From NCBI RefSeq assembly GCF_004010195.1, contig NC_057718.1, forward strand, positions 76,830,079-76,894,078: a DNA stretch of 64,000 nucleotides, read 5' to 3'. The notes beneath the pieces are model-generated. The model saw only the letters and a program-made list of their open reading frames with translations, was not told where the DNA came from and did no database searches. The stretch is from Chiloscyllium plagiosum (lineage: Eukaryota). Both the position numbers and the translations under genes were made by a program. How positions within the stretch are numbered: position 1 is the stretch's first letter; the number at the start of each line of letters is the position of its first letter. Shown here in pieces: positions 1 through 64,000 of the stretch.

Positions 1-420
1 TCCAGGGAACAGGAGAATCGACGTTTCGGGCATAAGCCCTTCTTCAGGAATGAGGAAGGTTTGTCCAGCAGGCTAAGATAAAAGGTAGGGGGGAGGGACT
101 TGGGGGAGGGGCGTCGGAAATGTGATAGGTGGAAAGAGGTCAAGGTGAGGGTGATAGGTCAGACTGGGGTGGGGGCGGAGAGGTCAGGAAGAAGATTGCA
201 GGTTAGGAAGACGGTGCTAAGTTCGATGGATTTGACTGAGACAAGGTGGGCGGAGAGGAATATCTTAGCCTGCTGGACAAACTTTCCTCATTCCTGAAGA
301 AGGGCTTATGCCCGAAACGTCGATTCTCTTGTTCCCTGGATGCTGCCTGACCTGCTGCGCTTTTCCAGCAACACATTTTCAGCTCTGATCTCCAGCATCT
401 GCAGACCTCACTTTCACCTC
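1..420. mobile_element. PLE family A 3' end in inverted arrangement (minus 1-260, plus 261-420), HHR motif on each strand
   Basis: Same sequence as the 3' ends of GIY-YIG-bearing copies at 28148 and 30838; ctgaaga-a-gggc-ttat-gccc-gaaacgtc at 294-321. Confidence 0.8.
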
Positions 421-539
421 AGTACCACTAGACCACATTGTCTTTTTCTAGTGTGAATACTGACAGAAAGTATTCATTTAGTGCTTCCCCTATCTCCTCT
501 GACTCCACACACAGGGAAGGAGGGAATTAGGGAAGGAAT

Positions 540-838
540 TCTAGGATTCTGACCCACTGACAGTGAAGGAACGATGATAGATTTCCAAGTCAGGATGGTG
601 AGTGTTTTGGAGGGGAACTTGAAGGTGGTGGTGTTCCCATATATCTGCTGCCCTTGTCCTTCTAAATAGAAGTGGTCCTGGGTTTGGAGAGTGCTGCCTC
701 AGGATCTTTTGTGAATTTCTGCAGTGCATCTTGTGGATAGTATACACTGCTGCTCCTGAGTGTCAGTGGTGGAGGGAGTGGATGCAGTGCCAATCAAGTG
801 GGCTGCTTTGTCCTGGATGATGTCAAGCTTCTTGAGTG
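540..838 (-). mobile_element. 3' fragment of an old non-LTR retroelement family (other copies about 22300-22850, 30000-30340, 44400-44960, 55940-57180)
   Basis: Recurrent motif ttcccatatatctgctgcccttgtccttcta; RT C-terminal-like peptide YTIHKMHCRNS. Confidence 0.55.
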
Positions 839-1855
839 TAATGTGACTGGTCAGACTACTTGACATTAAGCAAATACAGTTTATTTAAACACGATAGTTA
901 AAATACGAAGAAAGAACTTAGACTAACTTAACTGTATTGGAAAACTTAACAGAATAATAGACAGTAACTATACCTAACTAACTGTTCCAATATAGTAACA
1001 TCCTATAAACACACCCTTGGCAAATAGGCAAATTCAGAAAAATAGATTTCTGTCACAGAGGGATTCACAGTGGAACACCTTCTGCCATGTAGCTCTTTCT
1101 TTGACCAGCAGCCTCAAAACAAACTGCTTGCTCTGAACAGCCAGACTGCTAAAGTAAAGAAAAGCTGAGCTGGGAGTACTGGCTGCTCCCCTTTTATTGT
1201 AAAAGTGTTTGTTTAAAACTTAAAAATCTTTTTGCCTGAAGCCATAATCAAATTGGCCCTAAAACCCTTAAAAACTCGACACCCCAGAAGCTGTGTCTTT
1301 GTGACCACTCTGGGGGAGAAAAAAGCCAAGAACAAACTAATTTTGTTAAAGGTGCAGCATCGTCACGAACCCAGCAGCAGCGAGACACTCCAACATCTTG
1401 CTGTGGCTGAGAAAGGATAGCTTCTACGACTTCAAAACCCCAGCAGCTTCTGCCCTTTTGAGAATTCGGCACCAACAGCTTAAAGCTAAACTTTAAAAAA
1501 AACTAGAAATTCTGGTCTGTTAGAAGGCTGCTCTTATTGTTCCAACTTTTAAAACCAAGCCAAGGCCCCCCAAGCTGTTCACTTTATGGTTTTCACTAGG
1601 ACCTCTGCCTTAAAATTTCCTTTTAAAAGAAAATGGACAAAATAACTTCTCAAAGTCACAGCATTGTCATGCTAAACTTAAATTCCACATGCTGCCATGG
1701 TAGGATTTGACTTATATATCCAGTGTATTGTCCTGCGCCTCTGGATTATGCCACTGTTTCCAAAAAGTGCATTCACCATGCCTGTCAACATGATTTATGA
1801 TATTTGCAAATTATCAAGTCTTCAGTTTCTATTGGTTGCTTTGTTTTGTACTTAG

Positions 1856-1993
1856 TTCACTGGACTTGATGGGCGAGATAATCTTGCAAGGGAACTAGGA
1901 ATTCCTGAAGGAGCTGATTTGAAGGGAGTACCATTATTGTTGGAGGTGATAAGAAACGGTCAACAAAAAGAAAAAGGCACTTGCCCCTCTGAC
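1856..1993 (+). CDS. CEP43: CEP43/FGFR1OP internal exon (138 nt, phase 0-0): FTGLDGRDNLARELGIPEGADLKGVPLLLEVIRNGQQKEKGTCPSD
   Basis: Acceptor cttag, donor gtaagt; peptide matches recalled human FOP segment LQGLEGRENLARDLGI...GPLLLEVIRRCQQKEKG. Confidence 0.93.
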
Positions 1994-2545
1994 GTAAGTA
2001 CTTTGAATATTTATCTTCTATTATATAAGTAATATGCTTATTTCCTTAGCTGTTGCCTTTGGTGCTATTTTCAAAAAGTAATTTTGATTGATAGAGAATT
2101 GTTTATCAGTGACGAAGTGGATTTTACAGCCATAAATTGTGAGGGCCACTATCACGTGCACCCGCAACTGCCAGCCTTCAGTATGCATAGAATATGGCAT
2201 AATAATGTCAGGTTAGTGATCCAGTGTCACTACTTCAGGTTCAACTTTGAGGCAATGTAGGCATGAAAATCTGAAAGCTGCCCACAATTTTTTATTAAAT
2301 AAAACAAACAAATAAGCTATTGAACTTGCTGAGGAGCCAGTTGTACCTCTCTGCACTCCAATTAAGTCTGGGTCCTGCGGACAGACTACCTGTCACATTG
2401 CCAGCTGATGCTGCAAAGTGATTAATTGCCACTGGAGGTTCTCATCTTGCAGCCACCAATGTTAAACCAATGTTGTGCGAGGGAAGGATGGTCATCGTGT
2501 GGGAAGCACAACGAGCAAATCTGTGCAGTTTTGTTTATAGGCTTT

Positions 2546-2635
2546 CTGATGAAGAGTCACTAGACTCGAAATGTTATCTCTGTTTTCTTCCTACAGATGC
2601 TGTCAGACTTGCTGAGTTTCTCTGCAACATCTGTT
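2546..2635 (+). ncRNA. Minimal HHR motif of an older family (D) with its 3' tail
   Basis: ctgatga-a-GAGTC-acta-GACTC-gaaa-tgtt, then cagatgctgtcagacttgctgagtttctc; related tails at about 2950, 24345, 37560-37740, 42530-42660, 49140. Confidence 0.6.
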
Positions 2636-3084
2636 GTTCTAATAACAATGGCATGTTTCAATACTATAATATCAAGTGATCAATCTCTTGATTGCTCCAG
2701 GTAGTAGCAGGTAATGACATTTCCCTGCACTATTATCTCATGAGAGCAGTTGGACGATGTTGAATGCCTCATGCCGAGCCACTGTCTGAATGTAACCCCT
2801 GTATGTTCGTGTTAAGAGTTGGTTTTGCAACACACTGTCCATGGGTTTTGATTTTCTTTCAATATTTCAATTCTGCACTATTTCAGATTTATAGCATCTG
2901 CTTTAATAGGCCATGTGAAAGATCATTAATCTGAAATTTTTAATTCTTTTGCTTTCTCTGCAATTGCAGCCAGACTTGCTAAATGTTTCCAGTACTTTCT
3001 GTTTTTACGTCATTGGGTGTAGTTCTATTCCATTATGATAACCATTCATGTGATCTATCCTCAAGTGGCATGGTTTATTAGTGT

Positions 3085-3660
3085 TGCTCAATTACTTCAT
3101 TAGCAGGGACATAGAATATAGGAGCAAGGAAGTCTTGTTACAATTTTATAAACCATTGGTTAGGTCATAGATTGCATATATGTGTAATTTTAGTCACCAC
3201 ACTACTGGAAGGACGTGATTTACACCCTGTTCAGTGCAGAGAAAATTCAGTGGGATGTTGTCTGTTATGGAAAGTCTCAGTTATGAGGAGGCTGGATTTG
3301 TTTTCTTTGGAGCGGGGGAGGTATTAAATGATGTGTGCGAGTTTGAGAAGCATAGGGTCGATAATAATCTTTTCCCCATAGCAGATGTGTCTAAGACCAG
3401 AGTGCATAAATTTAAGGTGAAGAGTAAGTGGTTTAGAGGAGATCTGAGAAAGTTTTTTTTCACCCGCTAATAGTAGACAAATGGTACATGCTGCCTGAGA
3501 GGGTGGCAGAGGCAGATACACTTGCAACATTGAAGAAGTATCTGGATGAGCACTTAACCAGAGTATAGTAGGTGATGGATGAAGTGCAGATAAATGGGAT
3601 TGTTGTAATTTGGTCAGCGTAGACATGTTGGACCAATGGGCCTGTTTTTATGCTATATGA
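3085..3660 (+). mobile_element. CR1/HER1-like LINE 3' fragment, decayed
   Basis: ORF2 C-terminal peptide KTRVHKFKVKSKWFRGDLRKFFFTR; 3' end ...ggaccaatgggcctgttttt. Confidence 0.75.
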
Positions 3661-4421
3661 TCATGTAAGACCTCTTTTTTTAAAAGCTTTCAGACAGTCC
3701 AGAACTACGTATGTTGCGGCACTGTCATATAGTTTCTACCCCTTTCAAAGAAGTTTGTCAGTCAGATATAGCTGTTTTAACTTCTGTTAACTTATTTATA
3801 CCTGTACTTTTTCTCATACCTAACTTTCATTATTATACCCCAATTAATTTTGTACTCAAGAAATAAACAAGGACAAAATTCCTTTTAAAATTGATGTTAA
3901 AATTTTTTTGGTCCATTTCTTAGTTGTCAGAATTAGAAGTTGATAAGTACGGATTAGTAATGACAATGCTGGCTGATTTTTCAACTCTGCTCTTCTTTCC
4001 ATGATGCTGAGGCAAATTAGAGCTCATCATTTACTCCTGAGTTAGTCTACTATTTTATAATTTGGGAAAATCAGTAAACTTGTTGGAGGTATCTCTATTC
4101 TGAAGGCTCCCAGGATAACTGCTTGAATAAGTATTTAAATGTTAAAATAACATTCTGTTTACAAGCCAGAAATCATCACTACTGTTGTTTCTGTCTAACA
4201 TGATAAGGAAAAGTATACAGTTCTGTATAATTTTGAATGCTTAAGATATTACATTTTAAGATTCAATATTCAAAGCACAAATTGAAAAGCAATTTTAAAT
4301 GTAACACTTTTAAAAGTAATTTCTAAAAAGAAACTAAATGTATTTGCAGGACATTAACACAAAGTTGGTGGTGGGGAGTTCATAAGAATATCACAATAAT
4401 GATGTGCTCTTTTTATTGCAG

Positions 4422-4448
4422 GGTGACTCACTCAATTATGTTCCTAAG
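4422..4448 (+). CDS. CEP43: CEP43 27-nt micro-exon, GDSLNYVPK (phase 0-0)
   Basis: Pyrimidine tract plus ttgcag acceptor, aag|gtac donor, keeps frame between flanking exons. Confidence 0.65.
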
Positions 4449-5882
4449 GTACTAAATAATTTATGCCTCACTTTGAATGACTTGTGATAATTTATTGTTT
4501 CCTACAGGTTACTGGGATGTACATCCCAATGTGGTCTTCTTTCTATTCTCAACCTGAATAATTATTTTGAGATACAAATTTAGTAGCTTTTCAATAAGTG
4601 ATCCAGTGGGAGTTTTTTTTTTGTCATTTTACCAGGTCATTGAATTAGAGGCATATCTGAGATGCAAACAGTGAGGGGATGTGGATGAGGAAAATTAGAA
4701 AATGCATGACTGGGAATGCTAACATGTTCTAATTCCTCTTTTATATCCTGGGAGGTAGTTCAACATGCTAGTGACAAACCACCAGCAGCACTGGGAAACT
4801 AATTCAGATTTAAATGAAGCAATTAGCAGGTATTTTCTGAGAATTGTGAAATTTTACTGGTAGAAAGTGAGAGAGTGCATAGATCTTGACGTCACCAGCA
4901 AAGCAGAGGGATTCCTCACTGACTATTTTAAAAATGACATTCTTAACATTTTTGTAGGCTGCAGAGGGAAGTTATTCTCGTCACTGTAGAAGAGTTGAAA
5001 GCTGCAGATGTAGTACAACTCCAGTAAACCACACCTGTGTCATTACAAGATGAATACAGGCTCCTCAAGATCTGCCTTGAGCTCAATGCTGAATATTTTT
5101 AGTAACTTCTTTATTCTTTTAATCCGGCTTTCTCACCCATTGTCTCTGGATACCGGTGGAATTAAATAACCAAGATGGAACTGAAAGCAGGATTGGATTT
5201 GGTGACTGCTGTTGGGGTGCAGAATGGGTGAGTGAGGAATGACAGAGTGAGGGGGATGTGGGGAACGTAAGTAGTGAGCAAAGCTTGGAGTGACTTAGAG
5301 TTACAAGCACAGTGTTGAAATTTGTGAATGAGACAGAACTTAAGGGAGATAGTAATAGATTTCAATGGGGCAACAAATGGGCTGGTGGCATGGATGGGCA
5401 CGTGACTATTTCCAGTGACTAAAGTTGATGACCATTTGTGATATGTGGAAATACTTTATTTTAACAAGAGCATTTTGGAATTGAATCAGTCTATCTGATA
5501 CGTGAATATAGATTCACTAATAGCCTTCAAAGGGATTTTGGATAGCTACTTAATGGAGAAAACGTTTGCAGAAATATGAAAATGATTTGAATGGTTCATC
5601 TGTTTATTTGAAGGAGCCGGTGCAAGCTGGATGGGCTGAATGGCTTCTTGTATGTCTTGTTTATGCACATTATGAGAGCCTACCATAGCTGCATGAACTA
5701 ATGTTACTCCAGTATCACAATTTCTCAGAAACTTGAAATTGTTGACATTGTTTTAGTGTGCAACAAAACGTAACAGAGGGATGGTAAATATTTTGCTGCC
5801 TAATTTAAATTTGAAACTGTGTAGCAATTCAAATATTTTTCCTCATTTTGGTTAAAAGCTGATTGTGACTTTGGTTTTCCAG

Positions 5883-5939
5883 GAGTTGTCAGCAAAACAT
5901 ATAGCAGAAGCCAAGAAAAAGTTTGAATTTTATGATAAA
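5883..5939 (+). CDS. CEP43: CEP43 exon, ELSAKHIAEAKKKFEFYDK (entering helix of EF-hand 1)
   Basis: ttttccag acceptor, gtgagt donor, 57 nt phase 0-0; joins the next exon to make a canonical EF loop. Confidence 0.88.
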
Positions 5940-6494
5940 GTGAGTTTTAACTTTTCCTGCCAGTTTAAATTAGATTGTAAATATGTGCTGCGTTTTGTGT
6001 ATATTGCAATTTCATACGTATTTTGATGCCCTTTTGTTATGCATTGATTTGTGAGGTTGAAGTTTTACCACTATTGCCATAAAAATCTATTTTTATGAAT
6101 GGTGTAAATTTACACATTTTAATTACACAAACAATCAAATATAAAAATATAGTACAACATGAAAATAAAAGAATCTATTTTTTAATCACTGCTTGTGATT
6201 GCTCGCCAGGTGAGCATGTCAGAAAATCTCAGGCCCATAACAAATGATTTTATGAACTTGAACTTTAATACACAGACTCAATGCAAGAAATCATGAGGAG
6301 TGATATTTTCTATGATTTCAGGAGAATCCTTTTGAGTTCTGTTTTTTCAATATTCAATTAAATACTAGATTTAGCTCAGTTAGTGTACAGGCAAGGAATA
6401 TGAATCTTTTGGGAGTGTTCTCTGTTCATCAAAAATTTGGAAATGTGCGTTTGATCTAATGTCTTAAAAAGTCCATGGCTTGCCTTGATTTTAG

Positions 6495-6565
6495 GACAAA
6501 AATGGTGAGATAAGCAAAGAAGAACTGAAGGAACTATTCATAGACCTCTTTCCTCACTTTCACAA
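6495..6565 (+). CDS. CEP43: CEP43 exon, DKNGEISKEELKELFIDLFPHFH(K)
   Basis: ttttag acceptor, gtaagt donor, 71 nt phase 0-2; completes loop DKDKNGEISKEE. Confidence 0.9.
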
Positions 6566-6666
6566 GTAAGTTAGTTTTCACTGTTTACTTTGGAATTGCA
6601 CTTTGTTTCAAACCTTGATTTTTGTTGCATTTTAACCATTGTAACCGTAATTTGTTTCACTGATAG

Positions 6667-6716
6667 GAATATGCTGGACAGATATGTAAATGACGAATTT
6701 AAAGCTTTTAATAATG
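6667..6716 (+). CDS. CEP43: CEP43 exon, (K)NMLDRYVNDEFKAFNN
   Basis: gatag acceptor, gtaagt donor, 50 nt phase 2-1, frame-compatible with both neighbours. Confidence 0.87.
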
Positions 6717-7552
6717 GTAAGTATATTTGACAATAAGCTTTTAAAATACATTTAAGGCTGCTGAAGTAATTGGAATTTTGTAATCTGATCCCAGTAAAAT
6801 TAATGTTTAATCTTTCTAGTGTGTTTATTATATTACTAATATTGTTAGATGTACCTCTGAAGATTCATTCTACTTTGACATTCATACTTCAACAAAAAGG
6901 GAACTTTCCTGTCTTGGTAATCATTTGATAAATCCATAACGTGCAGTTTCATAAAGAATGAGAGAAATTAGGAGTAGAATATTTGGCGGCTCTAACTGCT
7001 GGCCCATTCTGTATTACGCCTGAGTATCTCTGTTAACTCTACTTTCTTCCTATATTCTTTTGACTTCCAATGGCGCTTTCAAAAGATCTATTGATCGCAG
7101 TCTTAAACATGCTCGTTAATGAGACCATCGCCCCAAGTTCAATGGGAAACATTTTCAGCATTTATTTTGTCAAACCCTGTGTGACCTTTTGTTTTTCATT
7201 GAAGTAACCCTTCATTTTTGTAAAATTCTGGAGAATATAGGGCAATTCTACTTAACCTTCATTCATGGGACAGCCTTCTCATATAAGCAGTAAATCTAGG
7301 AAACCATTGTTCTGTCTTTTTCAAAGGAAGAATACTACTTTAGGTAAAAATTTTGCGCAATACTCTTGGTCTCTCAAAATCCCAATATAATTGCAGAAAG
7401 ATTTCTTTGTTCCTCCAACAATAACTTACGTAATGATGCTATATTAAAAAAAATGCTTCACCGACATAATAAATCCTTAAACCTCATGGGAAAAGTTAAT
7501 GTAATGTTTACCTTGCAGAGTTGATGCTAGACAGGTGTGCTAACTTTCTGTG

Positions 7553-7775
7553 GAGAAAGTGAGGTCTGCAGATGCTGGAGATCAAAGTTGAAACTTTATT
7601 GCTGGAACAGCACAGCAGGTCAGGCAGCATCCAGGGAACAGGAGATTCGATGTTTCGGGCACAGGCCCTTCTTCAGGAATCATTCCTGAAGAAGGGCCTG
7701 TGCCCGAAACGTCGAATCTCCTGTTCCCTGGATGCTGCCTGACCTGCTGTGCTGTTCCAGCAATAAAGTTTCAAC
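7553..7775. mobile_element. 223-bp non-coding palindromic PLE derivative with back-to-back HHR motifs
   Basis: Arms 7587-7680 and 7682-7775; 15-bp TSD tgctaactttctgtg at 7538-7552 and 7776-7790. Confidence 0.88.
7682..7717 (+). ncRNA. Minimal type I hammerhead ribozyme motif
   Basis: attc-CTGAAGA-a-GGGC-ctgt-GCCC-GAAA-cg-TC-gaat: stem I attc/gaat, 4-bp stem II, palindromic ACGT in place of stem III. Confidence 0.8.
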
Positions 7776-7939
7776 TGCTAACTTTCTGTGATTAGTATAA
7801 AAGGACACCAAAATCCCTCTTATCATATACATTTAGTGGCATACCTGCCTCTTAACCAGAAGCTTTCTGTTAGAGTCCCACTCCAGGACTTGACACCAAG
7901 GAAGGGGCTTTGCTATAAATTTCTAATATAGGTCAGTAA

Positions 7940-8166
7940 TTGAAAGTGGAAAACTCGAGAACAAGTGTTGCTTGGGAAGTTTCTGATACTGAGTCTAATT
8001 CGGGAGCATATTTGGAGGTCACTTCCTCTGCTGCTCCCGCTCTTTCTGTGAAGGAGAGAGAAAACAAAACACCGATGCCCGGTGTTTTGAAAGTGGAAAA
8101 CTCGAGAACAAGTGTTGCTTGGGAAGTTTCTGATACTGAGTCTAATTCGGGAGCATATTTGGAGGT
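7940..8166. repeat. Two identical 80-bp direct repeats with a 67-bp spacer (period 147)
   Basis: 7940-8019 equals 8087-8166 base for base. Confidence 0.92.
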
Positions 8167-8629
8167 TACCAGGTAGTGCAAAACTGCCTCTCAGAAGTTT
8201 AGACTTCTTGGATAATTATTATATGTTTGTGTGGTTTAGGACTTGCTGGGATTCTGATTCACAACAACAAAAGTTTTGATGTTCATCATTGTTGACATTG
8301 AAAGATCTGGCTGATTCTGAAGAGTTTGTAAGAATGACAAGATGGTTGCTCTCTGTAGGGAATGGGTTATGTGATAATACTTAGGTATGTAAATACATCT
8401 TGCTATGATCAAGAAGATTGGGGGATGTTTGGTCCAGTTTAAAAGAAAAATTGGGGTATATATTGAAGGAGTCTTGAGTCCCATGTTCAGTAGAACAAAT
8501 TGATCTTTATTTGAAGCTCCTTTACCACAAGTTGGGAAAGGTCAGAGACTGCTCTGAGTTTGGCTTTCACATAGGGCCCAGTTGCCCTCTTAATTACAGT
8601 TCAGGTCACAGGTCAGTGACAGTCTACCT

Positions 8630-8720
8630 TTCCTGAAGAAGGGCTTATGCCCGAAACATCGATTCACCTGCTCCTTGGATGCTGCCTACCTGCTGCGCTT
8701 TTCCAGCAACACATTTTTTC
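8630..8720 (+). mobile_element. Short PLE family A insert (HHR plus downstream segment)
   Basis: ctgaagaagggcttatgcccgaaacatcg; flanking duplication gtctacctttcc at 8622-8633 and 8723-8734. Confidence 0.75.
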
Positions 8721-9362
8721 ATGTCTACCTTTCCCAGTAAAGTACAGAATATTTGTATGTACTGCATTACAATAGTTACATGCAACATTGACATCAGTGC
8801 TTGTGATGTCCTGTGAACTAATCCTGTGAATTCACGTTCAATGATGGACAATTTCATGATCCATCTTGGGTCATCCCAGCATCTTGCGATGTTTGCCAGA
8901 CTCCCTATTACCTGTCCTTGGGCTCCTAAGATTATCGACCACATTCCAACATCGATTGTTATGTCCCTTCCTGGACATTTGCCAGCCACATCATGTATTT
9001 CGTTATTACTAATGAATTTTCAAATTCGGTCATGCAATTCATATCCCTTGCTGATCTTAGTACTGAAGATTAAAAATGATGTTAATTTCTACCAATTATT
9101 ATAATATTTATAATATCAGCTCTAATATAAAGTTATTAATAAAATTATACATAATTAAACCTAATACTATGATTCTGTGACAGAACTAACAATTTCGTTA
9201 ACAACTTCCCCTCCTAACTGACTTGCAAAGCAGGGGTTGTTTATTCACTCAAGGTCATAGTGACCCTATTTCAAAAATTTGTTTCTGCCCCCCTTGCCAT
9301 GTTATTTGTCTCTTAGTTCTATATAGAATCCCTGCAGATTGGAAGCAGGCCATTCAACCCAT

Positions 9363-9452
9363 GGATTAGTGGTGCTGGAAGAGCACAGCAGTTCAGGCAG
9401 CATCCAAGGAGCAGCGAAATCGACGTTTCGGGCAAAAGCCCTTCATCAGGAT
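9363..9452 (-). mobile_element. Short PLE family A insert with HHR
   Basis: Reverse complement reads ctgatgaagggcttttgcccgaaacgtcga; flanked by cattca(a/g)cccatgg duplication. Confidence 0.72.
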
Positions 9453-9469
9453 TTTACCTCATTCAGCCC

Positions 9470-9800
9470 ATGGAGTCCACACCAACCCTCTGAAGAGCAT
9501 CCCACCCAGACCTACAACAGCCCCCCCCCCCCTCACTATCATATTCCTATAAACCTTCATTTCCCATGGCTAATCCACTTAGCCTGCACATCCCTAGACA
9601 CTAAGTGGCAATTTAGCATTGCCAATCCACCTAACCTGCACATCTTTGGACTGTGGAAGGAAACTGGAGTACTTGGAAGAAACCCATGCAAACACTGGGA
9701 GGGCATGCAAACCTCACACAGACAGTTGCCCAAGAGTCGAATCGAACCAGGGTCCCTGGCTCCATGATGCAGCAGTGCTAACCACTGAGCCACTGTGTCC
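9470..9800 (-). mobile_element. tRNA-derived V-SINE (HE1-like)
   Basis: Reverse complement has A/B-box head gtggctcagtggttagcactgctgc and a V-domain. Confidence 0.8.
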
Positions 9801-10439
9801 TAATCTTGCTGATGAGCGAAAACAATTTCTTCAAGAGTGTTTGTTGAAATTGGTATCTTCATCCAAGGCTAACTGCCTTCAGAAATTTAGTTCCCCAATA
9901 TCTAATAAATTTAAACTTCTATCCTTGTACAAATGTGTCAATTCTAATATGTAGTTTTGTTTTAAAAGCCTCATCTCAGGTGGATCAAGCTTCCCTTTTC
10001 TACTTCATACAAAAATCAGAAATCTCAAATCAGATGGTTTTCACGTGAGCTGCCTTAACAGAGCCTTACTGTTTACATTCTAGTCCCATCTTACTAAGAC
10101 TCCAGCATTTTGTTTGTCTATGAAGGCCATGATTTGAGCAATATGAAATGCTACATCAGCTATTTATTTTTGTCTGTGACAGTTAAAAAGAAAACTTCTA
10201 ATAGCCATTTTGTCATATTCAGCCAGGGGCAATTACAACAGTGTAGATAAGGAAATCAGCAGGATAACTAACCTCAGCAAGCAAGAAATGGCAATGAAGA
10301 AAGTTATTATAGTGCTTTGTCATTCACTTGATACAATATTAGATTTGTCAGCAGGTCGCATATCAAAAATATTTTAAAATTACTATTTATCCAGTTAAGA
10401 TTTAAAGTGATTTGCTTTATTTCTTGTTTGTTGAATTAG

Positions 10440-10501
10440 TGGTTGATTTTGATGAGTTTCTGGGAATGTACAAAAGATTGTTCGTCCAGTGCAGAAGCGT
10501 G
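10440..10501 (+). CDS. CEP43: CEP43 exon, (V)VDFDEFLGMYKRLFVQCRSV
   Basis: attag acceptor, gtaaga donor, 62 nt phase 1-0; VDFDEF is a typical EF-hand loop end. Confidence 0.87.
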
Positions 10502-10924
10502 GTAAGACAAATTTTTGTAATTAAAAATAATAATGATGTATTTGTTTGAGAAAAAAACTCCCTTTTCCATCATGCATACTGAGATTTGAAAAAAGAAACA
10601 TGCAGTCAGAAATCTTCTAAACTCTGAATTCTGGAATTCTATAACTAGTTGTTCTGATTTCTAAAAACAGTCCACTGTCCTTTAGAGACTTCAAAAATTC
10701 ATGCTTGGACTAAAAAAAATGCCAATGAACCTAAACAATCTTCTAAGCAAAAATTTACATTTGAGATTCTGAAGTAAACAGATATGTGCATTCATTTGAA
10801 GAGTACATTCAAATTTTTCCTAACCCCCCATAATGAAGTAAAATTGTAGAAGAAGCAGTCAAAAGATTCTATTAATGCTGTGTTTTACTTTGGTCACTTT
10901 AGGCATTATCTCAGCAGACGGAAA

Positions 10925-11665
10925 TGACTAGAAAAATTGTGATTCTGGTCAAGAGAAAGAAGGAAGCATTTGTTAGGTTCAGATAGTGAATCTCGAGATG
11001 AGTGTAAGAACAGTAGGAGTATACTTGAGGGAAATCAGGAGGGCAAAAAAGTGATGTGGGGTAGATTTGGCAAGTAGGGTTAAGGAGAATCCGAAGAGAT
11101 TCTACAAATATATTTAAGGGTAAAAGAGTAACTGGGGAGAGAATAGGGCCCTTGATGGATCAGCAAGGATCCAACGATGCTATGTGTGGAACCTCGGGAG
11201 ATTGGTGAGACACTGAACAAATATTTTGCATCCGTATTTAACGTGAAGAAGGACATGAAAGTTAGGGAATGTGGGGAAATAAAGTGATATTTGAGAAGTG
11301 GCCATATTACAGAGGAGGATGTGCTGGAGGTCTTCAAACGCATGAAGGTAGATAAATCCCTGGGACCGGATTAGATAATCCCAGAACTTTATGGGAAGCT
11401 CGGGATGAGATTGCTGGACCCCTTGCTGAAATATTTGTATCATCGACAGCCATGGGTGAAGTGCCAAAAGAGTTGAGGATGGCTAATGTGGTGCCATTAT
11501 TTAAGAAAAGTGATAACAAAAAGTCGGAACGATAGACTGGCGACCCTGATGTTATTGGTAGGTAACTTGTTGAAGGGGATTCTGAGAGATAGGTTTAACA
11601 TTTGTTTGGAAAGACATTTACTGATTAGGGATATTCAACATGGTTTTGTGCATGGGAAATCATAT
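10925..11665 (+). mobile_element. CR1 LINE ORF2 internal fragment
   Basis: Frameshifted ENPKRFYKYI, DKS.GPD, ANVVPLFKK, QHGFVHGKS motifs. Confidence 0.8.
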
Positions 11666-11689
11666 CTTCAGTTACAGGCTTGAGGACCA

Positions 11690-13340
11690 AACTCTGTGGT
11701 ACCCTACTGGTTGCAGCTTGCCAACCTGAAAAATATCCATTTATCCTGAGTCTCTGCTTTGTTTCTGGTTAGCCACTCCCCTATCCAAGCTAATATATTA
11801 TCCCTAACCTAGTGTGACCTTACCTCGTGTATTAAATTTTTGTGCGGCAACTTGTCAAATGTCTCTGGAAGTCTCTGATATATAAATCTACAGGACCCTA
11901 ATTATCAACTTTATTTGTTACATCTTTGAAGAGCTCTAGCACATTAGTTAAACACAATTTACCCTTTGTAAAACCATGCTGATTTCGATGGATTACATTG
12001 GGATTTTCCAGATGTCATTTACTACTCTATTAATAATAGATTCCATTAATTTCCCAATGACAGATGCTAAGCCAACTGATCTATAACTTTCTGTTTTCTG
12101 CATCTTTCTGAAGAAAGATGTTAGTATTTTTCCAATCCATTGGAACCTTTCAGAAAATCCAATGAATTTTGGAATATTATAATCTATGCAGCCTCTATAT
12201 TCTCCCATTTCTTTTCAGATCCTGTGGTGTAGATTATCAGGCCCTGGGACTTGACTGACTTTACTCCCAATAGTTTGCTCAGTACTTTTTTTCCGAGCAA
12301 TGGCAATTGTTTCTCCTTTTCTATAACCTCTGCATTACCTATTACTTTTGAAAGTTTCATTGTCCTCCACCATGAAAACTGAGGCAAAATATTGATCTGG
12401 TGTCTGCTATTTCTGTGTTCCCTGTCATTAATTCCCCAGAATCATCCTCTAAGAGATTAACATAGATAAAACTATATATAGAACTATATTGGATGTAGGT
12501 TTGCTCACTGACGTTTCATTACCCTACTAGTTAACATCTTCAGTGGGCCTCAGGTGAAGCAATGTTGAAAATTCCTGCTTTCTACTTATATGTTTGGGTT
12601 TCTTTGGGTTGGTGATGTGGTGAGCTAACTTCCTGTTCCTTTTCTCAGGGGATGTTAGATGGGGTCTAACTTGATGTGCTTGTTGATTAGAGTTCCGGTT
12701 GGAATGCTATGCTTCTAGGAATTCTCGTGCTACTCTTTGTTTGGCTTGTCCGAAGATGAATGTGTTGTCCCAGTCGAAGTGGTGTCTTTCCTCATCCGTA
12801 TATAAGGATACTAGTGAGAGAGGGTCGTGACTTTTTGTGGCTAGTTGGTGTTCATGTATCCTGGTGGCTAGTTTTCTGCCTGTTTGTCCAATGTAGTGTT
12901 TGTTGCATTACTTTTCTTTCATAATTAACCTCTTACTCTTTTTTTTTGGTAACCCTTTGTCGGTCTTTAAAAGTTTCCCAGTCCTCCTGCCTGCCACTGA
13001 TCTTAGCAATATGGTATGCTTTCGTTCTTTGGTCTTGTTATTAAATTCCTTGCTTAGCAATGGGCACTATTTTACCTTCTTAGAACCTATCTGTCTCTCT
13101 GGAATATATATTTAGTTGGAAGGAATTGAATATCTCCTCCAATGTCTGCTACTGTGCATCAACTATTTTACCTTTCATATTTCTGTCCAGTTCACTAGGG
13201 CCAAATCGTCCCCATGCTTGTGTAATTACCTCTTTTTTTTTAACATCAGAAAACTTGGGTGGGATTCAAAGTCTCTTGTCTCAAACTGAATTTGAAATGC
13301 CACCATGTAATGATCACTCTTCCTGGGAGGATCATTTACT
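11690..13340 (-). mobile_element. Old CR1 LINE fragment interrupted by a PLE
   Basis: YRSVGLASVIGKLMESII motif in ORF 11993..12208. Confidence 0.65.
12490..12905 (-). mobile_element. PLE family B-related 3' fragment with HHR-like motif
   Basis: Reverse complement resembles 14480-14930; ctgaagatgttaactagtagggtaatgaaacgtc on minus. Confidence 0.75.
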
Positions 13341-13799
13341 AAAGAGTGGATAAAGATTTACTAGGATGTTACCTGGACTGGAAAGTTTGAGTTATAAAGA
13401 GAGGCTGGGACTTTTTTTCATTGGAGTGTAGGAGGTTGAAGGGTGACCTTTATAGAGGTCTACAAAGTCATGAGAGGCATAGATAAGATAGATGAATACA
13501 TGTGACAATAACAGTAATTCTAAGATAGCCAACAACTTTTACCCATGGTAGGGGAATCTAAATCGAAAGGGAATGTGTTTAAGGTAAGAGAGAAGAAATG
13601 CAAAAGGGACAGTTGTTTTTTAAGAGGGAGATGAGTGTCTGGAATGAGCGACTACAATTTTGTCATTTAATATTTGGACAGGTACGTGGATGGGATAAAC
13701 AAATAGGACTAGTTTAATTCTGAAAACTGGGTGGCATGGACATGTTGGGCCGAAAGGCCTGTTTCATGCCATATGCTGTATAGGTGGTTTTATTCTGCT

Positions 13800-14965
13800 C
13801 TTTGTAGTTCCTGAATGCTGCAGTGTGTGGTGGCTTGTTGAACTTATGTTCCAATGCAACTTCGTTTGTGGGTATACAGCGTATTAAAAAAGAATGGGTA
13901 CCTAATGAACACAGTCCGTCGATTCCTCAGCAACAAACCCAAACAAGTAGATACAATGTGTCCAGAAACTCTAGCCACTCACCCCTACATCAAAGGGTTG
14001 CACGGTGGCTCAGTGGTTAACACTGCTGCCTCACAACACCAGGGACGCAGATTCGATTTCAGCCTTGGGCAATTGTCTGTGTGGAGTTTGCACATTCTCC
14101 CCATGTCTGTGTGGGTTTCCTCTGGGTGCTCCAGTTTACTCCCGCAGTTCAAAGATGTGCAGGGGGTTAGGTGAACTGGCCATGCTAAATTGCCCATAGT
14201 GTTCAGGGACGTGTTAGTTAGGGGTAGATGTATAGTAGGGTAAGGGAATGAGTTTGGGGTGGGATTCTCTTCGGAGGGTAGTGTGGGCTTGTTGGGCTGA
14301 AGTGCCTGTTTCCACACTGTAGGGATGCTATAATCTCTGAAATGACCGCAAGACTACTCAGGCGTCTTGGCATCATGGTCGCCCACAAACCCACCAACAC
14401 ACTAAAACAGCAGCTAATGAATTTGAAAGACCCTATCCAGCCAACAAGCAAAACTAATGTAATTTACAAAATACTTTGCAAGAACTGTGACAAACACTAC
14501 ATTGGACAAACAGGCAGAAAACTAGCCACCAGGATAGATGAACATCAACTAGCCACAAAAAGGCATGACCTACTATCACTAGTATTCTTACATACAGATG
14601 ATAAAGTACACCACTTTGACTGTGACAATACATCCATCCTAGGACAAGCCAAACAGAGACATGCACGAGAATTCTCAGAAGCATGGCATTCCAACCGGAA
14701 CTCTATCAACAAACACGTCGATTTGGATCCCATCTATCAACCTCTGAGAAAAAGAACTGGAAATGACATTACAGGAAATGACATCACCAAGCCAAGGAAA
14801 CCTAAAACATAGAAAGCAGGCCATAACACCAGTGCTTCACCGGAGGCTCACTGATGATGTTATCTGGTGTGGTGACAAAACGTCTGAAATCAAACCTTCC
14901 AGCTCAATGAACAAACTTACATGCAGAACTTCTTCAACCTGAGCTACAAATCTCCAAACTCGCTA
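13800..14965 (+). mobile_element. PLE family B-related fragment with GIY-YIG endonuclease, interrupted by a SINE
   Basis: ORF 14342..14812 NVIYKILCKNCDKHYIGQTGR...EAWH; degenerate HHR near 14850. Confidence 0.88.
13996..14335 (+). mobile_element. HE1-like V-SINE inserted in a PLE
   Basis: tRNA head, V-domain tgtgtggagtttgcacattctcccc, CR1-like 3' tail. Confidence 0.85.
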
Positions 14966-14974
14966 ATCTCTCTG

Positions 14975-16440
14975 TATATCAATGCTCCTAAGTGTCCTGC
15001 CATTTCCTCTTGTGTTTGATCCCCTAAATTGCATCGCTTCTTACTTATTTGGATTAAATTCAATCTGCGATTTCACCACCAAACTTTGCAGCAGATCTAT
15101 GTCCTGCTGTATCATTTGACAACCTCCCTCACTCTCCTTAACCCCATGCTAACTGTCCCTAATAAGCCCATTCTTTTTCAAATGCAAGTAAATCCTCCCC
15201 CTAAGAATCTTCTCCAATAATTTCTCTACTACTGATGCAAGGCTCACTGGCCTATAATTTCCTGAATTATCTTGTTGTCCTCCTTAAGTAAAGAAATAAC
15301 ATTAACTATTCTCCAGTTTTCTAGGCCCTCACCTGTGGCTAAAGAGGATAGAAATATCTCTGTCGTGGCCCCAACAATCTCCTCCCTTAATATCTTGGGA
15401 TAGATCCCACCAGGCCCTGGGAACTTATCTATCTTAACATTTCCAAGACACCCAACGCTACCACCTCCTTAATATCAACATTGCCTAAAATATCAACATA
15501 CCCCTTCATAATCTTAATATCATCCATCTCCTCCTTGGAGAATACCAATACAAAGCACTCATTAAGGACCTCACCCACTTTCCCTGGTTCAATTTTCTCT
15601 TCATTCTTTTGCTCTTGAACGGGCTAATGTTTCCTAGCTACCCATCTTGCTCCTAATATATATAAAATGCCGAGGGATTCTCGTTAATCCTACTTGCCAG
15701 GGACATTTTGTGGAACCTTTTAGCCCTCCTAATTTCTCGCTGTAGTTCTTTCCTGCTTCCTCTTATATTCTTGAAAGGTCTTGTTTGAATTTAGTTTGCT
15801 AAACCTTTACATATGCTTCATTTTTTATTTTGACTAGACTTTCAATATCTGTTGTCATCTAAGGTTCCAGAATCTTGCCAGCCTTATCTTCCATCCTCAA
15901 AGGAACATGCTGGTCCTAAACTCTGATCAGCTGGCCTTTAAAAGACTCCCATATTTCAGTTGTGGATGTACTCTCAAAAAACCATCCCCAATCTAATTTC
16001 TCCTGTTCCTGCCAAATATTATTGTAATTATCATTCCCACAGTTTAGCACTTTCACCCAAGTTGTATGCATAACTATTTTGAATCTTACAAAATTATGAT
16101 CACTGTTCCCAAAATGCTCCCTCACTAAAACTTTGAACACCTTGCCTCTTCCCTAGTTGGACCATCTACCTTTTGTTTTAAGAAGTCTTCCTGGATGCAT
16201 CTAACAAGTTCTGCCTCATCTAAGCCCCTGGCAGTAAGGGAGTCCCAGTCAGTATTGAGGATATCAAAAGAATCAATGACAACAACCATGTTGTTTTTAA
16301 ATCTTTCCATGATCTGCCTACATATCTGTTCCTGTACCTCTGATAGGAGGCTATAGCGTAACTCCATCATTTTGATTTCATATTCTTTCTTAATCCTGAG
16401 TTCTACCCAAATGACCTCACTGGATGAGCCCTCCAAGGTA
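14975..16440 (-). mobile_element. Older CR1 LINE fragment (endonuclease/tether region)
   Basis: EVIWVELR and EHFGNSDHN motifs in ORFs 15916..16140 and 16125..16511. Confidence 0.75.
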
Positions 16441-19400
16441 GAATCAGAGAGATGTACAGCACAGAAACAGACCCTTTGATCCAACTCGTCCATCCTAACC
16501 ATATAGCCCAACCCAATCTAGTCCCACCTGCCAGCAACTGGTCCATATCCCTCCAAACCCTTCCTATTCATATACCCTTCCAGATGTCTTTTAAATGTTC
16601 CAATTGTACTAGCCTCCACCACTTCCTCTGGCAGTCCATTCCACACACTCACCACCCTCTGTGTGAAAAAGTTGCACCTTAAGTCTCTTTTATATCTTCC
16701 CCTCTCACCCTAAAGCTATACTCTCTACCTATGGAGTCCCCCACCCCAGGGAAAAAAATTTGTCTATTTATCCTATCCATACCGCTCATGATTTTATAAG
16801 CCTCTGTAAGGTCACCCCTCAGCCTCCAATGCTCCAGGGAAACCAGCCCTATCCTATTCAACCTCTCCTTTAGCTCAAATCCTCCAACATCTTTGTAAAT
16901 CCTTTCTGAACTCTTTCAAGTTTCACAACATCCTTCCGATAGGTTGGAGACCAGAATTGCACACAGTATTCCAAAAGTGGCCGTACCAATGTCCTGTACA
17001 GCTGCATCACGACCTCCCAACTCCTGTACTCAATATTCTGACCAATAAAGAAAAGTATACCAAACACTTTCTACACTATCCTATCTACCTGCGACTCTAC
17101 TTTCAAAGATCTATGAACCTGCAATCCAAGGTCTCTTTGTTCAGCAACACTCCTGGGACCTTACCATTAAGTGTATAAGTCCTGCTAAGATTTGCTTTCC
17201 CAAAATGCAGCACCTTGCATTTATCTAAATTAAACTCCAAATGCCACTCCTCAGCCCATTGGTTCATCTGATCAAGAGTCCATTGTAATCTGAGGTAACC
17301 TTCTTTGCTGCCCATTACACTTCCAATTTTGGTGTCATCTGCAAACTTACAAACTATATACCTCCTAAGCTCACATCCATATCATTTCTATAAATGACGA
17401 AAAGTAGTGGATCCAGCACCAATCCTCGTGGCACTCCACTGGTCACAGGCCTCCAGTCTTCTACCTTTGTGCCAGTTCTGTATCCAAAGGGCTAGTTCTC
17501 CCTGTATTCCATGAGATCTAACCTTGCTAACCAGTCTCCCATGGAGAACCTTGTTGAATGCCTTACTGAAGTCCATGTTGATCACATCTACTGCTCTGCC
17601 CTCATCAATCCTCTTTGTTACTTCTTCAAAAAACTCAATCAAGTTTGTGAGACATGATTTCCCACACACAAAGCCCTAATCAGTACTTGCCTTTCCAAAT
17701 ACATGTACATCCTGCCCTTCAGGATTCCCTCCCACAACTTGCCCACCACCGATATCAGGCTCACTGGTCTATAGTTCCCTGGCTTGTCCTTACCACCTTT
17801 CTTAAATAGTGGCACCATGTTTGCCATCCTCCAGTCTTCCGACACCTCACCTGTGACTATCGATGATAGAAATACCTCAGCAAGAGGCCTAGCAATCACT
17901 TCCCTAGCTTCCCACAAAGTTCTAGGGTACACCTGATCAGGTCCTGGGGATTTATCAACTCCTGGGGATTTATCAACTTTTATGCGTTTCACGATATTCA
18001 GCACTTGCTCCTTTGTAATATGGACATTTTTCAAGATGTCACCATCTACTTCCCTACATTCAATGTCTTCCATGTCCTTTTCCACAGTAAACACTAGTGC
18101 AAAATACTCGTTTAGTATCTCCCCCATTTTCTGCGGCTTCACACAAAGGTTGCCTTGCTGATCTTAGAGGGGCCCTATTCTCTCCCTAGTTACTTTTTGT
18201 CCTTAATGTATTTGTAAAAACCCTTTGGATTCTCCTTAATTCTATTTTCCAAAGTTATTTCATGTACCCTTATTGCCCTCCTGATTTCCCTTTTCAGTAT
18301 ACTCATACTGCCTTTATACTTTTCTAAGGATTCACTCGATCTGTCCTGTCTATACCTGACATAAGCTTCCTTCTTTTTCTTAACCAAACCTTCAACTTCT
18401 TTAGTGATCCAAGATTTCCTATACCTACCAGCCTTTCCTTCCACCCTAATACTTTCTCTGGATTCTCGTTATCTCATTTCTGAAGGCTTCCCACTTTCCA
18501 GCCGTCCCTTTACCTGTGAACATTTGCCCCCAGTTAGCTTTTAAATGTTCTTGCCTAATACAGTCAAAATTGGTCTTCCTCCAAATTAGAACTTCAACTT
18601 TTAGATCTGGTCTGTCCTTTTCCATCACTACTTTAAAACTAATAGAATTATGGTCGCTGGCCCCAAAGTGTTCCCCCACTGACACCTCAGTCACCTCCCC
18701 TGCCTTATTTCCCAAGAGGAGGTCAAGCTTTGCCTCTTCTCGAGTAGGTACATCCACATACAGAATCAGAAACTTTTCTTGTACACACTTAACAAATTCC
18801 TCTCCATCTAAACCTCCATCTAGTGGGCGGCACGGTGGCACAGTGGTTAGCACTGCTGCCTCACAGCACCAGAGACCCGGGTTCAATTCCCGCCTCAGGC
18901 GACTCTCTGTGTGGAGTTTGCACATTCTCCCCGTGTCTGCGTGGGTTTCCTCCGGGTGGTCCGCTTTCCTCCCATAATCCAAAAATGTGCAGATTCGGTG
19001 AATTGACCATGCTAAATTGTCCGTAGTGTTAGGTGAAGGGGTAAATGTAGGGGAATGGGTCTGGGTGTTATACACTTTGGCGGGTCGGTGTGGACTTGTT
19101 GGGCCGAAGGGCCTGTTTCCACACAGTAAGTAATCTCATATAATCTAATCTAAACCCTTAACACTACGGCAGTCCCAGTCTATATTTGGAAAGTTAAAAT
19201 CTCCTACCATAACCACCCTATTATTCTTACAAAAAGCTGAGATGTCCTTACAAATTTGTTTCTCAATTTCCCTCTGATTATTAGGGGGTCTATAATACAA
19301 TCCCAATAAGATGATCATCCCTTTCTTATTTCTCAGTTCCACCCAAATAACTTCCTTGGATGTATTTCCAGGAATATCCTCCCTTAGTACAGCTGTAATG

Positions 19401-20590
19401 CTATCCCTTATCAAAATCACCAGTGCCCCTCCTTTGTTGCCCGCCTATCTTTCCTGTAGCATTTGTATCCTGGAACATTAATCTGCCAGTCCTATCCATC
19501 CCTGAGCCATGTTTCTGCCATTGCTATGATATCCTAGTCCCATGTTCCTAACCATGCCCTGAGTTCATCTGCCTTCCCCGTTAGGCCCCTTGCATTGAAA
19601 TAAATGCAGTTTAATTTCTAAGTCCTACCTTCTCCTTGCCTGCCCTGACTGTTTGACTCGCTTCTGCTCTCAACTGTACCAGCCTCAGATTGATCCCTTT
19701 CGTCACTATCTCCTTGGGTCCCCCCCTTACTAGTTAAATCATCCCAATCAGCTCTAGCAAATGCCCTGCCAGTATATTAGTCACCTTCAATTTAGGTGCA
19801 ATCTGTCCTTTTTGTACAGGCCACTTCTACCCCAAAGGAGATTCCAATGATCCAAAAATGTGAGTCGTTTTCCCATACATCAGCTCCTCAGCCATGCATT
19901 CACCTGCTCTATCCTCCTAATCCTGCCGTCACTAGCTCGTAGCACTGGGAGTAATCCAGATATTACTACTCTCGAGGATCTCATTTTTAAATTCCTGCCT
20001 AAATCTCTGAAATCTCCCTTCAGAATCTCAATCTTTTCCCTTCCTATGTTGGTGGTTCCAATGTGGACAATAACCTCTTGCTGGCCTCTCTACCCCTTGA
20101 GAACATTCTGCACCCTCTCTGAGACATCCTTGATCCTGGCACCAGGGAAGCAACACACCATTCTGATTTTTCGCTGCTGGCCACAGAAGCGTCTGTCTGT
20201 ACCTGGGACTAGAGAGTCCCCTAACACAATTGACATTTTGGAACCCGATGTACCCCTCGTTGCATTAGAGCCAGTCTTAATACCGGAAACTTGGCTGTTT
20301 GTGCTACGTTGCCCTGAGAATCCATCAGCCCAACATTTTCCAAAACAGCATACTTGTTTGAAATGGGGAGAGCCACAGAAGGCTCCCGCACTAACTTCCT
20401 ACTTCTCTTGCCTTTCCTGGATTTAACCTATCTATGTGACTGTATCTGCGATTTTTTTTCCCCCCTTCCTATAACTGCCATCCATCACATATCGTTGCTG
20501 TTGCAAATTCCTCATTGCCTCTAACTGTGTCTCCAACTGATCCATTCGATCTGATAGGATTTGCAACTAACAGCATTTATTGCAGATATA
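16441..20590 (-). mobile_element. Long CR1/HER1-type LINE: part of esterase ORF1, APE endonuclease, RT and 3' end; frameshifted
   Basis: GDFNFPNIDW, EHFGASDHN, PGNYRPVSL, DFSKAFNKV, LLEYCVQFWSP; ORF1 LGDSLVPGTDRRFCG...CCFPGARIKDV. Confidence 0.92.
18825..19152 (+). mobile_element. Full-length HE1-like V-SINE inserted in the CR1
   Basis: gggcggcacggtggcacagtggttagc head, V-domain, taatc-repeat tail; atctaaacc on both sides. Confidence 0.9.
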
Positions 20591-20940
20591 GTTCTGTTCG
20601 CCGAGCTGGAAATTTTTGTTGCAAACGTTTCGTCCCCTGTCTAGGTGACATCCTCAGTGATTGGGAGCCTCCTGTGAAGCGCTTCCGCGGTGTTTCCTCC
20701 GGCATTTATAGCCTGTCCCTGCCGCTTCCAGTTGTCAGTTTCAGCTGTCCGCTGTAGTGGCCGGTATATTGGGTCCAGGTCATGTGTTTGTTGATGGAGT
20801 TTGTGGATGAGTGCCATGCTTCTAGGAATTCCCTGGCTGTTCTTTGTTTGGCTTGTCCTATAATGGTAGTGTTGTGAGTTGTTGCCTGAGGGTGGCTGTT
20901 GGTTTGTGTGCTGTTATAAGTCCTAGTGGTCGCAGTAGTC
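20591..20940 (-). mobile_element. PLE family B 3' fragment with HHR
   Basis: Reverse complement of parts of 35230-35790 with an internal deletion. Confidence 0.82.
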
Positions 20941-20944
20941 AGAC

Positions 20945-21810
20945 CACATACATCTCCACATACATCGCATCATCCTCTGCCACTTTCGCCACCAGATATA
21001 TTTTTCCTTCCTCGCTCCTATTAGCATTCCGGAGAGACCATTCCCTCCGTGATTCCTCGTCTGATCCATGACCCCCATCAGCCCACACCCCACTCCCAGT
21101 GCCTTCCTCTGCTACTGCAGGAAATGCAAAACCTGCACCTAAATCCTCCTGCCACCTCCGTCCAAGGCCCCAAAGGATCTTCGCACATCCAACAGAACTT
21201 TACCTGTCATCTACTTACCACCAATCTCATCTACTGTATCCGTTGCACCCCATGTGGTCTCCCCTACAGCCGGGAGACAAGATGCCAACTTAATGATCAT
21301 TTCAGAGAACATCTCTGGGACACCTGCACCAACCAACCCCACTGCCCCGTGGCTGAACACTTCAACTCCCTCTCCTGCTCCGCCAAAGACAAGCAGGTCC
21401 TGAGGCCTCCTCCATTGCCAAACCCTTATCGTCTGATGCCTGGAGGAAGACCGCTTCCTGTTCCGCCTTGGGACCCTGCAACCACATGGGATCAATGTGG
21501 ATTTCACCAGTTTCCTTATTTCTCCTTCCCCCCCCCCAACATTATCTCAGTCCCAAGCCTCCAATTTAGCACTGCCCTCCTGACCTGTCCAACACCTTTC
21601 CCATCCATCCGCTCCACCCTTGTATCTGAACTATCACCTTCATCTATCTATCACATTCTCAGCTACCTACCCCTCCCACCCCCGTCCCATTTATCTCCCA
21701 GCTCCCCTGGCCACAAGCCTATTCCTGATGAAGGGCTTATGACTGAAATGTCGATTCTTCTGCTCCTTGGATGCTGCCTGACCTGCATTTCCTCAGCACC
21801 ACACTCTCGA
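20945..21810 (+). mobile_element. PLE family A fragment (GIY-YIG region plus degenerate HHR)
   Basis: NLIYCIRCTPCGLPY...FREHL...PVAEHFN; ctgatgaagggcttatgactgaaatgtcg at 21725. Confidence 0.82.
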
Positions 21811-23331
21811 CCTTAACCTCTACCTTGTCCTCAGTCACTTCACTTGCTGACTTACTTTGCTGGTTCCCTCCCTGTTCCAGCCACAATACTTTAAACCTTC
21901 CTAAGTGGTAATAACAAACTCCCTACAAGGATATTAGTGCTCCGCCAAATTGATGTGCGACCTAACCTAATACAGGTCCCTTCTGCCTTGGAAGAGATGC
22001 CAATGATCCAGATTTCTGAAGCACTCCTTCTTTCGCCAGCTCTTTAGCCACATGTTAACGTGTATTAATATTTCTTGCCTCACAAACATAAGTTTACACC
22101 CTGTTCCACAAGATCACAATCCCAGAGGTCCTGCTTTTCAACTTGGTACTGAACTTCCTAAATTCTCATTCCAGGGAAGTAATCTCTCTTCCTGTCTATG
22201 CCATTAACACAAGTAAGGACCATGACTGCTTGCTATTCACCCTCCCCTTTCAGAATGTCCTGTGCCCACTCTAATATGCCTGACCTTGAAGCTACAAGAC
22301 AGGTCAGAGGCTAGGAAAGTGGCAAGTATCTCACTCCCTTACACCCGAAGGCTTGTCCACCATCTGGAAGGTACAAATCAGGGAATTATAGAATGCAGTA
22401 CGGCTCTAACAATGTTCAAAAAGCTCAACACCATCCAAGCTAAAGTTGTCAATTTGATTGGCATCTCATTTACCAACTTAAGCATTCACTGTCAACACTG
22501 CTGATGCACAGTGGCAGCAATGTGTGTCATCTAAAAGATGCACTGCAGCAACTCACTAAGGCTGCATCAGCAACATCGTCCGACTTATGACCTCTTAGAA
22601 GGACAAGGGCAGCAAATACCTGGGAGCAGCACCATCCGCAAATTCCCTTCCAATTTGCAGGCAACTGGGACTTGAAACTGTTTCACAGTTTTTTTTTAAT
22701 TGTTGATGAGCCAAAATCTTGGATCTTTCTTCCTAACAGCACTGTGATTGTCCCCACACTTCAAACTGTAATAGGGTTAGAGTTCAAGAAGGCAGTTCAT
22801 CACCAGCATCTCTAGGGCAATTATGTATTGGCATAAATGCAGGCCCACAGAGATGTTGATATCTCGTTAACTAATTAGAATTCTAAAGTTCCACCTCCAG
22901 CAAATTGTCTTTAAATTGGTTTGCTGTGATTAGACATACACTCAACTAAGTCTGAGTCTTCAGGTGGCATGGCAGGGAATTCCCCAACTGAAAAATGTTG
23001 CCCATATATTCCTCTCTTTGTATTCCCTATTATCTCCACACTTGCTGTATTGAATCCAGTAATTTGTTCTTCTTAAACAGTAACAGGAGCATTAACAAAT
23101 TGTCATCAAACTTTCAAAATCCTACTATAATGCACAGTCTTTGTTTTCCTTCAGTGTACCATACAACTGAGACAAAATCAATATCATAGAAGGAAGCCAT
23201 TTGACCTATTGAGATTTTCCTAGTGTACTTAAAGAATTGCTATAATGACAAGAATCGTCAATAGTCCTTCAACAGCACCTTCCAGACTTGCAGCTCCTAT
23301 CACCTAGAATGACAAGTGCTTCAGATTTATT

Positions 23332-23505
23332 TGAAATCTCAAGCTTTCTGAGTGCTGCTTCTTTATCAGGTGCAGTAACTTCACCTGACGAAGGAGCAGC
23401 GCTCCAAAAGCTTGTGATTTCAAATAAACCTGTTGGGGCTATAACCTAGTGTCATGTGACTTCTGATTTTGTCCACCCCAGTCTAACACCAGCACCTCCA
23501 CATCA
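23332..23505. mobile_element. Family C HHR element with short inverted arm
   Basis: cac-ctgacga-a-GGAGC-agc-GCTCC-aaaagctt-gtg preceded by a diverged reverse complement. Confidence 0.65.
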
Positions 23506-23833
23506 AGTGCAGCAGGTGCTTAGCAGTGCCACCTCCAAATTGTCCTCCAAGTTACACCCCTTTGTCTTGGAACTTTATCTCTATTCCATCATTATCACTG
23601 TTCAAAATTCTCCAACTCCTCACCTAACAGCAGTGCAGATGTACCTACACTACATGGACTGCAGCAGAACAAGAAGGTGGCTCACTACCACCATATTGAA
23701 CTTATCAGCTCCTATAAAAGAATTTTAAAATAGAGACATTATCTTGTCGCTTGTTATAGCATGATTTTCTTGTAACACAGGTTTTTAAAGAAAAATGCAA
23801 CTTTGCAACTGTTTTTGTCTGTTTCTATGGTAG

Positions 23834-23917
23834 ATAGTCCAAGATGATACTGATACTGTACAGTCTCGTGGCAAGCTCCCAGAAGGGAGGCAAACTGCTT
23901 TAAATACAGGGACCAAG
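23834..23917 (+). CDS. CEP43: CEP43 exon, IVQDDTDTVQSRGKLPEGRQTALNTGTK
   Basis: ggtag acceptor after a pyrimidine-rich stretch, aag|gtaaga donor, 84 nt phase 0-0; positional match to human ...SPPKSPEGKTSAQTTPSK. Confidence 0.8.
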
Positions 23918-24713
23918 GTAAGAGTATTGTTAACTTTGGCAATTTCTTTGGACGCAGGTTTCCTACATTCTTGATATGGTTGTTCACAAACATCATAATC
24001 ATTCATACAAGATTTTCAATCAAATGATATTTACAACATCAATAACATAAATGTACTATTGAAGTAAAGACGTTTCACTTAATTGGCATAGACAGAATAA
24101 AGTCATCATAATATTCCTTTAAATTACTCAATTTGCAACATTTACAATCTGATGATCTCGTCAGTTTTTGTTCTCATTTAGAAATTAAATTATCAAATAA
24201 CTTTAATGAAGCAAACTAGCTAAAGGTACAGTGGGAATTTTGTGGTTTATTTTTTAAAAATTATTAGTTTGGATTCTGAGGAATTGTTACAGCATAATAT
24301 TCGAGCAGAATACTGCTTGCAACACAAACTTTGCTTCCCCCCTCTACAGATGCTGCTAGACTTGCTGAGTTTCTCCAGCATTAAGATTTTATTTTTGTAT
24401 AATATGAGACAGAACAATGTACCTATTCTTTTGTATACTATCAAATTTTGTAATTCAAAGTTGCTTGATTGAAACTATCTGCTCATTCCTTCCAGCCAGT
24501 TAGTTCCCATTTTATTACATTATTTACATAATTTTTCTCAGCACAACCACAAAATGACTGAATTAGCAGGCATTGATTATGCAATATTCTGTCACTAGGT
24601 GGCACCAAGATGTATCACATCTTGAATCACATTTGAATTTTCCAACAATTTAATTTAAATAAATTAAGTTTCAAGCAGATTAGAATTGTTAGGATTTGAC
24701 TATAAATAAAAGA

Positions 24714-24926
24714 TTGGAGTATAATTGGATAAAATGTAATCCTCTGCTGAGCATAGACTATTTAGGATCAGACAGCAGAAATCTACAAATCAGTGAGTTG
24801 ATTTGTACAGCCCATTCTTAATTAAATGTTGGTGAATTCAAACTTACTGATTTGTAGATTTCTGCTGTCTGATGCTAAATAGTCTATGCTCAGCAGAGGA
24901 TTACATTTTATCCAATTATACTCCAA
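24714..24926. repeat. Long inverted repeat (about 85-bp arms, about 38-bp spacer)
   Basis: 24714-24800 is the near-perfect reverse complement of 24839-24926. Confidence 0.9.
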
Positions 24927-25314
24927 CCTTCACGAATTTCAGATGTGACATGAGGCTGAGCTCTTCTTTTGTCGCTTTTGCTTCTGTGTCCACTTCTTTG
25001 GGTCCTTTTCACTTCATTGACACTTTCACCCATCTGCAATTTTATCCTTCCGCACAGACACCACCCTTTGGTTTCTTGTACGCTTTTAATCTTTTCATCA
25101 AGAACTGTGAGCACAACATCAAACTTCTGAATTTCTCTGCTCTTGTCACATATTCTAACATGACTCTTTCTGAATTTACTATACTGTATGGTCTCAGGTC
25201 TGATCCTGGCATTGTTATCAATCCAGCATTTTAAGGGTGGTGCTGTTGTCGTCAAGCATACTAAACTCTACCTGAATGCCAGCAATACTTCCTATCTCCT
25301 CCAAACCATGACCC

Positions 25315-26415
25315 AACTATTGAAGATTACGGTGCATGGGATCCACGGTGACTTGGCCATGTGGATTCAGAATTGGCTTGCCCATAGAAGACAGAGGGTA
25401 GTGATGGAAGGATGTTTTTTAGGCTGGAAGTCTGTAACTAGTAGTGTTCCGCAGGGATCAGTACAGGGACCTTGCTCTTTGTGATATAAATGACTTGAAT
25501 GAAAATGTAGGTGGGTGGGTTAGTAAATTTGCAGACGATACAAAGATAGGTGGAGTTTAGAAAGTGTAGAAGGTTGTCGAAGATACAGTGGTATATAGAT
25601 CGGTTGCAAATATGGGCAGAGAAATGGCCGATGGAGTTTAATCTGGATACGTGTGAAGTATTGCTTTTGGAAGATTAAACGTTAAGGAAAAGTATACAGT
25701 TAATGGCAGGACCCTCAACAGTTTTGATGTACAGATGGATATTGGGGTTCAAGCCCATAGCACCCTGAATGTGGCCATGCAAGTAAATAGAGTGGTATGG
25801 TATACTTGCCTTTATTGGTTGTGGAATTGAGTACAATGTTAGAATGTCATTTTGCAGCTTTATAAGACTTTGGTTAGGCTCCACTAAGAGTATTATTTTC
25901 AATTCTGGTCGTCACATTATAGGAAGGATTATGGAAGCTTTGGTGAGGGTACAGAAGAGGTTTATCAGGATGCTGCCTGGAACATTGGGTATGAGCTATA
26001 AGGAGAGTTTAGAAAGACTCAGGTTGTTTTCTGTTGAGTGGCAGAGGCTGAGGGGAGAAGATAGAATTCTATAAAATTGAGATGCGTAGATAGGTTGATG
26101 GTCAGAATCCTTTTGCTCGAGTTGAAATGTCTAATACTAGGGGGTGTGCATTTAAGGTGAGAAGGGGAAAGTTCAAAGGAGACCTGAGGGGCAAATTGTT
26201 TTTACACAGACAGTGGTCGGAGTCTGGAATGCAGTGCCAGGGGTGGTGGTCGAGGTAGATACGACAATGGCATTTAAGGTACTTTTAGATAAGCACAAGG
26301 AATGGAGAGATAGGAACCAACGGCAGGCAGAGGGATTAGTTTCAATTGGCATCATGTTAGGCACAACATTTGTGGGCTGAAGGACCCGTTCCTATGCTAT
26401 ACTGTTCTATGTTCT
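25315..26415 (+). mobile_element. CR1 LINE 3' fragment (RT to 3' end)
   Basis: WIQNWLAHRRQRVV...VTSSVPQGSV, KFADDTK, 3' end ctgttctatgttcta. Confidence 0.87.
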
Positions 26416-27210
26416 ACTAAACATCAAGACACTGATTCTAGGACCATCACAGACCTCATCTGCTCTGGAGGTTTGAGCTCCACAGCTTTCCCCAACATTC
26501 CACAACCTGCTTCTACCTTCTTCCCAAAATCTACATACAGGACAGCCCTACTAGATCTATTGTTTCTTCTTGTTCCTGTCCAACTAAGCTTATTTCATTT
26601 TATCTGCACGCTTTGTAATCAGCAAATTCAGCCATCATATCTTTTGTCCCTTGATCTAGGTCATTTATAAGTTGTAAGCAGGTGAGGTCCCAGCACTGAT
26701 TCCTGTGGTACACCACTCATTGCAACTTGCCAACCTGAAAAAGACCCATTTATACCTATTCTCTATTTTCTCTTAGCTGGCTAATCTTCTGTCCATGCCA
26801 AGATGCTGCCCACTACATCATGAGGTTTTATTTTCAAGTGCCTTTGATGTTGCACTTAATCAAATGCCTTCTGAGTACAGTACTATTTCCTTCATCCACA
26901 GCATGTGTTACCTCTTCAAAATGTTAGAAATTTCTTGTCACTAGCTAAGAAAGGATGGCTTTTTAGCTAATGTACTAATCAATGATATCATTCATTCAAC
27001 ATCTTTAATAGACAAATCTGATTTGGATGAAAATGACTTGTTCCAATTATGATAATATTGTGAATTATAATCTTTTTTTAAATTAAATTCTGCCAAATTC
27101 TAAAATTGCGATCAGTATTGTGCATCATCTGCTTGGCTTGTAACCTTATTATTTGTATCAGTATGTTGACTGCCCTACAGAACCTTCAAACTGGCTTTCA
27201 ACATGAACTA

Positions 27211-29838
27211 CATGGAACAATACAGCACAGAAGTGACCCTTCGGCCCACGATGTTGTGCCGAACATTTGTCCTAGCTTAAGCACCTATCCATGTACCTAT
27301 CCAATTGCCGCTTAAAGGTCACCAATGATTCTGACTCTGCCACTCCCACAGGCAGTGCATTCCATTCCCCCGCCACTCTCTGGGTAAAGAACCTACCCCT
27401 GACATCCCCCCTATACCTTCCACCCTTCACCGTAAATTTATGTCCCTTTTTAACACTCTGTTGTACCCGGGGGAAAAGTCTCTGACTGTCTACGCTATCT
27501 ATTCCCCTGATCATCTTATAAACCTCTATCAAGTCACCCCTCATCCTTCACCGTTCCAATGAGAAAAGGCCGAGCACTCTCAACCTAGCCTCGTACGACC
27601 TATTCTCCATTCCAGGCAACATCCTGGTAAATCTCCTCTGCACCCTCTCCAAAGCTTCCACATCTTTCCTAAAGTGAGGCGACCAGAACTGCACACAGTT
27701 CTGTGTGGCCTTACCAAGGTCCTGTACAGCAGCAACATCACCTCACAACTCTTGAATTCAATCCCTCTGCTAATGAACGCTAATACACCTGAGTGGCAAC
27801 TTTCAAAGAGCTATGAACATAGACCCAAGATTCCTCTGCTCCTCCACCTTACTAAGAACCCTACCGTTAACCCTGTATTCCGCATTCTTATTTGTCCTTC
27901 CAAAATGGCAGGGTTGAACTCCATCTGCCACTCCTCAGCCCAGCTCTACATCATATCTAAGTCCCTTTGCAGCCGACAACAGCCCTCCTCACTATCCACA
28001 ACTCCACCAATCTTGGTATCGTCTGCAAATTTACTGACCACCCTTCGACTCCCTCTTCCAAGTCATTAATAAAAATTACAAACAGCAGAGGACCCAGAAC
28101 TGATCCCTGCGGAACTCCACTTGTAACTGGGCCCCAGGCTGAATATTTACCTACTTGCGGAGCGATTCAGAGAGCACCTCTGGGCCACCCGGACGAACCA
28201 ACCCAACCAACCTGTGGCACAGCATTCCAACTCCCCCTCCCACTCCACCGAGGATATGCAGGTCATTGGACTCATCCACCGCCAAACCACAACAACCCGA
28301 CGGACGGAGGAGGAGCGTCTTATCCTCCGACTGGGAACCCTCCAACCACAGGGGATGAACTGGGACTTCACCAGTTTCTTCATCCCCCCATCCCCCCAAC
28401 TTGTCTCAGCCGAATCCCTCCAGCCCGGCACCGCCGTCCTGACCTGCAGTCTTCTTCTTGACCTCTCCGCCTCCACCCTACTCCGACCTATCACCCTCAC
28501 CTTGACCTCTTTCCACCTATCACATTTCCAACGCCCCTCCTCCAACTCCCTCCTCCCTACCTTTTATCTTCTCCTGCTGAACACTCTCTGCTCATTCCTG
28601 AAGAAGGGCCTGTGCCCGAAACGTCGAATCTCCTGTTCCCTGGATGCTGCCTGACCTGCTGTGCTGTTCCAGCAATATATCCCTCAGACCCTTTCCATTA
28701 CTTTACCTACCACCGAAGTAAGACTAACTGGCCTGTAATTCCCGGGGTTATCCATATTCCCTTTTTTTTTGAAAGGGCACAACATTCGCCACTCTCCAGT
28801 CCCCTGGTACACCCCCGCTGACAGTGAAGACTCTCCAGTCCCCTGGTACACCCCCGCTGACAGTGAAGACGAAAAGATCATTGCCAATGGCTCTGCAATT
28901 TCCTCTCTTGCTTCCCACATAACCCAAGGATATATCCCGTCAGGCCCGGGGGACTTGTCTATCCTCAAGTTGTTCAAAATGTCCAACACATCTTCCTTCC
29001 TAACAGGTATCTCTTCTAGCTTACCAGTCCATTTCACACTCTCCTCTTCTACAATACGGTCCCTCTCGTTCGTAAATACTGAAGAGAAGTACTTGTTCAA
29101 GACCTCTCCTATCTCTTCCGACTCAATACACAGTCTCCCACTACTGTCCTTGATCGGACCTGCCCTCCTTCTCGTCATTCTCATGTTTCTCACATACGCG
29201 TAAAAGGCCTTGGGGTTATCCTTGATCCTACCTGGCAAAGATTTTTCATGCCCTCTCTTAGCTCTCCTAATCCCTTTCTTCAGCTCCCTCCTGGCTATCC
29301 TGTATCCCTCCAACGTTCTGTCTGAACCTTGTTTCCTCAACCTTATGTAAGCCTCCTTCTTCCTCCTTACAAGACATTCAACCTCCCTCATCAACCAAGG
29401 TTCCCTCACACGACCATCTCTTTTCTGCCTGACTGGTACATACATATCAAGGACACGCCGTATCTGTTCCTTGAAAAAGTTCCACATTTCAACAACATCC
29501 TTCCCTGACAGTCTATGCTCTCAACTTATGCTCTTCAGATCCTGTCTTGCAGCATCGTACTTACCCTTCCCCCAATTGTAAAACCTACCCTGTTGCATGC
29601 ACCTATCTCTCTCCATAACCAAGGTGAAAGTCACAGAATTGTGGTCACCATTACCGAAATGCTCACCCACTAACAAGCCCATCACTTGTCCCGGTTTGTT
29701 ACCAAGTACCAAATCCAATATGGCCTCCCCTCTGGTCGGACAATCTACATACTGAGTTAGAAAAGCTTCCTGGACACACTGCACAAACACCGCCCGTCCA
29801 AGCTATTTGATCTAAAGAGCTTCCAATCAATATTTGGC
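27211..29838 (-). mobile_element. Young CR1 LINE, 5'-truncated, with a nested PLE
   Basis: ORFs 27272..27544, 28684..29487, 29521..29790 (IDKSPGPDGIYP, PGNYRPVSLTSVVGK). Confidence 0.9.
28148..28677 (+). mobile_element. PLE family A 3' fragment with intact HHR motif (28594-28629)
   Basis: EEERLILRLGTLQPQGMN C-terminus; attcctgaagaagggcctgtgcccgaaacgtcgaat. Confidence 0.87.
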
Positions 29839-30541
29839 TAAAGCCTCACACTCCAGCATTATTTTAGGCCAAGTAAAGCACAGCTCTGACTGGAAGTGGG
29901 AATACTAATCAGAACTGCTGTCTTTATTTTCTCCTTGTCTTTCTCTTCCCTCCTCTCTCTCTCCTTCCTTCCTTTGTACAGCCTGTCTTTTTAAATTAAT
30001 TAATGGAATGTGATTCTTGCTAGCTGGACCAGCATTTATTGCTTGTTCTTAGTTGCCCTTGAGAGATTAGTGAGCTGTCTTCATAAACCACTGCAATCCA
30101 TTTGTTACAGGTACACTCAATGCCATTTGGTGTGAAAATACTGATGTACTGGTGATATTTCCAAGTCAAGATGTTGGGTGGAGGGGAACTTGCAGGTGAT
30201 GGTGTTCCCATATATTTGCCATCCTTGTCCTTCTAAATGGTAGTCGTAATGGGTTTGGAAGGTGCTGTCTAAGGTGCCTTGGTGAATTTCTGCTTTGCCT
30301 CTTATGTACATAATCTGAGCATTGGTGGTGGAGAGAATGAACATTTGTGTTAAGTTTGAAGATGGACCAGGAGGCCAAAGTGTTAAAATAGCAGGAACTT
30401 TATTATGGAGATGTTTACAGGAAGCAAGGTTAAATGAAGATGTTTCTGACCCAAAATTGGAGCGTAGGAGGTTGAGAGGTGACCTGATAGAAGTTTATAA
30501 AATAATGAGAGGTTTAGATAGAATTGATAGTAGTTTTCTTT

Positions 30542-31455
30542 GGACTGAGACAAGGTGGGGGGAGGGGAAATGAGGAAACTGGTGAAATCCGAGTTCATCC
30601 CTTGTGGTTGGAGGGTTCCTAGGAGGAAGATGAGGCGCTCTTCCTCCAACCGTCGTTTTGTTGTGGTCTGGCGATGGAGGAGCTTGTTAGTGGGTGAGCA
30701 TTTCGGTGATGGTGACCACAATTCTGTGACTTTCACCTTGGTTATGGAGAGAGATAGGTGCATGCAACAGGGTAGGTTTTACAATTGGGGGAAGGGTGAG
30801 TACGATGCTGTAAGACAGGATCTGAAGAGCATAAGATGGGCTTGTTACATCATCTATTGCATCCTCTGCACCCGATGTGGCCTCCTCTATATTGGGGAGA
30901 CAGGCAGGCTACTTGCGGAGCGTTTCAGAGAACACCTGTGGGACACCCGGACCAACCAACCCAACCACCCTGTGGCTCAACATTTCAATTCCCCCTCCCA
31001 CTCCACCAAGGATATGCATGTCTTTGGACTCCTCCATCGCCAGACCACAACAAAACGACGGTTGGAGGAAGAGCGCCTAGGAACCCTCCAACCACAAGGG
31101 ATGAACTCGGATTTCACCAGTTTCCTCATTTCCCCTCCCCCCACCTTGTCTCAGTCTAATCCATCGAATTCAGCACCGCCTTCCTAACCTGCAATCTTCT
31201 TCCCGACCTCTCTGCCCCCACCCCAGTCTGACCTATCACCCTCACCTTGACCTCTTTCCACCTATCACATTTCCGACGCCCCTCCCCCAAGTCCCTCCTC
31301 CCTACCTTTTATCTTAGCCTGCTGGACAAACTTTCCTCATTCCTGAAGAAGGGCTTATGCCCGAAACATCGATTCTCCTGTTCCTTGAATGCTGCCTGAC
31401 CTGCTGCGCTTTTCCAGCTCTGATCTCCAGCATCTGCAGACCTCACTTTCTCCTC
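30542..31455. mobile_element. Chimeric PLE family A insert (inverted arm + CR1 segment + GIY-YIG 3' end) inside a CR1 3' fragment
   Basis: TSD agtagttttcttt at 30529-30541 and 31456-31468; IIYCILCTRCGLLYIGETGR. Confidence 0.85.
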
Positions 31456-32440
31456 AGTAGTTTTCTTTTCCCTAAGACAGTGAATTTCAAGATTAGGGTC
31501 ACGTTTTTAAGGTGAGAAGAGAAAGATTTAAAAAAGACATGAGAGGCAAGTTTTTTTATACAGGGTGGTTCGCATGTGGAATGAACTTCCTGAGGAAGTG
31601 GTGGATGCGGGTACAATTACAAGGTTTAAAAGATGATTTTATGGATACATGAATAGGAAAGGTTTGGAGAGATATAGGCCTGGAGTAGGCAGGTGGGACT
31701 AGTTTAGTTTGGGATTATGTTAGACATGGACTGAAAGGTCTGTTTCTATGCTGTATGACTCTGTGATTGGACTCTTGGTGACAGTCCAGCATACGTATAC
31801 AAAGAAAATATCCTTTCCTCAAATGAAAACATGTGGAGTATTTACAATCAAAAATACTGTAATCAGTAGGTAAGTCATTCCGGAGGACATTGTTTCTGTG
31901 TGGCTGTCGGCACACCTCAAGCATCTGTTTATTTTTCTCGCTGGATTTAACCTCTGGTGTTTTAGGTGTACTAGGAACCTCTTCTGACACCCTTTCTTGA
32001 GACAGCTGAATGCTTTGGAGGTTCACATAATGTCATAGCATTCTCCTCGGACATATCCAGGTCTCTATTCGGCAGTTATTTTTGATCTTCAATTAATGTC
32101 TCATGTACATTCATTCTGGTTGCCAGAAGTTGATCTGCATGTCTTCTCCATATGATGTCATATTGTGTCTTGTGTAGTTTAGTAGTCCTGTCCAGTCTTC
32201 AGTATTTAATCTCACCAGTTGTGTAATTTCTCACCAAAATTATTGATCTTTTTGGAAAGTGTGGCATTTTGCCGTGTTCTCCTTTTGAAAATCCCGTTTG
32301 CTGTCAGCAGTGTCTTTTGTCATGGGTGGTTTCAGCAAATCAAAAGCTGTGCACAGCTGGTACTTTTTACCCTGCAATGCTGGAGAATTTAGAGTCATCA
32401 AATGATCTCTGTTCTAGAGTAAGCTTTTAAGGAATGCTTT

Positions 32441-32900
32441 GTTGTTGTGGTTCTGTTCGCCGAGCTGGAAGTTTTTGTTGCAAACGTTTCGTCCCCTGGC
32501 TAGGCGACATCATCAGTGCTTGGGAGCCTCCTGCGAAGCGCTTCTTTGATGTTTCCTCCGGTGTTTATAGTGGTCTGTCCCTGCCGCTTCCGGTTGTCAG
32601 TTTCAGCTGTCCGCTGTAGTGGTTGGTATATTGGGTCCAGGTCGATGTGTTTGTTGATGGAGTTTGTGGATGAATGCCATGCCTCTAGGAATTCCCTGGC
32701 TGTTCTCTGTCTGGCTTGCCCTATGATAGTAGTGTTGTCCCAGTCAAATTCACACACACGCAGACAACAAGCAACATGAACTCGACTGGGACAACACTAC
32801 TATCATAGGGCAAGCCAGACAGAGAACAGCCAGGGAATTCCTAGAGGACAGAACCACAACAACGAGCACCCGAGCTACAAATCTTCGCACAAACTTTGAA
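32441..32900. mobile_element. PLE family B multi-segment inverted insert with HHR on minus
   Basis: TSD gaatgctttgtt at 32432-32443 and 32898-32909; internal fold-back about 32682-32846. Confidence 0.85.
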
Positions 32901-33969
32901 TGCTTTGTTTTCTGAACAAATCTTTCTGTCAAATTTGTGGCTAGGTGGTAAAGAGCTGATTGGATATGTTGAATTCCACTCTGCTTTACATAGTCTGTAA
33001 ACCCGTGTGATATAAACTATGGGCCATTATCACAAACAATTGATCCAGATAACCAAATCTTGCAAGATCTGCGTCAGTCATTTCAGTGGTTTTCTTTGAA
33101 GTTGCCATCAGGAAGCTGACAATATCAGGCCAATTAGTCTGCAGCTCAACCACTGAAAAACATTCACCATTCAAAAGATCCAGATATTGGCTTTTCATCA
33201 CCGTTGGGTAATATGAGACATAAATGCTCCAGCTCCATATGTTGAGAGCAGTTTCAACAGTAACTTTGGGTCAGGGCTTCTGACTTTAATAAAATCTGTT
33301 TGGCTTAGACTCCTTTTTCGACTCCTTCACGTTGATCTTGCTATTTTCAAATTTTTTTTGGCACAATAATTTGTGTATTGGTTTGAGAATGGTTGCAAGG
33401 TTTGGGACAAACTGCTCTAGTAAGTTAGCAAACCCATGATAATCGATAATCAAGTAAAAAACGTAACTAAAGGTACGGGATACGGACTATGTGCAGGCAT
33501 GGGATTTGTTTAGAATGGCATCATGGTCAGTGCAGAAATGGTGGGCTAAAGGGCCTGTTCAAGTGTTACACTGTTCTATCCTCTATAGATTAATCAAATT
33601 TAATAATTTTAGGTGCTGGTGCTTCAGTTATGGCTTTCACTTTTTTGTAAGTGACTTGTATAGCACCTTGGCATTGATGACATGACCTAAGTAACTTGAT
33701 GGATGATTTAAAAATTCATATTTGTCTTTCCTGACTTTGAGCCCATAATCTTCACGTCTCAGCAAAGTAGCATCTAAATTGTCAAGGTGCTGCTTTTCAT
33801 TTATTCCCGTGATTGAAATATTGTCCAGATGACGCGGCTGCACTCAAAATCTAATTCATAGCATGTTGGAAGAACATAGGGGTAGATGTTATTCCAAATG
33901 GAAGTCTCTTGTATTTGTCTTTTTAATGTCCAGTATTTCTGTGATTTAGGATCTGCATTCATCTGTATT

Positions 33970-34197
33970 ACAAGGTATAGGACAGATGTTAGGGGTAGGT
34001 TCCTTACTCAGCGAGCCGTGAGTTCATGGAATGCCCTGCCAGTAGCAGTGGTGGACTCTCCCTCTTTATGGGCATTTAAACGGGCATTGGATAGGCATAT
34101 GGAGGATAGTGGGCTAGTGTAGGTTAGGTGGGCTTGGATCGGCGCAACATCGAGGGCCGAAGGGCCTGTACTGCGCTGTATTCTTCTATGTTCTATG
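33970..34197 (+). mobile_element. Short CR1 3' end inserted in Gypsy RT
   Basis: YRTDVRGRFLTQRAVSSWNALP; ends gggccgaagggcctgtactgcgctgtattcttctatgttctatg. Confidence 0.82.
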
Positions 34198-34709
34198 TAT
34201 GTTTGTCTATGGTCAATTTTACTGAAAAACTGGCCACCAGCTAGTTCAGCATAAATAGGTCATCAATCAAAGGCAACAGATGCTGCTCAGCACACAGAAT
34301 CAGATTAATAGTGACCTTAAACTCAACACAAACGTGTACCAATCCAACATCTTCACTGGTATACTAGGCGTGGCCCAACATTCTCATTTGTGGGTTCGAG
34401 GATTCTTGCCTTGACCAGCCTCTCTAGTTCTGCCTTGACCTTTGGCCTAATTTTATAGCACACTGATCTAGCCTTGCAGCATTGGCTTCATTCTCATTCT
34501 TGATTTTCAATTTAAGAGATCTTTTCCATGCTTCTCAGATCTCCGTTGAAAACAATTGCAAGTTTTTTTTAGAAATTATGGTAGCTCAGCTCAGTTCCAG
34601 AATCTGACAAGCAATTTACTTCAGTCCAGTTAAGTTTGATTTTCTTCAACCACATTCTTCCTAATAAAGCTGTAAAATTTCCTTTTGGAAACATGCAAGG
34701 GCAAGTGTT

Positions 34710-34736
34710 CTGACTGACTGACTGACTGACTGACTG
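34710..34736. repeat. (CTGA)n microsatellite
   Basis: More than six perfect units. Confidence 0.9.
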
Positions 34737-35022
34737 TACAACTGAACATTCACAGTCATTGAAACAACCCCTCAAAGGTACCACTTTGCCTGTGTGCATT
34801 CTTAGTGCAATATTTGAGGTATGTAGCACAATGTGACTCTGCTGCACACTTTCAGGTATCAATGAAACTGTCATTCTGGGTATATGTTTCCATTCTTATC
34901 ATTCGGAAAGGGAATGACCCGATATCCGTTGGTGTCACCAGCAATGGCCAGTATCATTAATAATTACTCTTCTTTGGACTGAGGGTATGGGGTTTTCTCA
35001 TGCTCTTTTTTTTGTACATTAT

Positions 35023-35793
35023 AGAAGGGCCACAACACACAGCAGTACACCAGAACTGCAAAAAGAAGAAGAGGAACACCTATACAAGGTATTCGCCAAA
35101 AACGGATACCCGCCCAACTTCATCAACAGATGCCTAAGAGAAAGACCACGGAACGAGGACATACCACAACCAAAAGGACTAGCCACACTACCATACATCA
35201 GGAGCATCTCAGAACTGACAGCCAGACTACTGCGACCCCTAGGACTCATAACGGCACACAAACCAACAGCCACGCTCAGACAACAACTCACCAGAACGAA
35301 GGACCCGATACCCAACATGAGCAAAACTAATGTAGAGTACAAAATACCATGCAAGGACTGCACAAAACACTATATAGGACAAACAGGAAGACCGCTAACA
35401 ATCCGCATACATGAACATCAACTAGCCACGAAACGACACGACCAGCTATCCTTAGTAGCCACACACACCGACAACAATCAATATGAATTTGACTGGGACA
35501 ACAATACTATCATAGGGCAACCCAGACAGAGAACAGCCAGGGAATTCCTAGAGGCATGGCATTCATCCACAAACTCCATCAACAAACACATCGACCTGGA
35601 CCCAATATACCAACCACTACAGCGGACAGCTGAAACTGACAACCGGAAGCGGCAGGGACAGACCACTATAAACACCGGAGGAAACATCAAAGAAGCGCTT
35701 CGCAGGAGGCTCCCAAGCACTGATGATGTCGCCTAACCAAGGGACGAAACGTTTGCAACAAAAACTTCCAGCTCGGCGAACAGAACCACAACA
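35023..35793 (+). mobile_element. Young PLE family B 3' part: open GIY-YIG frame plus HHR (35717-35756)
   Basis: ORF 34987..35736 TLPYIRSISE...NVEYKIPCKDCTKHYIGQTGR...REFLEAWH; gca-ctgatga-t-GTC...GAC-gaaacgtt-tgc. Confidence 0.9.
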
Positions 35794-36989
35794 TAGATTT
35801 TCTTCCTAATCTTTGGTTTGTGTACTTTTACTGTATGTTTGTTTCCTCCTCAAACATGCCTGTGCATTGTTTCCTTTTTTTTCTCGCTGCAATTTCCACA
35901 TACAACTTCTTTCATACCAGAAATTGGCAGCTGTTTGATCTGTTTATCCACATTGAGTCTGCACTGTGCTTGTCTCTCAGCTGCCATTTTGTGAACTGTC
36001 AGGTTCCAGCTTGGCTGCTGAACTTCCTTGGCTGCTAGTTACGTTGCGACTGTTATTTCCAGTTCTTTCTTTAAGTCTAGACTTCTTTCTGTCAGTTATC
36101 TCTTGTGGATTGCTTCTCTTAAACCATGCAGTAGAATGTTTCTGATAGCAACATTCATGTTATCTCCAAATACCCAAAAGCTCTACTGATTCTTTTTTTT
36201 TAAATTGCTGTGAGCTTGAAGATCGATTCACCATATGCTGGTTACGTTTGTAGAATCTGAACCTTTCAGCAATCACCAATGGTTTTGGTGAAAAATGGTT
36301 CTGTCAGATTCCTTGTATTCCGTCTTAAGTTTTGGAGCCCAGCTTCTGTACCTCAGGAGGTTAAAGTGTTTCTAACCATAATATTCAGGAATGCAGGGAC
36401 ATCTATATATGCTTCAATATTTAGTTTGAATATAATAATGGAATCTCTCTGTACATGAGTTGAAGCTGTTAGTATTTTTATCATACTGTCCTATGAACCA
36501 AAATTTCCTGTAATTTTATTTATTTATTTTTAAATGGGAAGGGGCTGCAGAGCATGTTTTAGCACTACCTTTTTTCTTTCCATTTAAAACAAAGGTTCTG
36601 AGGCTGTCAGTTCCTTGCTGAATCTTCACCCCTAGTTCAAAACATTTCTCTGTGTGTAAGGCACTTGTTACTCATTGTTCCTTCAGCATGGAGTATGTGG
36701 CTAGCTTCTTCTACACCGTTCAACTCTTCATTGGTGTGAATTTTTTTTCACTGACTGTCAAAGTAGCTTTTATCTTCATTGTCAGGTGTACTCTTGTGCT
36801 AAGGAGACTCAAACTTTCCCTCATGACCACAAGAATGCAAGCCTCCAAGAAAAAGTCCAAAAAATGCATAGTTTCTGTACTGTATATTCTACTTAAAAAA
36901 AGAAAGACACCTAAATACACGACTTGGTGTATCACTAAGCTATGTAGACTAGATTTGATTGCTGAGCTACATTGAATGAGTTGTGCATA

Positions 36990-37090
36990 ACCATCTGATG
37001 AAGGAGCGGTGCGCCGAAAGCTAGTGCTTCCAGTTAAACCTGTTGGACTATAACCAGGTGTTGTGTGATTTTAAATATTTTGTCCATCAG
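36990..37090 (+). mobile_element. Family C HHR element
   Basis: ctgatgaaggagcggtgcgccgaaagctagtg followed by aaacctgttggactataacc. Confidence 0.7.
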
Positions 37091-40000
37091 CCATTGGAAA
37101 AAGTTAGAACAGTACTGTATGTGCGCTTGGCTTGAACGGTGGATCCGACGCATGCAAATTCTTTTATGTCTCCTGTTTTGCTCCCAGCCAGGCGGTAATA
37201 CTGTTAGGTTACACCTCAATTTTAACCACAAAGCAATATATTTCTCTGGATTCCTGTATATGACTTGAAATGAAAGTGTCTTTGCACGTGACATTCCTCC
37301 ATGGATGGATTAGCTCAGTTTGTAGATAATGAGACTCTTTAACCCTGGTTTCACGCACAGCATTGGATGATAAATTGTGTTCTTAAATATTTTATTCAAA
37401 ATACTTTTAAAATTCATTTTTGGAAAATGTTTTGTTAAATAATTCATCAGAGTTTAGGGTAGTCTCAATTCCCCAGACTCAGTATGGCTCCAACAGCACT
37501 GCAAGAAGCTTAATATTGTTCAGGATGACCAGTTGAACATGCTGACAGACGCTAAACAAAAGAAATCAAAGAACTGTGGATGCTGAAAATCAAAAACAAA
37601 AACAGAAATTGCTGGAAAACTCAGGAAATCTGGCAGTGTCTGTGGAGAGAAAGCAGAATTAATGTATCAGGTAGAATGACCATTATTTTTAGACCCAGTT
37701 CCAGCTGCCAGACCGGCTGAATTTTTCCTGCAATTTATGTTTTGATAGGTTCAAAGTTTTACTCAGCTTTTGATGCACATTTGCTGCTTGAGATTGACTG
37801 ACTGTGTTGCATTTGAAAAGGCATTTTGACACAGTAGGAGATTTTTGGGTACTTAATTCAGATTTCACTGATACTGATTTTCTGGACATTTCTAAGAGCT
37901 TGACCAATATATTAAAAACATTGAGTGCTATCCCACTATATCTTACTGGAGAACTCCCTGGTATCATAAGGAGAAGGGGAATGATAAGTTGTGGGGATCT
38001 CGCTCAGGTTTTCTCTGGATCTGGAGAAAGTGGAAGGAGACATGACCAACAGCAAAACCCTAAGTGACACAGTAGAGCCCTCAATAGGATGACCTATGCA
38101 CCCAGAGTCTTTAGAGTAATAGTTTCTGCTACAAAACCAGTGTATGAAAAGGGAATCATGGTGATCTGTGGCCTCATGACAGGAAATTCTATCTCAGCAC
38201 AGTCAGGCTTCCATTGCCTTTTAGGAATTACACTCACAAGCACATGATTTTTATGCTACTGGAATGTTCTGGGCTCGCCAGATGATGATTGCAGCATGTC
38301 AGAATCCATTGTGCACTTATGCATGTGGAGTGTCGCTGAGTCTGTATCCACTCAACAGAACGACTTCATATCATTGGAACCAGAGACCACTAGAAACACG
38401 GAGTTCCTGGATAACAGCAGTTGTCCATGTAGTCTTTGAAGACTGTTCTGTCATTAGATAAGAAACGTTTTGCCTCATCACTGCCTTAAATGAGTGATAT
38501 TGAAACTCTGCTGCTTTGTTGTAGATTGCCCAGTGAGGGCAAACCTCCTCTCAGTATCCGCTCTGTCAGGGCCCCTCATAATTTTATGTTTCAATAAGAT
38601 TATCTCTGATCCTTCTAAATGTCAGTGAGTATAGGTCAACTTTTTGTTAACCTTTTTCTCCTAAGACAACCTTTTTCATCCCAGTTCCATTTGGCCCATA
38701 TCCCTTTAAAACTTTCCTATTCATGCACCTGTCCAAATGTCTTTTAAAAGTTATAACTGTACCTGCCTCTACCACTTCCTGTGGCAGTTCATTCCATTAT
38801 TGCATCATCCTCTGTATGAAAATGTTGCCCAGCAAGTCCCTGTTAAATCTTTCCCTCTCTCCTTAAACCTATGCCATCTAGTTTTGGACTCCCCTAACAT
38901 TGGAAAAAGGTTAGCTATTCACCTTAGCTATGCCCCTCATGATTTTATAAACCTCTATAAAGTCACTCCTCAACCTCCAACCCCTGCTTTCTTACTCCTC
39001 TCATTCGTTAGAACTGCTTTAAAGCTTAACTCCATTAATCCCAATACAGGAATCTTACCTGTTATCCCGTACCATACCACCCACAGTTCCTGTCAGGCAG
39101 CAAAACCTTCAAAGAAAATTGAACATTTTAATAAAGTCTTCAAAGACATCAGTTTTGAATTTGATCTGCCAAAATCCAATACATATATGTTCACCCTTGC
39201 TGTGGTATTTCTCACAGATGCGACTAGCAGCACTGCCTATTTGTCCTCCCTCTCAGAAAGGCCTTTACAATCGTTGCCAGTTCAGTTTGTGATCTCATTA
39301 TATCCAAAATCTTACCCAGTCAATCTGCCAGATAGTCTAAGACAACTCCCAAGGCAAAACTAAAATAAAAATGTCGTTTTGACTTTCACATATTTCCATT
39401 TTTCTATTTCAAAGACAAAGAAATTGTAATTTTGTTTTTTTCTTCTCTAGTTCAGGAATTCAGTGTTGGTTTGTCAATGTTCTATGCAGTTGAAGCACAA
39501 GTGGATAGTTAAAAAATATTCTGTGTGAAATTTGTAAATGATAAAAGCATAACGTATTTCTAAGCTTAAAGGCTTAGGTCGTGCACTATGCAAATAGTTT
39601 TCATTAAAGAGCATGAAGGTGCATGTATCTTTGGACCAATGTTGGTGGAAAAGACGAAGGAATTTTATGAGAAGCTGAAAATCATGGAGCTGTGTACTTT
39701 TTCTCAAGTATGGCTCACTTACTTTAAGATACAACATGGAACGCAAAAGGCTGACAAGCCAGGTGAACAGAAATCTGCAGGTATGAAATCAGCTAAAGAT
39801 TTCTGTGAAATTTTTAATAAAGTTATGATTGGCCATGACCTAACTGCCAAACAAATCAATAATGCTGTTGGTTAATATGGCAATAGCTTCCAAGCACAAC
39901 CTTAGTTGGTGCTGATGAAAAGGTTGTTTGTGGCTTTAAGCAAAGTAAAGACTGAATAACCGTACTTGTATGTGGAATGCCACAGGAATATATAAAGTGG

Positions 40001-40169
40001 AATTGACTGTTATTGGAAAATATGTAAAACTAAGATGGTTCAAAGGCATAATACATCTTCCACTTAATTATGACGTGATGCTTAAATAGATGCAGACATT
40101 TTTACTTGATGATGGTTTCATCATGTTTTTGTGCCTGGTGTAAAAGCACGTTTGTAAAACATAGGAATA

Positions 40170-40367
40170 GGAGAAAGTGAGGACTGCAGATGCTGGAGAT
40201 CAGAGCTAAAAATGTGTTGCTGGAAAAGCGCAGCAGGTCAGGCAGCATCCAAGGAGCAGGAGAATCTACGTTTCGGGCATGAAGAAAGGCTCATGCCTGA
40301 AACGTCGATTCTCCTGCTCCTTGGATGCTGCCTGACCTGCTGCGCTTTTCCAGCAACACATTTTCAG
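40170..40367. mobile_element. Palindromic PLE family A insert with damaged HHR centre
   Basis: Inverted arms; flanking taaaacata duplication. Confidence 0.8.
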
Positions 40368-40887
40368 TGCTAAAACATAAGCATGTCTGAAGAAAGCAAG
40401 ACTTTGTTAAGGCAAGATCTTTTTGTGTTTCTCCATTCTAATGTGACAAGTTTCATTCAGCCAATGGGTGTGATCCAGTATTTTGAAAATATTTTACCCA
40501 CATGATTTGATGGGAAAACTGACAAACCACCAAGCAGAAATTAATAAATTTCAGTCCAGATACTGTATCAGAGGTGCTGTTTTTAACATGTTATGTGCAT
40601 GGAACCAAGTGAAAAGTGAAACTGCAAAGATGCTGGTGAAACTGAAGGCCTTTCATAATGTTCGAAGAAGAGTTGTCAGACAAAGACATTTTTGATGGAT
40701 GTTGTGTGCAAGAAAGCAAATAAGTAAAGATATGCAGGAAAAAAACATGGGATTAGTGAACTGTGCTAGTGCTGTCAAAAACGTTTCCAGAAATGAACTG
40801 GATGAACGGTTGGATGTTGACAATAATGCTTCTGTTGCAATGCTTTAAATACAGAAGAAATTATAGACAATGTTTTGAGTTGTGACC

Positions 40888-41190
40888 ACGAGGCGCAACG
40901 GTGAAGTGATTAGCACTGCTGCCTCACAGCACCAGGGTCCCAGGTTCATTTCCAGCCTTGGGCGACTGTGTGGAATTTGCACATCCTCCCCATGTCTCTG
41001 TGAGTTTCCTCCGGGTGCTCCAGTTTCCTCCCACAGTCCAAAGATGTGCAGGTCAAGTGGATTGGCCATGCTAAATTGCCCATAGTGTTAGATGCATTAG
41101 TCAGAGGGAAATGGGTTTGGATGGGTTACTCTTCGGAGGGTCGGTATGGACTTGTTGGGCTGAAGGGCCTGTTTCCACACTGTAGGGAAT
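40888..41190 (+). mobile_element. HE1-like V-SINE
   Basis: tRNA-like head, V-domain, tail gggcctgtttccacactgtaggga. Confidence 0.85.
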
Positions 41191-43119
41191 ATAAAGTCTA
41201 ACGTTCAAGAAGAGAGAAGTGATGACAAGAGAGAGCAGGGTTGAAAGAGTTTCATTATAGTTTGAAATTTGTTGTGCATCAAAGTTAGTTTACTGCACAA
41301 ATGTAATGTAGTTTCCACTTCATATTCCCAATATCTGCACAAGAGAATGAAAGCATGCAAGCAGGCAGATGTGAGGAATTTATTCAAGAGAGCTGCTGGG
41401 CCTAAATCCCAGATGCCAGTGCTGGTTCCATTGATGCACATAGTGAAATACTGAGTTTCCAGAACTCAGGGAGTAAATTGAGATTTAGCTTTAAGATTAG
41501 AGTATATTGTGCGGAGCCTCTATTAGATTCTATTCCTCCTACAATCAACAGATTCCTGTACACCACATCCCCTGCCCACCAACTTCAGCCCATTCCCTAT
41601 ACGTGCCAGATAATGAGGAATTTAATATATTTATGTAACTCTTATCAAACGTAGGTTGATGGCATTAATGTGAGGAATGGTATGTTGGAACCTTGGAATG
41701 TTTTACTATATTAAATTTTTTACTATTGCCATATAATCCATGTTGTTTAAATTGAAATTTTGTGGGATTGGGAGCAAATGTAGATCAGCAAAAACTGGAT
41801 GGTGATGTCACTTCAGACACTGAAACTTGCTGCAGTTTCTAAACTAGCCTCACTGTCTAAAAATATTGAAACTAAATGTTAAGTTGCAGAAGGGTCAACC
41901 TTGACAATCGATTCAACAAGTTTAACAAACTGCTGTATTTACGTTGTAAATATTGTGGGTGCAATTAATCTTTGATAGTGGCATGGCTTATTTATGGTGC
42001 AGTATGAAATCTGCAATTATACGTTTATCAAGTTAGATACCCGGTTAGGCTGTCCTTTGCGTAACGTCTTGTATGTCTGTAGGCTTTGAATTATTTACAG
42101 AAATTCAACATGAATCTATTCTTTACTTTGATTCCAATGATGAGTCAAAGAATGTTAAGGGCCAGCTGACATCTCAGCTTTTTGTGCCCCAAGCTCTGGG
42201 TTCTTTATCAAGCAATAAGGAATGATTAAGGGACCAAAACTTAGAAGTTACTGGTAGGAAATAACAGATTTAAAGAATGAATGTGTGGAGGGAAAGATTG
42301 ACCTATGGTGGCAAATAAACACGTTTTTTTATGTTCAAAAGCTGTTCCTCCATTTGGGGAAAATCTGCTATTGTACCAAAAGAAAGGATAAATGTGAATC
42401 ACTGCAGTTACAGAAACAGAAAGTGAGGCCACCACCAGCCAACCTACCTCATACTGCTCTCATGTGTGATCCTTCGTCACAAAATGGACTTTTAGAAAAT
42501 ATAGCAGCACTTGTGGTGATTTAGTATTTCAAGTTATGACCTTCTTCAGAATGAGTAACATTAACTCTGTTCCTCTCTCCACAGGTGCTGCCTGAACTGC
42601 TGAGTATTTTTTAAATCAATTTTTGTTTAGTTCAGATTTCCAGCATCCGCAATATTTTGTTCTTTTGAACGATGTGCATTTGGCAGGATATCTTTCAGCC
42701 TTTTCCAACATAAAATGACTCTAGTTTCAAGTTCTGCAAGGTAACATTCAATTGACAGGTTTCAAAGCCTGCTTTTATAGCAATCATGTTGGTTTGTAAA
42801 GCCAGACATGGAACCTATCAACAGTTTTATTTCTCAAAACTTTATATTTAGTGACAAACAAAAGCTAAATTAAATACTTTTTTCTTTTTCTTGCCCTTCA
42901 TACCTACCTCTCTTTTCCACATGTGCCCATTCCCAGAGACTGAGCACATTTTAAAATTTTCGCCCCAAACCTTTTAATGGATTTTATCCTGTAGTTAGAT
43001 GTGAAATGTAGCAAAAGTGGCTAGGTATTCTTACTAACTTGCTAACAGAAGTTTGTATTAATATTGGACTGACATGGGGAAGGGGGGTGTTGCAACAGCA
43101 AGGTATTGTAAGCTACTAT

Positions 43120-43335
43120 GATTTGGAGATGCTGGTGTTGGACTGGGGTGTACAAAGTTAAAAATCACACAAGACCAGGTTATAGTCCAACAGGTTTAAT
43201 TTGAAGCCTGCTAGCTTTCGGAGTGCCACTCCTTCATCAGGTGATTGTGTCCCCAGGAGCGGCGCTCCGAAAGTTAGTGTGCTTCCAGTTAAACCTGTTG
43301 GACTATAACCTAGTGTTGTGTGATTTTTAACTTTA
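43120..43335. mobile_element. Palindromic family C HHR element
   Basis: TSD taagctactat at 43109-43119 and 43336-43346; minus HHR ctgatgaaGGAGTggcACTCCgaaagcta. Confidence 0.82.
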
Positions 43336-43829
43336 TAAGCTACTATAATTGTGTAAAGAGGAAGCATAGTGCATGCTATGGTAGAGTTGTGAAAAATGAG
43401 AAGATTTCATTTCTGGCTTGAGTTGGGCAAGCTTGGTCTGAATGTTCATCCAGGTGAAATTTCTGTGTCTTGCTGAGAAGTGTTCTGACTTGTGATTGCC
43501 TTCAACTGAATCTGTGGATGTCAGAGCTGAGCTTTGCATCAATGTATCCATAGTTAAGTGCTGTTGGATGTTCCAAGCGTTTTGAGGTATAAAACTGAAG
43601 TCTTAATGCTGACTTGGACAACCAATATTTATGAATCAAGTAGAATTTATTAAGTAGAATTTCATTAATATTTAATGAAGAAAAGTGAAGATTGTTTGTT
43701 TTTTCTTTATTAATTCGCAGGTTGAGGGCATCACAGTTCAGGTAGCATTTATTGCCCATCCCTGATTGCCCAGAGGACAGTTAACAGTCAATCACCTTGC
43801 TGTGGGTCTGGAGTCACGTGTAGAGTCTA

Positions 43830-44100
43830 GATTAGAGTGCTACTGGCAAAGCACAGCAGATCAGGCAGCATCTGAAGAGCAGGAAAATCGATGTTTGGGG
43901 CAAAAGCCCTTCATCAGGAATGAAGGCAGGGAGCCTCCGGGGAGAAGAGATAAATGGGAAGGGGATGGAGCTGGGGAGAAAATGGCAAAGAGTACAATAG
44001 ATGGCTGGGGATGGGGATGAAGGTGGTAGGTCAGAGAGGAGGGTGGCAGAAGGTAGCAAAGAGTACAGTTGGTGGATGGGGGTGGGGATGAAGGTTGTAG
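43830..44100 (-). mobile_element. PLE family A 3' fragment with HHR
   Basis: Reverse complement contains attcctgatgaagggcttttgccccaaacatcg. Confidence 0.75.
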
Positions 44101-45902
44101 ATGTTTTAATCAATCTGTTCAGATATGCTACGACACATTTTCGAGTCTGTGGAACTTGAACCTGGGCCTCCAAGAGCCCACTCTCATTTGCATCAACTTG
44201 ATCAGATCTGTCATGGCACACTCCTGTTGAAGGTGGGGTATCGCCACTCTACCATGAGTGTATTTTGCTTTTTTTTTAATTAAAAAAATGTTATGACACA
44301 TCTCTGGAGCAGGTGGGACTTGAATCCAGGCCTTCTGGCTCACTACCTCTGAACCACAGGAGACCCAAATATCACCTGTTCTCAATCAACTCTGGAACTG
44401 TCCTGTTTGACTGCTAAAGAGACATAAAATTTAAACTGTCATTCCATTGAACAGAAACTAACTTAGACTGTGGCTACTAAAGCAGGTTAAAGGCTGGAAG
44501 TTCTACAGTAACTCACCCCACCTCCTGATTTCTCAGAGCTTTTCCACCATCTCGAAATCACAAGTCAGGTGTGTACGAGAATGCTCTCCATTTGCCTGGA
44601 TAGGTCCTGCCCAATAATACTCAAGAAGCTCGATGCCATTCACGACAAAGCAACCCACTTGATTGCTATCCCATTTATCACCTTTTGCCATTAGCAGAGA
44701 ACCGTAGCAGTGTGTGCTCCCTGAAGATGAACTACAATAATTGATGAAGGTCCTTAGCACCTTCCACATGAAGAAACTCTCCGAACTGTAAAGACAAGGA
44801 CAGCAGATAAGTTGGAACTGTTCCTTCAATGTTGCTGAGTCAAAATCTTGGAACTCCCTTCCTGCAAACGCTGTAGTGTGTATACACCACATGGATTGCA
44901 GAGGTTCAAGAAGATAGCTCACCAGCACCTTCTCAAGGACAATTGGATATAGACAATAAATTCTAGCCTGATTCTAGTCTGGGGTATTCAGAGCCTAAAT
45001 ATTGAGGGAGATAGGGAACAACTTTGGAATGCTATGAGTGCAGGTTCTCTTCTGAAATTGACATGGAAACTTAATTGAAGAACAGAGATTTGAGAGTTTG
45101 AGATGATGGCTGATCTGCTAGTGGGCTTAAATCGTAAGGCACCCCTCCCCCCCCCACCACCACCACACTAACTCTCAACTCCCTTATACATGAATGGATT
45201 TCTCTCTAACCTCTGTTTAAAATTCTGAAAATTACAATTGCCTTGTAGCTGTTAATATTTTATGGAAGTATTTGTAGAATATAAACTGCATATGTCAGAT
45301 TAACTGCGGAATAAATTGTTGACACCACCTTCCTACAAATAATTGGGAGGGAGCAATAGATGTTAGCCATTTAATTGACATCAAATCCTGTGTACAAATA
45401 AAAATAAATCTGACTTCTTTCTCTTTATTGGAATAATCAAAGTGTTTATACTCTTCTGATTGTGTGGTTCATTAATTCTAATCTGAGGTATTAATTTCTT
45501 CACTGATTTTCCAAATTTATGCGTTCCTGTCAAGGATGAGGAGGTCAGTGTTGCATTCCATCTTATTTCCCTTGTATCGCTCTTTTTAAAAATATTTTTA
45601 AACTGAATATAAGTAAAAGTTTTCACAAACCAGCATGGTGGGTTTTATCTGTAGTTTAGTTTGGATTTAGTTTGTTTAGGTTCAGATGGAGTTTGCAGCT
45701 TTCAGTATCATTGTTCAAGGCTGTAAACATTTAGATGCTCAATTTCTGTAATTTCAATTGCTTTCTTGCTTGGTAGGTACTGATTTCCGTTAAGTTAGAA
45801 TTTGTTACCAAGAATTTGTTCACCTTTTCACCTGCTGCTGACATGGATTCATTTATTAATTGCCAACTGTAGTTAGTTAATTTTTTTTATGTTCATGTTC
45901 AG

Positions 45903-45962
45903 ATACCTAGATACAAAGGAACTGATAAAGTTAAAGAGAGCGAGGAAAAAACTGGTGAGAAG
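45903..45962 (+). CDS. CEP43: CEP43 60-nt exon, IPRYKGTDKVKESEEKTGEK
   Basis: ttcag acceptor, aag|gtaact donor; IPRYKG motif as in human FOP. Confidence 0.9.
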
Positions 45963-46064
45963 GTAACTGCATGTTATTACAAACCTGGTCATGATTCAAT
46001 CATTAGCCTTTGCTCAAGCATGACATGCGAATACTTAAAAAGCATATTGGGACTACCAATTCAG

Positions 46065-46212
46065 GAAAGCCCTCCTCCCTACCTTTTATCTTAGCCTGCT
46101 GGACAAACCTTCCTCATTCCTGAAGAAGGGCTTATGCCCGAAACGTCGATTCTCCTGTTCCCTGGATGCTGCCTGACCTGCTGCGCTTTTCCAGCAAAAC
46201 ATTTTCAGCTCT
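46065..46212 (+). mobile_element. PLE family A 3' fragment with sense HHR (46116-46151)
   Basis: attcctgaagaagggcttatgcccgaaacgtcgatt. Confidence 0.82.
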
Positions 46213-47347
46213 AGCATGCCAGGGCAGAACAGTGAATTTCCCATATATGCAGTCATAATAGATACATTTCAGAAATGAAAATGTTTGATGACTATCATTT
46301 GTTTTTAAAAAAACTATTTTGATATTGGCAGTTACTCCATAATACATTTGTGAAAACCACACAATTGTGCTAAGTTCCTCTTATGGTCTTAAAAACTTTT
46401 TAAATTCATAATAAGACTTAGCATCTGATTGTTAATATGCTGTGATATAGTAGTGTACCATGACACTTACATTCTCCTTGCCAGTTCAATATTATTTGCT
46501 GATCTATGCTAACTGTGAAGGCACTACAGCAGGTGAATAGTCAGCTGTACAGAGCTTAGCCTTCTGTTGTCCCTTCATCTCAATGTTGTAGGTACAATGT
46601 ATTCAATGAAGTATTTGATTTTCTAACATTTGAAGTTTCATTTAAACCATCAAAAAATGTCTGTGACAAGCAGGCCATTGTTAGGTAGTATGGCACATAC
46701 CATCTTACATTGTGTTTAAAATGCCTGATGAAATCCAAATTTAATTATAGTACCAAAGCCCAAATGATTCAAGCATCTCTTTACACAGATTTATATCTTG
46801 GAAGCAATACAATAGCATACTGATATCTTTCACAAATCAATTGGAATTCTCCACAGTGTAAACAATTTGGAAGTAACATCTATATTGATTGTGTGCTTTA
46901 AGATCCGCAAACAGTTTATCAACTATCATTGTGTTAAGAATTAAGAGAAGGCTGCAGTTGATGCAGTTATAATTATAGTAGTTTTGGAAACTTATGCATT
47001 TTGTAATCTACAATATTTTTCTTTTTCCTATCTAGACTGCAAAAGCTTAAGTTTATAGGACCCAAACTAATTCATATTAACGCAGACACCTTCAGTATTC
47101 CAGTTTTATGTTTAACCTAACAAAGATAAAATGCATGGAAGCTTAGATTTTTGTGTTATCATTTCATAGTTAATGCATATATGTAGTCATTGTTTTAAGT
47201 TAGAATATTATAGTATTCCATCTGTCTATTTAAGCATCCTGCTAATCTATAGGTAGTAGGTTCTAGAAGTTTGCTACTTTAAACATGTGTTCTAATCCAT
47301 TTAGTTCATTGGTTTTATATAATTGTATTTTTACTACTTTTCCAAAG

Positions 47348-47556
47348 TTCACTAACATCAGCTTTGGAGATATCAGCGTAGCCTCAGGTGAAGTAAAAAG
47401 TGCAACCAATCTTTCTACTGGTGATCCAAAGAAAGGCTTCATCCCTAATACAACATCCAGTCTGCCAGAGCTAAAGAAAAATGAAAAGTTATGCCTCGAT
47501 GATGAAGATTCATTCTTTGATGACCCGTTGCCTGAGCAAATGAAGATCTATGCCTG
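47348..47556 (+). CDS. CEP43: CEP43 exon, FTNISFGDIS...LCLDDEDSFFDDPLPEQMKIYA
   Basis: ttttccaaag acceptor, gtaagc donor, 209 nt phase 0-2; DSFFDDP(L/I)P motif as in human FOP; lies in ORF 47285..47560. Confidence 0.9.
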
Positions 47557-48699
47557 GTAAGCAAAAACATAGATGTAGTAACTAAAGCAGATAATTGCAT
47601 TAACATAGCCACTTTAAATCCAAAGGCACTTCACTGGAGTAGTGGATAACATTTGACTTTGACCCAAGGTGTAATTGGGACAGATCACCAAAAGCTTGGT
47701 CAAAGGAAGAGGTTTTATATTCCAAGGAAAGAGGCAGCAAGATTTTGGGAAGAATGCCAAGTTTCAGGGCTGGAAATTCAAAGTGGAGGAATAAAAGCTA
47801 GAGATGCACAAGGAGCCAGAGATGAAGTAGTACTGCCAGCTTGGAAGTGGGGAGAACTGGAAGAGGTTGACAAAGGTTAGAATGGCAAGGCCATTATGCG
47901 ATGTGAAGGCTAAGATCACAATTTTAGAACTGAGCCATTGATTGATGAGGAGCCAATGTGGGTCAGTTAAGTACCGCTATGAAGTATGAAGGGGACTTCT
48001 TGTGAGTCAGAATGCATAGACTAGAGTTTTGTATGAGTCAAACTGACAGAGGAATGAAGGTGGGCATCATACTTAATCATTTGAGTAGATTGTGAATGGG
48101 GAGCTGCTGCTGCCTGTTTGTGATTCTTAAAAGGTCTTATCAGGCATAATATGTAACATTTGATGAAGAATTTATTTCACTTAACTGGTTTCTTCCACAA
48201 TTCCTTTTTTAAAAGAAATGCCAAATTCAGTGCAATATCTTAGCTGTAAAAGAATGCCATTGTCAATTGAAAGGGTTTGTATGTTACTTTATCTGGTAGT
48301 AAACTGACAAGCTTGGTTATAATGACACTGGTATTCACTCGTATTACTGTTTTTTTTTAACAAAACCTGAAATACTATTGTACAACCTTAAAGTGCAACC
48401 TCAGTCTTATGTTGGCAGCCATCCAATTGCATTTGAACAGTTCATTGGAATAATTTCCAACAAAAACCTCCAATAAAAGTCACTCATTGGTTTGACTGTG
48501 TTTGAAATCGCTATCAACTGTCTTCCTGTCTTCCTTTATTTTGATTGGATTGTTCAGGCATTGGTTGCATTGTACCCATGTCTCTATTATTAACCATGTC
48601 CAGCATTTCCATGGTTGAAAATCACTGAAACCAACTGGCTTATTCATAAGAGTGTGAGCAATGGGAAATTTTGTATTGTTAGCAGTTAACATGTTGTAG

Positions 48700-49063
48700 G
48701 AGAAAGTGAGGTCTGCAGATGCTGGAGATCAAAGTTGAAACTTTATTGCTGGAACAGCACAGCAGGTCAGGCAGCATCCAGGGAACAGGAGATTCGACGT
48801 TTCGGGCACAGGCCCTTCAGGCAGTGGTGGGAAAGATGCTGGAGTCTATTATAAAGNNNNNNNNNNNNNNNNNNNNNNNNNNNNNNNNCCTCATTTTCTC
48901 CTCGAAGATTTCAACCTACTGCGAATCCTCTTACAAGGATGCCTTCCTTGAAGAAGCTCTCTGCCTCTCATTCCTGAAGAAGGGCCTGTGCCCGAAACGT
49001 CGAATCTCCTGTTCCCTGGATGCTGCCTGACCTGCTGTGCTGTTCCAGCAATAAAGTTTCAAC
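48700..49063. mobile_element. Palindromic PLE family A insert with a CR1 piece and an assembly gap
   Basis: 15-bp TSD gttaacatgttgtag at 48685-48699 and 49064-49078; HHR at 48970-49005. Confidence 0.78.
48857..48888. other. Assembly gap (32 N)
   Basis: Run of n. Confidence 0.99.
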
Positions 49064-49734
49064 GTTAACATGTTGTAGAATCATTCAGGCTATCTTGATA
49101 CAGGTTTTAAGACCCACCAAATTTATTAGAATGTCAACTGAAAATGCTGGAGAACCAGTTGTCAATTTTGGCAGAAGATAGAGTTAGCATTTCAGGTTAC
49201 TAAGCTGTTACTAGAAATGGGAAATGTGAACTTTTCTTTAGGAGGAATAGAACCAGGGAAAATGCTGCTGGCAGAAAAACGAAGAACAGTCCAGGATAGG
49301 AGCTGATTAGTTGACAGGAGAGATAATGGCACTAGACCAAATGAAACAATGAAGGACAATAGAGATTTAAAAGATGCACTAGAGACCCAGAGGATTGTGA
49401 AAACTTGCAAAAGGCAGAATGTGGGTAGGTTTAGGATGGGAGTGAGGGTTCTTAGAAGAGTAATTGGACAATTTTTGTTTAGTCATTTTTAGTCTATTTC
49501 GTGAGGTCTTGGGAAATGTGACAAGTAAAAGAATTCAGATAAGGTTGTATTCATAAGATAAGTGGAATTGCAACTGTTTGTGGATCGTAAGGCAAAATAT
49601 TTTCTTCCAGGCACAAAAAGGTAAGTTTTTGAAAATTCCTATTCCTCCATTATGTTCCATTCCACACCTCAAACTCTTCTTCCCCAGCCTCAATATGATT
49701 AATACTGCCTACTGCTTTTCCAGTTGCAAGTAAA

Positions 49735-49940
49735 GTCACCATAGTCCAAGAGAACCATAGGGCTGTCTCTCATTGGAGAGAAATAACTGGTGGTGGTTTA
49801 ATCTGAGGGTTCACCATGCCTCGGGTGAGGGAAGAGATTGAGAAGAAGCAGCCTTCCTGGTAGCAATAGGCAGTGCAATAATTGAACCAACATTGTTGAC
49901 ATCACTGTATCGCAAACCATCTGTCCAGTCAACTGAACTT
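49735..49940 (-). mobile_element. Old tRNA-derived SINE
   Basis: Minus strand starts agttcagttgactggacagatggtt...ggttcaatt (A/B-box-like). Confidence 0.4.
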
Positions 49941-50253
49941 TGCTTTTCCAGTTATACAGGCTGGAATTATACAATCCCATGGGAAACTGGGCAAAAAAAA
50001 CTTTGATTGAAGGTAAACTGCAGGGCATTCAGGAAAACCCATGCACTGGGTTTCCTGACCATATCTATGATCAATTCCACCCATCACCTCCAACCACTAC
50101 CACCAACACACTCTGATATACATCTCAGAAAATATTAGGCTTCAGAGTCAGTATCTGTAGAATAAATAAATTTACCAACATTTTGAATCAGCGGTGTTAT
50201 GGAGTTGGTAATTTCTCATTGCTAGTTCTCTAGAATTGTACTGATCTGATTTG

Positions 50254-50640
50254 ATCAGCTGTGGTCCAGTTGATAGTACTCTCACTTCCAAGCTACAAGG
50301 TTCCAGGTTTAAATCCCACCACAAGGCTCTTGCTTACAAAAATCAAAGCCGTTACTCAGTGCGTCATTCTCTCAGTACTGCAGTGTTTGGTGTTGTCATT
50401 CTTTGGCTGAGTTGGTATAAGCCCTGTCTTCCTGCTTAGGTGGATGATGTAAAAGATCTCACAGCACTGTTTTGTAGAAGAGCAGGGGAGTAATGCTCAA
50501 TGTCGTTACTAATACTTAACCCTGTTCAACACCAGGCAAACAGATTACATAATCATGTCATGTTTCTGTTTGTGGAGGTTTGCTGTGTACACTTTAGCTG
50601 ATGGGTCTCCTACAACAACAGAGTATACTTTTAAAAGTAT
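50254..50640 (+). mobile_element. DeuSINE (SacSINE1-like), diverged
   Basis: tRNA head plus Deu-domain-like gatgtaaaagatctcacagcactgttt...gaagagcaggggag...aaacagatta...ctgtttgtgg. Confidence 0.7.
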
Positions 50641-51138
50641 TTTTAAAAGTAAAAATTCACTCATGCAGGAGGGTGCCGCTGGCTAGGCCAGCATTTATTG
50701 CCCATTGCAGAGGACTGTTAAGAGTTAACCATGTTGCTGTGGATCTGGAGTCAGAGTCCAGATCAGGTAAGAATGGTAGTTTCCTTCATTATAGGCCATC
50801 AGTGAACTGCATTGACTGTGACATTCTTAGAGATGTCTGATGGGCATGAAATATACTACACGAATACTACCTTTTTAATCTTTTAACTGATTCATATTTT
50901 GAAACATTAGTTTACTTCATCATTTCTTGCAATATGTTCATTTTTCATAGGGCATAGTTTGAAACGTTAATTTTTGATAAGGCAAATCGTCATTGTTTGT
51001 CAACATTCTCTAACCTAAACATCTCTGATGAATATGTTGCATATCTTGTAGCAATCAACCTTATTATTGATTTATTCTCTTTCTCTTTGCATAATCCGAT
51101 ACTGTTTGTTCTGTTTATTTTCTACTCTGGTGTATCAG

Positions 51139-51210
51139 TCCATCACAGGGAGACAAAAGTATTTCAGGGTTACGTTCTTCAGGTAGCAAAAAGAATGACA
51201 TTCAAAAAGC
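51139..51210 (+). CDS. CEP43: Probable CEP43 exon, (C)PSQGDKSISGLRSSGSKKNDIQK(A)
   Basis: Long pyrimidine tract, atcag acceptor, gtaagt donor, 72 nt phase 2-2; an alternative acceptor at 51149 would break frame. Confidence 0.68.
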
Positions 51211-51771
51211 GTAAGTACCTCACTTGTTTGTACCTGTACATGAGTAATCCATAAAGTGGTGATACTAAAGAACTGAGTGATGAGTTGAAAGTAGAGCCAA
51301 GTACAAAAAGCATTTTTAATTACTTCTGAGTTATGGAGTCTACATCGAAAATCAGGTTAGGTCAAAACCCAGAATTAGGTGCTTGAAGCTTTGTGGTTTC
51401 CAAATGTTTTGACATTTTTCTTGAGCTGAGCATCAATTTAAATTCTTTTTATTGACATATAAAAATAGAGAGAATATGAATTTAAGTAAGTTGCCTAACC
51501 GGATTAAATTGGCACAGTTTATGAATGAATCAGAGTATTCAACACTGACATGAATTAATTGCCATAAGTTCAAGAAAAATCCATATAATTGAAAACAAAT
51601 TTCATTTAAGGCTTAAAGGCTACTTGTTTTTAATAGTTTCCAGTTCAAAATTTCTAAGCATTACCAGTCATTATCTCTTGTTAATGATTACTGTAATGTT
51701 TATGTGAAACCGACAAGTATTAATTTCTTTCCTTTGCTTCTGCTGCTGCTCTGCTTTACTTTCTCAATCAG

Positions 51772-51858
51772 CAGTAACTCTGGTAAAAACAGTGATACTG
51801 AAGAAGATGCAGTGGATCCCTTTGTAGACGCAGTTGGTAGACAGAGTACTCTAGAAAG
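51772..51858 (+). CDS. CEP43: Probable CEP43 exon, SNSGKNSDTEEDAVDPFVDAVGRQSTLE
   Basis: Strong pyrimidine tract, cagcag acceptor, ag|gtgaga donor, 87 nt phase 2-2, open in the required frame. Confidence 0.72.
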
Positions 51859-52429
51859 GTGAGATCACCAGCATGATTCAATGGTTTAGCTAATACGGTG
51901 ATAGGTGGAAATATTTTGCAAATCTTCAGGGGATTTCTGGTGGAAAAAGCAGGCCACTTATTAAGTAGAACTTGAAACCTTGGCTGTTTAAAATTTCAGT
52001 AGCAAACAGGAAAATATTTTTCAGCCTTCTTCAAATATGATTATCAGAAGAATTAAAATTTTTACATTTATATATTGAAGGCTAAATACCATAAAAATTG
52101 TTTTTCAGTAAAACCCATCTGACCCCATTGATTTGATTTTGCAATCTCATTGTGCACCTTTTCCTGTTATGTGTATAGAAAGCCTTGGTTCCTGTAGTGG
52201 TTTTGTTTTACTGTCAGCAAGAAAATGTATGCTTACAATCAATAAATATCTGAAAGTGTAAATATAACTGCAATGCATTTTATATTCTATGAAAAACTGA
52301 TTCAAACAAAACTTCGGCTGGAAAAGTACTGGAGTTTATATTTAACATTTTCGAATTTCATTCTGTTCTTGAATTAACAACATCATTATATTACATTACC
52401 TGTTCCCTACTGATGATTTTGATTTATTG

Positions 52430-54330
52430 TCCCAAGTATCTGAGTACAGTGAAAAGCTTTGTTTACAAGCAGTACAAGCAGATCATTGTGAGCAAGGACG
52501 CACTGATCAGAGGGTTAAAAAAAACTGGGCGGAGGCATATAGGTTACATTGCACAGGGCCTGCCCTAGGGAAGACCAACATTAGGAAGGTTGGCATTATT
52601 TGAAGTCAGTTCATTGATCAGTCTAATAACGACAGGGAAGAAGTTGTTCCTGAACCTGCTGGTGCATTTGTTTAAGTTTCTGTATCTTCTGCCTTATGGA
52701 AGAAGTTGTAGGAGAGCATTGTCAGGGTGGGGTGGGTCTTTGATGTTGGCAGCCTTTCTGCGGCAATAGGCCATGTAAATGGAGTCAATGGATGGCTTCC
52801 GTGATGACCTGGGCTGTGCACACAATCTTCTGTCGTTTCTTACAATCCTGGTCAGAGGAGTTGCCATACCAGGCAGTTATGCACCTGGACATTATGCTTT
52901 CGATGATGCATCTGGAAAAGTTGGGGAGGGTCCTTATGGACTTGCCAAATTTCATGAGCCAACTGAGGAAAAAGAGGCATTGTGCTGCCATGATAGTTGT
53001 ATCTATGTGGGAAGTCCATGACAGGTTGTCAGTTATCCTAGGAACTTGACTCCTAGGAACTTGACGCTCCCAACTCTCTCAAACTCAGCTTTCTTGATGT
53101 AGATGGGGGCAGGTTCTCCCCTTTTCTTTCTGATGCCAATGATCAGTTCTTTAGTTTTGCTGACATTGAGGGAGAGAGATGGTTATCATCGTACCACATC
53201 ACCAAGCCCTCTATCTCCTTTCTGTATTCTGCCTCGTTATTGTTTGATATCTATCCTACCATGGTGCTGTCATCAGCAAACTTGTAGTTGGCTTTTGTTT
53301 GGAAGTTGGCAACATAGTCATGGGTGTACAGGGAATATAGAAGGGGGCTGAGAACATATTCCTCAGGGGCTCCAGTGTTGAGTGTTATTATGGGGGATGT
53401 GCCTTTCACATCCATCAAAGTTTCACCCGCACTTCCACACGTCATTTACTGTATCTGTTGCTCCCAATGCGGTCTCTTCTACATTGGGGAGATAGGACGC
53501 CTACTCGCAGAGCGCTTCAGAGAACATCTCTGGGACACCCGCACCAATCAACCCCACCACCCCGTGGCCAAATACTTCAACTCCCTCTCCCACTCTGCCA
53601 AAGACATGCAGATTCTGGGCATCCTCCATTGCCACTCCCTTACCACCTGACACCTGGAGGAAAACTGTCTCATCTTCTGTCTTGGGACCCTCCACCCTCA
53701 GGGTATCAATGTGGAATTCACCAGTTTCCTCATTTTCCCTCCCCCACCTTACCCCAGTTCCAACTTACCAGCTCAGCACCGCCCTCATGACCTGTCCCAT
53801 CCATCTTTCTTCCCACCTATCCCTTCCACCCTCCCCTCTGACCTATCTCCTTTACCCCCACTTCCATCCACCTATCGCATTCTCTGCTTCCTCCCACCCC
53901 AGCCCTACCTCTTCCCATTTATCTCTCCACCCCAAGGCTCCCAGCCTCATTCCTGGTGAAGGGCATTTGCCCGAAAAGTTGGTTTTCCTGCTCCTCAGAT
54001 GCTGCCTGATCTGCTGTGCTTTTCCAGCACCACACTCTCTTGACTCTAATCTCCAGCATCTGTAGTATTCACTCTTGCCATGGAGCATGTGCAGTTGTCT
54101 GTCTTCATTGATTGTGGTGTGTGGGTCAAGAAACTGAAGATCCAATTGCAGAGGATGGAGTTGAGATCTAGGTCTCGGAGTTTTGAGATCAGTCTGGAGG
54201 GGATAATAATAGTGTTGACAGCGGAGCTGTAATTGATGAGCAGGAATCTGATGTAGGTATCCTCATTGTCCAGATTTTCCAGGGATGAGTGCAGGGCCAG
54301 GGAAATGGTGCCCACTGTGACTTTGTAGAA
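52430..54330 (-). mobile_element. Rex1/Babar-type LINE 3' part, interrupted by a PLE
   Basis: LINYSSAVNTII, LNTGAPEEYVLSPLLYSLYTHD, YKFADDS, IESIMSRCITAWYGN. Confidence 0.85.
53408..54078 (+). mobile_element. PLE family A fragment with degenerate HHR
   Basis: VIYCICCSQCGLFYIGEIGR; attcctggtgaagggcatttgcccgaaaag. Confidence 0.82.
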
Positions 54331-54899
54331 GAATCAAATATAAGAGAGAAATACAGAGCTCATGTTATTTGCGAGTTCTTCCATCAAGGATGTAGATTAC
54401 AATGATCTGGCCACTTCACATGAAAGCTGACCAACAGAATAAAACCTTGAAATCTAATTTGATATATTCCAAGTGATTATAATATAAAAAGGTTACAAGA
54501 CTTTCCTGCTGTACATATTTATAAGTCATGTTTTATGTTGGAGCACCCCAGCCATTTGATTAGATGACTTTTTAAGTTTCTTGATGATCAGCTGTTGATC
54601 ATTGCTTTGTATAGTTTCATTGATTTGACTCAAAAATTCTGCTTTCACTATGTCTCAAGAAACTTCTCTCAACATTCCATTCACGAAAGGAATCCTGTCA
54701 AAAGCAGCACCTGATTTTCTCTTTTTTTTTCTGCCTCTAACTTCAGTGATCAAAATCACTGATCCCATTTTTTTTTTATTCTCTTGCAAATTCTACAGCT
54801 ATCTAATTAAGTTTCTTTCTCATCATCCTAAATTTTAATTCATAAGTTGAAGGACAAGTTCATAAACATTCACCGGCTTTATATTTAAGTTTCATAGTC

Positions 54900-55480
54900 T
54901 GCAGATTGTTTTTCTGATAAACTGGAATACATATAACTTTACCTGTCAAGATATGTAACATTAAAGCCCAGACATCTCTTGACCACTTCATCTTCCCAGT
55001 TACCTTTTTAAATATCCCCTGTACATGTGACTGGCAGATTAGATTCTAACTAAATCAAATCCCTCATTGGAATTTAAATCGTTCTCTGAATTTATGACCT
55101 TTTTTTTCTTATATTGCAACCTTTTATCTTGTCAAGTCTCATCTCATTTCCTTCTCTCCTTGCTATTCAGGTTTTTAAATTCCATTTTCATGTTCATATC
55201 ATTCTCCTGTTTTATTGCACTTTTCTTTTCATTTTCATCTGTTTTCTTTTTCTTTCAATTCAAATCTTTTAATATCACGTTTTGGCTCTCTAAGTCAAAT
55301 GTTTTCATTCCTAGCTGACTTAGTTCATTTTGGCGGTGGTGCATTAAGTTCAGGGTTCCCTCCTTGCAATTCTGAATGCTGGAAGATGACTTTAAATATC
55401 TTATTTATGTATGATTCTGCTTTTATTCTTACTTTTAGTTTATCTGTCAACTCTCTCGATTAAGGTTAAACTGTTGTCAT
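54900..55480 (-). mobile_element. Possible decayed Gypsy gag (coiled-coil) remnant
   Basis: E/K-rich minus-strand stretch followed by FKKVTGKMKWSRDVWAL-like peptide; many stops. Confidence 0.3.
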
Positions 55481-56104
55481 GCCTTCTACTCCCTGAACAG
55501 TCCCAGCAACATTCAAAACTACTTTGAAAGTCCAATCTGTAATCTGCTTCACCAGCATTTTCCTGTTTTATGTTCAGTACTTCCATGTATTTGTTCCTGT
55601 AAATGAGAAACAAATCCATCTTAAATTTAGTGAACTCCAATCCTGTTTTATGATCCCAGCCAATGGCAATGCTAGACAAGTCAGATCTTAGATTAAAAGC
55701 TAACTTGATATATCATAAATTTGCTTTTTGCTGTGGTTACTCAGGTGCTTATATTCTTCTGCAAAAATCACCTGTTAATTACACAGAATAAGAGCTAACA
55801 AAGTTTTTGTATATGAGAAGGCTGTTTAGAAAGTTTTGCATAAACAGCAGAATAAGGTTGCACCGTTTCCCAGCAAAATCCAGTACAGATACTGAAATCA
55901 CGGAAAAACATTACTCTTTATCTAAACAATTTTTAAATCATTCATGGGATGTGAGCGTCACTAATGTCCTGGGAGAAATGGTGGTAAGCTGCCTTCTTGA
56001 ATCATTGCCATCCTTGGACTTGTAAGGAAAGAAATTTCAGGATTTTCACCTAGCAACAGTGCAGGAACATTAATATAGTTCCAAGTCTGAATGGTATGTT
56101 GCTT

Positions 56105-56304
56105 CTATGAATTTTCTAAACTGGCAACCTCTTTCACCTAGAAAGAACAAAGACAGCAGGTGCATGAGAACACCACCACTTCCTACAAGTACCCCTACAA
56201 ATACCCCTACTTCCTAGGGGTACTTGTAGGAAGTGGTGTTCTCATGCACCTGCTGTCTTTGTTCTTTCTAGGTGAAAGAGGTTGCCAGTTTAGAAAATTC
56301 ATAG
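56105..56304. repeat. Long inverted repeat (about 88-bp arms, about 21-bp spacer) inside an old LINE fragment
   Basis: 56105-56192 is the reverse complement of 56214-56304 apart from a 3-bp indel. Confidence 0.9.
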
Positions 56305-57639
56305 GAGCCTTGGGAGTCACTACAGTGCATTTTGTAGATGGTATACTGCTACCATTCTGCATCAGTGGTGAAGGGTGTCAATATTGAAGGTGGTGGATGA
56401 GAATCCAGTCAAGTGGGCTGCTTTGTTCTGGATGATGTCAAGCTTCTTGAGTGCTGTTAAAGCTGTAATCCAAGGGGAGAGCATTCCGTTACACTTATGA
56501 CATATGCCTGGGCATTGGGAGATAGAAAATCAGCAATCTGTTGAAGAGGTCATCAACTCTGACTTGCTCTTGTAGCCACAGTATTTATTTGAATGATCCA
56601 GTCCACTCCACTCTGATGTGAGGGATCCAGCAATGATTATGCCATTGAACCTTCAGGAGCGGTGGTTAAATTTAGTCTTGTTGGAGATGCTCATTGCTTG
56701 ACATCGTGAGGTGTGAATGTTACTTGTCACTTATCAGCCCAAGGCTAGGTATTATCCAGGTCTTGCTCAGTGTGTACATGGACTGAGATCTTTAGTATCT
56801 GAGGTGTTGCAAATGGTGCTGTACGTTATGCGATCATTAGAGAACTTCCCCACTTCTGACCCTATGAGATGGAGGAAAGATTATTGATGAAGCAGCTCAA
56901 AATGGTTAGTGCCTTTGACATCACCCTAAGGAATTCCTGAGAATACTGACTGACAACAGCCTTCCTCTATGACTCCAACTAGCAGAGAATCTTCCCACCA
57001 ATTCCCATTGACTCCAGTTTGACTTGGGCTCTTTTAACTTTTATGTTTTAAGAGTAGACTGATAGGGCAGTGATTGGCTGGGTTAGATTTGTCCTTTTTA
57101 TATACAAGACATGCCTGGGCAGTTTTCCACATGGTCAGAAATATGTTGGTGTTGTAGTTGTACCAATACAGCTTAGCTAGGAGCATATAAGATGAAAGTG
57201 AGTACTGCAGATGCTGGAGATCAGAGTCAAGATTAGAGTGGTGCTGGAAAAGCACAGCAGGTCAGGCAGCATCCGAGGAGCAGGACAGATGGGACAGGTC
57301 ATTAGGACGGTGTTGAGCTGGAAGGTTGGAACTGGGGTAAGGTGGGGCGAGGGGAAATGAGAGCACTGGTGAAACTTCCTTCAACTGTTTCTTGATATCA
57401 TGTGGAGTTGAATTGAATTAGTAGAAGAGTGGACTCTCTGATGTTGGGAATCACTGGCGGAGCCCAAGATGCGCATCCACTCAGCATCTTTGGCTAAAGA
57501 TGGATATAAATGTTTTAGCCTTGCCTTTGCACAGATGTACTGGACTCCCCCTTTGTTGAGTATGGGGATGTTTGTGGACATTCCACCTCTTGTCAAATTT
57601 CCACCATCATGACTGGACAGTTATAGAGAGTTCACCACT

Positions 57640-60450
57640 CTCTATAACCATCTGATTTTGAATGGTACAGTTGCCATACCAGGTAGTGATACATCTAGAC
57701 AGAATGCTCTTGATGGACACACCTATAGAAGTTGGCAAGGGTTTTTGCTGTCATGCCAAATTTCCTCAGCTGCCTGAGGAAGAAGAGACACTGTTGGGCC
57801 TTTGTAACCAGTGTGTCCACATGAAGAATCCAAGAAAACTTGTTGTGGATGACTACTCCCAGGAGCTTGACACTCTCCACTCGTTCTGCCTCTGTGCTGT
57901 TGATGTGTACGGGGACATGAGTAACATTCCACCGAAAGCCAATAATGAGTTCCTTGGCTTTGCTGGCATTGAGAGCTAGGTTGTTCTCAGTGCACCATTT
58001 TTCCAGGTCTTCCACCTCCCATTTGTAATCTATTTTGTTGCCATCTGAGATTCGATCAACTGTGATGGTGCCATCAGCGAACTTGTAGATGGCATTAGTC
58101 TGGTATTTGGTGATGCAGTCATGGGTATACAGTGAGTACAGTAGGGGACTGAGTATACACCCCTGCGGGGCTCCAGTGTTGAGTGTTAGTGAGGATGAAA
58201 TATTGTCCCCAATCTTCATTGATTTTGGCCTGTGGGTCAGGAAACTGAGGATCCAGTTGCAGAGAGTGGGGCTTAGTCTGAGATCACTAAATTTAGTAAT
58301 CCGTCTCAAGGGGATAATAGTGTTGAAGGCTGAACTGCAATCAATGAGTAGGATTCTTATGTAGCTGTTCTTGGTGTCAAGGTGTTCTAGAAAGGAGTGA
58401 AGGGCAAGTGACGTGCCATCTGATGTGGATCTGTTGGTCCGTGTCGTGGAAATTAAATCGACTTGACTCAATAATTAGCAAGAGCAAAGAGAGGGTCTTT
58501 ATTAAAAATCCTGCAGGATTTTGACTCATTATGCTAAGTCAGATGCCTCAATGCAAAGAGTACCGAAACATTATACAGACGCCTGCCTTAAAGCCTTCCT
58601 TATCACACTCTCGAGGGCAAAGACTGGCGAAACTCAAGTTGTTATCCTCTCATCCCCTGGTCCTAGACATAACAGTTCTTCAGCTTTCGCTGAATTCGAC
58701 TATCGCAAGGTCGAGTTGAATGTTTACAGAATTCAGACAGAGATAAGCTAACTGCAAACCTTCATCAAAGCATCGTTTACAAAGCTCAGTACTGCATTGA
58801 ATTAAAGAAAAACATTCTGTTTAAATTTCACAGTGAATGGATAATTAATTTAATGGGTCAAGAATAGTGGGGAGGCTAGAGTTGATTAATGTCATCACCT
58901 GCTTTTCAAAGTACTTCATGACCACCGAAATTAGGTGGTAGTCATTGAGACATGCTGTATGAGCCTTCTTAGGCACAGGAATGATGTTGGCCTTCTTGAA
59001 ACAGTCAGGGACAGTGGCCTGCTGCAGGGAGAGGTTGAAGAAGACCTCTGCCAGTTGTTCTGCGCATGCTCTGAGTGCAAAGCCTGGTACTCCGTCTGGT
59101 CCCATCGCTTTTCTTGGGTTCACACGAAGAAAAACTGATCTGACCTCTGATGCAGTGACTGTTGGGATAGATTCGTCAGGACTTGTCGGAATGGGTGTTT
59201 CCTCGCCGGCGGAATTCTGCTCAAAGCGAGCATAGAAGGCATTGAAACGATCTGGGAGGGGTGTGTCATCATCTGCTATCTTGCACTGTCTCTTTTTAGA
59301 ACCTGTGATGTCATTCAGTCCTTGCCATAGTCGCCAGGTGTCTGGGTCTCTAGTTTGGATCGGTATTGGTCCTTGGCTGTCTTAATGGCTCTGCGAAGGT
59401 CATACTTGGATTCCTTATATCTGAGTGGGTCTGCTGATCTGAAGGCCTCACGCCTGGTTTTTAGAAGGTTCTGTCCATCCCGATTCATCCAGGATATCCT
59501 GTTGGGGAACACCCGGATTGATGTCCTCGGTATGCAGTCCTCCACATACTTGCCACCACCGTCACAGACTTTATCAACATTCCTGTCCAAGGTACCTGTG
59601 GACTGTTTGAACATGGCCCAGACAGCCAATTCCAGACAGCACCGGAGTTAATCCTCTGCCTCCTCCGACCAGCACTGGACCTGTATCCATAGGGGGTCTT
59701 CTGCTTGAGCTTTTGCGTGTAAGCCCGGAGAAGAAACACAGCATTGTGGTCGGAGTTCCTGAAGTGAGGGTGGGATTGGAGCGGTAGGCATCTTTCACTG
59801 TGGTGTTGCATTGGTCTAAAATGTTCAGGCCCCTGGTGGGGCAGGTAATGTTCTGGTGGTACTTGGGCAACACCTTCCTTAGATTGGCTTGATTGAAATT
59901 GCCAGTTACAATAAACAGGGCTTCGGGGCATTCCGTCTCCAGGGTGTTAATGGTGGAGAACACACATCCAGAGCTTCCTCAACCTTTGCTTTTGGCGGTA
60001 TGTACACAGCAGTTAGTATAGCAGCAGTAAATTCTGTGTTAAATAGAAGGGGCAGGATTTGATGGTGAGGAATTCAAGGTTTGGGGAGCAATGGCTGCCC
60101 AGGGTTGCAATGTCCGTGCACCACAAGTTGTTAATTAAAAAGCAAATCCCTCCACCCTTTGTCTTACCCGAGGGCACTGTACGTTCCCTATGATGGATAG
60201 AAAAACCATCAGCCTGAAGTGCACAGTCAGGAATGGATGAGTTGAACCAGGTTTCTGTGAAGCAGTGTGTGGCAGTCCCACAGTTCATGATGGAAGCTGA
60301 GTCGTGATCGGAGTTCATCCATCTTGTTCTCCAGAGATTGTATGTTTGCTAGGAATAAGCTAGGAAGGAGGGTCTTGAAACCACATAGTCTCAGTCTTAC
60401 TAACAGGCTGGCACACTTACCCCACTTCCTCACAGGTTTCTTACATTTGA
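57640..60450 (-). mobile_element. Rex1/Babar-type LINE (endonuclease + RT), frameshifted
   Basis: LFLANIQSLENKMDEL, CFTETWF, KGGGICF, GNFNQANL, KAMGPDGVPG, IDCSSAFNTIIP, TGAPQGCILSPLLYSLYTHDC. Confidence 0.9.
58442..58832 (-). mobile_element. Solo-LTR-like insertion in the Rex1 RT
   Basis: TG...CA ends with imperfect inverted termini; minus-strand AATAAA at 58498-58503; no clear TSD. Confidence 0.45.
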
Positions 60451-61094
60451 GTGGTCTGGTGGAGTGGATTGTGACTGCTTCTAGTTAAGTGATCCTTCCT
60501 AGGCCCCTGTGGAGCAGATAGGTTGCAGTTACTCTTGGTGGGTAATGGTGAAATGCCTATGAAAAGTGTTTACTGCTTTTTAACACCCTCATTGACTGCA
60601 CATTTTGACTCATTAATATGCAATTTCCTATCGTACCATCTGCCATCATGGAATTAGATGCCAAGAATTCCTGACATGAAAGTCAGAGCGGGTATGTGAC
60701 ATCTCTAATTCACCACTTGCTCTTTCAAACTTCCATCTTAGACATCTACCGTCAGCATTTCAGGATGTATCATATATGTTGGCCACACACGGCCCATGTC
60801 CATAGTCCTTGGCATCGGACACTTACCAGCCTCTCTGATTTATCCTGGCATAGCTCAGATTCTTTTGCACCTTACCTCCGCATTTTAAAGTTGCAACTCT
60901 GGGCATACCAGCAATTGCAAGTCTCAGTACTTCTATCTTCCTTTGCTGTTTAGTGCAGACACAAAGTGAGGAAATTTGTTGTAGTTTTCAGCAGTCCTCC
61001 ATCCTCAGTCATGTCAAGAGAGACATCCATTAGTCAAGTGATTTCCAACAAGTTAAGTACAGCCTCTGATTCCTGATTTAATATAGTTAGCCAG

Positions 61095-61154
61095 CTTGGC
61101 GAACAGAACCACAACAACGAGCACCCGAGCTACAAATCTTCGCACAAACTTTGA
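61095..61154 (+). mobile_element. 60-bp PLE family B extreme 3' end insertion
   Basis: Same tail as 32847-32900; TSD atagttagccag at 61083-61094 and 61155-61166. Confidence 0.85.
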
Positions 61155-62559
61155 ATAGTTAGCCAGTTGGAGTGTTCAGGATCATGATCCTAACCTTGTA
61201 AACCTTGAGAAGCCTAATGTGAAGCAGTGCATCACACCTGGGCTCTTTTCTCCTGGAATGAGAGAGAGAGGGAGGGAGAGAGTGAAAGTGAAGAAAGTGG
61301 CTGGACCAGCTGTTAGCACTGGTGAATGAAAGCATAGAAATATAGAAAATAGGAGCAGGAACAGACCATTCAGACCTTCAGGGATGATCATCCAACTTCA
61401 TACCCTGTTCCACTTTTTCACTATACCCTTTGATTCTTTTAACATAAGAATCACATCTAACTCCTTGAAAGCATCCAATGTTTTGGTCTCAACTACTTCC
61501 TGTGTTAGAGAATACCACAAGCTCACCACTGTCTGTGTGAAGAAATTTCTCCTCATCTCAGTCCTGAATGACCTACCCTATATCCTTACACTATAACCTG
61601 TGGCTCTGGATTCCAGAGTCATCAGAAACATCTTCCTGCATTTACCATGTCAGTCCTATCCGTAGTTTACAGGTTTGAGATGAGATTGACCTCTCATTGT
61701 TCAAAATTCCAGTGAATACAGTCCAAACAGATCCAGTCTGTCTACCTATGCAGTGAGTTTTCCTGACTGAGTGAGTAGGCAGTACAGAGGCAATGCAAGT
61801 TTATTCATGTTGGGGTATGTGACAATGAGAGAATGAGAATGTGTTGAATGCAATGATGAGAATAGTAGAACATGAGCCTTGGTGTGAGATGGGTGCACCA
61901 GCACAAGTGGAGTGATATGAGGTAACAGAGAGAAGATGGTGGCTGTTACCATGGCAGAGTGGGGGCAATCGTTGACCACCACCTTGCACTACTTGGTTTA
62001 TGTTAAATGGCTGAGACCTCAGTGACCCAGTTGCCAAGCTTGGAACAGACTGGTGGGGTTTGGTGGTGTAGTCTATTGGTCGTGGACAAGAGGACATCTT
62101 TCCTCTACATCACACCATCGACAAGAACCCCCAAATCCCTAATAACAAAGGCTCCAATTTATCCTTCTGTATTACATCCAACTTAAATTTCAGGAACCAT
62201 GCAGGACAGCTGTGGTCTGTGTGCTTGACTGAGTACATGACTAGCTTAGAAAGGAGGGCATCAGCTTAATTCCATGATATTCCAGCAGTGCCAAGTTTTT
62301 CCAGGTACGGCAAATGTGACAATGAGTCTATTCAGATATCACTAAATGAAAGGGGTACCATATTTGTTGGGGAGGGTGGAATAGACAGATGGTTTGGGAC
62401 GATACGGGAAGAAATCTCACTAGACCTTGCAGAGGGAAACCTGCTGCGAAACTTAGAAAACTGACACATGGCCAGAATATGACAGGATTCAGCTCCCTGA
62501 CTCTGCTGAACTGATTTGGAGATGCCAGTGTTGGACTGGGTGTACAAAGTTAGAAATCA

Positions 62560-62920
62560 TCGAGGAGAAAGTGAGGTCTGCAGACGCTGGAGATCAAAGC
62601 TGAAACTTTATTGCTGGAACAGCACAGCAGGTCAGGCAGCATCTAGGGAACAGAAGATTCGACGTTTCGGGCACATGCCCTTCTTCAGGAATGAGCAGAG
62701 AGTGTTCAGCAGGAGAAGCTTCTTCAAGGAAGGCATCCTTGTAAGAGGATTCGCAGTAGGTTGAAATCTTCGAGGAGAAAGTGAGGTCTGCAGACGCTGG
62801 AGATCAAAGCTGAAACTTTATTGCTGGAACAGCAATAAGGGCATGTGCCCGAAACGTCGAATCTTCTGTTCCCTAGATGCTGCCTGACCTGCTGTGCTGT
62901 TCCAGCAATAAAGTTTCAGC
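62560..62920. mobile_element. Non-coding HHR element: 1.3 tandem copies of a 210-bp unit (minus) plus an inverted arm, inserted in a family C element
   Basis: 62561-62624 repeated at 62771-62834; minus HHR 62657-62692; TSD aaagttagaaatca at 62546-62559 and 62921-62934. Confidence 0.85.
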
Positions 62921-64000
62921 AAAGTTAGAAATCACACAATGCCAGGTTGTAGACCAACAGGTTTATTTGGAAGCACCGGGTCACCGTTCCAAGTTGCCTT
63001 CTGACCTTTTAAGAGTAACCATTTGCTAATTCAAACTGAAACAAAAAAATCCATTTCCCTCCATTTTAAACAATCATAAAAATTGCAAAAGCATTGGAAG
63101 AAAAATCACAATATTATCACTTAATGTTATAATTACTGCTTTCTTCTTTCACCCCGTAGAACTCTTGTGCATCTAGCCCTTGAGGTGACTGGTCTGTGTT
63201 TCGTTCTATTTTTAGAAGTTCACATTAAAACATTCAAATACAGAGAAGAACTATTAAGTTAATCAATATCTTGCCTTACTATTTTATTGACTGAGCTGTT
63301 TCTCATTTGGTCTTAACTGTATTGATTTTGATAAGCCAACAGTAGAATTCATATTATAAAACAAAACTTGTCTTTTGTATTTTTATTCTTTTTAAAATTG
63401 TGAACTGAAATAATAAATAATTGTTTTAAAAGCAGTGTTTGGCTAGGATTGTTGCATGTTTTGAAAAGCAAATAACCTAACATTCATGGCAAGCACCATT
63501 TAAATAGCTGTTTGACCAAGGAGTAATTAAAGTTTAGGTTGCAGACTAACTGGAGCTGAGGGATTCTGTATTCACTTGAATCTTCGGTGGGCAACAAGAA
63601 GTTGATTTGTCTGTTGGCTAGGACCAGTTGTCGATGACCAGGGCCTTTTTTTTGTCTTTCAATAAGAGTATGATTGGTTCTTAGGCAAACTAAACAGATT
63701 GGGCCTGGGAACAAAACATAGAGAAGTGATCAGAGCTTCACCAGCTCAGGAGCTATCTCTTTGTTGTCTGTAGTCCAAAACCCATTTTAAACATGAATAT
63801 TCCACACTGTAAGTAATCTAATCTAATCTGATGAGTCAGATACCACTTTTGTAAGTTAAATAGTCACCCTTGCAAACCATTGGAAGCATTTAGATAAGAA
63901 AAACCGTGGGAAAGAAAACTTCTTTAGCAAGAACGAGCTCAAAAGATTTTGTGAACAAAGGCTACAGAACTGTTTTTTTCACTTTTCTCTTCACCCATTC

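Follow-up and report, generated by a model that had tools for sequence, protein, structure and literature searches.

Minimal hammerhead ribozymes at the ends of short, probably idle Penelope-like insertions in the introns of shark CEP43

The window, the whole stretch of 64,000 nucleotides that was analysed (1..64000, plus strand), lies entirely within CEP43 (FGFR1OP) of a bamboo shark and covers the middle of the gene. Searches with shark CEP43 proteins (tblastn) placed 11 exons in the window, all on the plus strand, with 88-100% identity per exon (Table 1), and the exon junctions appeared as GT..AG joints in RNA data. The first and last exons were located in the flanking stretches, with the start codon ~39 kb upstream of the window and the stop ~8 kb downstream. 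With exons, start and stop so placed, all of the hammerhead motifs described here are intronic, and the original prediction was right to put them inside the CEP43 transcription unit.

Table 1. Exons of CEP43 and insertions with hammerhead motifs in the window.
Feature	Position	Strand	Details
CEP43 exons (first six)	~1857-1995, 4422-4448, 5883-5939, 6495-6565, 6667-6715, 10439-10504	+	tblastn
CEP43 exons (last five)	~23834-23920, 45903-45959, 47345-47557, 51138-51210, 51772-51859	+	tblastn
Family A (Neptune-type) inverted pair	1..420	.	antisense intact core 20-47 (-), sense intact core 294-321 (+)
Older related pLTR end	2544..2633	+	core at 2546, palindrome lost
Subfamily A1, single fold-back insertion	7552..7776	.	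14-15 bp target-site duplication; decayed core 7676 in the antisense arm (7552-7680), intact core 7686-7713 in the sense arm (7682-7776); complementarity 99% over the 95-bp arms
Family A stub	8628..8717	+	core 8633, palindrome lost (CG -> CA)
Family A stub	9366..9455	-	intact core 9422-9449, antisense to CEP43
Older family B (Poseidon-type) fragment	12497..12913	-	endonuclease remnant; core 12510-12543, stem I lost
Older family B fragment	14282..14929	+	GIY-YIG remnant; core at 14851, G12 lost
Family B fragment	20579..20938	-	endonuclease remnant; intact core 20624-20657
Family A 3' fragment	21053..21805	+	endonuclease remnant; core 21725 decayed
Family C fold-back pair	23320..23472	.	sense core 23385, G12 lost
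A1 3' fragment	28151..28677	+	endonuclease end, pLTR, intact core 28598-28625
Family A 3' fragment	30849..31455	+	GIY-YIG match above the Pfam cut-off (PF01541); core 31343 without the palindrome
Family B fragment	32430..32847	-	intact core 32483-32516; fold-back hairpin 32707-32822
Family B 3' fragment	34918..35804	+	open frame of 272 aa that includes the endonuclease end; core 35720-35753 intact
Family C stub	36985..37080	+	core 36995-37023, AGCU palindrome, stem II mismatch
Family A fold-back insertion	40169..40367	.	both cores truncated; absent from the earlier list
Family C fold-back pair	43152..43335	.	antisense core 43212-43240, sense arm truncated
Family A stub	43834..43925	-	core 43917 decayed
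Family A stub	46070..46212	+	core 46120-46147 intact, stem I with a U-U mismatch
Single A1 insertion	48698..49063	.	flanked by a 15-bp target-site duplication; antisense arm (48698-48818), then a gap, an extended tail and the sense arm (core 48974-49001, intact)
Older family A 3' fragment	53438..54073	+	endonuclease remnant; core near 53952 decayed; absent from the earlier list
A1 insertion	62562..62920	.	15-bp target-site duplication; minus-strand partial tandem (intact core 62661-62688, extended tail) and truncated sense arm 62834-62920

The 13 plus and 9 minus sites listed in the original prediction were all present at their positions, with only 14850 shifted (the motif starts at 14851). 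The listed sites are real, but the count of about 20 motifs overlooked further worn or truncated ends: family profiles gave 35 matches in the window plus an edge copy at 47, and 26 of them spanned the core (16 sense, 10 antisense). The pattern for an intact core, CTGANGAN{12,20}GAAASSTH, matched 14 times in the window (7 plus, 7 minus) against 0.13 matches expected, and none of 100 shuffles reached 14. Both core boxes and the palindrome were kept at seven of the 13 listed plus sites (294, 7686, 28598, 35720, 36995, 46120 and 48974), but 36995 carries a mismatch within stem II. Several copies were decayed, as had been claimed, namely six of the 13 plus and two of the nine minus sites. The palindrome was lost at 2546, 8633, 21725 and 31343 and G12 at 14851 and 23385; on the minus strand the core was kept at seven sites and decayed at 7676 and 43917.

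The 14 intact matches contained the CUGANGA and GAAA boxes with U16.1-H17. Stem II showed G10.1-C11.1 and one unpaired base after A9, and its sequence differed between families with pairing kept (GGGC/GCCC in A, GUC/GAC in B, GGAG/CUCC in C and GAGUC/GACUC at 2546). Helix III was absent and positions 15.1-16.1 were palindromic (ACGU for families A and B, AGCU for C), the palindrome occurring together with an intact core at 14 of the 22 listed sites. Stem I had 4 bp in A1 and 3 bp in B and C; at 294 and 46120 a U-U mismatch splits it into 2+1 bp, and it was lost at 12543 and 43240. These features agree with the earlier identification as minimal type I hammerheads carried by Penelope-like elements (PLEs), a class of pLTR motif already described in 2014 in metazoans (Cervera and De la Pena 2014, PMC4209133). 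The available portions of that paper describe the same type I core lacking helix III, with a single unpaired base ahead of stem II, the G10.1-C11.1 pair and a palindromic 15.1-16.1 (ACGU or AGCU), together with several families per genome, mostly solo copies left by truncated elements and some opposite-strand pairs within 100-700 bp. The present case differs in its host, a shark, none being named in the portions available, in the short stem II of family A (4 bp), and in the number of intact cores, ~200,000 against ~4,000 for coelacanth and 9,000 for Xenopus, counted by a different search method.

The Rfam scan of the window returned no hammerhead among 16 matches at E up to 10, and its top microRNA matches were rejected as fold-back hairpins scoring under their gathering scores. 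We also rejected a non-LTR retrozyme array, since none of the seven tandem repeats in the window holds a hammerhead. Animal non-LTR retrozymes (PMC7229834; bioRxiv 10.64898/2026.07.22.740005) are alike in having type I hammerheads from PLE ends, mainly dimeric in vertebrates, but the sections available describe tandem arrays of 150-450 bp units.

Endonuclease remnants lay directly upstream of six sense motifs (14851, 21725, 28598, 31343, 35720 and 53952; tblastn). PF01541 (GIY-YIG) matched over its cut-off at 30549-31184 and below it at 14282-14809 and 53318-53647, and no reverse transcriptase (RT) part of an element was found in the window. RT motifs, a Cys linker and GIY-YIG all occur in a shark protein that shares 76% identity with the family A remnant, where RVT_1 was matched only at E 0.008. 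In family A a CX2-5CxxC linker lies upstream of GIY-YIG in locus L130 and in P0035; such a linker between RT and endonuclease is given as a Neptune feature, also present in Nematis and Naiad, in the accessible part of PMC8557442. By this linker, family A appears to be Neptune-type. The frames of family B at 34918-35733 and in locus L131 enter the endonuclease with no Cys linker, which suggests the Penelope/Poseidon clade type. At least three Penelope-like families supply the motifs of the window. A full-length element was not recovered; the four long-frame genomic loci all spanned assembly gaps.

Target-site duplications of ~15 bp flank 7552-7776, 48698-49063 and 62562-62920, and the other three of the six insertions tested gave candidates of 9 and 8 bp and one blank. 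Pairs of profile matches within 1.5 kb were head-to-head in 87 cases and tail-to-tail in 13, and 11,541 head-to-head junctions lay <=25 nt from a core genome-wide. The left end of the inverted pair at 1..420 runs into an assembly gap. On direct inspection none of 95 family A copies started at the cut site, and one started one base past it. An apparent small excess of 5' ends around the cut site (10/141 at +29 to +31) was rejected on the same inspection (0/95 at +28) and probably arose from a decayed reference copy. The A1 copies showed two insertion end points ~55 nt apart.

The layout resembles the inverted pLTR and tail of endonuclease-bearing PLEs, for which the available text describes an inverted copy, head-to-head and truncated at its 5' end, a tail extension in some cases, partial tandems, and the whole unit enclosed by a target-site duplication (Arkhipova et al. 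2013, PMC3846280; Craig et al. 2021, PMC8557442). Unlike those elements as described there, the shark insertions are often only 150-370 bp in total, with duplications of ~15 bp, and their fold-back turn clusters at the ribozyme 5' edge. The Anolis Poseidon element PAc (Frangieh et al. 2024, PMC11167929) is similar, in the part of the report available, in that a tail follows the hammerhead of its pLTR end, in its insertions from uncut RNA, and in two internal start sites comparable to the two A1 end points; family A differs in being Neptune-type. The stubs would originate by target-primed reverse transcription starting ~110 nt beyond the cut site. Reverse transcription would copy uncut RNA through the ribozyme, usually ending at the ribozyme 5' edge, and may often turn back to create the inverted second arm. 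That insertion ends and fold-back turns cluster sharply at this edge, with none at the cut site, provides a large natural data set on Penelope copying and on the purpose of the hammerhead.

The sense copies at 7682, 28594 and 48970 had been called identical, which was confirmed over 84-94 nt, and the cuts predicted after 7713, 28625 and 49001 are consistent with the core numbering. They had further been proposed to pair in cis through ACGU and cut introns during transcription. All three are intact, and on paper an A1-A1 dimer forms 4+4+4 base pairs. However, 7686 and 48974 each form the sense arm of a single fold-back insertion flanked by a ~15 bp target-site duplication. In each insertion the earlier-made antisense arm upstream is predicted to hold the sense copy in a duplex of 85-95 bp (-206 and -183 kcal/mol, respectively), which leaves 28598 as the only free member. 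The copies occupy three different introns ~20 kb apart, and these introns are joined out in RNA contigs. Dimers were predicted to be unstable, the best homodimer at +2.3 kcal/mol relative to monomers and mixed A x B dimers at +19.8; nearest-neighbour energies omit Mg2+ and core tertiary contacts and therefore understate dimer stability. In the available portions of PMC4209133 the minimal monomer did not cleave, and dimers, even adjacent ones, cleaved at a low level. Cis pairing of the three copies is not borne out by these results, and we consider cutting by this route extremely improbable.

The inverted pair at 294 showed a predicted fold of -195 kcal/mol with the sense motif inside the duplex. 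Three of the seven intact sense copies had an antisense arm (98-100%) upstream and a stem II probability of 0.00. The four with no nearby antisense partner were 28598, 35720, 36995 and 46120, none being found within 1.5 kb of 28598 or 46120. The 28598 monomer was predicted to fold both stems I (4 bp) and II and the 35720 monomer to misfold across the core, and fold z-scores of the four free motifs were unremarkable (-0.75 to 0.69).

Genome-wide, the general core pattern gave 224,917 matches against 6,007 for the reversed control, family A cores numbered 79,576, and the exact 33-mer at 7686 occurred in 12,020 copies. The strand ratio in introns, where a sense/antisense bias had been put forward as a check, was flat: intact cores were 25 sense and 29 antisense in 14 other genes (952 kb gap-free, p 0.68), and core-spanning profile matches in the same genes were 90 sense and 101 antisense (p 0.47, interval 0.40-0.54). 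Faster loss of sense cores was not seen with CEP43 included: of 110 sense cores 34 were intact, and of 116 antisense cores 39 (p 0.67). The sample comprised 15 genes found via two Pfam families and is blind to a bias under ~60:40; titin (exon-dense) and three other gene spans were left out, and profile building dropped one non-family sequence and gapped seeds. In 94 family A copies, non-CpG differences were 3.8% in the core and 4.8% in the tail (p 0.26), with 17% at CpG bases. A domesticated hammerhead of the RECK type was not supported, since the core decays as the tail does in these copies, with no sign of purifying selection. Amniote intronic hammerheads such as RECK are, from the portion of PMC6155905 available, likewise type I and on the intron sense strand, but canonical, single-copy and kept across species, in contrast to the young, multi-copy, neutrally decaying shark stubs.

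RNA contigs showed that the introns carrying 7686/8633, 46120, 48974 and 28598/35720/36995 were joined out. Together with the flat strand test, this gave no support to co-transcriptional intron cutting, although most of the RNA evidence comes from assembled contigs, which are blind to RNA ends and levels, and an intron may be spliced even after being cut. Runs X1 and X3-X6 were not recorded as RNA and were treated as such solely on exon-exon GT..AG joints. Read ends did not pile up in 785 and 426 raw reads, most of them from other copies in a fragmented poly(A) library, which makes this a weak test, and run X7 (~2 in 100 of the run read) had no read across the 6716-10438 intron. Run X8 yielded no matching reads.

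Cutting in trans under special conditions deserves separate weighing. With Penelope protein or abundant Penelope RNA present, as in the germ line or early embryo, free sense copies such as 28598 and 46120 might be cut at a low rate by pairing with a partner of their own family on any transcript. In the accessible part of PMC11167929 the hammerhead of the Anolis element does not cleave absent the element protein and does so after the protein is added, and RNA-seq ends were not found at the site. Furthermore, ~80,000 family A cores retain ACGU, reads from many copies occur in RNA, and 28598 keeps a 4-bp stem I and is predicted to fold stems I and II as a monomer. Against this stand the flat strand ratio, the equal loss of sense cores, the lack of any insertion starting at the cut site and, as a weak test, the read ends. 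We judge such cutting very unlikely. Its broader form, in which Penelope protein in germ line or embryo chaperones trans dimers of intronic sense copies and element RNA and cuts host pre-mRNAs transcriptome-wide, with fold-back arms shielding many sites, seems less likely still. The genome holds ~200,000 intact minimal hammerhead cores, above every count in the literature found, and therefore most long pre-mRNAs hold several; if host introns were indeed cut with the help of the protein, an active retroelement would impose a cost across the transcriptome.

From the observed motifs and target-site duplications, the association of the motifs with GIY-YIG remnants, the genome-wide counts, the flat strand ratio and the neutral decay, we hold it highly probable that these are pLTR-end minimal hammerheads of at least three Penelope-like families, carried by short, 5'-truncated and often fold-back intronic insertions, and that they are idle, with no cutting that matters. 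A minimal motif with no helix III of its own would require a partner, which would also swap stem I strands. Within the pre-mRNA, the first-transcribed antisense arm would pair with the sense motif, and free copies are few, far apart and mostly from unlike families. Cutting may also need the element's own protein, as published work suggests. Counting against a tolerated passenger, the available text of bioRxiv 10.64898/2026.07.22.740005 reports that tandem retrozymes are depleted from Xenopus introns.

Idle hammerheads are compatible with the stubs acting on CEP43 RNA otherwise, through fold-back double-stranded RNA (editing, altered splicing) or intronic polyadenylation. Predicted duplexes reach 80-95 bp, the A1 tails hold AATAAA at 7762 and 49050, and 22 raw reads from another A1 copy showed a poly(T) stretch past the end of this signal. 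However, repeat reads of CEP43 cannot be placed uniquely, and the depth of an intronic contig in run X4, a poor measure of level, was alike around 48974 (16-36 before, 25-55 after). We regard such effects as very unlikely.

Among the papers listed, none joined the hammerhead ribozyme with a shark genome; the 2014 supplement may name a shark. The very high copy number and the fold-backs at the ribozyme 5' edge do not appear in the literature found; the supplement of the preprint (one cartilaginous fish) may hold counts. The window adds a very-high-copy shark example to the motif class of 2014, with sense-orientation minimal hammerheads tolerated in introns. CEP43 itself is motif-rich, with 14 intact cores where 4.0 per 64 kb would be expected. 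Its density of profile matches is high (334 per Mb), yet near the top of the range of the 14 other genes (40-333 per Mb).

A scan for the CUGANGA-stem II-GAAA arrangement, with inspection of each site, recovered all 22 hammerhead positions of the original prediction. At 14 sites, 7 per strand, the two core boxes are intact and the 3' end is of palindrome type, against 0.13 expected from shuffles. Decay, which had been described for several copies, was seen at 6 of 13 plus-strand and 2 of 9 minus-strand sites, mostly as loss of a CpG within the ACGU palindrome or at G12. Family profiles identified 35 ends in the window together with an edge copy at 47, and the core was spanned by 26 matches, 16 of them sense and 10 antisense. 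Rfam called none of the window's hammerhead motifs. The motif set is real and was correctly recognised.

The motifs sorted into families A, B and C and older relatives, which share the core but differ in stem II and stem I. Upstream of the motif, longer copies carry remnants of a GIY-YIG endonuclease. Reverse transcriptase motifs, a CX2-5CxxC linker and the endonuclease occur together in a shark protein with 76% identity to the family A remnant, and the linker was also found in a genomic copy. The relevant part of PMC8557442 uses this Cys linker as a clade feature for placing Penelope-like element (PLE) families. By that feature family A is classed as Neptune-type; family B lacks the linker and is classed as Penelope/Poseidon-type. 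This tree-free placement from sequence covers families A and B. No full-length element was recovered among the genomic loci fetched. The window motifs agree with the minimal hammerhead class as described in the relevant part of PMC4209133, and their assignment as PLE minimal hammerheads is upheld. They are a new shark example of an already known kind.

The top protein matches of the window were CEP43/FGFR1OP from bamboo sharks (genus Chiloscyllium). Eleven CEP43 exons lie on the plus strand, with the start codon ~39 kb upstream of the window and the stop ~8 kb downstream. Exon mapping placed every motif in an intron, and the predicted location inside the CEP43 transcription unit is confirmed. 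Contigs of sequencing runs X5 and X6 joined 47557 directly to an exon in the flanking genomic stretch (L011:3563). P0006, a CEP43 isoform predicted for a related shark, contains an insert that corresponds to the family A tail read in antisense, possibly through exonisation or as an annotation artefact.

Pairs of copies within 1.5 kb were arranged head-to-head in 87 cases versus 13 tail-to-tail, involving 162 of 303 matches, some by chance. Genome-wide, 11,541 family A junctions had their turn no more than 25 nt from the core. Clustering of fold-back turns, and likewise of 5' truncations, was seen at the ribozyme's 5' edge and not at the cut site. Three units of the window are each one insertion, because each has its own target-site duplication of ~15 bp; inverted pLTRs (PLE terminal repeats) with a tail and target-site duplication are already described in the relevant parts of PMC3846280 and PMC8557442. 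In 76 of 141 tailed family A copies, no more than 10 nt separated the 5' end from the core's first base, a figure obtained with four references and possibly inflated by divergence from them. Because 0 of 95 family A copies began at the cut site, the template of these insertions was likely uncut RNA. For an Anolis element, insertion from uncut RNA was shown in vitro, according to the relevant part of PMC11167929. Subfamily A1 showed a second, longer tail end ~55 nt beyond the usual one, which joins a further copy in partial tandem; the two tail ends resemble the pair of internal sites at which reverse transcription starts in the Anolis element. AATAAA occurs in A1 ~49 nt past the cut site, and a poly(A) site may come from some A1 copy, since 22 raw reads from another A1 copy showed a poly(T) stretch beyond it.

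Selected features of the window
Feature	Position (nt)	Remark
Identical A1 copies	7682; 28594; 48970	sense
Single insertions	7552-7776; 48698-49063; 62562-62920	own target-site duplication
Turns at ribozyme edge	7552-7776; 40169-40367; 23320-23472; 43152-43335
Longer A1 tail end	48890-48968; 62719-62771
AATAAA in A1	7762; 49050
EF-hand exons of CEP43	5883-10504	PF13499 and PF00036 among Pfam matches; some isoforms lack them
CEP43 exons used alternatively	51138-51210; 51772-51859	within 47557-51859
Matches to P0006 insert	31417-31452; 62775-62810	antisense reading of family A tail
LINE-type retroelement fragments	16125-19444; 28684-29802; 57662-60348	minus strand
RVT_1	57698-58474	within LINE-type fragment 57662-60348
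Near-perfect 100-nt hairpin	56155-56254	microRNA score below cut-off
Local duplication	7913-8215	~115 nt

The three identical A1 copies had been proposed to pair in cis through ACGU and cut introns co-transcriptionally. Their identity was confirmed; cis pairing was not supported, as they sit in three introns ~20 kb apart and only 28598 is free. The antisense arm of a head-to-head unit is always transcribed first, and the predicted duplexes at 294, 7686 and 48974 reached -195, -206 and -183 kcal/mol, with a stem II probability of 0.00. A minimal dimer requires a 4-bp palindrome and exchange of both stem I strands. The A1 x A1 dimer would have 12 bp in three short helices and a predicted +2.3 kcal/mol versus two monomers, compared with +4.9 for A1 x 46120 and +19.8 for A1 x family B, energies that account for neither Mg2+ nor tertiary contacts. 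Besides 28598, the intact sense copies that are free were 35720 (family B, predicted to misfold), 36995 (family C, different palindrome) and 46120 (weak stem I). In the relevant part of PMC4209133, minimal motifs showed no cleavage as monomers and poor cleavage as adjacent dimers; in that of PMC11167929, the Anolis motif was cleaved only with its own protein and left no RNA-seq ends. The motifs are likely inert toward CEP43.

We counted strands in 14 genes drawn from spectrin and fibronectin-III matches. The strand bias in introns that had been suggested as a check did not appear: sense and antisense numbers were flat for intact cores (25 and 29), core-spanning profile matches (90 and 101) and solo core-spanning matches (39 and 48). 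With CEP43 included, copies still intact numbered 34 of 110 in sense and 39 of 116 in antisense orientation. Among 94 family A copies, non-CpG core bases differed by 3.8% and tail bases by 4.8%. Sense purging or core retention left no sign in the sampled genes or these 94 copies, where a weak bias would escape. Counter-evidence comes from the relevant part of a preprint, in which tandem retrozymes, a different class, were depleted from Xenopus introns.

Runs X1 and X3-X6 were taken as RNA from their exon-exon GT..AG joints. The 6716-10438 intron, which holds 7686 and 8633, was joined out in contigs at a depth of 39.4 in X1 and 358.6 in X3 (neighbouring joints, 39.4 and 307-322). The intron with 46120 was joined out in X4, X5 and X6 contigs and two raw X7 reads. 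X4 also joined out the intron containing 48974, which X5 and X6 removed through a longer skip; the 22-kb intron that carries 28598, 35720 and 36995 was joined out in X6. No pile-up of molecule ends was seen in either read set mapped. The RNA data show that mature mRNA is made across motif-bearing introns and reach only this far, since contigs reveal neither RNA ends nor levels and a cut intron can still undergo splicing.

Genome-wide counts were 12,020 for the exact 33-mer at 7686 and 79,576 for the family A core. The general core pattern, which ignores stem II pairing, gave 224,917 matches versus 6,007 for the reversed control. A fair estimate is ~200,000 intact cores in the genome, because stem and palindrome were confirmed in 49 of the 54 such matches in the sampled genes. 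The largest published count found was 126,247 canonical motifs in axolotl (relevant part of PMC7229834), with a different counting method. The window held 14 intact cores versus 4.0 expected per 64 kb, and other genes held 1 to 9 per 64-kb stretch (13 stretches, overlapping). With worn copies included, CEP43 reached 334 per Mb and the 14 other genes 40 to 333. CEP43 is motif-rich yet near the top of the range of other genes, and the window was selected for richness. At 8081, inside the local duplication, a loose contig end continues into a splice-donor-like stretch.
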